A stretch of DNA of 64,000 nt from assembly GCA_964291655.2 (NCBI GenBank), contig OZ219802.1:2016001-2080000 (forward strand), written 5' to 3'. Positions within the stretch are counted from its first letter, which is position 1. Every line of letters starts with the position of its first letter. The position numbers and the translations under genes are program-made. Below the pieces are notes generated by a model. That model was not told where the DNA came from, ran no database searches, and saw only the letters and a program-made list of their open reading frames with translations. Origin of the DNA: Chloroflexota bacterium (GTDB lineage Bacteria > Chloroflexota > UBA11872 > VXOZ01). Below are positions 1 to 64,000 of the stretch, piece after piece.

Positions 1-521
1 ACCGTCAGCATCTCGGTTTCGTCCGCCTCTTCCACCACCACGCCGTTGTCCTGGTGCCAGGGCACAGCCACGGAAAGATTGCTCGGATTCTCCACGTGGA
101 CGACGTGACGCGGCAGCTTCATGCGCACGTGCTGCACGGGGTTGGAGAGGATTTCAGGCCCCACGACGCTCTCCGCGCAATCGAGCAAACGCGAGTTTAC
201 GAGCAGATTGAAGACGGCCGGGCCGGTGTGCATCGGCGCGTCGGCCCCTATGGCTTTCTGCGGCAGTGAAATGTCAAAAGGCTGGGCAAAAATCTGGCCG
301 CTTTCGTCGCAGACTTGAATAAGCCGCTGGTCGAACGGCAGGTCGGCATACGTAGAAGAAATGACGCCCTCTGCGTAGAGATCGCGGGCGATACCGTCCA
401 GCACGTCGGCATATTCCGCCATCACCGGCGCCAGGTCTTCTTCCGGATCGAGGACGTTTTCTACGACAACGTAGCCTTGTTCAGTGAGTTGATTGAGTTG
501 CGCTTGCGTCAAGCCGGCCAT
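1..521 (-). CDS. Phytanoyl-CoA dioxygenase (PhyH) family Fe(II)/2OG oxygenase; 5' part only, runs off the window start
   Basis: ATG at 521 with AGGAG RBS; translates MAGLTQAQLNQLTEQGYVVVENVL...PWHQDNGVVV; closely similar to 965-1933; HxD motif. Confidence 0.9.
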   Translation of the reverse strand, partial: MAGLTQAQLNQLTEQGYVVVENVLDPEEDLAPVMAEYADVLDGIARDLYAEGVISSTYADLPFDQRLIQVCDESGQIFAQPFDISLPQKAIGADAPMHTGPAVFNLLVNSRLLDCAESVVGPEILSNPVQHVRMKLPRHVVHVENPSNLSVAVPWHQDNGVVVEEADETEMLT

Positions 522-613
522 TTCTTGCTGCTCCTAATTGTCCAATGCGGAACGTATGCACATCCGAGTGCGAAAGATGCCAATGCCGAGGTTCTTTACG
601 CCCATGTATCTGT

Positions 614-642
614 CTTGTACCAAAATAATACATCCAGAGCAT
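614..642 (-). promoter_or_regulatory. Putative sigma70-type promoter of PhyH copy 1
   Basis: ATGCTC-17bp-TACAAG with TG extension; 29-bp block conserved upstream of the paralog (2026-2054). Confidence 0.45.
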
Positions 643-964
643 TATAGGCAAGCCTTCAAGCGATTATTGAGTGTGGCAGGCAGGCTCCCGCACAAAGACA
701 GGAATTATTGCGGCAGGAGAGGGTCGGATGAACGGGCTCGTCATTTCCGCGAAAAGGCTGCCCCGGGCTTGAAACGGGCAGGAATCCATTTTTGCACTTT
801 GCACGCGCCCTAGACTCCGGCGTTCGCCGGAGTGGCGGATGGAAGGCCTGACCTCGTTCAACTAGCGGTAAGTTGGCGGGGGACAAGCCCCCTCGCTACG
901 GGGAAAGAGCGCCTTCGCCTGCCGCCATGCAGAGCAGATCCTGCCAGTAAGGCGATGTTGCTTG

Positions 965-1933
965 TTAGGCGCACGCGGGGTGATCGGCGGACCAGCGGTT
1001 GAATTTCTGTTCAGCGGAAGCGGCCAGACGAACCCGCGCATCTGCCCAGAGCTGCTCCCACGCGGCGGCGGAACGGAGTTCCGTATCAGGGTTGGCGCGG
1101 CTGCGGGCCACAAAGTCAGGGAAGACCGGGCGGCCGCTGGGTTGTCCGCTCGGGTGGTAGCGCAGGTCGAAGCTCCAGCGCACCTCGTCCTCTGTCTTGT
1201 TATCGTACGAGCAGTGCATGGTCCGGCGGTGCATGAAGAGCACGCTGCCGGCCTGCATGGGCAGCGGCACGGCCTTCGCCACATCCATCTGCTCTTCCGG
1301 TATGCTCAGGCCGCCGGTGCCCGGGCAGTGCACGGCGAGGCCGTCCCGATACGAGTACGGCACGACGTTCAGGCAGCTATTCTCAATGGTGGCATCATTC
1401 AAGGGCAGCCACACCGTGAGCATTTCCGTTTCATCCGCCTCAGTTACCACCACGCCGTTATCCTGGTGCCAGGGAGTGGGGCCGGCGAGGCCGCTCGACC
1501 CCTCCGTATGCACGGCGTGGCGCGGTAACTTCATGCGCACGTGCTGTATCGGATTGTTGAGGATTTCCGGCCCCATGATGCTCTCGACGCAATCGAGCAG
1601 GCGGCGGTTGATAAGCAGGCTAAAGACGGCCGGGCCGGTGTGCATGGGCGCGTCGGCGCGCTCAGCGCTCTGCGGCAGGGAGATATCGAATGGCTGGGTG
1701 AAGAGCTGGCGGCTCTCGTCGCAGATGTGAATGAGCCGCTGATCGAACGGCAGGTCGGCATAGGTGGAGGAAATGACGCCCTCGGCGTGCAGGTCACGGG
1801 CGATGCCGTCCAGTACCTCGCCGTATTCCGCCATCACCGGCGCCAGGTCTTCCGCCGGATCGAGCACGTTTTCCGCGACCACGTACCCTTGTTCAGCAAA
1901 TTGATCGAGCTGTGCTTCGGTTAGACCGGCCAT
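965..1933 (-). CDS. PhyH family Fe(II)/2OG dioxygenase
   Basis: Start MAGLTEAQ at 1933 with AGGAG RBS; WHQD, distal H (HRRTMHCS) and R (RWSFDLRY) motifs. Confidence 0.92.
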   Translation of the reverse strand: MAGLTEAQLDQFAEQGYVVAENVLDPAEDLAPVMAEYGEVLDGIARDLHAEGVISSTYADLPFDQRLIHICDESRQLFTQPFDISLPQSAERADAPMHTGPAVFSLLINRRLLDCVESIMGPEILNNPIQHVRMKLPRHAVHTEGSSGLAGPTPWHQDNGVVVTEADETEMLTVWLPLNDATIENSCLNVVPYSYRDGLAVHCPGTGGLSIPEEQMDVAKAVPLPMQAGSVLFMHRRTMHCSYDNKTEDEVRWSFDLRYHPSGQPSGRPVFPDFVARSRANPDTELRSAAAWEQLWADARVRLAASAEQKFNRWSADHPACA

Positions 1934-2025
1934 GGTGTGCTGCTCCTGGACTTCCCGTGCAAGCCGCTTGCACGTGCGCTGGCGCCCGCTGCTACTTCCG
2001 GGGCTACTTACCCTCTTCTCCCAAG

Positions 2026-2054
2026 GTTGTACCAAAATAATGCATCCAAAGCAA
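2026..2054 (-). promoter_or_regulatory. Putative sigma70-type promoter of PhyH copy 2
   Basis: TTGCTT-17bp-TACAAC with TG extension; conserved with 614-642. Confidence 0.5.
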
Positions 2055-2161
2055 TCTTGGCAAGACTGCAAGGGAGTAGTGAGGAGCGGGGACTGAGCCC
2101 CAATGTTGTCGCATTAACTTTCTTGGCAAGGAAAATGGAGCTCTCATTACCTTACAATTCC

Positions 2162-2280
2162 GGTAGCGCAGGCCCTTCGACAGGCTCAGGACGGGCCCTT
2201 CGGCAGAGCCTGTGCTGATCCTGCCGAAGTGCTCAGGACAGGTTTGCAACCCCGTATCGAGTACGGGGCAGGCTCTGCGC
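2162..2280. repeat. GTAG-type REP carrying four nested 23-24-nt micro-insertions
   Basis: Removing 2173-2242 and 2251-2274 restores GGTAGCGCAGGTTTGCAACCTGCG, seen intact at ~38937 and near-intact at ~2450. Confidence 0.85.
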
Positions 2281-2377
2281 CTTTTGTAGGGTCAAGCCCT
2301 CGCGCACCCGTTTCTATCAGTGGAAGTGTTAGAGCCACGCCTTGTGCTGCTGATGTGGTCGCAGTTTCGCGTGCTCT

Positions 2378-2474
2378 GGCGGGGGACAAGCCCCCGCGCT
2401 ACAATGAGCAGCCCTCTCCTTGTCGCTAGGGTGGCCAACGAACTGCCTTGGTAGCGCAGGTTTGTAACCTGCGT
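2378..2474. repeat. GTAG-tagged REP palindromes; other members at ~875-899, 16281-16305, 28979-29003, 38937-38960, 39462-39486, 49177-49204
   Basis: GCGGGGGACAAGCCCCCGCGCTAC and GTAGCGCAGGTTTGTAACCTGCG hairpins with terminal GTAG/CTAC. Confidence 0.8.
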
Positions 2475-2687
2475 CCCCAGCCCGTCACTTCCGCGCAAAG
2501 CAGGAATCCAATTTCCCTTCTCACGCGGTGCGCGTTGCTATCGGTTGAGCGGGCCGGTGGCGTTGAGCTCGTAGCTAGACTTGGCAGCGTTCTGCGCAGA
2601 GCGCTGCCCTTTGCAACGAATCGTTCGCGCCCAAGTCGCGGAATGGCATTAGAATGAATTAAGGAAGAAAGAGAGGGGAGAAATCCT

Positions 2688-3131
2688 GTGCATGTAGCGG
2701 CACAAAACTACGCCTGCGCGCTCGGTCTTGCGTTGATGGTCTTGCTGCTCGCTGCGTGCGGCGGTGCTGGGGAATTTTCAGACGCTGACACAGCGCCGCA
2801 ACCTGCCCTGCGCGGCGGGGCCGATGCTCCTATAAATAGCAAAGAGGCTGCTCTCGCGGCAGTGCGCACGCATCTCTCTGAGATTATCTCCTGTCGGGAG
2901 GCGCATGGCCGCTTGGAGCAGGACTTCTCACAAGGCTTATTTGAGGCGCGACTCACCTCCGCCTACTCCCTGCGGACGCAGAGTCCGGTGTGGGAGGTAG
3001 CATTCGCAGGTGACCTCCACATCCCGTACGTGATCTGGTTTGTGGAGCAGAGCGACGGCACAGTGCTGGCGAGCATTAGCGCGGCGACGTACTACGAATC
3101 TCCGCTCCATCACATGTGCCGCCGCGACTAA
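2688..3131 (+). CDS. Hypothetical lipoprotein
   Basis: GTG start after a purine-rich RBS; hydrophobic signal with lipobox LAAC. Confidence 0.7.
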   Translation: MHVAAQNYACALGLALMVLLLAACGGAGEFSDADTAPQPALRGGADAPINSKEAALAAVRTHLSEIISCREAHGRLEQDFSQGLFEARLTSAYSLRTQSPVWEVAFAGDLHIPYVIWFVEQSDGTVLASISAATYYESPLHHMCRRD

Positions 3132-3183
3132 GCTGCAATTCAGCCCAAACTGAAATACACCCGCGGCAATGTGGGAGAAGAGG

Positions 3184-3909
3184 TTACTGCGCCGCGTGCC
3201 GCACGGTCGCCAGCGCTTCCGGTAGCGTGAACGCGCCGCGGTAGAGGGATACGCCGACGATTGCCCCTTCGACGCCGAGCGTCGTCAGCCGCGTGAGGTG
3301 GTCGAGACTGGCGACACCGCCGGAGGCGATTACCGGCACGCTGACGGCTTGAGCCAGCGCCCCTGTAGCCTCAAAATTCGGTTGGGAGAGCGTGCCGTCG
3401 CGTTCCACGTCGGTGTAGAGAAACCGGCTCACGCCGCTCGCCACCATCTGGTGCGCCAGATCGAACATGTCAACGCCGCTCTCATGCTGCCAGCCGTGGG
3501 TCATCACCTTGCCGTTGCGGGCATCTAACGCGACGACCACCCGGCCGGGATAGCGCGCGCACGCATCGGCGACCAACTCAGGCTGCTCCAACGCCACCGT
3601 GCCCAACACGACCCGCGCCACGCCTGCCGCGACTGCCTGCTCGATGGCGGCGAGGTCGCGCAGACCGCCGCCCATCTGCACGGGAATGGTCAGCGCCGCG
3701 GCAATCGCCGCCACAACCGGGTGGTTTCGGCTCTTGCCGCGCTCGGTGCCGTCCAGGTCCACCACGTGGAGCAACGCCGCGCCCTGTTCCTGCCAGCCGC
3801 GGGCGGTTTCCACCGGATCGTGGGAGAAGACGGTGCTCTGGTCAAAGTCACCTTTGAACAGGCGCACCACCGCGCCGTCTTTGATGTCTATCGCGGGAAT
3901 TACTTGCAT
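3184..3909 (-). CDS. hisA: ProFAR isomerase (histidine biosynthesis)
   Basis: VIPAIDIKDG..VRL, LHVVDLDG, QMGGGLR, YTDVERDGT motifs. Confidence 0.97.
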   Translation of the reverse strand: MQVIPAIDIKDGAVVRLFKGDFDQSTVFSHDPVETARGWQEQGAALLHVVDLDGTERGKSRNHPVVAAIAAALTIPVQMGGGLRDLAAIEQAVAAGVARVVLGTVALEQPELVADACARYPGRVVVALDARNGKVMTHGWQHESGVDMFDLAHQMVASGVSRFLYTDVERDGTLSQPNFEATGALAQAVSVPVIASGGVASLDHLTRLTTLGVEGAIVGVSLYRGAFTLPEALATVRHAAQ

Positions 3910-4022
3910 GGCGTACTGCGCACGTCCTTCGCGTCACCTCAACGGCGGCGCTCTACCGACAAGATCGCTGGGCATTCACTATCGTGTATGTACCGTATTT
4001 AGCCTACCAACATCCGAATCTT

Positions 4023-4314
4023 GTAACGCAGGGGGCTTGTCCCCCGCCACTTGGCGCACACCATTTGGGTCGCGCAAGTCTTTGGCAAATGCGTTCACCC
4101 AGACAAGCTGACTTCGCATTCCAGTGTCACCCGAACCCAATCCCGGCTCTCGTAGCGCGGGGGCTTGTCCCCCGCCACTTGGCGCACACCATTTGGGTCG
4201 CGCAAGGTCTTGGCGAATGTGTTCACCCAGACATGCTGACTGGGCATTCACCAGTGTCACCCGAACCCAATCCCGGCTCTCGTAATGCGGGGGCTTATCA
4301 TCCGCCTCTTGGCG
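4023..4314. repeat. Tandem array of ~129-130-bp REP-containing units between hisH and hisA
   Basis: Units start at 4023, 4152 and 4282 (partial), each beginning GTA..GC.GGGGGCTT. Confidence 0.9.
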
Positions 4315-4485
4315 TCAAATTCAAGCGCCCCTTTGGAAGAAACATGCCTTGCGCTCGCGGCATTGGTTCATCTTGCGACCCTTCGGCAAAGCCTGTACTT
4401 AGCCTATCGCAGCGTTCTTGCCGCCGTTCGTGTTGCGTTCTTACCCCCGTTCGCGCTGAGCCTGTCGAAGCGCTGTTCCAGAGAT

Positions 4486-5115
4486 TCATGAAGTTTTCGC
4501 GCTGCGCGCCCCCATCGCCCACGCCACGAAATTCTCATAGAGCCGCAACCCCATGCCGGCGCTCTTCTCCGGGTGAAACTGGGTGGCAAAGACGTTTTCC
4601 TGCGCTATCACGCTGGGGAAGGCGACGCCATAGTCGGTGGCGCCGGCGGTCAGCGCGGCGTCCTCAGGGTCGGTGTAGTATGAGTGCACAAAGTAGAAAT
4701 ACGCTTCGTCCGGAATGCCGGCGAACATCGGGTGCTCCTGCGTCTGCCGCACCTGGTTCCAGCCCATGTGCGGCACGGTGAGCCCCTTGGGGAAGCGCCG
4801 CACGAGGCCGGGATAGAGATCGAGGCAGGGCGTGCCGCCGTCCTCTTCACTGGCCGTGAGCAAGACCTGCATCCCCATGCAAATGCCGAAATACGGCTTG
4901 CCGGACGCAATCGTCGCCTGCACCACCTCAATCATGCCGTGCCGCTCTAAGCCGCGAATCGTATCCCCCGCCGCGCCCACACCGGGCAAGATCACCGCCG
5001 CGGCGCGTTCCACTTCCGCCGGGTCCTGCGTCACCACAAAATCCGGCGTGTGCAACGCCACCGCCCGGCTGACGCTACGCAAATTCCCGGCGCCGTAGTC
5101 AATAATCGCAATCAT
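4486..5115 (-). CDS. hisH: Imidazole glycerol phosphate synthase glutamine amidotransferase subunit
   Basis: MIAIIDYGAGNL, PGVG, GICMGMQ, PHMGWN, YFVHSY, QFHPEKS; start moved to 5115. Confidence 0.97.
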   Translation of the reverse strand: MIAIIDYGAGNLRSVSRAVALHTPDFVVTQDPAEVERAAAVILPGVGAAGDTIRGLERHGMIEVVQATIASGKPYFGICMGMQVLLTASEEDGGTPCLDLYPGLVRRFPKGLTVPHMGWNQVRQTQEHPMFAGIPDEAYFYFVHSYYTDPEDAALTAGATDYGVAFPSVIAQENVFATQFHPEKSAGMGLRLYENFVAWAMGARSAKTS

Positions 5116-5311
5116 GGCAGGGTAGTTTCTTTCATAAATGTACGGGTCACCTCTGTATGATATCGCCTCAGCAAGGTAGGCAACAATTTTACGCCGCGCT
5201 TTGTTCGGATTCAAACTACGCTTGCAACGTCCATGTGAGTCTGGTTTCGCGAAGGCCCTGCGCCACAACTGGTAAGAAATTCTCCTCCCAGCAATTGGCG
5301 TTCTTAGATTC

Positions 5312-6139
5312 CTACGGCCTACCGTTCCGCTTGCGGCGTGGGGTTGGGGGCACGGGGAAGGTCGTCGTTTGTGTAGGCAGGCGTTCGAGCAGGATCCAGC
5401 CGTGGCCGGCTTGTACGCGGGCACGTTCCCAACCGGCTTGGAGGGCGAGGCGGTGTGCCTCGGAAGCCGTGTACGACGCGCCAATGGACGCCGACGGCTC
5501 GCCGTTTTCGCAGAGCGCCAGCCCGTCTATGCCCACTTGGCTTGCTTTGAGCAGCGTCCACAGCCAGGGGTGAATGTCGCGGCGGGTGTCGGCCACGAGG
5601 ATCCGGCCCGATGGTTGCGCCACGCGCCGTAGCTCCGCGAGCGCGGCTACCGGGTCCTGCACGTGGTGCAGAGCCAGCGTGCTCACGACGAGATCGAACG
5701 TATCGTCCGCAAACGGCAGCACCTCGCCGCGCGCCTGCGCGAAATGCACGGCCTGTTCGTGATTGCCGGTCGCGGCATGGGCGGTTGCCGTTGTGAGCAT
5801 CGGCAGTGAGAGGTCGATGCCAGTCACGGTAGCCTGAGGCGCGCACTCTGCCAGTTCAAGGGGAAACCACCCCGGCCCGCACCCCACGTCCAGGATGCGC
5901 CACTGCGTGGACCCAGCGGTAGCGTAGCGCGCCAGGTAGCCGCGCACCACCCGCATGGGGAGCAGCGCCATGAAGCGGCTGTACCGCGCGACGAGTTCCG
6001 GCGGCTCGATGGCTTCCTTGTGGGAGGTGCGTTGCGTGGGCGGATCGCCCGCCCACTGCCGCAGCCGGCGTAGGAATAGGATGCAGATGCCGATAAGCGC
6101 TATGAGAATTGCCGAGCGTGCCGACTTCACAAGTCTCAC
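5312..6139 (-). CDS. Class I SAM-dependent methyltransferase with N-terminal membrane anchor
   Basis: ILDVGCGPG motif I; LPFADDTFDLVVS; hydrophobic N-terminus. Confidence 0.85.
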   Translation of the reverse strand: MRLVKSARSAILIALIGICILFLRRLRQWAGDPPTQRTSHKEAIEPPELVARYSRFMALLPMRVVRGYLARYATAGSTQWRILDVGCGPGWFPLELAECAPQATVTGIDLSLPMLTTATAHAATGNHEQAVHFAQARGEVLPFADDTFDLVVSTLALHHVQDPVAALAELRRVAQPSGRILVADTRRDIHPWLWTLLKASQVGIDGLALCENGEPSASIGASYTASEAHRLALQAGWERARVQAGHGWILLERLPTQTTTFPVPPTPRRKRNGRP

Positions 6140-6287
6140 CCCTCAGTCTGTGTCGATGAATTCAGTGTGGTCTATTTTGTGCTGCCACTTATTATTGCGC
6201 GTGTGGCTGGTCTATGGGAGCCGTGGCTGCCACCAAGCAATTCAAGCTCTGAGTCTTAAAGACCCCTCACCCTAACCCTCTCCCCCG

Positions 6288-7931
6288 GAGGGTGTCTCAA
6301 AAATAGATCTACTGGATATATACTGGTGTGAAGAGAAGCAAGGTGAGGTTGTGGGATAGTTTGTAGAGAGGTAGTGACGATGCCGTTGAGACCGTTTAGT
6401 CGTGAACAGGCCTGGCTGTTGCCGCCGACGCTGGACGAACTGATCCCGGACGACCATCCTGTCAGGTTTGCGGCAGCGTTCGTGGACAGCCTCGATGCTG
6501 CGGCCTGGGAGGCGATGGAGATTGACCTGCAAGGCGATCCGCGTGGCGCCGGGGCCTACCATCCGCGCGCGCTGCTGGGCGTATGGGTCTACGGCTTCAT
6601 GACCGGCGTGCGCTCGAGCCGCAAGCTGGAGGCAGCCTGCCGGGATCAGGTACCGTACCTGTGGCTGGTGGGGATGCAGCAGCCGGACCACAACACGCTG
6701 TGGCGCTTCTACAAGGCGCACCGCGACCGGATGCGGACGCTGCTCAAGCGCACGGTGCGCACGGCGGTGCGAGCCGGCCTGGTGGAGTTGGCAATCCAGG
6801 CGGTGGACGGCACCAGGATCGCGGCCAACGCCGGGACGCGGCATACCCACGACGCGCAGGGGCTGCAGCGGCTGTTGTCCCGCACCGAGCAAGCGATCGC
6901 GGACCTGGAGGCGCAGAACGCCACGGGGGGCGACGCGCCGCCAGCGACTTTGCCGCAGGAACTTGCCGATGCCCAGGCCCTGCGGCGGCGGGTGGACGAC
7001 GCGCTCGCCCGCGTCGCGGCTGAGGACGGGCCGCGCTACACGAACCTGACTGATGCGGACGCGGCCCTGCTCAAGACTGGCATGGGTGGCTTCATCACCG
7101 GCTACAACGCCCAGGCGCTGGTCTCCCCTCTTGCGTCCCCGGACGAGGGCGCAGGGGGGAGGTTGATCACAGCCGTGGACGTGAGCGCCAGTGCCGACGA
7201 CCATCCCCACCTGGCGCCGCTGATCGAGGCGGCGCAGGAGAACATCGACGCCGCGCGGGACGTGGTGACCGTTGCGGACGCCGGCTACCATTCGGGGGCC
7301 AACCTCGCCACGTGCCACGCCGGCGGCCACACGGTATTGATGCCCACGACCCACGAGCGCAGACGCCGCAACCCCTACCATAAAGACCACTTCACCTACC
7401 GTCCAGAGACCGACACCTACCTGTGTCCCCAGCAAAAGGTGCTCACCTACACGCACCGCTTGACCCACAGCAACGGCTACCGGGTCAAGCGGTACCAAGC
7501 CAACGGCCGGGACTGCAGAACCTGTCCGGCCTTCGGCGTCTGCACCTCCTCCCAGAGGGGCCGCTCCATAAAGATCAGCGCCTACGAGCCAATACTGCAA
7601 CGGCACAGGCAGTTGATGGCCACCGCGCCTGCCAAGCAGGTGTACCGCCGCCGGAGTACCATCGTCGAGCCGGTCTTTGGCCTGCTCAAGGAGTGGCACA
7701 GTGCCAGGCGCTTCCTGCTCAGAGGCCGCAGCCACGTGACGTCCGAATGGCACCTGCTGGCCACCGCGTTCAATCTCAAGAGCCTCCACGCCCTGTGGCG
7801 GTCTGGGTGTAGTCCAGCGTCGCCCCGGGGACGAGTCTCTCACTGGCACCGTCTTGTTCATACCACCCGCCATCTGTCTGTCCTTCTCACCCCATTCACC
7901 GTGCCCCGCACCAAAATATTGAGACAGCCTC
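6288..7931 (+). mobile_element. IS1182-family element, copy 1 (1644 bp)
   Basis: TIRs GAGGGTGTCTCAA / TTGAGACAGCCTC; 4-bp TSD CCCG (6284-6287, 7932-7935) inside CCCTCTCC-N4-GGAGAGGG. Confidence 0.95.
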
Positions 7932-7966
7932 CCCGGGAGAGGGAACCGGTCAGTCTGTGTCGGTGA
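6374..7966 (+). CDS. IS1182-family DDE transposase
   Basis: LLPPTLDELIPDDHPVR, YHPRALL, SSRKLE, PDHNTL, AVDGTRI, ADAGY, YRRRSTIVEPVFG motifs. Confidence 0.95.
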   Translation: MTMPLRPFSREQAWLLPPTLDELIPDDHPVRFAAAFVDSLDAAAWEAMEIDLQGDPRGAGAYHPRALLGVWVYGFMTGVRSSRKLEAACRDQVPYLWLVGMQQPDHNTLWRFYKAHRDRMRTLLKRTVRTAVRAGLVELAIQAVDGTRIAANAGTRHTHDAQGLQRLLSRTEQAIADLEAQNATGGDAPPATLPQELADAQALRRRVDDALARVAAEDGPRYTNLTDADAALLKTGMGGFITGYNAQALVSPLASPDEGAGGRLITAVDVSASADDHPHLAPLIEAAQENIDAARDVVTVADAGYHSGANLATCHAGGHTVLMPTTHERRRRNPYHKDHFTYRPETDTYLCPQQKVLTYTHRLTHSNGYRVKRYQANGRDCRTCPAFGVCTSSQRGRSIKISAYEPILQRHRQLMATAPAKQVYRRRSTIVEPVFGLLKEWHSARRFLLRGRSHVTSEWHLLATAFNLKSLHALWRSGCSPASPRGRVSHWHRLVHTTRHLSVLLTPFTVPRTKILRQPPREREPVSLCR

Positions 7967-8146
7967 ATTCAGTGTGGTTGCCTAACCATTGCCCCTACTT
8001 GTCGCGCCTGTGGCTGGTCTTCGAAAGCCGCAACCGCCTCTTGGCAGTGTACTCCCTTTCAAAAAGAATCCCCCTTACCCTAGCCCTCTCCCTCGGGAGA
8101 CCTTTGCGCAACTCCGGCCGGAGGCGCAAGAATTACCCCCTCTCCT

Positions 8147-9411
8147 TGTATAGACCGGGTACATGGGTTACACATGTTCGGGCACATAGGTTACACCTTA
8201 AGGCATGGAGATTCTTACAGATGGAGGAGCGCCATGCCTTGGAAGGAGAGTACGGTTGTGTCTGAACGCAAGGAGTTCATTGCACTGGCACTGATGGAAG
8301 GGGCCAACATCAGCGAGCTGTGTCGCCGTCTGGAGATCAGTCGCAAGACGGCGTACAAGACGCTGGAGCGGTATGCGAAAGCTGGCGAAGACGGTTTGCA
8401 CGACCGGTCGCGGCGGCCGCACACGTGTCCGCACCGCACGCGCCCGGCGCTGGAGGAGCGCATCATCGCCTTGCGCCTGGCGCATCCGAAGAAAGGCGCA
8501 CACGTGCTGCGCCGGATGCTGCAGGACCAGGGGGTCACCGACGTGCCGGCCAAGAGCACCATCAATGCCATTCTCAAACGCCATGGGCTCATCGATCCAG
8601 CCCAGAGCGCCAAGCACACGCCCCATGTGCGCTTCGAACGACCCCAGCCCAACGAGCTGTGGCAGATGGACTTCAAGGGACATTTCGTCATGCAGCAGAA
8701 CCGCTGTCATCCTCTCACCCTCCTAGACGATCACTCCCGCTTCAACCTCGGGTTACAGGCCTGTGCCAACGAGCGGGGAGAGACGGTCCAAGACCGCCTC
8801 ACCGCTGTCTTTCGCCGCTACGGCTTGCCCCAGGCCATGCTCATGGACAACGGCTCTCCCTGGGGTAACGACAGTGCCCAGCCCTTCACGCCCCTCACCG
8901 TCTGGCTCATGCAGCTGGGCATCAACGTCCTGCACAGCCGACCCTACCATCCCCAGACACTCGGCAAGCTGGAACGCTTCCACCGCTCCCTCAAGAGCGA
9001 ACTGCTGGCAGGGACCACCTTTACCGACCTGGACCATTGCCAGCGCGCCTTTGACACCTGGCGCCACTTCTACAACTTGGAACGCCCACACCATGCCCTC
9101 GATCTCGACACTCCCATTACCAGATACACGCCTAGTCCTCGCCCTTTCCCAGAGACCTTGCCTGCCCTCGCCTACGCTCCCGACGACCGCGTACGCAGCG
9201 TCGATGTCTCCGGCCGCATCTCCTTCCAAGGCAGACGGCTCCGTGTGGGCAGGGCCTTCACGCACAAGCAAGTCGCCCTGCGACCCACCCGAACGGACGG
9301 TGTCTGGGACGTGTACTTCTCGATCCAAAGAGTAAAAACCATAGACCTCAGAGCACAAAATGTGTAACCTATCTACCCGAACATCTGTTACCTATGTCCC
9401 CGGTCTGTACA
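8147..9411 (+). mobile_element. IS481-family element (1265 bp)
   Basis: TGTATAGACCGGG...CCGGTCTGTACA ends, two repeated subterminal sites per end, 5-bp TSD CTCCT (8142-8146, 9412-9416). Confidence 0.95.
8234..9367 (+). CDS. IS481-family transposase (HTH + rve integrase core)
   Basis: MPWKES start after GGAGG; DRSRRP, WQMDFKG, MDNG, GKLERFHRSLK, YNLERPH. Confidence 0.96.
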   Translation: MPWKESTVVSERKEFIALALMEGANISELCRRLEISRKTAYKTLERYAKAGEDGLHDRSRRPHTCPHRTRPALEERIIALRLAHPKKGAHVLRRMLQDQGVTDVPAKSTINAILKRHGLIDPAQSAKHTPHVRFERPQPNELWQMDFKGHFVMQQNRCHPLTLLDDHSRFNLGLQACANERGETVQDRLTAVFRRYGLPQAMLMDNGSPWGNDSAQPFTPLTVWLMQLGINVLHSRPYHPQTLGKLERFHRSLKSELLAGTTFTDLDHCQRAFDTWRHFYNLERPHHALDLDTPITRYTPSPRPFPETLPALAYAPDDRVRSVDVSGRISFQGRRLRVGRAFTHKQVALRPTRTDGVWDVYFSIQRVKTIDLRAQNV

Positions 9412-9737
9412 CTCCTTGGGGAGAGGGTCGGGGTGAGGGGTCTTATCTGCTTTGCATATCGTAAAACATGTACAGTCAATCATATTAGAGCCAATCCGGT
9501 CAGGAAGTTGCTCGTGCTCAGAGCAGTTTCACCCTCACCCCCGTATCACGTACGGGGCAGGCTCTAGCCCTCTCCCGTCAAGGGAGAGGGGACAATCTCC
9601 CTTCCACATGGGTTTTGCAAAGGTCTCCTCAGGGAGAGGGAATCGGAGGAGAAACGTTCACTTACACCCTTGTCCTCTCTTCCTGGAGACTGAGACGAGG
9701 AACTGCAAATTCCGACCTGCACCGGCAGTCCATAGTG

Positions 9738-10688
9738 CTATGCTTCCACGTCCTGCACATCCAGTAGCCGCACGTGCGCTCGCGTTGCTGCCGCCTCGGC
9801 CGTGTTGGTGAGCGGCCCGTTCACCACCAGCACACCCACTTTGTATTTGTCCTCTTCCAAGGCCGCGACCAGCTCTTCAACCTCATCCGCGGACACCGGC
9901 GATTCCGGCACGACGCGCACGGCCAGGAAGCGCAAGCCTCTTTCCAGCGTCAGGGCAGCCGCTCCCTCAGCTTGCTCATCATCCAGGCGCACGGCATATC
10001 CCTGCCGGCGCAGGCCACGCACCGCAGATTCCAGCAGCGAGGCGCGCAGCGATGCCTGGGGAGTCTTGGCAACCGCTGTCAGCGCTTTCAGCAAGTCCTG
10101 GTGAATCCAGTGCTCTTGGGGCGTGGGGCCGATTTCTGCCGGCGGTTTTTCCAGGTACCGTTCCGCGCGAAAGTTCGCGCCGCAGTAGCACATGAGGGCG
10201 AACGCAAGCGGAATACCCACGATACTTCCCACCGACGTAAAGAAAGCCAGCCAAAGCCACAGACCCTTCACCCGCATGCCGTGGGCCACGTACCAGCCGC
10301 CGGTAAGCAAGAAGGCCCCCCACTGCCACCGGGCCGGCACCAGCGGTGCTTGCCCGTTCGCCTCGCACCAGTGGCGGTAGGCGTCGCCGCGAAACGACGC
10401 GGCGCAATAGGAGCCGACGAGCGACCAGAGCACCAGCGCCGCAACTGCCGCAGGCAGCGCTGCCGTCTCGAACGGCGACTGGCGGAAGATAAACACTGCG
10501 TTAATCAGCGCGAGCAATACCACCACGCTCTGTGGCACGAGCAGAACGCGCCCCTTGCCGGTGATGCCTTCCCGCAGGTACCAAAACGCGCCCAGCGCAA
10601 ATGCGGCCAAGCTCCAGCCGTTGGGCGGCAGAGGCGGCCAAGCTTGTGCGCTATCTGCGTTCGATTGTTCCATGGCAGCGATCTGCAT
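9738..10688 (-). CDS. Membrane protein with two DUF2628-like repeats and a C-terminal Mrr-like restriction-endonuclease-fold domain
   Basis: WSLAAFALGAFWY and WQWGAFLLTGGWY repeats; LRRQGYAV...VSADEVEEL...GVLVVNGPLTNTA...VRLLD resembles Mrr_cat; start may be 10673. Confidence 0.65.
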   Translation of the reverse strand: MQIAAMEQSNADSAQAWPPLPPNGWSLAAFALGAFWYLREGITGKGRVLLVPQSVVVLLALINAVFIFRQSPFETAALPAAVAALVLWSLVGSYCAASFRGDAYRHWCEANGQAPLVPARWQWGAFLLTGGWYVAHGMRVKGLWLWLAFFTSVGSIVGIPLAFALMCYCGANFRAERYLEKPPAEIGPTPQEHWIHQDLLKALTAVAKTPQASLRASLLESAVRGLRRQGYAVRLDDEQAEGAAALTLERGLRFLAVRVVPESPVSADEVEELVAALEEDKYKVGVLVVNGPLTNTAEAAATRAHVRLLDVQDVEA

Positions 10689-11500
10689 TTAGCTCCGCGG
10701 ATATTTCTCTGTCGGGTTGTACCCTTACGGTAACAGTAAGCGATTGCTTCCGTCTGCGCCCATAGCAATTTCAATTGACGAATAGCGTTTCGGACCGAAG
10801 TGACAGACGAATCAGCCCATCGCTGCCAGCTTGACGCCCTGCAGCGGTCAGCCGTTTCGCCCCACCACCGTACCTTGCACACCCATCCCTTTGCGGCAGG
10901 ATGCACGCAATTTGGCGTTGCCGAACACCACTTGAACCAAAGCGGCGAGGCTTGAGACACAATTTCGCAGTTCCGGTCGAGCAACTGGACCTACAAGCTG
11001 CGCCAACTTCCTACAAGATTCGCCACAGGTATGTCCTGCTCAGTCGCATCGACTGCATTGTGAAGGATGTAGGGCTTACATGGGGGCACCTTGGCCCTCT
11101 GGCGACACCGATATTGCGGTACAGTTACCCTGTTGAACTCCAACTATCAAGCAGTTTGCGGCCAGCCTTGTGACAATAGTAACAGGCCAATCGATAGACG
11201 TAGACCTTGTCAATACCCCGATATGTTTGGTGTACGAAAGAGGGGGTATTATGCAAACTCTACGGCTTTGCATGTAAAGTCAAGAGAGACCCCAGACCTG
11301 TCAACCCCGTATGTTGTGCAGTATGCACAGATTCAGCAACCGCTGAGTATCGTTGTGCTGCATAGCATTGCTGCCCACCACGTTGAGATACTGCCGAAAA
11401 GCGAATTCTTATCAATCTCTTAGGAAACTTTGCAGGGTTGAATTCGTGCAAAAAGCGACTTTTCCCTGTTATGGCGCGCATCAATCGCATTTGCAGAAGC

Positions 11501-11556
11501 TTGACAGCAGCCGCCAATATTAGATATCCTTGACCTGCATGTGAAATTGCACACAA
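11501..11556 (+). promoter_or_regulatory. sigma70 promoter with downstream CRP/Rex-like operator
   Basis: TTGACA(11501)-18bp-TATCCT(11525); TGTGA-N6-ACACA at 11540-11555. Confidence 0.55.
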
Positions 11557-11691
11557 AGTGACAAATCGTGTCAATTTAGGAGCAAGGCAGAGGTTACCGG
11601 AGTAGTTGGTGCGCTTGCGCAGCTTGTTCGTGTGCAGCATGCGTTCGGTTCTCTTTTGGGTATTCGTGTTCAGTTTCTGCTGGAGGTTCCG

Positions 11692-12162
11692 ATGGAGGCA
11701 ACAGTTCAAGTTCTTACCTGTGCGCGCTGCGAGACCGATATTACCGGTCAGCGTGACGGTAAATCCAAGCGCGCCGGCCTGTGTGCGCGTTGCGGCCGCG
11801 CCGAGCGGCTCTCTACGTATTTCAAGCGTTACTATCAAAGCAACAAGGACAAGATTCTGGAGAAGAATCGCAGGTGGGCGCGGGAGAATAAGGAGCGTGT
11901 CGCCGAGTTGCGCCGCATCCGCTTGAGCAAGCAGCCCAAGAAGCCCAAGGAACCGAAGTTCTGCATCGATTGCGGCACAGTTGTGCAGCGTGCGTTGCGC
12001 TGTCGCAAGTGCTACGTGCGTAACAAGTACCACACGGACGATGAGTATCGCCGCAAGCGCCTTATCACGACCAAGCGCTGGGCCCAGAAGAAGCGGGAAG
12101 AAGCCCGCCTCTACAAGATGGTCGATTCGGCGGAGACTGAGGCGCAACCGGTAGGACGCTAG
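11692..12162 (+). CDS. Hypothetical highly basic protein with four CxxC motifs (double Zn-ribbon)
   Basis: GGAGG RBS at 11682; CARC, CARC, CIDC, CRKC; K/R-rich helices; followed by a terminator. Confidence 0.85.
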   Translation: MEATVQVLTCARCETDITGQRDGKSKRAGLCARCGRAERLSTYFKRYYQSNKDKILEKNRRWARENKERVAELRRIRLSKQPKKPKEPKFCIDCGTVVQRALRCRKCYVRNKYHTDDEYRRKRLITTKRWAQKKREEARLYKMVDSAETEAQPVGR

Positions 12163-12212
12163 AAGAGTAGACTGAGAGTCTGCCGTCGGTTTTGCTGAAG
12201 AGTGTGAGATTC

Positions 12213-12246
12213 AAGAAGCCGCGAGCGCATGCGCTCGCGGCTTCTT
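12213..12246. terminator. Perfect 34-bp palindrome, probable bidirectional terminator
   Basis: AAGAAGCCGCGAGCGCATGCGCTCGCGGCTTCTT. Confidence 0.75.
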
Positions 12247-12403
12247 CATTTGCGCAGATGGATGGACACGGGCAACACGCCCAGGCTCATGAGAGGACAC
12301 CAAGCCTACATACTGCCAGGGAGTATGTGATCGAAACAGAGGGTAGCGGCGCGGCAGTCACAGATAGTACGCCACGAACGCATGCCTAGCTTACGCCAAG
12401 TAA

Positions 12404-12434
12404 GAGAAGGATCGTGGATTCCACGATCCTTCTC
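12404..12434 (-). terminator. Hairpin downstream of the tRNA pair
   Basis: GAGAAGGATCGTGG-ATT-CCACGATCCTTCTC, 14-bp stem. Confidence 0.65.
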
Positions 12435-12483
12435 GCGCTGCCAATTATCCGAAGCCGCTGCCGGGCAGCGCTTCTAAGGGGGG

Positions 12484-12558
12484 CGGTCCCGACCGGATTC
12501 GAACCGGCGATCTCAGCCTTGACAGGGCCGTGTGTTAGGCCAACTACACCACGGGACC
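12484..12558 (-). tRNA. tRNA-Asp(GTC)
   Basis: GGTCCCG acceptor stem, anticodon loop CT-GTC-AA, GTTCGAATC T-loop; CCA not encoded. Confidence 0.96.
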
Positions 12559-12592
12559 AAAGCGTTCTCTATCACGCGGAGAACTATCGCGG

Positions 12593-12676
12593 TGGGCCGG
12601 GGAGGATTCGAACCTCCGTAGCCATTACGGCGCCAGATTTACAGTCTGGTGGTTTTGACCGCTCGCCCACCGACCC
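12593..12676 (-). tRNA. tRNA-Tyr(GTA)
   Basis: GGGTCGG acceptor stem, CT-GTA-AA loop, long variable arm, GTTCGAATC; CCA not encoded. Confidence 0.96.
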
Positions 12677-12744
12677 ATAAATCAGGCAGCAAGCAGGTAT
12701 ACGCTCATACCTGGATTCAGTATAGCAGTGAATACCCCTCTTTG

Positions 12745-13635
12745 TCACCTTGTTTTCGCCCCGCTCTGCGCTGTTAACCACTCCTCATATGCGGCGCGAA
12801 ATCGCTGCGTGACCGGGCCCGGAACGCCGGCGCCAAGCGGCCGTCCGTCTACGGCGCTTACCGGCATTATGCCCATGAGGGCGTTCGTCAGAAAGACCTC
12901 GTCAGCCTGGAACAACGCTGCCTCGTCGAGCCGCGAGACATTGACGCCGCACTGCAGCTTCTGTGCCAGTTCTCCACACACCAGAGCGCGTATCGTACCC
13001 GGCAACGCGCCGTCTGCAACCGGTGGCGTGCGTAAGCGACCTGCTTGCACGCAAAAGACATTCGCGGTTGTGGCGCACACCACGCTGCCTTGCGTGTTGA
13101 GCAGCAAGGCCTCATCGGCGTCTTTCTCCATCGCTTCTTGGCAGGCGACAACATTGTCCAGATTGCACAGCGACTTGACGCGGGACAGGGGCGACTGCTC
13201 ATTCCGGCGTACTCTGCGGCTGACTATCACTTGCATCCCGTTGCGATAGAGGTGGGCCGGGTAAGGAGCGAAGGGCGTGGCGCGAATGAGGAGTGTCGGT
13301 AGGGTGTCGCCTGGCGGCAGGAGACCCCGCGTGGCACTGGTCCCGCGCGTAACCGTGAGGCGGACGGTGGCTTCGCACAGGTTGTTGGCGTGCAGCGTCC
13401 GGTCGATCGCTTCGCGCAGTTCATCCAAGGTCCAGGGCAACGCAAGTCCAAGCGCTTGTGCTCCGCCGCGCAGCCGTTCCCAGTGCCGATCCCACTGCAG
13501 CACGCGCCCGCGCACAACGCGCATTGTCTCGAATAGCCCGTCCCCAAGCAGCAAACCCCGGTCAAGCGGCGAGACCGCATCGGAGCTTTCTGGCACGAGT
13601 TGCCCGTTCACATAGCATATGGGTTTGCCGCTCAT
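12745..13635 (-). CDS. Class IV PLP aminotransferase (IlvE/PabC-like)
   Basis: DRGLLLGDGLFETMR, HWERL, VKSL, DEALLLN, GALPGTIR, ADEVFLTN. Confidence 0.92.
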   Translation of the reverse strand: MSGKPICYVNGQLVPESSDAVSPLDRGLLLGDGLFETMRVVRGRVLQWDRHWERLRGGAQALGLALPWTLDELREAIDRTLHANNLCEATVRLTVTRGTSATRGLLPPGDTLPTLLIRATPFAPYPAHLYRNGMQVIVSRRVRRNEQSPLSRVKSLCNLDNVVACQEAMEKDADEALLLNTQGSVVCATTANVFCVQAGRLRTPPVADGALPGTIRALVCGELAQKLQCGVNVSRLDEAALFQADEVFLTNALMGIMPVSAVDGRPLGAGVPGPVTQRFRAAYEEWLTAQSGAKTR

Positions 13636-14227
13636 ACGTGCTTCCTTGCCGCACGAAATCCGCGCTCTTGCCACCAATATACCCTTGCTCAACATCCGCC
13701 CGAAGCACGAGAGGTCTCCGCTCTCCTTGGGGAGAGAGGGCCGCCGCGAAAGGATCCTGGCTGGTACGGTTCATCATCCCTACGGAGACTCTGCGGCCTG
13801 TGTGAAACAGGCAAGACTACGGAAACTCTCCCTCGCCTCCCGTTTCGCGTGCGGGGCGGGCAGCTAGTGCTCACCCGCCGGAGCGCCTTGCATGACCCTT
13901 GCCCAGGCGAGATAGCCCCCTCTCTCCCTCCTGCTGGGCGAGAGTCGGGCTGGGGGGATTTAGAACGGCTTCACGGCTACTACCTACCCCCCCCTCCTGG
14001 ATTCCGGCTTGCGCCGGAATGACGGATGTTTTCAAAGTCCTCCTCGACAGGAGAGGGTTAGAGCCTGGTCCGTACTCGATCCAGCGTTTCGACACGAAAC
14101 GGGGGTGAGGGTGAATCTCCTAAAATCTCTCCGAATGCAAATCGATTCTGTTCTCATATGACTTTACACGTCACAAATCAAAGGGACATTGTAGCTGCGA
14201 GTCCCCCTCACCCCAGCCCTCTCCCCC

Positions 14228-14515
14228 TGTACAGACCGGGGACATAGGTAACAGTTGTTCGGGGACATGGGTTACACATTTTACTGATTGACACCTACGA
14301 GAGCATTGGGTTGGTCCGGGTTTGATAAGAGACTGGCGACACAGTGCACTCACTTTCCGCCTGTCAGCTTGTGCCAGAGAAACAAACAGTGTGCATAAGG
14401 ATATTGAGTGGATCTAACTTTCAAGGCAAGGACATCGCATACTACGAAAACCCCCTCGTTCTATGGTGTTACCTATGAGCCCGAACAACTGTTACCCATG
14501 TCCCCGGTCTATACA
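14228..14515. mobile_element. Non-autonomous IS481-type MITE (family B), 288 bp
   Basis: TGTACAGACCGGG...CCGGTCTATACA ends matching the IS481 at 8147; TSD CCCCC; inside a CCCTCTCC..GGAGAGGG palindrome. Confidence 0.9.
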
Positions 14516-14731
14516 CCCCCAAGGAGAGGGAGGTATTCTCGCCTGCAAGTGAGTTTCGCAATGGCCTCCGCTGGGGGAGGAGACTTTCGCGCCTCGGCAA
14601 AGTTCTTGCACGAGTCTCCTGCGGGAGAGGGGGCCTTTAATCCAACAGAAGTCTGTTTATTTCCGCCGCGTCGTGCTGATGGCTTGGCCCCCGCAGGAGG
14701 ATGCGTTCTCAGGTAGTGCCTCCACCGAGAA

Positions 14732-15961
14732 CTATGAATATACTGCCTGCAGTTGGTCCACGTTTCGTTGCACCTTGGCGATGGCGGCAGCGATGTCATC
14801 CATGGCGCTCTGGTCGGCGAGAAGCGTGGTCTGGCCGATCCAGGCCGCTTCCTCGTGGCACAGCCGCTCGGTGACCGGACACGGCTCAGCGCGAAAACCG
14901 CCGATTGAGCCTTTCACCGAGCCGTCGGACTTATCGAACATGGGGTTGTCATACAGCGGCCACGGGTAGCCGCTGGACATGCCGATGCCCTCCGCCTGCA
15001 CCGCCTGCAGGAAGGTCTCACGGTCGGTGCCGAACTCCTCGGCATCCAGACGCATGGGATAGATGTGGTAGCCGTGCTGCGTAACCTCCGGCGCAAGCGC
15101 CTGCACGGTAAGACCTGGGACTTCCTCAAGCATACTGGAGAGATACGCTGCGTTCCGGTTGCGCCGTTTCGTGTGCTCGTCGAGCCGCTCGAGTTGCGGC
15201 AGGCAAACAGCCGCTTGAAACTCGTTCATGGGGTAGGCCTGGCCGAGCTCGTGGTGCTCGTACCACGGGCGGCCGTTCTTGCGGCCAAAGCACGCCAGCG
15301 TGTAGAAGCAGCGTTCCCATTGGGCTTCGTTGTCGGTAGTCGCCAGGCCGCCTTCGCCGCAGGTCATGTTCTTGGCCTGGTTGAAGCTGTAGGAATTCAG
15401 GTCGCCCCAGCCGCCCACTTTCTTGCCGGCCCATTCGGTGCCGTGAGCGTGGGCGCAATCAACGATGACGGCGAGGTCGTGAGCCTTTGCAATGGCGCCA
15501 AGTTCGTCAATCTGTGCCGGGTAGCCGCCAAAGTGCACGGGTATGATGGCGCGGGTGCGGGGCGTGATGGCAGCGGCCACTGCCGCCGGATCGAGACAGA
15601 GCGAGTTGGGGTCTACGTCGGCAAACACCACGTCAGCGCCGACGTACATGGGCGCAAAAGCCGTGGCCATGAAGGTGAAGGCCGGCACGATCACCTCGTC
15701 GCCGGGTCCAATGTCAAAAGCCCGCAGGCCGATGTCCAGGCCCGCCGTGCAGCTCGTAAGCGGTATCCCAAACAAGGCGTCGTGGTAGTCGCAGAAACGC
15801 GCGTTGAGTTCCATTACCATCGGGCCGTGGGCCGTGCCGCCCCATCGGCTGCTCTCCAGCACCTGGTGCAAGAGTTCCTCTTCTCGCTCACCGTGCTGAG
15901 GCCAGGAAGGGAACTTTGTCGTACATACCGGCGTGCCGCCGCGTATCGCTAATTTCTCCAT
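14732..15961 (-). CDS. DegT/DnrJ/EryC1/StrS family PLP aminotransferase
   Basis: GDEVIVPAFTFMAT, AIIPVHFGG, DCAHAHG, SFNQAKNMTCGEGG. Confidence 0.94.
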   Translation of the reverse strand: MEKLAIRGGTPVCTTKFPSWPQHGEREEELLHQVLESSRWGGTAHGPMVMELNARFCDYHDALFGIPLTSCTAGLDIGLRAFDIGPGDEVIVPAFTFMATAFAPMYVGADVVFADVDPNSLCLDPAAVAAAITPRTRAIIPVHFGGYPAQIDELGAIAKAHDLAVIVDCAHAHGTEWAGKKVGGWGDLNSYSFNQAKNMTCGEGGLATTDNEAQWERCFYTLACFGRKNGRPWYEHHELGQAYPMNEFQAAVCLPQLERLDEHTKRRNRNAAYLSSMLEEVPGLTVQALAPEVTQHGYHIYPMRLDAEEFGTDRETFLQAVQAEGIGMSSGYPWPLYDNPMFDKSDGSVKGSIGGFRAEPCPVTERLCHEEAAWIGQTTLLADQSAMDDIAAAIAKVQRNVDQLQAVYS

Positions 15962-16322
15962 AGACTTTCTTTTCTCCTGATTCTCAGCGCCCATTGCGTG
16001 TGGGTGTGTCGCACACCAGGCGCGCACGGCGCGACCAGCGCCCAGCATTTGGTGATTTCACCATGCCGCCCCTGCGAGGGCAGTCGTATCCCCGCGCGCT
16101 TCTCTTGTTTCCCTATCTTAGCCTAATCATGTTCCAGGTACGAGACTTGGCTTGGTGGGGCGAGACAGGCGGTTGAGGACGCAATGCTGATAGCTGCGCA
16201 GATTGACTCTTTCCGTTCAAATACGGCAACGCAACATCAGCGACGTGTTCCATTCGTATTCTTCCTCAATTGGGCACGGAAGCGGGGGGCAAGCCCCCGC
16301 GCTACGAAGAAGATGTCATTCC

Positions 16323-16564
16323 TGTAAGTGTTGAGTAATTCGTTGACAGAATTGAGAACAAAAGCAACCTTTCGCAGTGTTAGACATGACTAGTACACAT
16401 GTCATTCCGAACGAAGCGCAGCGAAGAGAGGAATCTAGTGTGCTGAAGCCGTTAAAGTGCGTTGAGCAGGGACCCTAGATTCCTCGCTCCGCTCGGAATG
16501 ACATGCACCGTCAACTCCTCAGAATGGAAAGCGGATTCTGTCAGCGATTTACCTGACACTTACA
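16323..16564. mobile_element. TGTAAG...CTTACA MITE (family C), copy 1
   Basis: Imperfect ~28-bp TIRs; preceded by GTC-ATTCC and followed by ATTTCC-GAGCG; internal GTCATTCCG...CGGAATGAC doublet. Confidence 0.8.
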
Positions 16565-16792
16565 ATTTCCGAGCGGAGCGTCGAACAGGGTTCGCGGAAT
16601 CTAAGGTGCTTCCCCCACAAGTTTCGCTGCTATTTGGGAACGGTATGCACTACTCGTGCCGTTTGTGATGAATGGTCAAGGGGCAAAGGGCAATAAGGCG
16701 TGAGAGGTTGAGCGCAAGGCTGATTAAGGTCTACGATAGGAATGAGTTCTCTCATTACGTCTCGATGATAATTTGCAAAGAGGCACACTGTC

Positions 16793-17512
16793 ATGGCAAC
16801 AAGAATAGGCTTCATCACCGACGTGCATGGCAATGCGCCGGCGCTGCGGGCCGTGCTGGCGGAACTGGCGCGGGAGGACGACCTGTCCCACATCTACGGC
16901 GCAGGCGACCTGATCGGCATTGGACCGTACACCAATGAGGCGCTGGAACTGCTGTTCGGAATGCCTAGTTTCTCAAGTGTCGCGGGTAATCACGAAGACT
17001 GTATCCTGGCGCTGTTGGCCGGTGAAGTGCCCAACAGTCCGCCGGGAATGGCAGAACATCACCAGTGGGTTGCAAATGAACTTGACCGCCGCTTCGTGCC
17101 GCAGTTGACAGCACTGCCCTGCATGCTGTCGCCGCAACATGGCGACCTGGAGCTCTTCATCGCTCACTACCACCTGGATGCGGCGCAGAAGCTGCTGCCG
17201 ATAGACCCGGAGCCCACGTTGGCAAAGCTCGACGCGCACTATGGCGAACATCCTGCCGCCGCGGTCCTCACCGGCCACCACCACGACGGCCACTTCTTTG
17301 CAAGGCCGGGGCGCACATTCTTGAATCCTGGCGCACTCGGTTGCGGTACACAACCCGTGGCGCGGTACGCCGTGCTAACACTCGGAGAAGAAGGCATTGG
17401 CGTCGAACGGCGCGAGGTGGCGTACGATTGGGAGTGTTTTCTCCATGCGTACCGTGAGCGTAACGTGCCGGGTGGAGATTTTATCTTAGAACGCGTATTC
17501 GGACAGGCGTGA
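16793..17512 (+). CDS. Calcineurin-like metallophosphoesterase family protein
   Basis: DVHGN, GDLIG, GNHE, GHHH, NPGALG motifs. Confidence 0.92.
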   Translation: MATRIGFITDVHGNAPALRAVLAELAREDDLSHIYGAGDLIGIGPYTNEALELLFGMPSFSSVAGNHEDCILALLAGEVPNSPPGMAEHHQWVANELDRRFVPQLTALPCMLSPQHGDLELFIAHYHLDAAQKLLPIDPEPTLAKLDAHYGEHPAAAVLTGHHHDGHFFARPGRTFLNPGALGCGTQPVARYAVLTLGEEGIGVERREVAYDWECFLHAYRERNVPGGDFILERVFGQA

Positions 17513-17759
17513 GAGTGCGAAGCGACCCTTTTCGTGGAATGCTGAGCAGTCGGACTTTGAACTAAGCAGTGAAGGTGGATTCCGCGCCCCCGTGCGGTGC
17601 GAACTTGCGCGGGAATCACCATGGCCTTCCGAGAGTCCACATTAGGGATAGAAACTGCGGTCGCCTTTTTGACCGTCATTCCGGCGAAAGCCGGAATCCA
17701 GGGCGCGGGCGGTGAAGATGGATTCCGCCGCTCGAGCGGAGGCGAGCTTGCGCGGGAAT

Positions 17760-18177
17760 TGTAAGTGTCAGGTGATTGGTTGACAGATTTGGTAGGCATT
17801 GTCGGTGGTACCAACGTCATGTTTGACCACATCACATGTCATTCCGAACGAAGCGCAGCGCAGAGAGGAATCTAAAGTGCTAAGCCAAACAGACACGCTC
17901 GACGTGAACACTAGATTCCGCGAACTCTGTTCGACACTGCGCTCGGAATGACATTAGTTGTCAACGCAATCTAGAAGTCAGGAGAATCTGTCAACGAATT
18001 AGTCAGCATTTACAAATCCGAACGAAGCGAAGTGAAGTAAGGAGTCTAAGATGTTGCGCCTTTTACGCGACATGTAGCATGGGCCCTAGATTCCTCGCTG
18101 CGCTTGGAATGACATGAACTGTCAATACATCAAGTGGAAGGGGAAGGGTCTTAGCAACGAATTGCTCAATATTTACA
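17760..18177. mobile_element. Family C MITE, compound copy with one left end and two right ends (18014, 18177)
   Basis: TGTAAGTGTCAGG at 17760; ...ATTTACA at 18014 and 18177; flanks GGAAT / GGAGT-GACGG. Confidence 0.7.
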
Positions 18178-18301
18178 GGAGTGACGGACTACCGCACGAA
18201 ATGACAGGATGGATACCATTCTGCTTTGACGGAGTGTGATGAAAGCAAGAGTACACCGCTGCCGCAGCAACGTGAAATCGCAGTAGACGAAAGGACCGCA
18301 T

Positions 18302-19717
18302 ATGGCAAATGAAGAAACCCGCACCGAGCGGGATTCGATGGGTGAAATGGAAGTGCCCGCCGATGCGTATTACGGCGCCTCGACGCAGCGGGCGGTGCTG
18401 AATTTTCCCATCAGCGACTTGCGCTTTCCGCGCCGGTTCATCCAGGCGCTCGGCTTGATCAAGCAGAAGGCGGCGGAGACGAATCAAGAGCTTGGTCTAC
18501 TGGACGAAAGACCGGCGGGCGCCATCATGCAGGCGGCGCAGGAAGTGGCGGACGGCGCGCTGGACGGCGAATTCGTGCTCGATATCTTCCAGACCGGCTC
18601 CGGCACGTCCACCAACATGAACGCCAATGAGGTCATCGCCAACCGTGCGGTGGAGATTCTGGGAGAAGAGCGCGGCTCCCGCACGATCCATCCGAACGAC
18701 CACGTGAACATCTGCCAGTCGTCCAACGACGTGATTCCGGCGGCGATGCATCTGTCGGCGCTCCTGGGCATCCGCGAAGACCTGATCCCGGCATTGGCAC
18801 ACCTGCAACGCGCCCTAGTAGCCAAATCTGAAGAATTCATGCCAATCATCAAGACCGGCCGCACGCACTTGCAGGACGCCACGCCCATCCGCCTGGGGCA
18901 GGAGTTCCAGGGCTACGCCGGGCAGATCGAGCGGGCGATCAAGCACCTGCGCCACGCCGAGGACTGGTTGGGCGAAATTGCGCTCGGCGGCACGGCGGTG
19001 GGCACCGGCATCAACGCGCACCCCGAGTTTGCGCGCCGCGTCTGCGCCAAGCTGCGCGCCGCGACGGGCTACCATATCCGCGAGACTGAGAACCACTTCC
19101 AGGCCCAGAGCGCCATCGATACGTTCGTGATGACGAGCGGCATGCTCAATACCGTGGCCGTGGCGTTGCTCAAGATCGCCAACGACATCCGCTGGCTGGG
19201 ATCGGGTCCGCGCGCCGGGCTCGGCGAACTGCTGCTGCCGGAGGTGCAGCCGGGGAGCAGCATCATGCCCGGCAAGGTGAATCCGGTCATTCCCGAATCG
19301 GTGATCCAGGTCTGCGCGCAGGCCATGGGCAACCACCACGTGGTGACCCTGTCCGGCCAGTGGGGGTATTTCGAGCTCAATACCATGCTGCCGGTGGCGA
19401 CGTATAACGTCTTGCGACCCATTGGCCTGCTCAGCAAGGCGGCGGCGAACTTTGCCGACCAGTGCGTAAGCGGAATCCAGGCAACGGAACACGGCCCCGC
19501 CACCGTGGAGCGCGGCCTCATGACGGCCACGGCCTTGGCCCCACTCGTGGGCTACGACCAGGCTGCCGTGATCGCCAAGACTGCGTACGCCGAGAATAAG
19601 ACGGTTCGCGAAGTCGCCAAAGAGCTCACCGACCTCACCGACGCGCAACTTGACGAGGCGCTAGATCCGGCCAAGATGGTGCAACCGGGATTGAGCGGCA
19701 TCGCGGCGGGGGGATAG
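18302..19717 (+). CDS. fumC: Class II fumarate hydratase
   Basis: RTERDSMG, FQTGSGTSTNMN, QSSND, GRTHLQDATP, GSSIMPGKVNP. Confidence 0.95.
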   Translation: MANEETRTERDSMGEMEVPADAYYGASTQRAVLNFPISDLRFPRRFIQALGLIKQKAAETNQELGLLDERPAGAIMQAAQEVADGALDGEFVLDIFQTGSGTSTNMNANEVIANRAVEILGEERGSRTIHPNDHVNICQSSNDVIPAAMHLSALLGIREDLIPALAHLQRALVAKSEEFMPIIKTGRTHLQDATPIRLGQEFQGYAGQIERAIKHLRHAEDWLGEIALGGTAVGTGINAHPEFARRVCAKLRAATGYHIRETENHFQAQSAIDTFVMTSGMLNTVAVALLKIANDIRWLGSGPRAGLGELLLPEVQPGSSIMPGKVNPVIPESVIQVCAQAMGNHHVVTLSGQWGYFELNTMLPVATYNVLRPIGLLSKAAANFADQCVSGIQATEHGPATVERGLMTATALAPLVGYDQAAVIAKTAYAENKTVREVAKELTDLTDAQLDEALDPAKMVQPGLSGIAAGG

Positions 19718-19988
19718 TATAGAGACACGCAGACCCTAGCCACGTTGCAAAGACATGGGGGTGAGTTGCAGATAGCGGTTGTACAAACCTGGCCCAACGA
19801 TGTCTGCGTGATTGGGTGCTCAAGGCTGCTAACATCAAGTTGTGCTTAGCCGCACAGGCCCCTACAAGAACTTGGTCATCCAAGCACTCGACTACCTTCG
19901 AGACGAGATTCGCACTTACTCGATACGTTTCTCAGCAATACGGAGGAGATGCTCGCCGACGGTGACTTCATGCTCTATGGGTCTTGCC

Positions 19989-20013
19989 GAGTGTACTGTG
20001 ATACCGTACACTC
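19989..20013 (+). promoter_or_regulatory. Inverted repeat, probable HigA operator
   Basis: GAGTGTAC-N9-GTACACTC ending 6 bp before the higB start. Confidence 0.65.
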
Positions 20014-20019
20014 AACTGT

Positions 20020-20310
20020 ATGGTCATTCGCTCCATCCGTCACAGGGGATTGCGTCGGCTAATCGAGGACGACAACCCTCGCTTCTTGGAAACTCAATTG
20101 GCCGGTCGAATTAGGAGGATCCTAACCGTGCTGCTCCTGGCCGAAGACATGAACGGCTTCTTATCCGATGCGCCTTCCGGTTGGCGCGTTCATCGGCTCT
20201 CGGGTGAACGGCAGGAGGAGTGGAGCGTTTCCGTATCGGGCAACTACCGTATGACATTCAAGGAACGGAATGGCCATATCGACCGCTTGAACCTGGAGGA
20301 CTATCACTGA
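20020..20310 (+). CDS. higB: HigB (RelE-family) toxin
   Basis: IRSIRHRGL, HRLSG, WSVSVSGNYRMTF, C-terminal EDYH; toxin-first order. Confidence 0.93.
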   Translation: MVIRSIRHRGLRRLIEDDNPRFLETQLAGRIRRILTVLLLAEDMNGFLSDAPSGWRVHRLSGERQEEWSVSVSGNYRMTFKERNGHIDRLNLEDYH

Positions 20311-20615
20311 TGACTGCCGACGGTATCAAGGTAAGAATGACCCCCTCGCATCCAGGGGAGTTCATCCGTGCGGAGATCATCGAGCTGTTGGGTCTGAACG
20401 TGGCCAAGACCGCCGGCATCCTGGGTGTCCGGCGCGCCACGCTCTCAGACTTGCTGAACGGCAACGCGGCGCTGTCACCCGAAATGGCGCTGCGGATCGA
20501 GAAGGCGTTTGGCGTAAACATGGACATGCTGCTGCGAATGCAGGCCTGGCATGATGCCGCGCAGATGCGCGCCCGGGCAGATGAGATTAGAGTTGAGCGC
20601 TATCAGCCCGCTTGA
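20310..20615 (+). CDS. higA: HigA antitoxin (HTH-XRE)
   Basis: TGATG overlap with the toxin; HPGEFI, LSPEMALRIEKAFG, MQAWHD. Confidence 0.94.
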   Translation: MTADGIKVRMTPSHPGEFIRAEIIELLGLNVAKTAGILGVRRATLSDLLNGNAALSPEMALRIEKAFGVNMDMLLRMQAWHDAAQMRARADEIRVERYQPA

Positions 20616-20732
20616 GCCGGCTGCTGACTCGACTGTCGCGCAAAGTGTTGTATGAGTCCTGACTGGGAAGAGGTCGGCTGGAATCGTCGCAAGCCGTAAC
20701 TCCCCAGTCATAGAAACAGGAGATGCCCCACC

Positions 20733-21890
20733 ATGGCCTATTACGACGATTGGCCCGTTCTCGGCATAGAGGACGTGAATCCGCGGCAGCAGCGTTTGTA
20801 CGAGCAGTACGAGGACTACCTGGTCCACTACATCAAGCAACTCTACGACGCACGGGAACGCTACTGGAACCGGGACTTCTCCGACCTGGATGCCTACGTG
20901 CATTCGGTGGAGCCCAACCGGCAGCATTTCTTGGATAGCCTGGGCGGTTGGCCGTGGGAGCGGCACGACATGCACCTGCGCATCGAGCCGCTGGCAACCA
21001 CCGCGGACTTTCGCGTGGAGCGCGTGTACTATCGCGTGTTCGAAGGCGTGGAAAGCGATGCGCTCCTCCTGACCCCGCTTGGCAAAGGGCCGTTTCCCGG
21101 TGTGGTCTTGCAGATCGGTATCTACGGCGTACCGGAAGTCGCCTGCGGCTTCACCGCTGACGAGCATGCCGGCAAGGACAGCACCTACCACCGCATTGGC
21201 GGGCGGCTGGCGCGGCACGGCTATACCGTGCTCGCCACGCGCATGGTGACGGGATTCGAGCCGGACACGCTGGCTGGACGGTTTGCCCCGAAGCTGCAGG
21301 AGCTCAAGAGTGCGCAACCCCACGCCCGCATGTACCTCAACCGCCTCTGCCGCACTATCGGCATGGACCTTTTTGGCGTCGAGATGTTTGCGCTCTCGCG
21401 CGGCGTGGACCTGCTGGAGAGCCTGCCGCAAGTGAATAGCGACCGCATCGGCTTCTACGGCAAGTCGCAGGGCGGGCAGTCGGGGCTTTGGCTCGGCGCA
21501 TTGGATACCCGCCTGCAGGCCGTGGTCAGCACCGCATGGTTCAACGAGCGCTACCAGAAGCAGGTGATCCCGTCCGAGCACTACCGCCCGTTCGCTCTCA
21601 CCGCGGAGGAAGACAAGATCTACCCCCACCTGCACGAGTTTGCCGACAGCGACATCGCCTCGCTGATCTGTCCGCGCGCGTTCATGGTGGAGGAAGGCAA
21701 GCACGACGGCGCGGTGTACTGGAAGTTGGCCGAGCAGGCCATTGCCGAGGTCAAGGCCATCTATGAACGGCTCGGCATCGGCGAGAGGTGCGAAATCCAC
21801 GTCCATGAGGGCGGCCATGAAGTCGAGCCGGAAGATGATACCGCACGGATGCACTCGGTGCAGTTCTTAGACCGCTGGTTGAAGAGCTAA
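20733..21890 (+). CDS. Alpha/beta hydrolase (dienelactone hydrolase/esterase-like)
   Basis: RIGFYGKSQGG nucleophile elbow, IASLICPR, GGHE; paralog of 49886-50947. Confidence 0.88.
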   Translation: MAYYDDWPVLGIEDVNPRQQRLYEQYEDYLVHYIKQLYDARERYWNRDFSDLDAYVHSVEPNRQHFLDSLGGWPWERHDMHLRIEPLATTADFRVERVYYRVFEGVESDALLLTPLGKGPFPGVVLQIGIYGVPEVACGFTADEHAGKDSTYHRIGGRLARHGYTVLATRMVTGFEPDTLAGRFAPKLQELKSAQPHARMYLNRLCRTIGMDLFGVEMFALSRGVDLLESLPQVNSDRIGFYGKSQGGQSGLWLGALDTRLQAVVSTAWFNERYQKQVIPSEHYRPFALTAEEDKIYPHLHEFADSDIASLICPRAFMVEEGKHDGAVYWKLAEQAIAEVKAIYERLGIGERCEIHVHEGGHEVEPEDDTARMHSVQFLDRWLKS

Positions 21891-22022
21891 GCGGGCACGC
21901 TCTTGTTCAGCACAGATATAGCCAAATGGGCGAGCTGCAAGGGGCGGACAGCGTATTATTCCGAGAATGGGGCAATAGAGCACTCATCGCACGCAGAGCA
22001 GTCTGCCTAGTTTCGTCATTCC

Positions 22023-22276
22023 TGTAAGAGTTGAGTAATTCGTTGACAGTTTTGATAGGAATTGTCAGTGGTTTCACCGTCATGTACGACCACATCGCAT
22101 GTCATTCCGAGCGGAGTGCAGCGAAGAGTCGCTCGGAGCGCGGAATCTAAGATGTTGAGCCTATTGGGCGACACGTTGCATGGGCCCTAGATTCCTCGCT
22201 CCGCTCGGAATGACATGATCTGTCAACACTGCCAATTTGGGAGAGAATTCTGTCAACGAATTACTCAACACTTACA
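22023..22276. mobile_element. Family C MITE, cleanest copy (254 bp)
   Basis: 27-bp TIR TGTAAG(A/T)GTTGAGTAATTCGTTGACAG with 1 mismatch; perfect TSD ATTCC (22018-22022, 22277-22281). Confidence 0.9.
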
Positions 22277-22529
22277 ATTCCGAGCGCAGCGTCGAACAGG
22301 GTTCGTTGACTTTGTCAAAGACGCGGAATCTAAAGATGCTGATATTGCGGGGATGTACTTTAGATTCCGCGCTCTCAGCGACACTTCGCTGCGCTCCGTT
22401 CGGAATGGCATGTGAAGTCGATTTATAGAATACATATCCCTGTCAGCCCACGGGGAGAGGCGACTTTCCCGTGCCGGCGAGGGTTAGGCAAAGGTTTCCA
22501 GAGGGGGAATGAATGACGCAGTTGTATTC

Positions 22530-23273
22530 TTAGGAAGCGGGCCGGATGAGCTTGCGCTGGCCGACGTCGGCCGAGGACGTGGCTTCCTGGTACGAGACGA
22601 TGAAGGCCTGGCGCACGTGGTCGGTGCTGTTGCCTTTGGAGTGGTGCCACAGCAGGCCGTGGAAGAGCAACATGGAGCCGGCCGGCAGCGGGACGGGAAT
22701 GGCGTGCTCGTTGGCGTATTCTTCGGGCGTGAGCTTGCGCACGCAGGCCCCATAGTCCATGACTTCGTAGTCCTGCAGTCCCCAGCGGTGACTGCCCGGC
22801 ACCACCCACATGCAGCCGTTGGCCTCGTTGGCGTCCTGGAGCGGCACCCAGATAGACATCCGCGTTTGGCTGAACGACTTGGGATCGTCGGGCCGCGTGT
22901 AGAAGGCCTCGTCCTGGTGCCAGTGGCAGACGATGTCGGAGTGGGGCACCTTGGAGACGAGTTTTGCGGAGTGAATGGCAATGCCGGGGTGCACAATATC
23001 CTCGATCAGGGACAGGATCCGTTCGTCGCGGGCGAAGTTGCTGATGAGCTCGGAACGCAGCCCCAACTGAAAAATCCAACCCGGCCGGTTTGCCATGGTG
23101 TCGCCATGCTCCGGCATGAGACGCTCGATCTCGTCGTTGAGGGTCGTGATGTCCTGGGACGGAAAGACATTATCTAAAATGACGAATCCCTGCTCGTCGT
23201 AGGTCTGAAGTTCCTGCGCACTCAAGGTGCGCAGAGGCTGGGTGCTCTCGTCTAGCGTCACTACCTTCGCCAT
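22530..23273 (-). CDS. PhyH family Fe(II)/2OG dioxygenase
   Basis: WHQDEAF, WVPLQDA, NGCMWVVPGSH, HHS..N..R motifs. Confidence 0.93.
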   Translation of the reverse strand: MAKVVTLDESTQPLRTLSAQELQTYDEQGFVILDNVFPSQDITTLNDEIERLMPEHGDTMANRPGWIFQLGLRSELISNFARDERILSLIEDIVHPGIAIHSAKLVSKVPHSDIVCHWHQDEAFYTRPDDPKSFSQTRMSIWVPLQDANEANGCMWVVPGSHRWGLQDYEVMDYGACVRKLTPEEYANEHAIPVPLPAGSMLLFHGLLWHHSKGNSTDHVRQAFIVSYQEATSSADVGQRKLIRPAS

Positions 23274-23713
23274 GCCGCACTTCCTTCATGAACCGACACG
23301 TCACACTGCACTGGGTAAGTCCTACCGCTTATTCCGCCGCTTGCCACCCAGGCCTTTCAGCATGAATTGGACAAACTCAATGGCCCGAAGGCCTGAAATC
23401 GCCCTCCCCGTAGCGTTCACGTACCACGGGAACAACCTCTCTGTCATTCACACTGGGTATTATACACAGAATTCCCGAATTCTTGGAATGTGACGTTGCG
23501 CCAATGATGACAAGAAGAATGACTACTAATGCCTACCTACCTTGCGGATGAGCGGGGAGCTTGCCTAGCACGTTTCCCGCTCTCTTGCGTGCACGACCGA
23601 GCTTGCTCCACTGGCAGCAGAGCTGTTTGCGCTAAATGACCCCTGTTACCGAGTGCGGAGCATGCGCGGATCTCCAGATCGAGGCATGGGCAGAGTCCGC
23701 ACGCGAGAATTCT

Positions 23714-23929
23714 CCCTCTCCCGGGAGACGTATGCGCAACCAAGGCCGCCGGGCAAGAGTTCCCCTCTCTCCGGGAAACCCTTGCACAACCAGGCCTGCT
23801 CGCAAAGAGACCCCCTCTCCCTGGGGAGACCTTTGCATAACTAATCTGAATGCGAGAATATCACCCTCTCCCCGTGGAGACATTTGCGAAACTTCGGCTA
23901 GCGGCGCAAGAATTGCTCCCTCTCCTTGG
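23714..23929. repeat. ~50-bp-period array of stacked family A MITE ends and palindrome half-sites
   Basis: CCCTCTCCC-N-GGAGAC.TTTGC..AAC-like units at 23714, 23763, 23813 and 23864; fifth half-site at 23918 holds the IS1182. Confidence 0.8.
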
Positions 23930-25487
23930 GAGGCTGTCTCAATATTTTGGTGCGGGGCACGGTGAATGGGGTGAGAAGGACAGACAGATGGCGGGTGGTA
24001 TGAACAAGACGGTGCCAGTGAGAGACTCGTCCCCGGGGCGACGCTGGACTACACCCAGACCGCCACAGGGCGTGGAGGCTCTTGAGATTGAACGCGGTGG
24101 CCAGCAGGTGCCATTCGGACGTCACGTGGCTGCGGCCTCTGAGCAGGAAGCGCCTGGCACTGTGCCACTCCTTGAGCAGGCCAAAGACCGGCTCGACGAT
24201 GGTACTCCGGCGGCGGTACACCTGCTTGGCAGGCGCGGTGGCCATCAACTGCCTGTGCCGTTGCAGTATTGGCTCGTAGGCGCTGATCTTTATGGAGCGG
24301 CCCCTCTGGGAGGAGGTGCAGACGCCGAAGGCCGGACAGGTTCTGCAGTCCCGGCCGTTGGCTTGGTACCGCTTGACCCGGTAGCCGTTGCTGTGGGTCA
24401 AGCGGTGCGTGTAGGTGAGCACCTTTTGCTGGGGACACAGGTAGGTGTCGGTCTCTGGACGGTAGGTGAAGTGGTCTTTATGGTAGGGGTTGCGGCGTCT
24501 GCGCTCGTGGGTCGTGGGCATCAATACCGTGTGGCCGCCGGCGTGGCACGTGGCGAGGTTGGCCCCCGAATGGTAGCCGGCGTCCGCAACGGTCACCACG
24601 TCCCGCGCGGCGTCGATGTTCTCCTGCGCCGCCTCGATCAGCGGCGCCAGGTGGGGATGGTCGTCGGCACTGGCGCTCACGTCCACGGCTGTGATCAACC
24701 TCCCCCCTGCGCCCTCGTCCGGGGACGCAAGAGGGGAGACCAGCGCCTGGGCGTTGTAGCCGGTGATGAAGCCACCCATGCCAGTCTTGAGCAGGGCCGC
24801 GTCCGCATCAGTCAGGTTCGTGTAGCGCGGCCCGTCCTCAGCCGCGACGCGGGCGAGCGCGTCGTCCACCCGCCGCCGCAGGGCCTGGGCATCGGCAAGT
24901 TCCTGCGGCAAAGTCGCTGGCGGCGCGTCGCCCCCCGTGGCGTTCTGCGCCTCCAGGTCCGCGATCGCTTGCTCGGTGCGGGACAACAGCCGCTGCAGCC
25001 CCTGCGCGTCGTGGGTATGCCGCGTCCCGGCGTTGGCCGCGATCCTGGTGCCGTCCACCGCCTGGATTGCCAACTCCACCAGGCCGGCTCGCACCGCCGT
25101 GCGCACCGTGCGCTTGAGCAGCGTCCGCATCCGGTCGCGGTGCGCCTTGTAGAAGCGCCACAGCGTGTTGTGGTCCGGCTGCTGCATCCCCACCAGCCAC
25201 AGGTACGGTACCTGATCCCGGCAGGCTGCCTCCAGCTTGCGGCTCGAGCGCACGCCGGTCATGAAGCCGTAGACCCATACGCCCAGCAGCGCGCGCGGAT
25301 GGTAGGCCCCGGCGCCACGCGGATCGCCTTGCAGGTCAATCTCCATCGCCTCCCAGGCCGCAGCATCGAGGCTGTCCACGAACGCTGCCGCAAACCTGAC
25401 AGGATGGTCGTCCGGGATCAGTTCGTCCAGCGTCGGCGGCAACAGCCAGGCCTGTTCACGACTAAACGGTCTCAACGGCATCGTCAC
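23898..25487 (-). CDS. IS1182-family transposase
   Basis: Same protein as copy 1 up to KILRQP; tail encoded by flanking DNA. Confidence 0.95.
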   Translation of the reverse strand: MTMPLRPFSREQAWLLPPTLDELIPDDHPVRFAAAFVDSLDAAAWEAMEIDLQGDPRGAGAYHPRALLGVWVYGFMTGVRSSRKLEAACRDQVPYLWLVGMQQPDHNTLWRFYKAHRDRMRTLLKRTVRTAVRAGLVELAIQAVDGTRIAANAGTRHTHDAQGLQRLLSRTEQAIADLEAQNATGGDAPPATLPQELADAQALRRRVDDALARVAAEDGPRYTNLTDADAALLKTGMGGFITGYNAQALVSPLASPDEGAGGRLITAVDVSASADDHPHLAPLIEAAQENIDAARDVVTVADAGYHSGANLATCHAGGHTVLMPTTHERRRRNPYHKDHFTYRPETDTYLCPQQKVLTYTHRLTHSNGYRVKRYQANGRDCRTCPAFGVCTSSQRGRSIKISAYEPILQRHRQLMATAPAKQVYRRRSTIVEPVFGLLKEWHSARRFLLRGRSHVTSEWHLLATAFNLKSLHALWRSGCSPASPRGRVSHWHRLVHTTRHLSVLLTPFTVPRTKILRQPPKEREQFLRR

Positions 25488-25573
25488 TACCTCTCTACAA
25501 ACTATCCCACCACCTCACCTTGCTTCTCTTCACACCAGTATATATCCAGTAGATCTATTTTTGAGACACCCTC
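23930..25573 (-). mobile_element. IS1182-family element, copy 2 (1644 bp)
   Basis: Same TIRs; TSD TTGG (23926-23929, 25574-25577) within CCCTCTCC-N4-GGAGAGGG. Confidence 0.95.
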
Positions 25574-25768
25574 TTGGGGAGAGGGCTGGGGTGAGGGGAA
25601 TTCTTCACAATACCAACCCATTTGCGCGCAGTCGACGGGTATCGCAAGAGTCTCTAATTGGGGAATGGGCCGCAACGCGTTCCGGATTGGCCGCACTCAA
25701 GTCACCCTTGTGCTTGGTGCTGAATGGGGAGTCATGCTCTGGCGCTACATTCGTATGCAATACGTGTC

Positions 25769-26752
25769 TTAGGTGAGCGTCCGCGTGCTCATCCAGTATC
25801 TGCGCCAGACTGTGTAGCCAAGCTTGCCGTAGAAGTCGACGATGTTCGTCCAATCGATGTGGCAATTGCCGACGCCGCGTGCGCGCAGCACGGCCGAGCC
25901 GACGGCCACCATGCCAATGCCGATGCCGCGCCCCCGTTCGCTCTGGGCTACACCCACGGCGCTGATGCCGCCGAGGGAATCGCCCAGCAGCGTCTGCCAC
26001 GTGATGTTTGCCGTGAGCCAGCGTGACGACGGCGTGTGCAGCATGAGCGTGCCGACGATGCCTTCTTCCTCGTCAATCGCGACGAGCATATTCTGGAAGT
26101 CACCGAGTTCCCCCATGTAGACGAAGCCGGCGGCCCAACCGGGAAAGTGCTCCCATTCAAATGCAAGGACATCGTCGACTTCATCCTGCCGGGCGGGACG
26201 TACGGTCACGCATTCTTGCGCTAGCCGCGCGTCCATGGCAGGCGGCACTCTAAAGTCACTGAGGTCGCGCACAAGATCGCACGAGCCTTTATCCGGATCC
26301 AGCGGCCAGCCGCAAGCGGCGAAGAATTCATAGGCGCCGGGCAAGTCGGTGGGGATGCCCGGCCAAAACCGGTACGCGCCGCCACCGCCGAGCCGTATCT
26401 CCTGCACGCCTTCACGGCGCAGTTGCGCTAGCGCTGCCTCGTGCAGCCGCCTACCGATGCCCTGTCGCTGCCAGTCCGGATGCACGAGCACGACGGAAAT
26501 GCCCCCGCCGCGCTTACTCTCAGGCACGCCCTCCCAGCGGTCAACCTGCGTGCCCACGAAACCGACGATTCGCCCGTCCGCGACCGCCACCAGGTGATCG
26601 TCCCCGCGATAGAAGCGATGCTCGGTCAATTGCCGCCGCAAGAGGTCGTTGCGCATGGGCCAGGTGTCACCGAGCGCCGCTTGCCAAAGGGGCAGCAGGG
26701 CCGTCGTGTCGAGATTGGGGTTGTACGGACGTATCAGGACTCTTGCCAACAC
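25769..26752 (-). CDS. Tandem-domain GNAT acetyltransferase
   Basis: Two acetyl-CoA motifs, VHPDWQRQGIG and VAQSERGRGIG; FYGKLGY. Confidence 0.92.
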   Translation of the reverse strand: MLARVLIRPYNPNLDTTALLPLWQAALGDTWPMRNDLLRRQLTEHRFYRGDDHLVAVADGRIVGFVGTQVDRWEGVPESKRGGGISVVLVHPDWQRQGIGRRLHEAALAQLRREGVQEIRLGGGGAYRFWPGIPTDLPGAYEFFAACGWPLDPDKGSCDLVRDLSDFRVPPAMDARLAQECVTVRPARQDEVDDVLAFEWEHFPGWAAGFVYMGELGDFQNMLVAIDEEEGIVGTLMLHTPSSRWLTANITWQTLLGDSLGGISAVGVAQSERGRGIGIGMVAVGSAVLRARGVGNCHIDWTNIVDFYGKLGYTVWRRYWMSTRTLT

Positions 26753-26836
26753 TGTCTGCTCCTACGTGTCGAGATAGCTACGCGAAAGCTCTCCATTTCG
26801 AGGCCATTGCGATGCCCTCGCCGAGGCCAGAGTAAA

Positions 26837-27039
26837 CCCTCTCCCTCGACGGGAGAGGGCTAGAGCCTGCCCCGTACTCGATTCATAGTATCGACACGAT
26901 ACGGGGACGAGGGGTGAATCCTCCGAGATCCGGTACTCACACTATAGGTTGTGCACCGCTACGTGCAGGTCTTGCACGAGGTGGCAACGTGGTAAGCAAG
27001 AACTCCCCTCACCCCAACCCTCTCCCCAAGGAGAGGGGG
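26837..27039. repeat. Palindrome doublet (REPIN-like) with a 42-nt micro-insertion
   Basis: Two CCCTCTCC..GGAGAGGG hairpins with inward-facing GGGTGAGGG/CCCTCACCC tails; same layout at 9412-9590, 14041-14227 and 49636-49786. Confidence 0.75.
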
Positions 27040-27096
27040 CAATTCTCGCTTCCCTGTCCAATCTGTCCAAGGTCTCACTTCTCGAATTGCACCGGC

Positions 27097-27870
27097 TTAG
27101 TTCAGCCGCATTGGAATGCCCTTCGCGGCTAGATACTCCTTCACTTCCCGCACGGTAAAGTGCTCGTAGTGGAAGATAGATGCGGCCAGCACGGCGTGGG
27201 CGTGGCCTTTGTCGAGGGCCTCGAAGAGGTGTTCCAGGCTGCCGCCGCCGCCGCTGGCGATCACCGGCACATCCACGGCGGCGCACACGGCGGCGAGGAG
27301 TTCCAGGTCGTAGCCGGCCAGGGTGCCGTCGGCGTCGATGCTGTTGACTACGATCTCGCCCGCGCCGCGCTCCACACCCTCGATTGCCCAGGGCACCGCC
27401 TCGCCATCGGTCTGGCGGCGGCCGCCGTGGGTAAACACGTGCCATTTGATGCTGCCGTCGGCCTGGGGCACGCGCTTCACGTCCATGGAGAGCACGGTGC
27501 ACTGGCTGCCGAAGCCCTCGGCGCCGTCGTTGATGAGGTCGGGGTTGTCCACCGCTGCCGTATTGATGGAGACCTTGTCCGCACCGGCCCGCAACATGCG
27601 GCGCATGTCCTGCGCCGTGCGAATGCCGCCGCCGACTGTGAGCGGAATGAAGAGCTGATCGGCGGTGCGCTCCACGAGGTCTTGAAAGATGCCGCGCTCT
27701 TCCGCCGACGCGGTGATGTCGTAGTAGACGAGCTCGTCGGCGCTTTGCTCGTTGTAGCGCACGGCCAGCTCGATGGGATCACCGGCGTCCTTATCGGCCG
27801 AAAACTGCTGCCCCCGCACCACGCGGCCGCGATGCACGTCGAGACAGGGAATGATGCGTGTTGTAAGCAT
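27097..27870 (-). CDS. hisF: Imidazole glycerol phosphate synthase cyclase subunit
   Basis: MLTTRIIPCLDV, DAGDP, IPLTVGGGI, GADKVSIN, DADGT..GYD, IASGG. Confidence 0.97.
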   Translation of the reverse strand: MLTTRIIPCLDVHRGRVVRGQQFSADKDAGDPIELAVRYNEQSADELVYYDITASAEERGIFQDLVERTADQLFIPLTVGGGIRTAQDMRRMLRAGADKVSINTAAVDNPDLINDGAEGFGSQCTVLSMDVKRVPQADGSIKWHVFTHGGRRQTDGEAVPWAIEGVERGAGEIVVNSIDADGTLAGYDLELLAAVCAAVDVPVIASGGGGSLEHLFEALDKGHAHAVLAASIFHYEHFTVREVKEYLAAKGIPMRLN

Positions 27871-28044
27871 AGTTTGTCTAGGAGTCTGTTGCGTAACGTA
27901 TGCGTGAAAAGCGTTGGGCTCGTTTTGCACCTTGCGCGGACACGCGCACGAGACACAACACTTCCAGCATTACCTTGTTGTGTGACGGACTTCGTCCCGT
28001 CACTCCAAGTGTTGTCAGTCTAAGGCAAGTACGGTCCGCGATAC

Positions 28045-28074
28045 AAAAACAGAGACCGCTCACAGAGCGGTCTC
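28045..28074 (-). terminator. Intrinsic terminator-like hairpin ~180 nt upstream of hisF
   Basis: GAGACCGCTC-TGT-GAGCGGTCTC followed by TGTTTTT on the minus strand. Confidence 0.6.
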
Positions 28075-28265
28075 GACCCTGCCGCCAAAGCGGACAGGGG
28101 CTGTAATTCCGATGATAGCAGTCAACGAGAACTCTGTCGAGTACATGGACCTGCATTAGAGCACTTCCTGGAGGACCGGAGACGAACCGGTGGGCAGCGG
28201 CAATGGAGTAAAGTATGCTGAGAGAACTACAATCTCTCAACCTAAGGTATGAGGTAAGCGTCTCA

Positions 28266-28877
28266 ATGGATAAACCGGCTGTTTCCGACCATCCCGTCCA
28301 CGAATTAATCCGACGTCGCTGGAGTCCCCGGGCGTTTGCAGCGCGCTCGGTGGAACCAGAGAAGCTTGCCAGCCTCTTCGAGGCGGCGCGTTGGGCGCCA
28401 TCGTCGTTCAATGGTCAGCCCTGGCACTACATCGTTGCCACCAGGGACGATCAGGCGGGGTTCGCGCGGCTCCTGAACTGCCTGCGCCCGCAGAACATCC
28501 AGTGGGCGCAGCACGCGCCGGTACTGATCATTGCGGTTGCAGAGCTATCCCTAGGGGATGACCGCGGCCCCAACCGCCATGCTTTCCACGACGTGGGCCT
28601 AGCAAACGAAAACCTCGTTCTCCAGGCCGTCGCCCTGGGCCTCGTCTCGCATCAGATGGCCGGTTTCTTTCCCGATAAGGCACGCGAGACGTTCAACATA
28701 CCGGAAGGGTACGAGGCGCTCACGGCGATCGCAGTGGGCTACCCGGGCGACCCTGAGGACTTGCCGCCGGAGGTCAAAGCGCGCGAACTTCAGCCCCGCG
28801 AGCGCAGGCCCCTTAGCGCGTTCGTGTTTGCCGACGCATGGGGCCAGGATTGGGCGGCGCCGACGGATGAGGAATGA
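28266..28877 (+). CDS. Nitroreductase family protein
   Basis: RRWSPRAF, EAARWAPSSFNGQPW, HQMAGF. Confidence 0.94.
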   Translation: MDKPAVSDHPVHELIRRRWSPRAFAARSVEPEKLASLFEAARWAPSSFNGQPWHYIVATRDDQAGFARLLNCLRPQNIQWAQHAPVLIIAVAELSLGDDRGPNRHAFHDVGLANENLVLQAVALGLVSHQMAGFFPDKARETFNIPEGYEALTAIAVGYPGDPEDLPPEVKARELQPRERRPLSAFVFADAWGQDWAAPTDEE

Positions 28878-29082
28878 GTCCTGGATCGGCCCTAGGCGTC
28901 TGCGGATCCGTCTCTCGTAGAACCAGTGCCGGGATGTCTTGACGGTTTGCTGCAGTGGGGGCGCCTATCGCGCCAAAGAGCGGGGGACAAGCCCCCGCGC
29001 TACGTTCTACCTCTCGACCCGAACAGAGAACTCTGGATGGCATATCGAGAGGCCCAAGATGTGGCATGGAAGCTCTCTCGAT

Positions 29083-30264
29083 CTAATGGTGAAACAGCCG
29101 TAGGTTGGCAAACGCCATAACCATGCCGTATTCATTCGCGGCGTCGATCACCTCGTCATCGCGGTTGGATCCGCCGGCCTGCGCCACGTAGCGCACACCG
29201 CTGCGCGACGCGCGGTCCACATTGTCGCGGAAGGGGAAGTAGGCGTCTGAACTGAGCGCTACGTCCTGCAGCGTGCTCAGCCACTCTCGCTTTTCGTCAG
29301 CCGTGAGGCGGGTTGGCGGCGCGGTGAACGCTTGCAGCCACGCCTCCGTCTCAGCCGCCGTAAGCTCCTCCAAGAGAAAGCGGTCGATGGCGTTGTTGCG
29401 CTCGGCGCGTGATAGCTTCGGGCGGAGCGACAGCCCCAGCACGCTTGGATGCTGGCGGAGATGCCAGAGGTCCGCTTTGTCAGCAGCGAGCCGGGTACAG
29501 TGAATACGAGACTGCTGTCCCGCGCCCAATCCAATCACCTGCCCGTCGGCGGCAAGGCAGACGGAATTCGATTGCGTGTATTTTACGGCAAGCGTCGCCA
29601 CCAATAGGTCTCGCACGGCCGCGGACGGCAACTCAGTTTCAGAGGTCACGATTTCTTGCAGAAACTCGGGGCCCGGCATGCGGTCGTTGCGGCGCTGCTC
29701 GAACGTGACGCCGAAGACCTCCCGGCGTTCGAGCAGCGGTGGCGCGTAGTCCGGATCAATCTGCAGCACCACGTAACTGCCGCCTTTCTTGCGCCGCAGC
29801 ATCTGGAGCGCTTCCGGTTCGTACCCGGGGGCAATTACACCGTCGGAGACCTCGCGGCGGAGCAAGCGCGCAGTTGGCACGTCCACCACATCGCTGAGCG
29901 CGGCCATGTCGCCAAATGAGGAAACGCTATCACCGCCCCGCGCACGCGCATAGGCGGTTGCAAGGGGAGAAAGCGTGACGCTTCCCACTGCGTATGCCGT
30001 ATGCAGGGAGTCGCTCAGTGGCACGGCGACGGCGGCGCCTGCCGGGCTGACGTGCTTGAAAGAGGCGGCCGCCGGCAACTCCAGGGTGTCGCGCAATTCC
30101 TTGACCAGTTGCCAGGCATTCAAAGCATCGAGCAAGTTGATGTACCCGGGCGCGCCATTCAATACGGTGAATGGCAGGGGGTTGCTGCCTTCACCGCGCA
30201 GTACGCGCGCCGGTGTCTGATGCGGATTCACACCATACCGGAGCGGCAAATCATAGCTGTTCAT
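29083..30264 (-). CDS. purH: AICAR formyltransferase lacking the IMP-cyclohydrolase domain (short PurH type)
   Basis: LRYGVNPHQ at the N-terminus, FKHVSPAG, KYTQSNSV, GQQSR, SSDAYFPFRD, RLFHH. Confidence 0.9.
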   Translation of the reverse strand: MNSYDLPLRYGVNPHQTPARVLRGEGSNPLPFTVLNGAPGYINLLDALNAWQLVKELRDTLELPAAASFKHVSPAGAAVAVPLSDSLHTAYAVGSVTLSPLATAYARARGGDSVSSFGDMAALSDVVDVPTARLLRREVSDGVIAPGYEPEALQMLRRKKGGSYVVLQIDPDYAPPLLERREVFGVTFEQRRNDRMPGPEFLQEIVTSETELPSAAVRDLLVATLAVKYTQSNSVCLAADGQVIGLGAGQQSRIHCTRLAADKADLWHLRQHPSVLGLSLRPKLSRAERNNAIDRFLLEELTAAETEAWLQAFTAPPTRLTADEKREWLSTLQDVALSSDAYFPFRDNVDRASRSGVRYVAQAGGSNRDDEVIDAANEYGMVMAFANLRLFHH

Positions 30265-30437
30265 GGTAGTTTCGGTCCTTCCGCAATAGTGGTTTTCATG
30301 TAAGCCTGCGGGCTCTACGCTTCCGCGCGGTCTCCTACGTACACCTTTGCTCCGAGGAATTGCAGCGGGATTAGCCTCTTGAAATCTGAAAGCGTAGCGT
30401 CCCCCGAACCCTCGTGTTGCGGGCGTGCCGCACTCGG

Positions 30438-33299
30438 TTAATCTACAATCGTCACCCTTACCTGCGGCGTCGTAACCTGGTTAGGATTCAGAAAGTGGTC
30501 CACGGCTTTGTTGTACGCCACGACAAAGATCGTATGGACTCCTGTGGCTTGCGGGAGCCATTCTACCTCGAATGGTGGTGTCCTGCGCTGGGCGATCAGT
30601 TTCCCATCAACATAGAAGTCCACTCTATCAAGCGTCTCAGCGGCGGCGTGCGCTCTGATTTGAATGTTCCCTAGCGAAAACACGTCGCCCTCCTGCGGAG
30701 AGAGCAGCTCCAGCTGCGGCACCGTGTTGTCAACCGTGACATGTGCGCGCACTTCCTGTTCCTGACCGCTCGTGTTCCGGGCAGTTACACGGACCGTGTA
30801 GATGCCGCTGGCAGGGAAAGTGTCCCATCCCATCAGCACGCCGTTCGCTACCGGTTGCGTGCGGAGTTCCTCGATCTGCGTCCAGCGCGTTGGTTCCAGC
30901 CCCTCGCCGTAGTCGACCCGGTACCAGTTGAGGTCCGGGATCAGCACGTTGCCTTTGATTTCCAAAATGCTGCGTACGGGACGATCGAACTGCGGCCAGG
31001 ATATCGCCAACGGCGCCACCGGCGCGGGGATGTGCGCCTCGGTTGGCGGCTGGGGGATTTCTTCCTGCCGGGCCCAATCGAGCGCTTCCGGTGGGATGAT
31101 AAAGAACACCAGTTCCTCTATTTGGTCGGCAGGGGTCTGCGGCGAGGCAAGAAGGCCGGTCTCTCGGTGGATTTTGAAAGGTGTGAAAAACTGGTCTTCT
31201 TCGGTGGGTTCTGTGCCGGCGATAAAGTATTCCCAATAGATGCCGCCACAGTCCGGCACATTCTGGTAACCGGAAACTAAGGTGCACAGTGCGGCCAATG
31301 ATTCCTGATCGAGAGTTTCATCGCAATACGGCGTCGCCACCATACCGGTCGCGCGGCAGACCTCTACTTGGACAAGGTCGGCCGGTCGCTCAAACTCTTC
31401 AACCGGTAAGGACTTGAGCACCTCCTCCATGAAGTTTTGCCAAATAGGGGCGGCTCCGGTCAGACCGCTCGTCTCCTTCATGGGGCTACCGTCCGAGTTC
31501 CCTACCCACACGCCAGCGACGAGATTCGGTGTGTAGCCAAACGTCCAGTTATCCTTCGAGTTGTCTGTGGTCCCGGTCTTGGCTGCAGCCGCTCGGGAAA
31601 GCCTTAGAAAACTATTCTCTCCGAACAACGGAGTGCGGGCTTCGTTATCCGAAAGTATGTCGGTGATCAGGAAGGTGATTTGCGGGCTGAGTTTCTGCAC
31701 GCCTTCCGGGGGATCGTATTCGTAGAGCACGTTGCCGGCAGAGTCGGTGATTTTGAGGATGGCTTCCGGCGGACGATACAGGCCGTTTGTGGCGAAAACG
31801 CTATAGACACTGGCCAGGTCGAGGAGTCTCACTTCAGCGCCGCCAAGCACGACCGCGGGTCCGTAGTATGTTTCGTCGTCGAAGGACGTGATGCCCAGTC
31901 GCCGGGCCATCGCGATGCCGTCATTCACTCCCACGAATTGCGCCGCTTTTACTGCCGGAATATTGTAAGAGTTCGCCAAGGCTGCGCGCACTGTCGCTGG
32001 GCCGTGAAACTTCTCGTCGTAGTTCTTCGGCGCGTAGACCGGAGAGCCCGGGATCGTGATGGCAAATGGCACGTCCCAAATCAGGGTTGCGGGAGTCCAG
32101 CCTTTCTCGAACGCTGCCGCGTAGAAGACCGGCTTGATAGCTGAACCGGGTTGTCGCAATGACGTAGTGACGTTCACTTCCCCGTCAATGGTCTGGTCGC
32201 CGTAGTCAACGCTGCCGAGCATGGCCAGAATTTCGCCGGTCTTGGGGTCCAGGGCGATCAGGGCGGCATTGCTGGCATTGTGTGCGGCAAGTTTCGTAAT
32301 CTGTTCCCGCGCCGCCCGCTCTGCCAATCTTTGGTAGTCAAGATCGAGCGTGGTCGTGACGTTGAGGCCCCCTTCGTAGACCGTTTGAGAGCCGTACCGT
32401 TCCTCGAGCAGCTTGCGCACGTAAAAGACGAAGTGGGGGGCGAGCAAGGGTTGGCCGCGCTGACTATACGTGGGCTCGTTGGCATACGTCTCGGCGGCTT
32501 CAGCCTCAGTGATAAACTCGTTCTCGACCATCTGATTCAGCACGTAGAGCTGCCGCTCGCGAGCCCCTTCCTTATTCACGAACGGGTTCAAGCGGCTGGG
32601 TGCTTGCACGATGCCGGCCAGCATCGTGGCTTCGGCAAGGGTGAGGTCCCGCGCCGGTTTATCAAAGTAAACGTTGGCGGCGGCTTCGATGCCATACGCC
32701 AGGTTGCCAAATGCAATTCGGTTCAAGTAGAGGGCGAGAGTTTCATCCTTGTTAAGCTGCTGCGAGATTTGGTACGCAAGAATAATCTCCCTGAGCTTGC
32801 GTTCAATGCTGAATTCAGGGGTAAGAAAGACTGCGCGTGCGAGTTGCTGAGTAATTGTGCTGCCGCCGCCCGCGTAGCGGCCCGTCACCACGCCGAGCAC
32901 GGCGCGGGAAATGCCGCGAATATCGAACCCCGGATTGGAGTAGAAATTACGATCTTCTGCGGCGATTATGGCCTGCTTCATTACAAGCGGGATTTCTTCG
33001 AAGGAGAGGTTGGTGCGTTGCCCCTCAGTGGGGTTATTGATCGTGTAGAGCAGGATGCCGTTTCTATCGTAAATCTTGCTGCTCTCAGGCACAGGCCACC
33101 AATCGGGATCAGACGGATCGGGCAAGTCCTGCGTCAAATACACGTACACGATCCCGGCTGCGGCGCCCACGCTGGCGGTGGCAAAAAGCGTTAAGCCAAA
33201 GAAGGTCCCCGCCAGGACAAGCACGAAAGTGAAGGCGGAGAACGACCGTTTGCTATTCTGCCGTCGGCGGCGTCGCCGTGATAATGTTGGATTTGCCAA
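30438..33299 (-). CDS. PBP1A-family bifunctional transglycosylase/transpeptidase with C-terminal Ig-like domains
   Basis: EDRNFY, GGSTITQQL, RKLRE, RQPGSAIK (SxxK), SYN, KTG. Confidence 0.95.
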   Translation of the reverse strand: MANPTLSRRRRRRQNSKRSFSAFTFVLVLAGTFFGLTLFATASVGAAAGIVYVYLTQDLPDPSDPDWWPVPESSKIYDRNGILLYTINNPTEGQRTNLSFEEIPLVMKQAIIAAEDRNFYSNPGFDIRGISRAVLGVVTGRYAGGGSTITQQLARAVFLTPEFSIERKLREIILAYQISQQLNKDETLALYLNRIAFGNLAYGIEAAANVYFDKPARDLTLAEATMLAGIVQAPSRLNPFVNKEGARERQLYVLNQMVENEFITEAEAAETYANEPTYSQRGQPLLAPHFVFYVRKLLEERYGSQTVYEGGLNVTTTLDLDYQRLAERAAREQITKLAAHNASNAALIALDPKTGEILAMLGSVDYGDQTIDGEVNVTTSLRQPGSAIKPVFYAAAFEKGWTPATLIWDVPFAITIPGSPVYAPKNYDEKFHGPATVRAALANSYNIPAVKAAQFVGVNDGIAMARRLGITSFDDETYYGPAVVLGGAEVRLLDLASVYSVFATNGLYRPPEAILKITDSAGNVLYEYDPPEGVQKLSPQITFLITDILSDNEARTPLFGENSFLRLSRAAAAKTGTTDNSKDNWTFGYTPNLVAGVWVGNSDGSPMKETSGLTGAAPIWQNFMEEVLKSLPVEEFERPADLVQVEVCRATGMVATPYCDETLDQESLAALCTLVSGYQNVPDCGGIYWEYFIAGTEPTEEDQFFTPFKIHRETGLLASPQTPADQIEELVFFIIPPEALDWARQEEIPQPPTEAHIPAPVAPLAISWPQFDRPVRSILEIKGNVLIPDLNWYRVDYGEGLEPTRWTQIEELRTQPVANGVLMGWDTFPASGIYTVRVTARNTSGQEQEVRAHVTVDNTVPQLELLSPQEGDVFSLGNIQIRAHAAAETLDRVDFYVDGKLIAQRRTPPFEVEWLPQATGVHTIFVVAYNKAVDHFLNPNQVTTPQVRVTIVD

Positions 33300-33527
33300 G
33301 GGTTCGGGTCCTCGTTCTTGTGCGCTCTATCAGTCCTTTAACTGTACCATTGGCGCTCGTGTGTGTGGCCGGGGCAAGACGCAAAAAATGCGCGGTGCCT
33401 AATGCATCCGCGCACATTCAATGCAGTCAGAAGGATGGGGAAAGTGTCTCAACGAGTGCAGGCAGACCCACCACATTACTGCGAATTGTCGTATATTGCG
33501 GCGGGGCCTAAGCGAATTCAGCTGCCA

Positions 33528-34754
33528 CTAACGCAACCAGTTGTTCGGGTTCTTGGGGATGTTGTCCAGGCGGATTTCAAAATGGAGATGCGGGCCGCTG
33601 GTGAAACCGGTCATGCCGACAAAACCGATAGGCTGACCTCTTTGGACGGGATCCCCCTCTTTCACCGGTAGCGCCCGCGAGTCGTCCAGGTGCGCATAGA
33701 GCGACGCTTCGTGCCAACTATGCTGGACGATGACCATCATGCCGTACGAACTCCAGGGGTTGCCAGGTATCGCATAGCCGACCTTGATAACCCGGCCGGC
33801 TTGACTGGCGTGCACCGGCGAAAGACGCCCCGCCGCATAATCTATGCCCGTGTGGAAACTCTGCAGCCACGTGCGCACGCCGTAGGCGGCGCTAATGTAC
33901 CCAGCGGCCGGGCGGCGCCAACCATTCGGCGCTTCCTGCGGGAGCTCAAAGTGTCCTGATCGCAGTCGCTCCTTCGCCGCTTCGATATCCGCCTGTATGG
34001 CTAAATTCTCTGCTTCTCTGCGGGCAATCTCTTCCCGCAACGACGCATTCTGCTGCGTTGCGCTACTGGCGCGCTGCTCTGCGTTGGCAAGCAGTGATTC
34101 TCTTTCGGCCTTTAGGCTCTCTAGTTGCGCCTGCTGATATTCACGCTGCAGCTTCAATTGGTCGACTTCCGCGTGCTTCTGCACGAGTGTCGCGTGTTTG
34201 GAGTCTAACTCCGCTTTGCGCTCCTGCGTGGCACGGATATGGCGAACGTCATCGCCCAGGATACGCTGGAAGATGGTGATGCGATTAATCGCTTCGGAAA
34301 AGCTGGAGGCGGTGAGAATGACTTCAAGCGGGGAAACTCGGCTCAGTTTGTAGAGCGCACGCAGGCGACCGCTCGCGATCTCTTGTTCGTCGGCAAGAAT
34401 AGCCTCTTGAAGGGCAATGTCTTGCGTAAGGCTGTGGATTTCAATCTGAAGGCGATCAATCTGGAATTGGGTCTCGTTTACTTCCGCAACCTTCGCAAAC
34501 AGCTCATTCTCAACGTCCTGGAGATTGGCGATCGCAGCGGCTTGCACCCGTTGCGTCCGCACCACTTCCTGCTGCGCCTGCTCCTGTCTGCTCTTCAACT
34601 GCTGCAGATTCTGTTCATTCTGCTGCAGTTCATCTTCCAGATGATCGAGGAAGTCACTGCCAAAGGAATTGCCTGAATCTTCTGCGGCGAATATAGCTTT
34701 AGGTGTCGCCGCGAGCAAGGCGAGCAATGACCCAAGTACACTACGTCGTCGCAT
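33528..34754 (-). CDS. EnvC-like coiled-coil M23 peptidase family protein
   Basis: Signal peptide, long coiled coil, HTGID, YAHL, GPHLHFE. Confidence 0.9.
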   Translation of the reverse strand: MRRRSVLGSLLALLAATPKAIFAAEDSGNSFGSDFLDHLEDELQQNEQNLQQLKSRQEQAQQEVVRTQRVQAAAIANLQDVENELFAKVAEVNETQFQIDRLQIEIHSLTQDIALQEAILADEQEIASGRLRALYKLSRVSPLEVILTASSFSEAINRITIFQRILGDDVRHIRATQERKAELDSKHATLVQKHAEVDQLKLQREYQQAQLESLKAERESLLANAEQRASSATQQNASLREEIARREAENLAIQADIEAAKERLRSGHFELPQEAPNGWRRPAAGYISAAYGVRTWLQSFHTGIDYAAGRLSPVHASQAGRVIKVGYAIPGNPWSSYGMMVIVQHSWHEASLYAHLDDSRALPVKEGDPVQRGQPIGFVGMTGFTSGPHLHFEIRLDNIPKNPNNWLR

Positions 34755-34759
34755 CTAAC

Positions 34760-35443
34760 TCAGTTCTCCTGGAACTTGCCGATTTGTACATCACGTACAA
34801 CTCGACCGCTATCCAACGCTACCACACGACGGGAGAATCCATCAACTACATCTCTATCGTGCGTTGCCACAATTGTAGTAATGCCAAGCTGATTGACCTG
34901 CATGAGTAAAGAGGTAATTTCCCACGCAGCCTCCGGTGAGAGACTGGCCGTGGGTTCATCGGCGATAAAGACTTCCGGGCGATGCACGATTGCCCGCGCA
35001 ATTGCCGCTTTGCGCTGTTCGCCGCCGGAGATTTGCCCGGGGAGGAACGCTGCCCGGTGCTGGAGCCCCACAAGCTCAAGCGCATCTGCCGCGCTGGTGC
35101 GGGCGCGCTTTCCGGTACACCCCTGAACCTGCATTGCCAACGCCACGTTCTCAGCCACGGTCTTTCCGGGAAAGAGCTTCAGGTCCTGAAAGACGATACC
35201 AAAGCGGCGGCGCAATAGAGGGATCTCAGAATCCTTCATCATGGCAAGGTCTTGGCCCCCAACGAGCACCACGCCGGATGAGGCTTGGTCGGCGCGCACG
35301 AGCAGGCTAAGTAAGGTGGTCTTGCCGGCGCCGTTGTGCCCAACAAGAAAGACAAAGTCGCCCTTGGGAACGCTCAAGGTGACGTCGTCGAGCGCGGTGA
35401 CGCGGAAATCATAGACTTTGGAGACGTTGCGCAGAACTATCAT
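34760..35443 (-). CDS. ftsE: Second FtsE-like ABC ATPase
   Basis: GHNGAGKT, VFQDLKL, ISGGEQ, IADEPT, ATHD; start MIVLRNVSK. Confidence 0.85.
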   Translation of the reverse strand: MIVLRNVSKVYDFRVTALDDVTLSVPKGDFVFLVGHNGAGKTTLLSLLVRADQASSGVVLVGGQDLAMMKDSEIPLLRRRFGIVFQDLKLFPGKTVAENVALAMQVQGCTGKRARTSAADALELVGLQHRAAFLPGQISGGEQRKAAIARAIVHRPEVFIADEPTASLSPEAAWEITSLLMQVNQLGITTIVATHDRDVVDGFSRRVVALDSGRVVRDVQIGKFQEN

Positions 35444-35513
35444 GGAATGCTGGATTGTGTTGTTGGTAGAGACGCGGAGGCAACTTGATGGTAAGACAAG
35501 AAAGGCTACAGCC

Positions 35514-36401
35514 CTAAGCGGCCAGGAACCGTCGCACAGAGAGATAACTCCCCAAACCGCCAATGGCGATGCCAAAGAGAGTCAAGATTAAGAATAGACG
35601 AATAAGGTACGTTGTGTCAAATGATACGGGGAAAAAGCTGATCAACTGCTGTAGCAATCCGTGCACCCAAATATACGCGATACCGACCACAATGGAGGAA
35701 AACAGCGCGCCAATGAGGCCAAATAGGACGCCTTCCAGCAAGAACGGCCAGCGGATGAAGTGATCGGATGCGCCCATTAGCCGCAGCACTTCAATTTCCC
35801 CGCGCCGCGCATAGACAGTCAGCCGAATGGCGCTTCCGATTACGAAAAGAGTCACTAAGACGAGACCGGCTCCGAGCGTGTAGCCAAGAAAGCTTGCGAC
35901 CCGGCTGATTTGTAAAAGAATCTTGACCACATCCTGAGGTAGAACGACGTCTTCCACGATCGGATCTTCTTCGAGAAAACTCGCTTGCAATTGGAGGAAC
36001 TCGGCCTCATTTGAGCGTACCTCCAAGCTGGCAGGCAGTGGGTTGTCGAGCAAGGGCTGCAAAAGGTCAGGATCCTCCCGAAATGAGGCTCTTAGTCGAT
36101 CCAATGCCTCTTCTTTGGTGACGTATTCCACCGTAGTGGTGCGAGGATCATCGAGCAACTGCTGCCGCAGCGCCAAAACATCCGATGGCGGCGCGTCATC
36201 CTCCAGGTAGACGATAAGGTTTACTTGCTCCTCCATGCTGGCAATCATGACAGACAGCGCATTCTCAACGATGAGAAACATGCCAAGTGTGGTCATCATC
36301 AACGAGACTATCAGCACAGTAATGATCGACATTGTCCGATGACGCCAGGCGTTTACGACTGCGCTGCCAAACACCGTGGCCGTGTAGCTAAGACCGGCCA
36401 T
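35514..36401 (-). CDS. ftsX: Cell division permease FtsX
   Basis: 4-TM layout, NPLPASLEV, RRGEIEVLRLMGAS..FIRWPFLLEG. Confidence 0.95.
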   Translation of the reverse strand: MAGLSYTATVFGSAVVNAWRHRTMSIITVLIVSLMMTTLGMFLIVENALSVMIASMEEQVNLIVYLEDDAPPSDVLALRQQLLDDPRTTTVEYVTKEEALDRLRASFREDPDLLQPLLDNPLPASLEVRSNEAEFLQLQASFLEEDPIVEDVVLPQDVVKILLQISRVASFLGYTLGAGLVLVTLFVIGSAIRLTVYARRGEIEVLRLMGASDHFIRWPFLLEGVLFGLIGALFSSIVVGIAYIWVHGLLQQLISFFPVSFDTTYLIRLFLILTLFGIAIGGLGSYLSVRRFLAA

Positions 36402-37077
36402 ACTGGTATGTGCCTCTCAATTCGTCCCGTACAATTTCTCCCCGGACCAGTTCCACAACCCGGAGACGCGCTCGATTGACCATCTCTTTATCGTGGGTGG
36501 CCATGACTACCGTAGTTCCCAGCCCGTTTATGCGCATCAGCAAGTCAACGATTTCGGCGGAGGTCACAGGATCCAGATTGCCGGTTGGCTCATCTGCTAT
36601 CAGCACGTCGGGTTTGCGGACCACTGCGCGCGCAATGGCAACACGCTGCTGTTCCCCGCCGGACAACGTAAGAGGGAAGTTCTCGGCAAAAGGAGTCAAC
36701 CCCACCAACTCCAACGCCTCCGGCACGAGTTCATCGATCTTTCGCTGGGGGTGGTGGGCCACGCGCAACGCCATGGCAACGTTTTCGGTCACCGTCTTGT
36801 TCGGCAGTAGCCGAAAGTCCTGGAAAATAATGCTCACCTTGCGCCGATAGTGGGCGAGATGGCGTTTAGAGAGTTGCAGCACGTTGTGTCCGGCGACGAT
36901 AACCGCGCCCGTGGAGGGAAGCTCTTCACGGATCAGCAGCCGGACCAACGTGGACTTGCCGGCGCCGCTTACACCAACGAGGAATACAAACTCTTGCCGC
37001 GGGACCTCCAGGTTGATGTCTCTAAGCGCGTGGATACCGTTGGCATAAACTTTGGAGACGTTCTGCAAGAGAATCAT
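36388..37077 (-). CDS. ftsE: Cell division ATPase FtsE
   Basis: GVSGAGKS, FQDFRLL, LSGGEQQR, IADEPTGNLDP, MATHD. Confidence 0.95.
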   Translation of the reverse strand: MILLQNVSKVYANGIHALRDINLEVPRQEFVFLVGVSGAGKSTLVRLLIREELPSTGAVIVAGHNVLQLSKRHLAHYRRKVSIIFQDFRLLPNKTVTENVAMALRVAHHPQRKIDELVPEALELVGLTPFAENFPLTLSGGEQQRVAIARAVVRKPDVLIADEPTGNLDPVTSAEIVDLLMRINGLGTTVVMATHDKEMVNRARLRVVELVRGEIVRDELRGTYQYGRS

Positions 37078-37347
37078 GGCCGCTCTGTCAGCTTTGCACG
37101 GGCTAGATTCCTAGCGCCTGCGTAGCGGGGGGTGGAGATAGTCGTGATCGCAAAGTGATTCCATTCCTATTATACGACGTATGCCCAGATTAGCGCATGT
37201 AGCCGCTGGGAGTGCTGAAGGGTGTAGACCGGCACAGCGCTCTGGAGCGCGCATTTGACCGGCCAGGGTAGAGCTACCTCATCAGAATGCGGAGAGGGTC
37301 GAAAGCCATAGGCTTGTCTTGGCGCATCGCTGCAAAATCCACCCGGC

Positions 37348-38547
37348 CTACGCTGTTGGCGAAGATCGTACTGCCATCCGGGTGCGGTACTTACCGCCCT
37401 GCCGCATGAGCCACATGTAAAGGATGGTCAGGGCGAACGGCGCCAACGGCATCAACATGAGCGCGTTGAACGCGGCGGGCAGTCCGAAGCCGTCCGCGAA
37501 GAGCCCCACGAACGGCGTGCCCATGCCGCTGATGCCCCAAGCAAATCCGACCATCATGCCTGATGCCATTGCTCTTTGATTTGGCAGGAGTTCATGACTC
37601 ATCACCACGGTAACGGCGAACGTGGAGACGGTAAATGCGCCAATGAATACCAGCATCAAGGGCAGCCAAAATCCATCGGTATGCAAGAAGACGTAAACGA
37701 ACAGCGGTACGGGTAGGAGCGACCAGAGGAGCAGGCCCTCTTTGCTCGTGCGGTCGGCCACGTAGCCGCCAATAAGCGTGCCTATCGCACCGCTAAAGAG
37801 CAGGAAGGGCAGGAGCCCCGCCGCCGCCTCGGGTACCGTCATACCGAGTTCTGCGACGGCATAGAGTGGAATGAACGTGCCCAGGCTTACCCAGAAGAAG
37901 GAGCGGAGAATGACGATAACCAGCAAGAGGATGAAGGGTGTCAGAATCGGTCGAATGTCGAGAAGAGCGGCTTTCAGGTCCGGCGGCGCTAACTCGGTGC
38001 CGGTCTCAATTCGCGGCAGCAGCCGCCAGAGCACCAGCGCCATCAGAACACCCGGCAGCAACATGAGCATGAGTCCGCGCTGCGCCTGCCAGGCAAAGAG
38101 CACGGCGACGACTACCGGTCCCGCGGCGACGCCAATGTTGCCGCCAACAGAGAATATCGAGGTGCCGGTGCTCTGCCGGTCGCCGCTGTAGTGGCCGGCC
38201 GCCTTGTAGCCCTCGGGATGGTAAGCGGCGATGCCCAAGCCGCCGATGGCGACCGCGATAAGTACGAGCCCATACACTGGGGCCTGCGTGGCAACGGTGA
38301 CGCCAACAGCGGCGACGAGCGGTGAGAGGGGGAGTACCAGCTTCCCATTGATGCGATCGCTCACGTAGCCGAGAACCGGCTGGACTGCGCTGGCGGAAAA
38401 GCTGTGCGCTGCCGAGACGAGCGACACGGCAAAATAGGAGAGACCGAACGTGCTCACAAAAATAGGGAGCATGGCGGGCAGCATTCCGCCATAGATATCT
38501 GCAACCACGTGCCCTAGGCTCAGCGTCAGGAGCATGGGCGTATTCAT
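37348..38547 (-). CDS. MFS transporter (Fsr-like)
   Basis: Multiple TM segments; QPVLGYVSDR, YHPEG, SIFSVGGN. Confidence 0.9.
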   Translation of the reverse strand: MNTPMLLTLSLGHVVADIYGGMLPAMLPIFVSTFGLSYFAVSLVSAAHSFSASAVQPVLGYVSDRINGKLVLPLSPLVAAVGVTVATQAPVYGLVLIAVAIGGLGIAAYHPEGYKAAGHYSGDRQSTGTSIFSVGGNIGVAAGPVVVAVLFAWQAQRGLMLMLLPGVLMALVLWRLLPRIETGTELAPPDLKAALLDIRPILTPFILLLVIVILRSFFWVSLGTFIPLYAVAELGMTVPEAAAGLLPFLLFSGAIGTLIGGYVADRTSKEGLLLWSLLPVPLFVYVFLHTDGFWLPLMLVFIGAFTVSTFAVTVVMSHELLPNQRAMASGMMVGFAWGISGMGTPFVGLFADGFGLPAAFNALMLMPLAPFALTILYMWLMRQGGKYRTRMAVRSSPTA

Positions 38548-38669
38548 GCGACGCTTGGTTTTCAACGTGGCACGCGCTTCTTCAGGCCAAAATCTTCGAT
38601 TGCGGTCTCTTCCTCGTGTTGAAGTAACGCGATAGCTGCGGCAATTGCCATGAAAATAAGCGATTCATT

Positions 38670-38801
38670 CCGTTCGCCCCCGCATCGTGTCGATGCGCTG
38701 TATCGTGCGATGCGCGGTATCGAGTACGGGGCAGGCTCTGAGCCTGCCTGTCCTGAGTACTTCGACAAGCTCAGTACAGGCTTTGCCGAAGGGTTGAAGG
38801 G
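38670..38801. repeat. CCGTTCGC-CTGAGCCTG-GAAG repeat carrying multiple nested micro-insertions
   Basis: Removing 38679-38737 and 38747-38793 leaves CCGTTCGCCCTGAGCCTGTTGAAGGG, matching intact copies at ~4447, ~51005 and ~51109. Confidence 0.85.
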
Positions 38802-39164
38802 TCTTAGAGTGAATGGCGTGACGAGTGACAGACTCCTTATCCCACCCGAAACCTCTCCATTTTCATACTCTTTTGTGGCCTTGGCAAGGCCAGGGTAATC
38901 ACTCTGAAGAGTAAATGGTCTAGGCAGATTCGTTCCGGTAGCGCAGGTTTGCAACCTGCGTCTGCGGTTCATCATTCCCGCGCAATCGGGAGCATAACTG
39001 GTCGGCCCTACACTCGGGCCCCATATCGGCACGATACGGGGGTGAGGGTGAGTTGCTCAGCATGCAAGCCGTTGCTTAAACGTCTTTGGCCTTAGACTGT
39101 ATTGACTGCACATGTTATGCAATTAGTAAAGTAAGACCACCCCTCACCCCGACCCTCTCCCTGG

Positions 39165-39305
39165 GGAGATCTTTGCGTAACGCCGTCATTCCGGCGCAAG
39201 CCGGAATCCAGAGCGCTTTTACAACTAAAGACAGCATGGTGTCAAGCCATTACACCTCCGTCCCAGCCTTCCTGCTCAAGAGCGAAGGGTTATGCAAAGG
39301 TCTCC
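39165..39305. mobile_element. Family A MITE, 141-bp form
   Basis: GGAGATCTTTGCGTAAC...GTTATGCAAAGGTCTCC; homologous along its length to 55478-55618; follows CCCTCTCCC. Confidence 0.85.
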
Positions 39306-39514
39306 TTGTGAGAGGAGGCAACACACTTTCCACAGGGTCTCATTTCGCAAGGGTCTTCTCTAGGGAGAAGTGTTTCAGCAGGAGCGATTACGGGCTCACT
39401 CTGGATGCTCGCAATCAAACGAAAAGCCACACCAGCAGGACGGTGTGGCTCGGGACGCGCCCGCAGGGTTGCAAACCTGCGCTACCGACGCTTTGGCAGG
39501 GTCAAAGGACGCGC

Positions 39515-39784
39515 TTACTCGCGGTAGTCCGTTTCGGTCAGCTCGTCCACGCGGACGATCTTGTCAATCTTGGCGCTCACCGCGTCGCGGGCCTCGATCA
39601 CGGCCTCTTCGCTTTCAGCTTCGTACAGGCAGTAACACTTGCTCATGTCATCGGAAAGATAGGTGCTTATCCAGTCGCAATTGGGTAACTGCGCATAGAT
39701 ATCCAGCGACTTCTTCTTGTTGTTGTCATACTTGTCGCGGGTAAGCTCCGGCGGCAGATTCCACTCGACAAGAAACTTGGGCAT
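39515..39784 (-). CDS. DUF4242-like small protein
   Basis: MPKFLVE, W..TY.S.D..KCYCLYEAESEEAV pattern; GGAG RBS. Confidence 0.8.
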   Translation of the reverse strand: MPKFLVEWNLPPELTRDKYDNNKKKSLDIYAQLPNCDWISTYLSDDMSKCYCLYEAESEEAVIEARDAVSAKIDKIVRVDELTETDYRE

Positions 39785-39909
39785 TAGCGGTGCTCCGTTT
39801 TGATTGTTGAGATTCCAACTTGCTTTTATTTAGCAGGAGAGACGCACATTTGTCAAACTAAACCGATTCAGGAATGAATCGGCTCAGGCCACAAGATCTT
39901 CATTGGTTG

Positions 39910-40122
39910 CTATGGTATAGACTGAATTGCACCGATGAGAACACCGCCCCACACTGCTATAGCTATCCACTTGATACGATTGGCCTTCGAGTTGGCAAGT
40001 TCGCTCTTGATTTCCCCTTTTGGGTCAACCGGGTCTGCTCCTATAGCAAAGTGGACATTGGCGCTTTCAAGACTGCTGGCTGCGTCCGTAGGACGACTGA
40101 GCCGATCCTCGGTCCTTGTCAT
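39910..40122 (-). CDS. Small coiled-coil/TM protein, possibly a degenerate paralog of the next gene
   Basis: MTRTEDRLSR...IKWIAIAVWGGVLIG; parallels MASTEERLAR. Confidence 0.45.
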   Translation of the reverse strand: MTRTEDRLSRPTDAASSLESANVHFAIGADPVDPKGEIKSELANSKANRIKWIAIAVWGGVLIGAIQSIP

Positions 40123-40138
40123 CGTCACGCGCGCTCAT

Positions 40139-40315
40139 TTAGGCCGGTATGATATCGAACACTCTCGCTAATATCGCAATCTGGAGAGCGAAAAGGACAC
40201 CAATAGCCCATGTGAGCTTGTCGACCTTGCCATGAATTGCAGCAATATCGGCCTTGGTAGCAAGGTGCTCATAACCGCCCTCGATTCGCGCTAAACGCTC
40301 TTCTGTGCTCGCCAT
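40139..40315 (-). CDS. Small coiled-coil protein with C-terminal TM helix (DUF1640/CCDC90-like)
   Basis: HLATKADI motif followed by LTWAIGVLFALQIAIL. Confidence 0.7.
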   Translation of the reverse strand: MASTEERLARIEGGYEHLATKADIAAIHGKVDKLTWAIGVLFALQIAILARVFDIIPA

Positions 40316-40701
40316 TCCGCCTTTTCCTTTCCAATGCTCTACGCTTTCAGTATACACCCTGTGACAAGTACAATCGTATCAGAAAATAGCGGATTTAGAC
40401 TATGGGGGTCTTCCTAAAGCGATCCCGGTGGTCTATTGACAGGCGAGATGTGGCAGTGGCGCACGGAGCAAAAAACTTTCCCTTTAGCTAGCCGAGTGGA
40501 AAGATTGAGGCCGACGCCACACTCTTGGTGCGCGCGTCGGCCTCTTTATCCGAACCCAACCACACCTTGACTTGCCTCACCGTGCCACGCACTTGCAGAG
40601 CATCACTACCCGGGGAAGAGCTAAACGGTGAACAGTGCCTCGTCAGCTTTTTACCAGGGGATTGGCAATATCTCAAGTTCGCGTTCTTGACTAAGTCAGG
40701 C

Positions 40702-41415
40702 CTAGGCGGCAGTCGCCAGCAATTGCTGCATCTGCGCGGGATCGAGCTTGATGGAAGGACCCATGGTAGCGCACAGGTGGATGGAGCGGACGTACGTACC
40801 TTTGGTATTCTCCGGCTTGGCCTGCATCACTGCCGAGTAGAGTGAGGTCAGGTTGGCCAGCAAATCCTCCACGGTGAATGATGCTTTGCCGATGGGGACG
40901 TGCAGGTTGGCGGTGCGGTCGACGCGGAATTCCACACGGCCGGCTTTGGCTTCTCCCACGGCGCGGCCGATGTCGAACGTCACGGTACCGGCCCGGTTAT
41001 TGGGCATCAGGCCGCGAGGGCCCAGAATGCGTCCCAGTCGGCCCACGGCGCTCATCATATCCGGTGCGGAGATTGCCACGTCGAAGTCCAGCCAGCCGCC
41101 TTCGATCTTCTTGGCAAGCTCGGCGCCGCCGACGAAGTCAGCGCCGGCTTCTTCCGCCTCGCGCACCTTTTCACCTTGCGCAAAGACGAGCACGCGCTGT
41201 GCTTTGCCGAGTCCGGCGGGCAGCACCACAGAACCGCGCACGGCCTGCTCCGCTTGGCGTGGGTCCACGCCCAGGAGGGCGTGCAATTCGATGGTGGCGT
41301 CAAAATTGGTGGTAGCCGTCTCCTTGGCGATCTCGAACGCAGTTTGGGGATCGTAGAGCCGACCCTCTTCGATGCGTTCCAGTGCCTGACGATATTTCTT
41401 GCCGCGCTTTGCCAT
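40702..41415 (-). CDS. rplA: 50S ribosomal protein L1
   Basis: MAKRGKKY, LGRILGPRGLMPN, ATMGPS. Confidence 0.98.
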   Translation of the reverse strand: MAKRGKKYRQALERIEEGRLYDPQTAFEIAKETATTNFDATIELHALLGVDPRQAEQAVRGSVVLPAGLGKAQRVLVFAQGEKVREAEEAGADFVGGAELAKKIEGGWLDFDVAISAPDMMSAVGRLGRILGPRGLMPNNRAGTVTFDIGRAVGEAKAGRVEFRVDRTANLHVPIGKASFTVEDLLANLTSLYSAVMQAKPENTKGTYVRSIHLCATMGPSIKLDPAQMQQLLATAA

Positions 41416-41416
41416 G

Positions 41417-41842
41417 TTAGCTGACTACCTCCAAGCCCATGCTGCGGGCCGTGCCCGCAACGATCTTCATTGCCGCCTCCACGTCGTTCGCGTTGAGGTC
41501 CGGCATCTTCATTTCTGCGATTTCGCGCACTTGCCCTTGGGTAACCCGCCCGACTTTCTCGGTATTGGGAGTACCGGAGCCTTTCTCGACTTTGGCCGCG
41601 CGGCGCAGCAAGTCGGCCGCCGGCGGTGTCTTTGTGATGAACGAGAAGGACCGATCTTCGAAGATGGTCATGTCGACCGGCACGATGTAACCGGCCTGGC
41701 TCCCCGTCCGCTCGTTGAATTCCTTAACGAAGGCCATGATATTCACGCCGTGCTGACCCAATGCGGGGCCAACCGGCGGGGCCGGGGTTGCCTTCCCACC
41801 CGGTACCTGAAGCTTGATGACTGCCCGAACTTTCTTTGCCAC
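41417..41842 (-). CDS. rplK: 50S ribosomal protein L11
   Basis: [27 protein letters not shown]. Confidence 0.98.
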
Positions 41843-41891
41843 GCTTGTCTCTCATCCTTGCGCAAAACGCACTACGACACGGTCACACTGG

Positions 41892-42464
41892 CTAAATTCG
41901 TTCCACTTGGAGAAAATCGAGTTCCACTGGAGTCTCGCGTCCGAAGAACGAGACCATCACCCGCACGCGGCCGCGCTCTTGGTTGGCATCGTCCACGGTG
42001 CCGTAAAACTCGGCAAACGGCCCGTCGACGATCTTGACCCGGTCGCCTTTCCGCAGCACCATACGGGTCTGCGGCGTCTCTTCTTTGCCGCGCTTGAGGA
42101 CCTTATCTACTTCCTCGTCCGCAAGCGGCACCGGCTGATGGTCGTCCCGGCCGGAGCTCACGAATCCGGTCACCCCAGGCGTGTTGCGTACGATGAACCA
42201 GGACTGATCAGTCTGCTGCATGCGTACGAGCACATAACCGGGGAAGAGCTTGCGCTCTACGTCGCGGCGCTGGCCCTGCTTGATTTCCACTTCTTTCTGG
42301 GTGGGCACCACCACGTCGAAGATCATGTCTTTCGCGTCCATCGACTCGATGCGCTTGAGCAGATTCTCCCGGACCTTGTTCTCGTATCCGGAGTAGGTGT
42401 GCACCACGTACCAGCGCGGCGGTTCTTCCGCCTGGGGTTGGGTGTCTTGTATCTCCAATGCCAT
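41892..42464 (-). CDS. nusG: Transcription termination/antitermination factor NusG
   Basis: WYVVHTYSGYE, FPGYVLV, NTPGVTGFV, KOW domain, FGRETPVEL; start at 42464. Confidence 0.97.
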   Translation of the reverse strand: MALEIQDTQPQAEEPPRWYVVHTYSGYENKVRENLLKRIESMDAKDMIFDVVVPTQKEVEIKQGQRRDVERKLFPGYVLVRMQQTDQSWFIVRNTPGVTGFVSSGRDDHQPVPLADEEVDKVLKRGKEETPQTRMVLRKGDRVKIVDGPFAEFYGTVDDANQERGRVRVMVSFFGRETPVELDFLQVERI

Positions 42465-42487
42465 GGTGCTGAAATCCTTTAGAGCCC

Positions 42488-42769
42488 CTATTGAACCAGT
42501 AGTGCGAAGAGCCTGGCAAAGATGTAGTCTACCCCGCTGAGAAACGCGCCGGTTACCATGCTCACAGCGATAACTACGAGCGTAAGGTTGAGGGCAGTCT
42601 CGCGGGTGGGCCAGTGCGCCTTCCGAAGCTCGCCCCACGCTTCCTGCAGAAACGTTACCGGAGGCCGCAGGAATTGAGGCAAGCGACTTGGTGGCGGCGC
42701 GTCCCGCCGGCTGCGCGAATGCTGCCGCGCAGCGCGTCCCCGGTCGGCTGTGGACCAGGGCAATCTCAT
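42488..42769 (-). CDS. secE: Preprotein translocase subunit SecE
   Basis: [10 protein letters not shown] followed by a TM helix; ATGA overlap with rpmG; synteny. Confidence 0.9.
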
Positions 42770-42936
42770 CGTGTTTCTCGATGTGTGAGATGCTTCTGGC
42801 AGTAGCGGCAGTACTTCCGCAATTCCAGGCGGTCGGTGGTTGTCCGCCGATTCTTGCTGGAGGCGTAGTTGCGGCGTCTGCAATCCACACATGCCAGAGT
42901 AATCACACTACGATCTTCTCGTCCTTTACGTGCCAT
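42766..42936 (-). CDS. rpmG: 50S ribosomal protein L33, Zn-binding type (absent from the ORF track)
   Basis: [56 protein letters not shown]. Confidence 0.95.
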
Positions 42937-42970
42937 GAACGTGCGCTTCTCCTAACCGCAAAGCGTATCC

Positions 42971-44173
<1,203 letters not shown>

Positions 44174-44359
44174 CGTTTCCTTCCTCAACCCTTATGAAAC
44201 TTCACTCAATACAATTCTAAGCTGACAGCGGTCAGGGACTGTGCGCCTGCCTAAACTCTTCCAAATTGCACTGGGATTAACTCACTCGTTCCCCAGCGCG
44301 GGAGCTTCCCCCAACCGTGTCTCCGCATTCTATGCGGGAGATTTCCGCAACCCTGCGGG

Positions 44360-44432
44360 AGCCCACAACCGGGATTGAACCGGTGACCTCGATCTTACCA
44401 AGATCGCGCTCTACCGACTGAGCTATGTGGGC
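44360..44432 (-). tRNA. tRNA-Thr(GGT)
   Basis: GCCCACA acceptor stem, TT-GGT-AA loop, GTTCAATC T-loop; CCA not encoded. Confidence 0.96.
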
Positions 44433-45228
44433 AATGCGCTACTCGCAGACCTTGGGCTTCTCTTAACTCTACCTCAGCGGTCAAGGCTCACCGGCGTTCC
44501 CTGGGGCGGCACATCGGCTTTGCCCCCGCCGGACCGTCGGCGTGGTATCGCAAACTAGGTCTTGAAGATAGAGAAGGCACGGTAACAGTTTGCCGTGCCG
44601 TCTACTGCCTTCCCGCTTGTTTGCCCTTATCCACGTCTGCAGCCTGTTACCGCTTGCTCGCCGGCGCAAAAGTCGTTGCCGACATCTCTCCGGCACAGTC
44701 CTTGGCGGCTTGCAACCTGCTACGCGGATGGGACCTTACCGTAAACCCCACACCTCTCTAAGCCTAGTACTAGTTGCAAAGGCAACATCAATGATAACAG
44801 ACCCCTGCTTGCCTGTCACGCATTCCATGGCAAAGAATCACTACCAGTACAAAGGAAAGTGAGCTACAAAATGGCGAAACGAGCGAGGCGAAACTCTCTG
44901 TTTTTCCCGCGAAAGCGAGAATCAATCTTCTCACCACGTGTACGATTCCCCATTCACCAGAGGGAGAGCTCGCAGCTTATTGCACTATTCTGCCGTGCCA
45001 GGAAAGTGTACCCGAGCAACGGCAAATGGCATCGCTCATGTTGTCGATTAAGCAGGTTTGCGTGGCCTTACTTAGACTAAACGTAGGAGCTTGCGCTGCG
45101 CGAGCAATGCTGTCACTGCTCGGGGCGTGAGGGCGGGTGTAATTCAAACGAATTAAACTCTTACGTTGGCTTGGCGCAAGTCACCGGGTATAGTTTTCTT
45201 CAGCGGAGCTACGCGTAGCAAGAGGAGC

Positions 45229-45732
45229 ATGGCGGTGAGCGGCATGGCGGGCGTTGATCCCACGCAGAGCGGCGCGGAGTTTTCGGCGTGTGGGCGCTAC
45301 CGCTACAAGCTCTGGCGGGTGTGGGACCACACGCACCCGGTGATCTTTTTTATCATGCTGAACCCGTCCACGGCTGATGCGGAGAATGATGACCCCACTA
45401 TACGACGCTGCATCCGTTTTGCACGCGATTGGGGCTACGGCGGCGTGCGGGTGGGGAACCTGTTCGCGTGGCGCACGCCCTACCCGAGCGCGCTGCGCGT
45501 CGCCCCCGAACCCGTGGGACGAGAAAACGACAACGCTCTACTCGAATTGGCCGAAGGAGCGGCGCTGATCGTCGCAGCATGGGGCATGCACGGCGCTTGG
45601 GGCGGGCGTGGGCAGGTCGTCCGCAAACGCTTTTCGGACCGCCTCCACGCGCTCGGCATGACGAAGTCGGGTGAGCCGGCCCATCCGCTCCGTCTGCGGC
45701 GCACCAGCAGGCCCTTCCTGCTGGAGATCTGA
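45229..45732 (+). CDS. DUF1643 family protein
   Basis: YRYKLWRVWD, IMLNPSTADA..DDPTIRRC, NLFA, AAWG, PAHP. Confidence 0.9.
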   Translation: MAVSGMAGVDPTQSGAEFSACGRYRYKLWRVWDHTHPVIFFIMLNPSTADAENDDPTIRRCIRFARDWGYGGVRVGNLFAWRTPYPSALRVAPEPVGRENDNALLELAEGAALIVAAWGMHGAWGGRGQVVRKRFSDRLHALGMTKSGEPAHPLRLRRTSRPFLLEI

Positions 45733-45983
45733 GATCGCTTGGGGGTTGGGCGCTGTTGCACCCATAGGGGTAAACGGCAATTTGCAATGTCCCTGCATGG
45801 GCGGGGCGCAACGGGGCAGCGTGTCGGCAGGGCTGGGCTAAGAATACGACGCAACTTGGCAAATGCGAACGGGTTCTGGCGGGAGTGCGGAGCGCGGTAG
45901 TGAGTACCCATTCGCGCTGTTTGGGCTTCGCGGAGTCCTTGTCAAGGCGCAGGAAGTATCTCAAGGAGCACGAACAGAAGTGT

Positions 45984-47483
45984 ATGAAACTCTCTAGACT
46001 CCTTAGCGCCACGCCGGAGGCGCGGATTGTCTCCGGTGCGCAAGACCCGGCTGTCACACAACTCTGCCACGATTCTCGAGAGGCGGAGGCCGGTGCGCTC
46101 TTCGTCGCCCTGCAAGGATTGCACCGGGACGGACACGACTACGCCGCGGCTGCCGTGGCGAATGGCGCGACCGCGGTGCTTGTCACACGACCACTGTCTC
46201 TGCCGGAGCACGTCACCCAGGTGCTGGTGCCCGACACGTGGGTGGCAATCGGGCAGGCGGCTGCGGTCTTCTACGGCAACCCCTCCCAGGAACTCTGCGT
46301 CATCGGCGTCACCGGCACCGACGGCAAGAGTACGACAACCACCCTCATCGGTCACATCCTGCGTTCGTGCGGGCACCCGACGGGCGTCATCACCACGGTG
46401 GCCTTTCACGATAGCCGGCAGGAGTATCCCAACGAAACGCGCCTCACTACCCAGCACGCCTCCGACCTCCAGCGCATGCTGCGCACAGTCCGCAACCAAG
46501 GCGGCACGCACGCAGTCGTCGAAGCCAGTTCCCACGGGCTGGCACTGCACAAGCTGGACGCAATTGAGATCGATGCCGCCGTGTTGACGAACCTCAGTCA
46601 TGAGCACCTGGACTTTCATAAGACTTTGGAAGCATACCGCGAGGCGAAGGGTCTGCTCTTCCAGCAGATGAAGGCGCGGGCGTCAAAGCCGTTTCCCCAG
46701 GTGAGCGTGCTTAACGCCGACGATGCGCATTTTTCATATTTCGCCTCAATCAAACCGCCCGGCGTGCGGACGTATGGCCTCGCAAAGCACGCGGACGTAC
46801 GCGCCATTGACGTAACGCTCGGCGCAGACCACACTGCATTTACAGTGGTCACGCCGGAGAGACAAATGCCAGTACATGCGCCGCTGGTCTGCCACTTCAA
46901 CGTGGCCAACACGCTGGCAGCGTTGGCCGTCGTCAGCGGTCTGGGCGTGCCCCTCGATGCGGCTGCGGCGGCAGTTGGCTCGTTTCCGGGGGTGCCCGGC
47001 CGCATGCAAGTCATCAGCGCCGGCCAGCCGTTCGCCGTCATTGTTGACTACGCCCATACGCCCAATAGCCTGCGGCTCGTGCTCGATGCCCTGCGCAGCG
47101 TAACGCCGGGACGGCTGGTGGTCGTCTTTGGCAGCGCGGGCGAGCGCGACGTGGAGAAGCGGGCGCTCATGGGCGAGGTCGCGGCGGAACATGCCGACTA
47201 CTTTGTAATCACCAGCGAGGACCCCCGCAGCGAGGACCCGGACGCTATCTGCCGCCAAATCGAAGAAGGCGCGTTGGAGGCGGGCTGTGTCTACGGCCGC
47301 GACTACAGCATCAGCGTCGACCGCACCCAGGCCTTCCGCATTGCCTTCAAGCAGGCGCGGCCGGGCGATACCGTGCTCCTAGCTGGCAAAGGCCATGAGC
47401 ACTCCATCATCTGGGGTGACGAATCCCTGCCCTGGGCCGAGGCCCGCATTGCCAGTGAGACCCTGGCGGATATGTTTGCCTAG
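45984..47483 (+). CDS. murE: UDP-MurNAc-tripeptide synthetase
   Basis: GVTGTDGKSTT, EASSH, HLDFH, VDYAHTP, EDPRSED, AGKGHE. Confidence 0.96.
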   Translation: MKLSRLLSATPEARIVSGAQDPAVTQLCHDSREAEAGALFVALQGLHRDGHDYAAAAVANGATAVLVTRPLSLPEHVTQVLVPDTWVAIGQAAAVFYGNPSQELCVIGVTGTDGKSTTTTLIGHILRSCGHPTGVITTVAFHDSRQEYPNETRLTTQHASDLQRMLRTVRNQGGTHAVVEASSHGLALHKLDAIEIDAAVLTNLSHEHLDFHKTLEAYREAKGLLFQQMKARASKPFPQVSVLNADDAHFSYFASIKPPGVRTYGLAKHADVRAIDVTLGADHTAFTVVTPERQMPVHAPLVCHFNVANTLAALAVVSGLGVPLDAAAAAVGSFPGVPGRMQVISAGQPFAVIVDYAHTPNSLRLVLDALRSVTPGRLVVVFGSAGERDVEKRALMGEVAAEHADYFVITSEDPRSEDPDAICRQIEEGALEAGCVYGRDYSISVDRTQAFRIAFKQARPGDTVLLAGKGHEHSIIWGDESLPWAEARIASETLADMFA

Positions 47484-47612
47484 CGCCGTTTTCACATAAG
47501 CGAGCGTGGTCGCAGGCAACACGACTCTATCGACGACCTTGGACAGAGTGCAGCAATCTCCTGATGCCACCTATGGGGCGTACTTACTATTGCTCTATCC
47601 CCGTTTAAGCTA

Positions 47613-47641
47613 TTGCCAAAATGTTTTGGTTAGAGTAGGAT
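47613..47641 (+). promoter_or_regulatory. Putative promoter with an overlapping palindromic operator
   Basis: TTGCCA-17bp-TAGGAT; CCAAAA-TG-TTTTGG at 47616-47629. Confidence 0.45.
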
Positions 47642-47787
47642 GATTGACATGATACTGTTTCGATAGTGAGAGGAGGGTTGACAACTAGAGGTATTGCCAT
47701 TGTGTTGCGCAAACCCAGTGTCGGCTGGATGGAATCACTTCATGCAGGCGAAGCGGCAGAACGCCGCGTCGCAAAGGAGAAGAAGTC

Positions 47788-49161
47788 ATGCGTTTTCATA
47801 CAACCAGACGTAGATTCCTCGGGGGCTCGGCAGCAACTTTCGGGGCCGTTGCCCTGGCCGCGTGCGGCCAGGTAGCGACGACGGGCGAAATGATGGAAGA
47901 AGCACCGGCGGAGACAGAAGCAGAAGCTAAGGCCGAAGAGGCGCCCGTAGCCGAGCAAGTGACGATCCAGTTCATGTGGCCGCCCTATTCACCGGCCAAG
48001 GAGCGCTGGTACGAGCGCTTGGTGGACGCCTACGAAGAGAAAAACCCCAATGTAACCATCTCCACCATTCTCGATACGGCGCTCAACGATCGCATCGGCA
48101 CTAACGCCGCCGCCGGTGGCGGCTTGCTTGACGTGACCTGGCACGGCTGGGGTTGGGCCCGTTGGGGTGAAGAAGGCGTCTTCCTGCCGCTGGAGCCGTA
48201 CGTCAAGGCGTCGGGCCTCAATCTTGACGACTACTATAAGGCCGCTATCGACGGTGTCACCTGGAACGGCACGCTGCATGCGCTGCCCTTGGGCATTCTG
48301 ACGCCGGTGATGGCGCTTAATCTCGATGCGTTCGCGGCAGCGGGCATCGAGGTGCCGTCTGACGACTGGACCTTCGGGGACATGATTGATATCGGCGCCA
48401 AGCTCACCGATGCCGCCAACGGCAAGTGGGGCGTGTCGACGCGGTTCTGGTACTGGTCAACCTGGTACGTCTCCTATGGCCGCGATCAGGGTTCCGTGAA
48501 CAATGAGTGGCAGAACATGAGCTGGGACGCGGCAGTGCGCACCGAGCTGATTAGGACGCGGGGAGACTTGTTCCACAAGCACCAGGTCGAAGCCTACGGC
48601 GACGATGCCGCGGAAGAGACGATCTTCGATCACTTCAAGAACCAGAAGGTTGCCATCTACTCGGGCTACAACTGGCTGGTGCCCAGCTTCCGTACCGACG
48701 CGCAGTTCAATTGGACGTTGCATCCCATCCCGTTCATCGATTTCGAGGGTGAACCGACGCGTAACGGCGCGCTCTACACCGAGGAAATCGCCCTCGTGGA
48801 AGGCAGCAAGGTGCTCGACCACGGGTGGGACTTCGCCTCGTGGATCTGCGGGCCGGAACAACTGGATACGGCCGCCCGCAACGGCGACACGACGCCGACG
48901 ATCAAGTCCATTGCCGAGAGCGACGCGTTCATCAATCTGGACCTGCCGCCCGGAGAGAGAATCGTCGAGTACCTGCGGGCCATGGAAACCGCCATTCCGT
49001 TCTTGCTCCATCCTATTGGCGGCGATCTCGCCGGACCTCTGTGGAAGAACGCCGGCCTGGCGACGCAAGCGAATCCGGAGCTTACGCCGGAGGAGGCTTC
49101 CCGCACGGCCCAAGGCGAGGCCCAAGCCATCCTGGACGAGTACAACGCAAGCAGGCAGTAG
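47788..49161 (+). CDS. Carbohydrate ABC transporter substrate-binding lipoprotein (Tat signal)
   Basis: TRRRFL + LAAC; FLPLEPY, HALP, DWTF motifs of family 1 binding proteins. Confidence 0.9.
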   Translation: MRFHTTRRRFLGGSAATFGAVALAACGQVATTGEMMEEAPAETEAEAKAEEAPVAEQVTIQFMWPPYSPAKERWYERLVDAYEEKNPNVTISTILDTALNDRIGTNAAAGGGLLDVTWHGWGWARWGEEGVFLPLEPYVKASGLNLDDYYKAAIDGVTWNGTLHALPLGILTPVMALNLDAFAAAGIEVPSDDWTFGDMIDIGAKLTDAANGKWGVSTRFWYWSTWYVSYGRDQGSVNNEWQNMSWDAAVRTELIRTRGDLFHKHQVEAYGDDAAEETIFDHFKNQKVAIYSGYNWLVPSFRTDAQFNWTLHPIPFIDFEGEPTRNGALYTEEIALVEGSKVLDHGWDFASWICGPEQLDTAARNGDTTPTIKSIAESDAFINLDLPPGERIVEYLRAMETAIPFLLHPIGGDLAGPLWKNAGLATQANPELTPEEASRTAQGEAQAILDEYNASRQ

Positions 49162-49294
49162 GTAAGCTTTCAGTGCGTAGGGGCACGGCATGTCGTGCCC
49201 CTACGCGCGATTCACGACAAGCAGGTGCATGGTAGCGCTCTTGGAGGAGTCTTCTGGACAGCGAAGCCCCCATCTTATCCCCTCTCCCTCAGAC

Positions 49295-49823
49295 GGAGAC
49301 CTTTGCATAACCCCACTTTCAAGCAGAGGCACTCCCTCTCCTGGGGGATGTACAGACTGGGCTGATAGGTAACAGGTGTTCGGGTTGATAGGTTACACAT
49401 TGTACTGATTGACACCTTCGGGCGCTTTAGGTTGGGCAGAGAAATAGACGTTCCAGGCACCACGACATACTCATGTTCAGTTCGTGAGCTGGTGCCAGGG
49501 GAAAAACCGTATCCATAAGGGTATTGAGTTGGTCTAACTTCCATGGCATGGACACTGCATACAACGAAAACTCCCATATTCGATGGTGTAACCTATCAAC
49601 CCGAACATGTGTTACCCATCAACCCGGTCTATACAGGGGAGAGGGTTGGGGTGAGGGGGTCTTATTGCTACGATGGCCCTTTACGCTGGGCAGTGTCAAG
49701 ACGTATCAGGGCAGATTTGGTGTGCATATGGAGAGATTTCAGGAGATCCACCCTCACCCTAGCCCTCTCCCGTCGAGGGAGAGGGGACATCCGCGCTGTG
49801 GCGAGGGTTATGCAAGAGTCTCC
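49295..49823. mobile_element. Family A MITE, long form, with a family B MITE nested inside
   Basis: GGAGACCTTTGCATAAC ... GTTATGCAAGAGTCTCC, between CCCTCTCCC and GGGAGAGGG. Confidence 0.75.
49349..49635. mobile_element. IS481-type MITE (family B), 287 bp
   Basis: TGTACAGACTGGG...CCGGTCTATACA; TSD GGGGA; interior alignable with 14228-14515. Confidence 0.9.
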
Positions 49824-49885
49824 TCTGGGAGAGGGCTAGGGTGTGGGAAAGTCATCGGGCAAGATCAACTTGAAAGGTTAGTAGC

Positions 49886-50947
49886 ATGGGCACGCTCGGT
49901 GTAACACCCGATGATGCGGAGTCCATCCGCCAAGAGCAGGTAGCGGAAATTGACCGCTATTACGCCGCGCTGGTGTATGCGGCTGCGAATAGACGCGAGC
50001 GCGCGTGGCAGCGGGACTTTAGTTCGCCTGACGCATATCGCCGCTCGATAGCGCCGAACCGTGCACGGTTTCTCCAACTCATGGGCGGCGCACCGCAAGG
50101 CGCCGCGCCGCTGGAGCCGCGGCAGCAGGACCTGCCGGAGCGTCCCGGCATTGCGGCAAGGCGCGTCTGGATTCCGGTTGATGCAGGCGTCCACGCGTAC
50201 GGCGTCTTGCTGGTGCCCGCACAGCCGACCGGCCCGAAACCTGCCGTAATCGCCCAGCACGGCTTCTCCGGCTCACCGGAAGCCACCTGCGGCTACTACG
50301 AGTTGGAGGAGACTGCCTATCTGCGGTCCTTTGGGCTGCGGCTGGCCGAAAAGGGCTACGTTGTCTTCGCTCCGTTGGTGATGAACAATACGCCGGACCG
50401 GTCGCGCACGAACCGCCAGGCCACGCTCATCGCCCAACAGCTCTTGGGCCTGGAAGTGGGCAAGATGATGCGCGTGGTGGACTTTCTACAGACCTTGCCG
50501 GAGGTGGACAACGACCGCATCGGCTACATGGGCATTTCCCAGGGCGGCATGATGGCGCTGTGGGCGGCGGCCGCCGACGAACGCATCGCCGCCTGCGTCT
50601 GCTCCGGCTACTTCACCAACCGCACACCCAAGATGATCGACCTTTCGCCCCACTACACGTCCTTCATTCAAACCGGCGATGACGACAAATTCTTCTGGGG
50701 CCAGTTGAACGAGTTTTCCGATTCCGACATCGCGTCGCTCATCTGCCCGCGACCCTTCTTCGTGGAGGCGGGCACGGAAGACCGCGTCTTCTGGCTGGAG
50801 CACGTGAAGGAAGAGTTTTCTCAACTCCAATCATTCTATGCGGAGCTTGGAATTGAAGAACGCGTCGAACTTGGCATCTTTGCAGGTCCCCACGTGATCC
50901 ACGGCGTGGAATCGTTTGCTTTCCTCGACCGCTGGCTGCAGAATTAA
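49886..50947 (+). CDS. Alpha/beta hydrolase (dienelactone hydrolase/esterase-like)
   Basis: RIGYMGISQGG, SDIASLICPR, GPH; paralog of 20733-21890. Confidence 0.9.
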   Translation: MGTLGVTPDDAESIRQEQVAEIDRYYAALVYAAANRRERAWQRDFSSPDAYRRSIAPNRARFLQLMGGAPQGAAPLEPRQQDLPERPGIAARRVWIPVDAGVHAYGVLLVPAQPTGPKPAVIAQHGFSGSPEATCGYYELEETAYLRSFGLRLAEKGYVVFAPLVMNNTPDRSRTNRQATLIAQQLLGLEVGKMMRVVDFLQTLPEVDNDRIGYMGISQGGMMALWAAAADERIAACVCSGYFTNRTPKMIDLSPHYTSFIQTGDDDKFFWGQLNEFSDSDIASLICPRPFFVEAGTEDRVFWLEHVKEEFSQLQSFYAELGIEERVELGIFAGPHVIHGVESFAFLDRWLQN

Positions 50948-51212
50948 TCCGCGATTTATGCGCCCCGTGAATATCGACGTGTGCTTCGAACAAGGCGAGA
51001 CTTGCCGTTCGCACTGAGCCTGTCGAAGTGCCGTTACGGTTTTCACGGCAACCGTAATGTCTTGTGATTTCCGGCGCGTGTTCGCAACACAGCGGTTGGG
51101 CAGAATTACCGTTCGCACTGAGCTTGTCGAAGTGCTCTTCGCGGGTAGGCCACGCGGGCCTTGAATTGTCTCAGCGAATTGGCCCACTGCCCTGCCCACA
51201 AAGAAGTGTAAG

Positions 51213-52829
51213 CTACCTATGGAGACCTTTGCATAACCCCACTTTCAAGCAGGGGCACTCCCTCTCCTGGGGAGGCTGTCTCAATATTTTGGTGCGGGGC
51301 ACGGTGAATGGGGTGAGAAGGACAGACAGATGGCGGGTGGTATGAACAAGACGGTGCCAGTGAGAGACTCGTCCCCGGGGCGACGCTGGACTACACCCAG
51401 ACCGCCACAGGGCGTGGAGGCTCTTGAGATTGAACGCGGTGGCCAGCAGGTGCCATTCGGACGTCACGTGGCTGCGGCCTCTGAGCAGGAAGCGCCTGGC
51501 ACTGTGCCACTCCTTGAGCAGGCCAAAGACCGGCTCGACGATGGTACTCCGGCGGCGGTACACCTGCTTGGCAGGCGCGGTGGCCATCAACTGCCTGTGC
51601 CGTTGCAGTATTGGCTCGTAGGCGCTGATCTTTATGGAGCGGCCCCTCTGGGAGGAGGTGCAGACGCCGAAGGCCGGACAGGTTCTGCAGTCCCGGCCGT
51701 TGGCTTGGTACCGCTTGACCCGGTAGCCGTTGCTGTGGGTCAAGCGGTGCGTGTAGGTGAGCACCTTTTGCTGGGGACACAGGTAGGTGTCGGTCTCTGG
51801 ACGGTAGGTGAAGTGGTCTTTATGGTAGGGGTTGCGGCGTCTGCGCTCGTGGGTCGTGGGCATCAATACCGTGTGGCCGCCGGCGTGGCACGTGGCGAGG
51901 TTGGCCCCCGAATGGTAGCCGGCGTCCGCAACGGTCACCACGTCCCGCGCGGCGTCGATGTTCTCCTGCGCCGCCTCGATCAGCGGCGCCAGGTGGGGAT
52001 GGTCGTCGGCACTGGCGCTCACGTCCACGGCTGTGATCAACCTCCCCCCTGCGCCCTCGTCCGGGGACGCAAGAGGGGAGACCAGCGCCTGGGCGTTGTA
52101 GCCGGTGATGAAGCCACCCATGCCAGTCTTGAGCAGGGCCGCGTCCGCATCAGTCAGGTTCGTGTAGCGCGGCCCGTCCTCAGCCGCGACGCGGGCGAGC
52201 GCGTCGTCCACCCGCCGCCGCAGGGCCTGGGCATCGGCAAGTTCCTGCGGCAAAGTCGCTGGCGGCGCGTCGCCCCCCGTGGCGTTCTGCGCCTCCAGGT
52301 CCGCGATCGCTTGCTCGGTGCGGGACAACAGCCGCTGCAGCCCCTGCGCGTCGTGGGTATGCCGCGTCCCGGCGTTGGCCGCGATCCTGGTGCCGTCCAC
52401 CGCCTGGATTGCCAACTCCACCAGGCCGGCTCGCACCGCCGTGCGCACCGTGCGCTTGAGCAGCGTCCGCATCCGGTCGCGGTGCGCCTTGTAGAAGCGC
52501 CACAGCGTGTTGTGGTCCGGCTGCTGCATCCCCACCAGCCACAGGTACGGTACCTGATCCCGGCAGGCTGCCTCCAGCTTGCGGCTCGAGCGCACGCCGG
52601 TCATGAAGCCGTAGACCCATACGCCCAGCAGCGCGCGCGGATGGTAGGCCCCGGCGCCACGCGGATCGCCTTGCAGGTCAATCTCCATCGCCTCCCAGGC
52701 CGCAGCATCGAGGCTGTCCACGAACGCTGCCGCAAACCTGACAGGATGGTCGTCCGGGATCAGTTCGTCCAGCGTCGGCGGCAACAGCCAGGCCTGTTCA
52801 CGACTAAACGGTCTCAACGGCATCGTCAC
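51213..52829 (-). CDS. IS1182-family transposase
   Basis: Same protein as copies 1 and 2 up to KILRQP. Confidence 0.95.
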   Translation of the reverse strand: MTMPLRPFSREQAWLLPPTLDELIPDDHPVRFAAAFVDSLDAAAWEAMEIDLQGDPRGAGAYHPRALLGVWVYGFMTGVRSSRKLEAACRDQVPYLWLVGMQQPDHNTLWRFYKAHRDRMRTLLKRTVRTAVRAGLVELAIQAVDGTRIAANAGTRHTHDAQGLQRLLSRTEQAIADLEAQNATGGDAPPATLPQELADAQALRRRVDDALARVAAEDGPRYTNLTDADAALLKTGMGGFITGYNAQALVSPLASPDEGAGGRLITAVDVSASADDHPHLAPLIEAAQENIDAARDVVTVADAGYHSGANLATCHAGGHTVLMPTTHERRRRNPYHKDHFTYRPETDTYLCPQQKVLTYTHRLTHSNGYRVKRYQANGRDCRTCPAFGVCTSSQRGRSIKISAYEPILQRHRQLMATAPAKQVYRRRSTIVEPVFGLLKEWHSARRFLLRGRSHVTSEWHLLATAFNLKSLHALWRSGCSPASPRGRVSHWHRLVHTTRHLSVLLTPFTVPRTKILRQPPQERECPCLKVGLCKGLHR

Positions 52830-52915
52830 TACCTCTCTACAAACTATCCCACCACCTCACCTTGCTTCTCTTCACACCAGTATATATCCAGTAGATCTAT
52901 TTTTGAGACACCCTC
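51272..52915 (-). mobile_element. IS1182-family element, copy 3 (1644 bp), with inverted instead of direct flanks
   Basis: Same TIRs; flanks TGGG / CCCA within 52-bp inverted repeats (51220-51271, 52916-52967). Confidence 0.95.
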
Positions 52916-53182
52916 CCCAGGAGAGGGAGTGCTCCTGCTTGAAAGTGGGGTTATGCAAAGGTCTCCACCGGCCTTACGTTGCCGGAGTTGCCCAGGGACA
53001 GCCGCCGGATGCGGCTGTCGATTCTCGTTCTGGCTTGCCTATCCCTTAGCCGTCTGAACCAGTGGGCGTAGTCCTCGGTTTGGCGAATCTCGACCACCAT
53101 CATATTGTAGGCTACAGGATACTAGCGACACAAGGTGCCTTCTGCAGAGTCATTGGCCACTACTCTGATCTGACAAGAGCAC

Positions 53183-54277
53183 TCACGCGATCACTCTCCT
53201 GCCGTGCTCCGCGGACTCGTACGCCGCTTCCACTAACTCTAAGGCACGTACGCCGTCTTCCCAGTCGGGCTTGGCGGGCGCGCCCGCAACAATTCCTTCC
53301 AAGAACGCACGCAACTGAATTTCAAACGGATCGCCCCCTTCCAGGGCCACCGGCTCCCAGCCGGTCATGGGGTCGGCCTGGAGTTGGGTGGGATCGTAGC
53401 GGAAGCCGGGCGTGTTTGCCTGGAGTTGCTGGTGCATGGCGTTGAAGCTGAATATCAGGCTGCCGTCTTTACCGTCGATCTCGAAATACGGCACCTCTTC
53501 GTGCTTGCGCCGCGCCCAGGAGACGAACACGTCGCCCAGCGCTCCGTTGGCAAAGCGCATCTGCACCGTGGCTGCGTCTTCCACTTCTGCGGAAAAGCGC
53601 TCGCCCTCCGGCGTTTCGCGTTCCGCGTAGACCGTGGTCATATCGCACGACACGCGCTCGATAGGGCCGATCATCCACCCGAGCAGATCGAAGAAGTGCG
53701 CCATCATGTCGTGCACGATGCCGCCACCGGCCTCGGCTTTCTGGTAGAACCACGCGGGGCGATTCTCCACCCGCTGCGGCACAAAATAGCCGAAGACCCC
53801 GCGCACGTGGATGATGCGGCCGAGCGCGCCGGAGGCGAGGATCTCCTTGGCTTTGGCCGGACCACCTTGGAAGCGCATGTTCTGCACGATGCCGTGGCAT
53901 ACGCCGGCCTGCCGCGCCGCGCGCAGGAGATAGCGGCCTTCTGCGGCTGTATTTGTCAAGGGCTTATCGGTGTAAACGTGCTTGCCGTTTTGAATGGCCT
54001 GCAAGAGCGGCGTGAAGTGCAAGCGGTTGACAAGGCAGTTATCAATCACGTTTAGGTCTGGGTCGTCGATGAAGCTCTCCAAATCGTTGCTCGTCTTGGC
54101 CGCGCCGCACGCCTCCGCGAGAGGCGCGACTTTCGCCGGATCCCGCCCGTAAAGTGCGACCGCAACGTTGTGCCGTTCGCCAGCGACGACGAGGCCCTGT
54201 TCTTGTATCGCACGCAGCGCCGTGCTGTGCAGTTGCGCCATGCGTCCGGTGCCGAGTACCCCGACAGTTAGGTCCAT
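53183..54277 (-). CDS. Gfo/Idh/MocA family oxidoreductase
   Basis: GVLGTGRMA, KHVYTDKP, GGGIVHDMMAHFFD. Confidence 0.93.
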   Translation of the reverse strand: MDLTVGVLGTGRMAQLHSTALRAIQEQGLVVAGERHNVAVALYGRDPAKVAPLAEACGAAKTSNDLESFIDDPDLNVIDNCLVNRLHFTPLLQAIQNGKHVYTDKPLTNTAAEGRYLLRAARQAGVCHGIVQNMRFQGGPAKAKEILASGALGRIIHVRGVFGYFVPQRVENRPAWFYQKAEAGGGIVHDMMAHFFDLLGWMIGPIERVSCDMTTVYAERETPEGERFSAEVEDAATVQMRFANGALGDVFVSWARRKHEEVPYFEIDGKDGSLIFSFNAMHQQLQANTPGFRYDPTQLQADPMTGWEPVALEGGDPFEIQLRAFLEGIVAGAPAKPDWEDGVRALELVEAAYESAEHGRRVIA

Positions 54278-54600
54278 TGGTGTGTATGCCTCCGGTTTTC
54301 AGGGAAGACGGTGTTGCAGCTCGTCTTCCGTAACACATTTTCTCTCGCGTGCTGCCCGCTCTTGCGTGCCTTTAGTATAACGAAGATGTGCGCAGGCCTA
54401 ATCCAGCTACAATGCGCGCGGCTGCCGCAGCGCCAAGACAGGTTTGCTATAGTTGCAGAAGAGGTCGGGCGGTCGTCCGCTTGCTGCCGTGCGAGACGTT
54501 GGCGTGACCCGGTACGCGGACGGGAAATCCATTTTCAGTTGAGGATCCCTCCCTACGAGACTCGGGACATGAATTGAGCGCCTCGGTTTGGGAGCAACCG

Positions 54601-54697
54601 CTAGATGCGGCGACGACGACTTGATGCGGTGGCTGAGACTCGATGCGCCGGCGGCGACTAGACGTTGCGACGACTTGATGTGGCGGCAGACAGACTC
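54601..54697. repeat. Short degenerate direct repeat
   Basis: CTAGA...CGACGACTTGATG.GG.GGC..AGACTC occurs twice, period ~55 bp. Confidence 0.55.
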
Positions 54698-54883
54698 TCA
54701 CTCACTTGATGGGAGTGGGTTGGAGCCTGCCCCGTACTTGATACGGGGGTGAGGGTGATTCCAGCCGAAGTCAGCCCGCTGCCGTCTGCATGACGAGTTT
54801 CCCGGGGAGTTCCGCGCAGAGAAGCACGAAACTCGCCGCCGGCGCGAATACAAGACATTGAATCAGTTGGTGTAGGAGCAGCT

Positions 54884-55300
54884 ATGGCGCTGTGGTTATG
54901 GATTGGCGTAGCGTTTGTTTCTTGGGGACTGGCGTCGTTCTTCGGCAAGATGGTTGCGCCGTACTTTGGTGCGCCTTATCTCGTCTGGGTGCGGAGCATT
55001 ATCACCGTTTTCATGCTCTTGCCGCTGGTGTGGGCCCAGCGCCACAACTCGATCACGATTACGCCAACCTGGCAAACCTGGGTGCTCGTCGTCCTTGTCA
55101 CGGGGTTTACGGCCAGCGCCGTGATTGGATTCTACAATGGCTTGCGTCTGGGCGACGCTTCGCTCGTGACGCCTGCCAGCGGCACGTATCCCGTGCTGAC
55201 GGCGATACTGGCCGTGGTCTTCCTCGGCGAACAGCTTTCGGTCACGCGCGCGCTCGGCATCTTATTCGCTGTGATCGGTATTTTCTTCTTGACGCGTTAG
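54884..55300 (+). CDS. Single-domain EamA/DMT membrane protein
   Basis: ~5 TM helices; GDASLVTP, FLGEQLS; AGGAG RBS. Confidence 0.88.
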   Translation: MALWLWIGVAFVSWGLASFFGKMVAPYFGAPYLVWVRSIITVFMLLPLVWAQRHNSITITPTWQTWVLVVLVTGFTASAVIGFYNGLRLGDASLVTPASGTYPVLTAILAVVFLGEQLSVTRALGILFAVIGIFFLTR

Positions 55301-55477
55301 CACCATTACCTGATGGATGGGGTAGACCCATGTGCGCCGCCCCCATGTCCTTTCCCAGAGGGAGATTCTGCAACATTGCGGATAGAGGGCCGGTGAGTGT
55401 ACCCTCCATCTTCAGCGAGAGGGCGCAGCATACGGGCCAAAGAGAACCCGGCACAGTTTCGGTCCCCTCTCCCAGGA

Positions 55478-55618
55478 GGAGACCCTTGCGTAACTCCGTC
55501 ATTCCGGCGAAAGCCGGAATCCAGAGCGCGTTTACAACAAAAAACAGCATGATGTCAAGTCATTTCACCCCCATCCCAACCTTCCCCCTCAAAGATGAAG
55601 GGCTATGCAAAGGTATCC
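55478..55618. mobile_element. Family A MITE, 141-bp form
   Basis: Homologous to 39165-39305; flanked by AGGA / AGGA after CCCTCTCCC. Confidence 0.85.
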
Positions 55619-55878
55619 AGGAAAGAGAAACCGGCACAGTTCCGGTTCCCTCTCCTGGGGGGAGAGGGTTAGAGCCTGCCCCGTTCTCGAAACGGGGGTG
55701 AGGGAGGCTACTCACCTATCGGCCTGAGTTGAACAAACGACTCTCGTTAGTGAGAAGGCGAGAGCCCGCCCCATGTGCGATACGTGGGTGATATGTGAAA
55801 CCAGCAAATTGGCAGCGCGGCATAACGTATAATTGCCGTTACAGGTCTTGCTAACGCATAAGAAGGAAACCGTAGGCT

Positions 55879-56640
55879 ATGAAGCTGGCAGATAAAGTAG
55901 CAGTCATCACCGGCGCCGGGTCCGGTATTGGGTACGAAATGGCAACGCTCTTCGCCCGGGAAGGCGCCACCATCATGGGCGCGGACGTGGACGCGGACGG
56001 CTTAGCCACCACCGCCTCAGCAGTAGAAGAGATTGGCCGCCCCATGCGCACATTCGTGGCCGACGTGACCGATCCCACCGCCGTGGAACACCTGATGGCC
56101 GAGACAGTAGAGGCTTTCGGCAGCATCGACGTCCTCTGCAACAACGCCGGCATCGGCCACGTGGGCAGCGTGCTGGAGGTCACCCCCGAGGAGTGGGACC
56201 GCGTGATGGCCGTGAACGTGCGCGGCGTCTGGCTGGGCTGCAAGTACGCCGTGCCCTACATGCTGGCGCAGGGCGGCGGCATCATCGTGAATACGGCGTC
56301 GGTGGCGGGACAGGTCGGCCTGCCCAAGCGCGCCGTCTATAGCGCGTCCAAAGGCGCGGTGATCGCCCTGACGAAACAGGTTGCCATCGAGTACGTGGCT
56401 GAGAACATCCGCGTGAACTGCGTCTGCCCGGGCACGGTGGAAACGCCGTGGGTCCAACGCCTCCTGGCAATCGAGGACGATCCGGCCGCCGCTATGGAAA
56501 ACCTCCGCCTCCGCCAACCCATGGGCCGCCTCGGCCAACCCGACGAGGTCGCCAAAGCCGCCCTCTACCTCGCCTCCGACGCCGCCGAGTTTATTACAGG
56601 CACTGAGTTAGTCATAGACGGCGGCCTTACAGCGCGGTAA
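55879..56640 (+). CDS. SDR family oxidoreductase
   Basis: TGAGSGIG, NNAG, YSASK, VIDGG. Confidence 0.95.
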   Translation: MKLADKVAVITGAGSGIGYEMATLFAREGATIMGADVDADGLATTASAVEEIGRPMRTFVADVTDPTAVEHLMAETVEAFGSIDVLCNNAGIGHVGSVLEVTPEEWDRVMAVNVRGVWLGCKYAVPYMLAQGGGIIVNTASVAGQVGLPKRAVYSASKGAVIALTKQVAIEYVAENIRVNCVCPGTVETPWVQRLLAIEDDPAAAMENLRLRQPMGRLGQPDEVAKAALYLASDAAEFITGTELVIDGGLTAR

Positions 56641-56800
56641 CGTTACTGCCGGGTACCGTTACGAGTGCAATCCCTTTTGTCCCCAGTGGGCTCCCCATGG
56701 AAACTTGACCGGGCTGCCCCTATCCCAATCCGTGGAGCACTGCGTCAATTAGATTCAATCTGTGTGGCGTAACGACTAGTGTATATGTTACACTTAGACC

Positions 56801-58366
56801 ATGGCATCAGCATCCCGTCGATCACTTCTTCAAGCACGAATTCTGCTCCGGTTGGAGCAGGGACCAGTTAAGACTGTCTCCGAGCTTGCCATAGCAGTGG
56901 GTGCACAGCGGCCTTCTGTTAGCCGTTCCCTCAAATCGCTTCGGAATGACAATCTAGTTGAACGAAAGCGCAACGGCTGGAATCTGACTCCGATGGGAGT
57001 AGATGAGGCAGAGCGGTGTAATGAGGAACTTTCCAAGTCCGTCCGAGAATTCCAGCGTGCATATAAGTCAATTGCTTTAGGCGGAGAATTAACGAAGGTC
57101 AATAGGGCCATTGCCGATTCACTAGGGAACGGCATTGCATCTAATCTATTCAAGAAACTTAAAGTAGCAACTGCCTCTGCTAATGCATTGAAAGCTAGTC
57201 AGGCCCTCACCGATTCACTAGGGAATGACATTGCATCTAACCTATTCAAGAGTCTTGAGGAAGCAACTGCCTCGGTTAAGGCCTTAGAAGCCAACAGTGC
57301 CCTTTGCGAGTTTCTCGAGATCGCCAAAGCCCCCGCCTTCTCCAAGATCCTGGAAGATGCATCTGCCACAGTTGAAATCATGAAATCCAGTACGGCCTTC
57401 AGCGAAACCCTTGGTAGGGGCGTTCTGAACAATCCCCAAGTCGACATTCTTCCTATGAGTCTTACGGGTGCCCAAGACGCGCTGTCCAATTTCCTCTCTC
57501 AGCCGAATTCGCCTGGGCTCAGTGAAGTGCTCTCCCAATCTCTAGCACCGTTGGCCGAGACTCAACTTAGGATTTCGGGCTTGTTTACCAAGTCAATGGC
57601 TCTTCCAGACACAGGATTAGTCTTGTCTCAGAGCAACGGCTTAATCGCTAGAGCTCTAGAAGATGTTGAAACCATATATTCAGCTCCCAAAATTCGTTCT
57701 CAGGGGTTTGACAGCGTTTTCTATCCCGAAGTGCTCCGTGACATTCGACAGATTGGCGCATCCATACGCTCGCTGCTCCAAGAAACTACCGAGATCGCTG
57801 CAGCAACCCACAATCCACTTGACATGCAACAAACGTGGTCAAGAATGCTCATACCTAGCTCAACTGTTGCCAACTATACACGCTCATTGCGCTCCGAACT
57901 TGAGGTCACACCTGACATTGCTATTGAGGTATTGCCGCCCCTGTCCCACCGGGAGGACCAAAGTGAACCGCTCAATCTTCTGTTAATCGAGTTAAACCCG
58001 GATCTCGCGGACAAGTGGCGGGGAAGTTGGGAGGCACTAGAAGGGTCTAACCCAGATGGATTAAGCCAAGCAGCGTTCTCGTACCGAGAGCTTATTCGGA
58101 TGGTGTTGGATGAACTTGTCCCCGAAGTTGAACTAGACCGAACCGAGCAAGGGTCGAAGCGAAAGCAGCAGGTTCGTCAATTTTTGCAGGGAAGTGAAGG
58201 GGACTTTGCTTACGTGATGATAGTAGGGCTATCCAAGCTCTATGACTTTCTTAGCAAGCCTGCACATACTAACTATCGGAACAAGCTCGCGGTACAAGCC
58301 GCCCTTATGGCAGGAGATGGACTTCTGTTGCTCCTGCTGTCTGGCAGAAGAGACTACGATGCTTAG
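56801..58366 (+). CDS. Winged-HTH protein with internal 32-aa repeats and a C-terminal domain resembling the predicted pPIWI-associating nuclease
   Basis: TVSELA...RPSVSRSLKSL HTH; 96-bp tandem repeat (57114, 57210); GSWEAL..NPD...SYRELI..VL..L.P; visibly lower GC. Confidence 0.7.
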   Translation: MASASRRSLLQARILLRLEQGPVKTVSELAIAVGAQRPSVSRSLKSLRNDNLVERKRNGWNLTPMGVDEAERCNEELSKSVREFQRAYKSIALGGELTKVNRAIADSLGNGIASNLFKKLKVATASANALKASQALTDSLGNDIASNLFKSLEEATASVKALEANSALCEFLEIAKAPAFSKILEDASATVEIMKSSTAFSETLGRGVLNNPQVDILPMSLTGAQDALSNFLSQPNSPGLSEVLSQSLAPLAETQLRISGLFTKSMALPDTGLVLSQSNGLIARALEDVETIYSAPKIRSQGFDSVFYPEVLRDIRQIGASIRSLLQETTEIAAATHNPLDMQQTWSRMLIPSSTVANYTRSLRSELEVTPDIAIEVLPPLSHREDQSEPLNLLLIELNPDLADKWRGSWEALEGSNPDGLSQAAFSYRELIRMVLDELVPEVELDRTEQGSKRKQQVRQFLQGSEGDFAYVMIVGLSKLYDFLSKPAHTNYRNKLAVQAALMAGDGLLLLLLSGRRDYDA

Positions 58367-58491
58367 TGGCAGTCCTCGACGCCTGTTCGACCAATGAATT
58401 TTCGAAAGGAATAGTCAATCGAATTGGGAGTTCAGGAGCCGCCTGACCACAGGCACATGGTTTGGCTTCAAGTCCGGGTACAAGTGCGCAG

Positions 58492-58804
58492 TCAGATTCT
58501 GGTACTAGCCAATCTTCTCTCAGCGAATGTCAACCTGTAGGAAGAGGAAACGTGACGACCGGAGCGGGTGATGGTGCGGAAGTGTTGGCCGATGGCGGTG
58601 GTGTGTGCGGGATGGCGGTTGTCGGCCCATACCTCCAAGTGAGACTCTGACGTTACGACTATTTCGGCGTGAATGCGATAGCCGGCCCACACTCCCAGGC
58701 ACGGCTGCACTTTCACAACCATGTCCTCGCTATACCGGAATTCGTCCAAGTGGTGCAATTTGAATCCGGTACTGTCCTGCCCCATCACGTGCGCGATCTC
58801 CCAA
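58492..58804 (-). pseudogene. Fragment of the 3' end of a CocE/NonD hydrolase paralog
   Basis: ESHLEVWADNRHPAHTTAIGQHFRTITRS vs ESRLEVWADNRNPANTTATGQHFRTITRS in 60296-62344. Confidence 0.8.
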
Positions 58805-58934
58805 GAGACTGCACGGGGCGGCTTTAAATGCGTTCTCTGTTTGAGCTTTAGTGTTCATTGGGTCCACCGCCCAGTGATTGAGCCAGCACGTTTTCCCGCT
58901 TGTCTAACTTTACTGCGTGTGGCTCACCGTGGCC

Positions 58935-59897
58935 TTACGCCTTACGGAATATCACACCCCCGTTGTGGCCTTTGCGGATGGCGTTGATGCGCCAGGCGAG
59001 GACCGGATGGGTTGACGTGAAGTTGACCACTCGCGCCCAATGGCTGCCTTGATCAACCGTTTCTTCGATGTGCTCCGCCAGGTCCAGGCCGTCATAGAGA
59101 TGCTTGCCCGCGGTGAGCATGAGCAGGCCTTTGCAGTCCAGGTCTTGCGCAATGGCATGGCCCACTTTATCGCAGCCATACTCTTTGGCCCGGCCCAGCG
59201 GCAGGCCGATGAGGTAGTTGATCGGGAAAGCCACATTAAAAAGAAACGTGAACATGACGTACCACCACGAAACGTGCCCCAGCCGGATGTGGCCGGCCTC
59301 GTGGCCCAGTATGAATTTCAGGCTGTCCCAGTCCTCGTTCCGTAGGCAAGTCTCCAGCAGGTCCGAGTAAATGGCGCTGAAATTCCGCGATCCCGGCACG
59401 CATCCTGCTAAGGCATTCAGGGAGCCATCGCCATTGATGGTGTAGAGATCGGGAACCTCCTCAATCCCCACTTGCCGCGTCAGGTCTTCCCACATGGCGT
59501 ATACCTCCGGAAACTGCCGCGCGGTAATGCGGACGGCGTTGGCGCGCAGCTTGCCGTATTCCCTGCCGAAGGTCCACACCACCAGCAGCATAAGGCCCAC
59601 CGGCACCAGCAGGATGATTGTGGGAGACAGATAGGTATCGAGGAATTCGAGCGTCTCCCTTTCTTCCGCGGGCAGGAGTGTCCTAATCGCTTCATCCGAC
59701 AGGTCCGCCGCCACCGGGTTGGCTTGGCGGTAGGTTGCCACGACTTCACCTGTGTACAGTGAAATTACTTCACCCCTGGCAAACGCCAACAGCAAGAAGA
59801 TAGCAAACAGCATCACGGACGCCGCTATGCACAGACCCAACAGCCACCGCTCCACCGGATGCCTGAGCTTGCCTACATCTATCAGCTGCTGTTCCAT
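58935..59897 (-). CDS. M48 (HtpX/Ste24-like) membrane Zn-metallopeptidase
   Basis: FILGHEAGH, RAKEYGCD, STHP...R; TM helices. Confidence 0.92.
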   Translation of the reverse strand: MEQQLIDVGKLRHPVERWLLGLCIAASVMLFAIFLLLAFARGEVISLYTGEVVATYRQANPVAADLSDEAIRTLLPAEERETLEFLDTYLSPTIILLVPVGLMLLVVWTFGREYGKLRANAVRITARQFPEVYAMWEDLTRQVGIEEVPDLYTINGDGSLNALAGCVPGSRNFSAIYSDLLETCLRNEDWDSLKFILGHEAGHIRLGHVSWWYVMFTFLFNVAFPINYLIGLPLGRAKEYGCDKVGHAIAQDLDCKGLLMLTAGKHLYDGLDLAEHIEETVDQGSHWARVVNFTSTHPVLAWRINAIRKGHNGGVIFRKA

Positions 59898-60295
59898 GAG
59901 CTGTCTCTCCCTGTTTCTGGATTGCGTCAGCGTGGTAACGGCTCCTCCTGTCGAGATATTGTGGTCAGATTATACCTGAACTAGAGGGTATCAATAGGTA
60001 AAGCAGATTCCCGCTTCGGCTCAAAATGAGGCGGACGGATGAAGGGAGCAGACTACCCCCGTCAAGACGTGTATTGGCGAACTCTACGTGCTAGAGCTAG
60101 ACTTCGGCGCCCACTATTGCAGTAGTCGCTCTGCCGGACAGAAGCCAGCCCTGGCGTGCAGGTACCTGCTTGAACTGAGATTCGTCTGCCCTTCAGCGTC
60201 CGGGCAACACCTGCGATTCAGTAGCCGGCTGACCTAGATTGACTGTGATGCGAGTGTATGGCAAGGGAGCTACGCGCTCACGGGTAGCTGCCTAA

Positions 60296-62344
60296 TCACA
60301 GTAGTTCCCTCTTGAACGTCTCCACCCATCTTCTCTGATGGTGGGGCAGGCCGTTGAGGCGGACATCTAAATCTATGGCGACGTGGATGGTGTCGTGGGT
60401 GCTGCGGACGTTGGCGGCGGTGTCGATGTTGATCGTGCCGTCGGAGCGGGTGATGGTGCGGAAGTGTTGGCCGGTGGCGGTGGTATTGGCGGGATTGCGG
60501 TTGTCGGCCCAGACCTCCAGGCGCGACTCCGTCTTCACGGTCATGTCAGCGCTGGCCTTGACCTCGTTCACGAGATGAAGCTTCAGGCCGGTGCGGTCGC
60601 GCAGCACGTCGTGGATGATTTCCCAGGGCACGACGCGGGGCGAGACCGCCGGATACGTGCGCGGCGCGGCGGACGGCTCGTACGCCATCTCGTCGGGCGG
60701 CAGCTCGCCCGCGGGAGCCTGACGCGTGGGCACCACCGGCAGTTCCAGGTGCGATTCGCGCCCATTGTCCCGATAGACGCGGTTCCTGCCGTTATAGGGT
60801 GTCGGCCACACGTTGGGAAAGTCCGCGCTGCTGATGGAGAGCCGGATGCGGTGCCCCCGCTCGAAACGCCAGGCCGTAGCGTCCAGGTCCACGTGAAGTT
60901 CATAGACTGCCCCCGGTTCCAGAGGCTCCGGGTCGGTGAGCGAGTTGCGCCGAGTCCCGTTCAGCACGCCCATCGTCACCAGCGCGCTGGCGCCGTCCGG
61001 CGCCACGTCCGAGAGCCGCGCCACGAACGCCATCACCGGCGCGGTGGAACTGACATGGAGGACGGCTTTGCCCATGCCGATGATCTCCAGCGGTTCTTCC
61101 AAAGGCGCGGAGGTGTAGTTGGCGGAAAAAAACTCGTCCACGCGCTGGTCGCCGGGCAGGCCGAACGGCACCCCCGCGCTCCACAGACCGCCGGCGATGC
61201 CCACCGACGGCCGATATTCGTATTCCTCATAGCCGTCGTGGGTGGTGTGGGGATTGTCCGGCGCAAGGTCGCTGCCGAGGACAAGCCGCTGCGTGCGCCC
61301 ACCGGGAATAGGATATCCCGGCTCGCAGCGCCAGTAGCCGGTGGTGTGGGTGCGGGCGGGATCCGGCACGTCGAAGGTCTGCATGTACACATTGATCGCC
61401 GGCTCGTCCATGATGCCGTTGTCAATGCCTTTGAGCCAGTAGTCGCACCAACGCACGGCCAGATGCTCCCGCGCCAGCGACGGCCCGGGCGTTTCGCAGT
61501 CCGGGCCGGAGTGGTTCCAGGGCCCGATGAGCACCTTAGCCGGCGCGGTCATGTGCTGTGAGGTGCGCAACGGCGCGTTGCAGTAGCCGTCGCGCCAGCC
61601 GCCAATGAGGAGCGCAGACGCCTTGATCTCGTGGTAGCGTCCCCGAATGCTGCCGGGCCGCCAGTATTCCCCATCCGTCTGGTTCGCCAACCACGTGAGC
61701 AAGTACGGAGCATTCTGCTCCAGGCGTTGCTCCCACAGTTCCGCCCAGCGCGCGCCGCTGTATTCGGGATAGGGCGGCATGGCGTTCATGCCTACCATTG
61801 CGCTGCCGTACGAGCCGATGTCGTAGTAGCAGCGCCAGGCCCCGCCGCGGTAGTGGCAGTCGTCCGTGTAGCGGTCGTCCGTGTAGTTCCAGGGAATGAT
61901 GGTCACCAGATGCGGCGGCGCGAGGGCCGCGACCTGCACACTGGTGAAACCGCCGTACGAGCCGCCAGTCATGGCCACCTTGCCGTCGCACCAGTCCTGC
62001 GCGGCGATCCATTGCTCCACGTCGTAACCGTCGCGGATCTCCACGGGACGGTACTCGTCGTCGTTCATACCTTCGCTGGAGCCGGTGCCCCGGCAGTCGA
62101 CGCGCGCGCCCACGTAACCATGCTCCGCCCAGTGGTGTTGCATGCCAGTGAGCGGCGCTTGGTCGTCCTTGCGGTACGGGATATACGTCAGAATAACCGG
62201 CCACGGCCCCTCCCCCACCGGCACGTGCAAATCCATGGCAAGCTTCGTGCCGTCACGGGTAGGCACCATGATGTTCTTATAGAAGCGAATGCCCGCCGCA
62301 TCGACTGCCATGGGCTGCACGCCGGAATTCACATTGTTAAGCAT
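60296..62344 (-). CDS. CocE/NonD family hydrolase (peptidase S15)
   Basis: RDGTKLA, PYRK, D.RGTGSSEG, GGSYGG, GGWRD, GPWNH, PepX-like C-domain. Confidence 0.94.
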   Translation of the reverse strand: MLNNVNSGVQPMAVDAAGIRFYKNIMVPTRDGTKLAMDLHVPVGEGPWPVILTYIPYRKDDQAPLTGMQHHWAEHGYVGARVDCRGTGSSEGMNDDEYRPVEIRDGYDVEQWIAAQDWCDGKVAMTGGSYGGFTSVQVAALAPPHLVTIIPWNYTDDRYTDDCHYRGGAWRCYYDIGSYGSAMVGMNAMPPYPEYSGARWAELWEQRLEQNAPYLLTWLANQTDGEYWRPGSIRGRYHEIKASALLIGGWRDGYCNAPLRTSQHMTAPAKVLIGPWNHSGPDCETPGPSLAREHLAVRWCDYWLKGIDNGIMDEPAINVYMQTFDVPDPARTHTTGYWRCEPGYPIPGGRTQRLVLGSDLAPDNPHTTHDGYEEYEYRPSVGIAGGLWSAGVPFGLPGDQRVDEFFSANYTSAPLEEPLEIIGMGKAVLHVSSTAPVMAFVARLSDVAPDGASALVTMGVLNGTRRNSLTDPEPLEPGAVYELHVDLDATAWRFERGHRIRLSISSADFPNVWPTPYNGRNRVYRDNGRESHLELPVVPTRQAPAGELPPDEMAYEPSAAPRTYPAVSPRVVPWEIIHDVLRDRTGLKLHLVNEVKASADMTVKTESRLEVWADNRNPANTTATGQHFRTITRSDGTINIDTAANVRSTHDTIHVAIDLDVRLNGLPHHQRRWVETFKRELL

Positions 62345-62456
62345 GTATGCGCCTCTTGTCCAAGTGCGCTCGCCAAGAGTAATCTCGGCCTATGCCTTCG
62401 AAGGTCGCCAAGCGTCAGTCACAGGCTTCCTACCGGAGCGGAAGCTATCGGACCAA

Positions 62457-62852
62457 TCAGCATGCGCATGCAAAGTCGGTCTCACCGGCTCCTGCCGTGC
62501 CGTGGGTAGCGTAGCCGTCACGTATCCACCAATCGAGCCCGCCGATCAGTTCGCGCACCTGGAAGCCAAGCTCCAGGAGTTTCAGCGCCGTCTTGGTGGA
62601 AGCATTGCAGCCGATCCCGTCACAGTAGCAGACATAGGTGTGTGACTTGTCGAGCGCCGCGGTTGATTCGGAGCTGATTTGCCGGTGAGGAAGGCTGATT
62701 GCGCCGGGGATATGCTCGGTGGCATAGGCGCTGGCAGCGCGGCCGTCCACAACAACGATGCGATCGTCTAATCCCATAGCCTCGTAAAGGTCCGCCGAGT
62801 CTATTTCGTAGGTGAGTTTGGCCTGGTAATATGCGATCTGACTGTGTCTCAT
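62457..62852 (-). CDS. Rhodanese-like domain protein
   Basis: VDGR, HIPGA, YCDGIGCN, LIGGLDWW. Confidence 0.92.
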   Translation of the reverse strand: MRHSQIAYYQAKLTYEIDSADLYEAMGLDDRIVVVDGRAASAYATEHIPGAISLPHRQISSESTAALDKSHTYVCYCDGIGCNASTKTALKLLELGFQVRELIGGLDWWIRDGYATHGTAGAGETDFACAC

Positions 62853-62882
62853 CTTGTTCTTCCCGGGCGATGCGGCGCTTAG

Positions 62883-63455
62883 CTACTCTCCGCTTTGCTG
62901 CTTGCTCTCCGCCTGGCATAGCGGGCAAGCGCCCGGTTCGCTCAACTGGGTGCCACACTGCTCGCAGCGGTGAAGACCCCCCTCCTCCGTTGCTTCCAAG
63001 CGGGCGACGGCTTGTTGGCGCACGGCAGGGTCTGCGATGAGCTCGATGGCTTGGCGCAGGCGGCGTTGGCGGTCGGTGTCATCGTCCGTGGCGGCGGGCG
63101 GGCGCGGCGTTTTTCTATTCGGCTGGGGAAGTGAACCCGGCGTAGCGCGGGGGGCAGGCCGTTGGCCGCGCACGCGGAATTCGAGTTTGCTCACGAGCGG
63201 TCGGCCCATTATCTTGTTCAGATCGCGCATAAGCTGGGGCGTGCGCATGTGCAGTTCGTGGATGGCGGCCGAAGAAGGGGCTTCCACGACCAGGACGCCG
63301 CGCAGGAAACGGACGGGACGCGCAGCACGGGCATGAATGGGTAATTCCGCCGCCACAGCGCGCCAGGCGGCGAACGCCGCGGCGCGCTTGAGCTGCTCGG
63401 AGATGCCAAGCTCTTCGATGGTGCCGGGCAGGATGTCCTTCAGCGATTTAAACAC
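62883..63455 (-). CDS. DUF721/DciA family protein with C-terminal Zn ribbon
   Basis: GTG start after GGAAGGA; W...P..F..GVLVV...S....EL pattern; CEQC..CPLC. Confidence 0.8.
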   Translation of the reverse strand: MFKSLKDILPGTIEELGISEQLKRAAAFAAWRAVAAELPIHARAARPVRFLRGVLVVEAPSSAAIHELHMRTPQLMRDLNKIMGRPLVSKLEFRVRGQRPAPRATPGSLPQPNRKTPRPPAATDDDTDRQRRLRQAIELIADPAVRQQAVARLEATEEGGLHRCEQCGTQLSEPGACPLCQAESKQQSGE

Positions 63456-63539
63456 ACGCAGTCCTTCCTCCCACATAAGCCTAGCATAGTCTCGAGTGAG
63501 CTTAGACTAGCTTTCCCATTGGCACTAGCGGTGCCATCT

Positions 63540-63828
63540 CTAGATGAGACCTCTGCACAACCTTTGCCGCAGCGTGGAAGTCCTTTCACCGTCCTCGCCG
63601 TAGCGATGCGGCAGCTCATGGCCCGTGGGCGGCGAAATGCCAAAACATCGAGACAACGTGCGTACGTTCGCGTCCGGCAGCCGCGCCAGAGCGAGGAATT
63701 CACGCTTCGCATCCGCAGCAGTCCTCTCCTTCCCAGGCATGAGGCGCTTCCTTCATTACTCAAGAAGAGTGCCCTAATGTGTAAAGTATGTCTGCGCACA
63801 CCCGTTAAGTATCTCCGAGGTCTATTCA
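63540..63828 (-). pseudogene. Decayed IS481-family left end and transposase N-terminus
   Basis: MPGKERTAADAKREFLALA aligns with MPWKESTVVSERKEFIALA; end TGAATAGACC next to a GGGGTGAGGGG palindrome tail. Confidence 0.75.
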
Positions 63829-64000
63829 AGAGGACCGGGGTGAGGGGGGAATCGTCCGCGGATTCCGCCCAATTCCCTTGTGGCCGTCAGAGCTACGAAC
63901 GTGTCCCCTCTGGATTCTGCGTCGGCACAAATGGGACGAGTATTGACTATTCCGTCCGTACTTCGACACTTCGGCTATCCTGCACTGAGCTAGCTGAAGT

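Follow-up and report, generated by a model that had tools for sequence, protein, structure and literature searches.

The sponge-associated bacterium studied here and its genus are probably colonized by very small non-coding modules that move as units through an inferred trans-acting activity. The genome is that of a member of the Chloroflexota (3.47 Mb, from sponge metagenomes, coded G000 in the comparisons), and the modules were mapped in a window of it, by which we mean the whole stretch of 64 kb that was analysed. The module muA is a sharply bounded unit of 24 nt, in which AGCCTG precedes a hairpin of 6-7 bp whose loop has 5 nt. Genome-wide, 101 copies of muA, 79 of muB and 66 of muC were found at up to three mismatches; within the window there were five muA matches at this threshold, against 0.00 expected. 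A preliminary description had distinguished three related units. muA is indeed distinct, whereas muB and muC, both starting with (AG)CCTG, are two subfamilies of one family in register, told apart by a linked pair of positions (C..G versus R..T) and occurring in 23-nt and 24-nt forms. Neither muA nor the muB/muC family has terminal inverted repeats or target duplications. Further discrete units are an 18-nt loop unit, which enters the loop of muA, and a 14-nt palindrome.

The modules reside in at least four unrelated intergenic hairpin repeats, each of which also has many empty copies: a GTAG-type REP (REPb), a G-rich hairpin followed by GGTGAGGG (host 1), a dRS3-like hairpin of the form GTCATTCC-stem-GAAA-stem-GGAATCC (host 2), and a CCGTTCG..CGAACGG hairpin. 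Host repeats number in the hundreds of copies genome-wide; the dRS3-like hairpin alone has 137 copies at up to three mismatches (48 if the core pattern must match exactly), with 9 filled versus 91 empty copies. Insertion points are stem-loop junctions, namely GCGCAGG|TTTGCAAC|CTGCGC in REPb and GGCGAAA|GCCGGAA and GGCTCA(G)|GGGCGAACGG elsewhere, while the loop unit enters muA at CTCGA|TACGGGG. The information edges of muA are sharp, and the flanks of unrelated hosts have only 1-2 nt in common. RG|G, formerly held to be the invariable site of muA, is frequent but not general, since the dRS3-like host shows AA|G and metagenome copies show other flanks; no fixed target tetranucleotide was found 5' of the insertions in genome or metagenome flanks. 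Each of the four host contexts contains the muA master variants GTACTCGATACG and GTACTTGATACG. The caveat of one lineage per host holds in part: in host 1, 15 of 37 muA copies have one variant and more than 100 nt of flanks in common and were therefore amplified within a larger repeat rather than inserted independently. The modules also nest, muC lying in muB within a host repeat and the loop unit within muA.

The unit length was assessed by cutting each unit out and asking whether the resulting 20-mer junction exists elsewhere in the genome. Among the 101 muA sites, as many as 30 were restored along the 24-nt diagonal, and no other grid cell exceeded two. A 23-nt deletion restored 25 of 79 muB sites, and muC sites were restored at 23 nt (18/66) and 24 nt (6/66). 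An unbiased spectrum of indels in dispersed repeats likewise peaks at 21-24 nt (23, 33, 39 and 41 events) and falls to 4 events at each of 25 and 26 nt; it also peaks at 5, 7, 14, 15, 42 and 48-53 nt, so that 23-24 nt is not the sole favoured length. The muB/muC family resembles its host-3 target (common stretch CTGAGCYTGTCGAAG), and because of this self-similarity some of the apparent insertions decompose otherwise, as 15 + 8 nt or a near-tandem duplication.

Within the window, the composite GTAG-type REP at 2162-2280 (+; REPb, arms GGTAGCGCAGG and CTGCGC, loop TTTGCAAC) holds four modules and folds into a branched structure (z -3.5). A solo 23-nt muB (2173-2195, -) sits at the junction of 5' arm and loop, a second muB (2196-2242, -) is split into 2196-2206 and 2231-2242 by a 24-nt muC nested in inverted orientation (2207-2230, +), and a 24-nt muA (2251-2274, -) marks the junction of loop and 3' arm. 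The same nesting recurs in the muB at 38747-38793 (+), whose parts (38747-38758 and 38783-38793) enclose a 24-nt muC (38759-38782, -); the muB positions and the nesting formerly described at 2162 and 38670 are thus borne out. Host 1 carries muA at 9540-9563 (-), after the hairpin CCCTCTCCC-N5-GGGAGAGGG plus CTAG and before GGTGAGGG, at 54724-54747 (+; consensus match) and at 55673-55696 (+). The last has a compensated stem (CCCCGTT/AACGGGG), and the stem covariation reported there (CCCCGTT..AACGGG) was seen again. Three expanded forms given as starting at 14062, 26864 and 38679 are real: a degenerate muA (14062-14104, +) that has one 18-nt loop unit and lies within a composite repeat of 526 nt missing from the sister genome G008, a muA with one 18-nt loop unit (26864-26906, +; 43-nt class), and a muA with two loop units (38678-38737, -; 60-nt class) in the host-3 repeat CCGTTCGCC|CTGAGCCTG. 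The search at up to three mismatches recovered the muA copies already listed at 2251, 9540, 54724 and 55673 and added a consensus match within the last expanded copy (38714-38737, -). Two of the muC copies reported earlier stand (2207-2230 and 38759-38782), and two are degenerate: in the window search neither 4390-4413 (+) nor 63977-64000 came within three mismatches of the muC consensus, the former being a muC-like copy matched only at up to four, as 4392-4414.

Tabulation of filled and empty orthologous sites among relatives, in line with the insertions first proposed, yielded empty sites and one polarized gain. This gain is the muA at G000 C2:1120252, which is missing in both the sister G008 and the outgroup G013; it is the only outgroup-polarized event, and the remaining differences could be precise losses. 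A stepwise series was found at 38670-38795, where three species hold zero (G003), two (G008) and four (G000) modules: G003 is bare, G008 has muA with one loop unit plus muB, and G000 adds a loop unit and muC. Relative to the muA at 38678-38737, 17 nt are missing in G008 and the whole unit in G003; the muB at 38747-38793 is present in G008 and absent from G003, and the muC site at 38759-38782 is empty in G008 with a flank identity of 45/50. The homology available at junctions amounts to only 9-17 nt.

At the REPb locus (2162-2280), the state of muA and the copy number of muB vary among G000, G008, G003, G012 and G014. G008 has three tandem muB at 2173-2195 (an extra 46 nt, flank identity 50/50). 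The G003 composite, located in the same intergenic region but inverted, reads unbroken GCAAC|CTGCGC where G000 has the muA at 2251-2274, and G012 and G014 carry an expanded muA form at that position. One host-3 site, conversely, is empty in G000 and filled with muC and a doubly expanded muA in G008. In the 384 kb of alignment between G000 and G008, seven muA are common to both, one is private to each genome and two are unclear per genome. For muB/muC, nine are common to both, three G008 copies are missing in G000, one G000 copy within a larger indel is missing in G008, and three per genome are partial or unclear, those of G000 including the muC at 38758. Two of the differences, that in tandem muB at 2171 and that of 17 nt in the loop, resemble slippage between tandem units. 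Between sister species, single modules are gained and lost. Fixed lengths, precise filled and empty orthologous sites, the lack of target duplication and the same master variants in four contexts agree with the preliminary description of discrete mobile modules.

Beyond this genome, all of the 16 other genomes of the genus carry muA, as do 2 of the 14 others in the class sample and 28 of 401 sampled Chloroflexota, where its presence is all-or-none per genus; muB/muC are co-distributed with it. At least 119 metagenome contigs, with GC contents of 36-67%, and two viral contigs also contain exact muA. The unit is letter-perfect across families, far outside this genus, and such conservation in distant genomes could stem from selection for a role in the cell and not from selfish activity.

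We posit that each module has been copied at its exact length, without target duplication, into stem-loop junctions of hairpins, and that modules have also entered one another, giving branched, nested hairpin mosaics. Because nothing can be encoded in units this small, an activity acting in trans would be needed that joins or copies them in and recognizes both the hairpin junctions and the unit itself. This activity would be neither the RAYT/IS200-type Y1 enzyme of the genome nor its DDE transposases, and may be a housekeeping or unrecognized structure-specific nuclease or ligase, or template switching by a polymerase. No mover enzyme was identified in the genome, and this central step is hence one that we infer. 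More tentatively, muA and its kin might be the smallest self-propagating DNA modules so far observed outside the cyanobacteria, a 24-nt hairpin unit that crosses families, and probably phyla and phages, by a structure-specific insertion activity at stem-loop junctions outside the known transposase classes.

An alternative that we regard as unlikely is that selected functional motifs, protein-binding or structural in RNA or DNA, are passively shuffled among hairpins by short-patch gene conversion, ectopic template switching and slippage, with no dedicated insertion activity. The hundreds of host-repeat copies would provide ample donors, the copy changes of muB and loop units resemble slippage, and further clean indels that separate G000 from G008 are plain tandem duplications (19 and 25 nt). 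A selected motif would also fit the letter-perfect muA in families and metagenomes of such different GC content; compensated and G.T-wobble stems are present in our table of muA variants. Conversion cannot, however, account for the founding insertions in at least four unrelated hosts, junction homology is short, and off-length junctions are nearly absent. The orientation of the units is unbiased with respect to both neighbouring genes (34/35 and 31/39) and replication (muA 52/49, muB/muC 44/57), and a strand-specific RNA role is thereby disfavoured.

The preliminary description had pointed to HUH enzymes (Y1/RAYT, IS91) and suggested a structure-recognizing enzyme encoded elsewhere. On such a mechanism a Y1 HUH enzyme of the genome, either a RAYT or an IS200/IS605 TnpA, would cut and join single-stranded hairpin units. 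Hairpins, precise insertion and lack of target duplication suit such an enzyme, and GTAG-type REPs are abundant. The genome has one RAYT above the curated cut-off (NF047646, 82 bits; G000 C2:2523436-2523753) and two degraded Y1 fragments, and RAYT-like matches occur in all 16 other genomes of the genus. The RAYT is nevertheless flanked by a different REP of its own (GCGGGCG-N3-CGCCCGC) and not by mu units. muA bears no GTAG or CGTC tag, the GTAG tag being carried by host REPs instead, and there is neither a conserved target tetranucleotide nor a leading/lagging bias, unlike for REPa in the same genome (128/64). Four of the five muA-rich genomes of two other genera (G023, G310, G148 and G279; 11-78 copies at up to one mismatch, with 78 in G310 and 73 in G148) have no Y1_Tnp match, and the fifth, G373, has only a weak one; G023 lacks even a RAYT-like match despite 17 muA copies at up to two mismatches. 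These observations turned us away from the proposed mover, which now seems distinctly improbable.

Still less probable is an RNA-templated route, in which reverse transcription would place copies of small unit transcripts into nicks at hairpin junctions. The genome has two reverse transcriptase genes, and G.T stem variants, which are G.U-compatible, appear more numerous than A.C variants in a rough hand count of non-independent copies. One of the two genes, on the other hand, encodes a DRT4 defence enzyme (the other has a strong RVT_1 match), no orientation bias relative to transcription is seen, and neither poly-A tracts nor other marks of retro-insertion were found at the junctions. The earlier suggestion of excision footprints, in which the two ends of a longer element would jointly leave the unit behind, accounts for the fixed length and nothing further and is hardly credible, since no repeated long element bounded by unit halves exists in the genome, muA 5' seeds close only after 25, 43 or ~60 nt (rare longer spacings being unrelated unique sequence), and the repeated long elements are IS1182- and IS481-family elements (DDE, with target duplications) and rRNA. 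The abundant IS elements are of DDE types with ends unrelated to the units, no TnpB, IS110 or CRISPR array was found in the genome, and nothing in it accounts for the movement of the modules.

By analogy, the closest known kinds of repeat appear to be the small dispersed repeats of Nostocaceae, the NIME/dRS3 repeats of Neisseria and the BIME mosaics of E. coli. SDR1-8 of Nostocaceae, described by Elhai and colleagues in 2008, are reportedly dispersed, intergenic, non-coding repeats of 21-27 nt, and are said to be present or absent at orthologous sites and inserted in repeats and in one another. Passages of papers citing that work use the name 'SDR', state that the repeats 'might be mobile', and mention tandem copies and SDR5 inserted at HIP1. 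The mu modules resemble SDRs in size (~21-27 nt), copy number, orthologous presence/absence and nesting, and may represent functionally the same phenomenon in Chloroflexota. They differ in phylum, in targeting stem-loop junctions of hairpin repeats, and in the retention of muA across families and metagenomes; compared by description, with no sequence relationship seen, they are at most analogues. Since the description of SDRs, we know of no enzyme, intermediate or target rule for the spread of bacterial repeats of 20-30 nt. The genus studied here adds a second, unrelated lineage with SDR-like behaviour, and with it a clear target rule (hairpin stem-loop junctions), a stepwise orthologous series with one polarized gain, a unit conserved to the letter across families, metagenomes and two viral contigs, and evidence against RAYT/Y1. 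The question can now be addressed by comparative genomics and biochemistry and, if our reading is true, the many filled/empty pairs in this genus, several of whose genomes are single contigs, can be used to trace the activity. The modules remodel intergenic hairpins and could alter transcript ends and genome stability.

The Neisseria repeat GTCATTCCCGCGAAAGCGGGAATC, from a gonococcal construct sequence, has the same outer sequence as the host-2 hairpin; we take it to be dRS3, and its arrays to be NIMEs. In both, arrays of short repeat units form mosaics with such hairpins, and the host-2 hairpin has the ATTCC..GGAAT form. NIME units, however, measure 50-150 bp and lie between dRS3 copies, whereas muA has 24 nt and lies inside the hairpin loop. 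Of the IS110/Piv-type recombinases that target dRS3, no counterpart was found in this genome. With the REP/BIME and REPIN-RAYT systems of E. coli and Pseudomonas, the mu modules have in common intergenic hairpin mosaics with short defined linker motifs, and the genome itself has GTAG-tagged REPs, one of them 2:1 strand-biased, and a RAYT gene. The mu units, in contrast, are untagged, do not form doublets, are not found at the RAYT, are unbiased, and occur in genomes without a Y1 match. We rejected their identity as RAYT-mobilized REPs or REPINs, as tag, RAYT flanking and co-occurrence with RAYT are all lacking. Minimal elements of the IS200/IS605 type (PATEs) were likewise rejected, given variable flanks, an orientation of 52/49 and no TnpB.

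The mobile G+C clusters and double-hairpin elements of fungal mitochondria are also tiny hairpins that enter one another and spacers. They differ in belonging to organelle genomes, in size (~30-80 nt) and in having short target duplications, and to our knowledge their mover has not been described. MITEs, like the mu units, are non-autonomous, high-copy and intergenic; they measure at least about 50-100 bp and have terminal inverted repeats and target duplications. We rejected MITE identity for the mu units, which have neither feature and are unrelated to the IS ends. The genome also harbours true MITEs of 103-104 nt with GGAGACCTTTGC ends, which are quite unlike the mu units.

The genome under study (G000) comprises 3.47 Mb in two contigs, C1 and C2, with 59% G+C. 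The window corresponds to C2:2016001-2080000. Its PBP1-type protein finds matches among Chloroflexota MAGs, the best named relative sharing 90% amino-acid identity, and the public runs containing the region of the window are sponge metagenomes. Short hairpin repeats densely fill the intergenic DNA of the window. They include REPa, a GTAG-tagged REP (GTAGCGCGGGGGCTTGTCCCCC; 192 copies in the genome at ≤2 mismatches), REPb, another REP of the GTAG type (GGTAGCGCAGG-TTTGCAAC-CTGCGC; 137 copies at ≤4 mismatches), host 1, in which a G-rich hairpin precedes YTAG-GGTGAGGG (250 copies at ≤2 mismatches), host 2, the hairpin GTCATTCCGGC-GAAA-GCCGGAATCC (137 copies at ≤3 mismatches), and host 3, CCGTTCG(Y)SC-TGAGCYTGTCGAAG-..GAACGG, the core of which (CTGAGCYTGYCGAAG) is found 184 times. 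An Rfam scan of the window at gathering scores returned three tRNAs only and no family at the modules carried by these repeats.

The modules are muA, a 24-nt hairpin, and muB and muC, of 23/24 nt, with 101, 79 and 66 copies in the genome, respectively, at ≤3 mismatches. The positions that the preliminary description gave for muA, muB and two clear muC copies proved correct when rechecked in the window; its muC entries at 4390 and at 63977 represent degenerate copies that do not match the consensus at ≤3 mismatches. The information content of muA drops sharply at both edges. In a deletion grid, the boundaries of every copy were shifted by -6 to +6 and the restored 20-mer junction was sought elsewhere in the genome. 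For muA, matches lay only on the exact-24-nt diagonal (at shifts of -3 to 0, between 10 and 30 of the 101 sites), with no more than three sites in any cell outside this run. Removal of 23 nt restored 25 of 79 muB sites and 18 of 66 muC sites, and removal of 24 nt restored 6 of 66 muC sites. An unbiased indel scan looked for pairs of 11-mers, one left and one right, that abut at one site and lie apart at another more than 1 kb away. It gave 23, 33, 39 and 41 events at 21, 22, 23 and 24 nt and 4 events at each of 25 and 26 nt; most of the 23-24-nt class is muA and muB/C. Together, grid and scan establish the modules as discrete units. Further peaks occurred at 5, 7, 14, 15, 42 and 48-53 nt, one of them representing a palindrome of 14 nt, GGCTGCGCGAAGCC, inserted into the loop of host 3. 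Two subfamilies of one unit, muB and muC can be aligned in register, with most of the difference between them confined to two linked positions. The length classes of muA, 25 nt (n=65), 43 nt (n=16) and 60-62 nt (n=2), correspond to the basic form and to forms with one or two 18-nt units within the loop.

By context, 37 muA copies lie in host 1, 16 in host 3, 13 in REPb, 9 in host 2 and 26 elsewhere, many of the latter being expanded forms. Every muA host also has many empty copies; for host 2, clustering yielded 9 filled versus 91 empty. The insertion points are stem/loop junctions: GCGCAGG|TTTGCAAC|CTGCGC in REPb, where muB occupies the first and muA the second junction, GGCGAAA|GCCGGAA in host 2, ..GGCTCA(G)|GGGCGAACGG in host 3, and CTCGA|TACGGGG where muA itself receives the 18-nt loop unit. 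The absence of target duplication was borne out, the host-2 junction being wholly unambiguous. When folded, composites of module and host form branched hairpins (z -3.2 to -4.3). According to crude gene calls (78% coding), 96 of 101 muA copies are intergenic, and orientation relative to flanking genes is unbiased for muA (34/35) and muB/C (31/39). Whether the insertions are independent or descend from one lineage per host has a divided answer. The master muA variants GTACTCGATACG and GTACTTGATACG are present in all four hosts, in favour of independence. Fifteen of the 37 host-1 copies, however, share an identical variant (GTACGTGATACG) and more than 100 nt of common flanks, and were therefore amplified within a larger repeat.

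Filled and empty orthologous sites, which the preliminary description had proposed to look for, were found in comparisons with the sister genome G008, the outgroup G013 and the relatives G003, G012 and G014. G008 is syntenic with G000 at ~94-95% identity, and 384 kb of alignment contained 39 clean indels of ≥5 nt, including one 24-nt muA found in G000 only. Within the aligned blocks, seven muA copies are common, one is private to each genome and two are ambiguous in each. Nine muB/C copies are common, three G008 copies are missing from G000, one G000 copy within a larger indel is missing from G008, and three more are partial or ambiguous in each genome, the G000 set including the 24-nt muC at 38758-38781 of the window, which G008 does not have. 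At window position 2171, G008 carries two additional tandem muB copies, and one host-3 site that is empty in G000 holds muC and a doubly expanded muA in G008. The G000-only muA at C2:1120252 is missing from G008 and also from the more distant G013, and is a polarised gain. Single units have been both gained and lost.

Two loci display such changes across several genomes. At 38670-38795 of the window, G003 has a bare host-3 repeat and G008 has muB plus a muA holding one loop unit, to which G000 adds a second loop unit and a muC within muB. The loop-unit difference between G000 and G008 amounts to 17 nt at position 38691, consistent with the 17 gapped letters in a contig from sponge-metagenome run X4 covering 37377-38751. 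Downstream of the gene at 965-2071, the REPb composite contains only muB(muC) in G003, where its orientation is inverted, muB(muC) and an expanded muA in G012 and G014, a basal muA with one solo muB in G000, and a basal muA with three solo muB copies in G008. Short-read contigs of the sponge-metagenome runs break at repeats, with ends at 26871, 28999, 38655, 38937 and 39187. At 14033-14558, G000 carries a 526-nt hairpin-repeat composite that includes a degenerate muA of the expanded form; the orthologous site of G008 lacks this composite (45/50 flank identity).

We posit, with moderate confidence, that the mu units are trans-mobilised, structure-targeted mini-insertions of the type of the small dispersed repeats (SDRs) of Nostocaceae. 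A dedicated or co-opted junction-specific activity would join or copy the modules into their hosts. The main rival, in which motifs under selection are shuffled via short-patch conversion and slippage, would explain the tandem copy changes and the conservation of the modules; we regard it as unlikely. It accounts neither for first entry into unrelated hosts nor for the near-absence of off-length junctions.

An HUH (Y1/RAYT) enzyme had been proposed as the mover. RAYT-like matches do occur in 16/16 other genomes of the genus, and G000 encodes one RAYT above the curated cut-off along with two degraded Y1 fragments. This proposal is not supported, because the REP flanking the RAYT differs from the mu units, because no RAYT-like match was found in the contigs of the muA-bearing genome G023 and no Y1_Tnp match in 4/5 muA-rich genomes of genera g8 and g11, and because replication-strand bias is absent for muA (52/49) and muB/C (44/57), whereas REPa does show such a bias (128/64). 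The idea that the units are excision footprints fails, because no long element with termini matching unit halves was found in G000.

Searches of G000 for TnpB, IS110 and CRISPR-like arrays gave no matches. Its reverse transcriptases are a DRT4 RT and one further RT at C1:354043. The former (561 bits; C2:979914-981434, positions 2415-3935 of locus L067) adjoins the degraded remnant of a Y1 transposase as well as a gene with a PIN domain, and was rejected as a candidate mover upon matching the DRT4 defence type. The long repeats in a genome self-comparison were IS1182-like, IS481-like and rRNA only, the sole ORF-less one being the 16S rRNA gene in two copies (C1:298805-300647 and C2:231161-233003; L066). 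The abundant IS elements, of the IS1182 family (25 loci) and the IS481 family (19 loci plus variants), have DDE enzymes and make target duplications. An IS1182-family element of 1.69 kb occurs three times in the window (6258-7944, 23917-25598 and 51259-52927), and the 99-100% identity among the ~25 loci suggests a very recent burst. IS481-family elements (window 8084-9452; L064, L065; ends TGTACAGAC../..GGTCTATACA; ~19 loci and variant subfamilies) lie inside the host-1 repeat CCCTCACCCTAGCCCTCTCCC with AGCCCT apparently duplicated. Since this site lies only a few bases from the muA insertion point, the host-1 repeat is a hot spot common to both.

Beyond the genome, muA is present in 16/16 other genomes of the genus and 2/14 other genomes of the class sample. 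Of the genus's 17 genomes, at least ten consist of one contig. Among 401 sampled Chloroflexota it occurs in 28 genomes, all-or-none by genus: 10/10 in g1, 9/9 in g8 (up to 78 copies), 3/3 in g11, 1/1 in g6, 2/16 in g10 and 0/5 in g4, plus two genomes elsewhere. The distribution of muB/C parallels that of muA. In another family, muA resides mainly in host-2-type hairpins with covarying stems (TTCCGGC, TTCCCGC, CCCCGGC), muA itself being constant. At least 119 metagenome contigs from JGI, of 36-67% G+C, contain exact muA; among the matches listed, it lies mostly within hairpins of the form GTCATTCC..GGAATCCAG, oriented either way, or alternatively 3' of a G-rich hairpin and 5' of GGTGRGG. In eight metagenome loci, muA had no Rfam match at E≤1. 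Weak protein-atlas matches on two contigs point to Actinomycetota/Chloroflexota for one and Thermodesulfobacteriota/Methylomirabilota for the other. Two viral contigs (IMG/VR; L227, L228) contain exact muA, one in a host-1-like context, and are a possible vehicle for inter-lineage spread.

Among known systems, the closest kind is the Nostocaceae SDRs, whose properties Elhai and colleagues reportedly described in 2008. Passages of citing papers bear out these properties in outline, and one such passage states that no SDRs were found in HIP1-rich cyanobacteria outside Nostocaceae. The overall mosaic of hairpins and modules is similar to that of BIMEs. By the tests that define these classes, the mu units are neither REP/REPINs, nor minimal IS200/IS605 elements, nor MITEs. 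The host-2 hairpin resembles a repeat of Neisseria, which we take to be dRS3/NIME. Its outer sequence is that of the repeat in one Neisseria paper. Among the papers searched, none contained the muA string and none dealt with REPs in sponge Chloroflexi.

The window further contains two tandem repeats, one intergenic with a 128-nt unit that includes REPa (4031-4314) and one with a 96-nt unit within an ORF (57106-57297). In several places, homopolymer G tracts of ~20-30 nt adjoin the REPa hairpin (..GGGGGGCTTGTCCCCCGC; C2:~1950504, C2:~2180426 and the end of L063), and their length differs between paralogous copies within G000.
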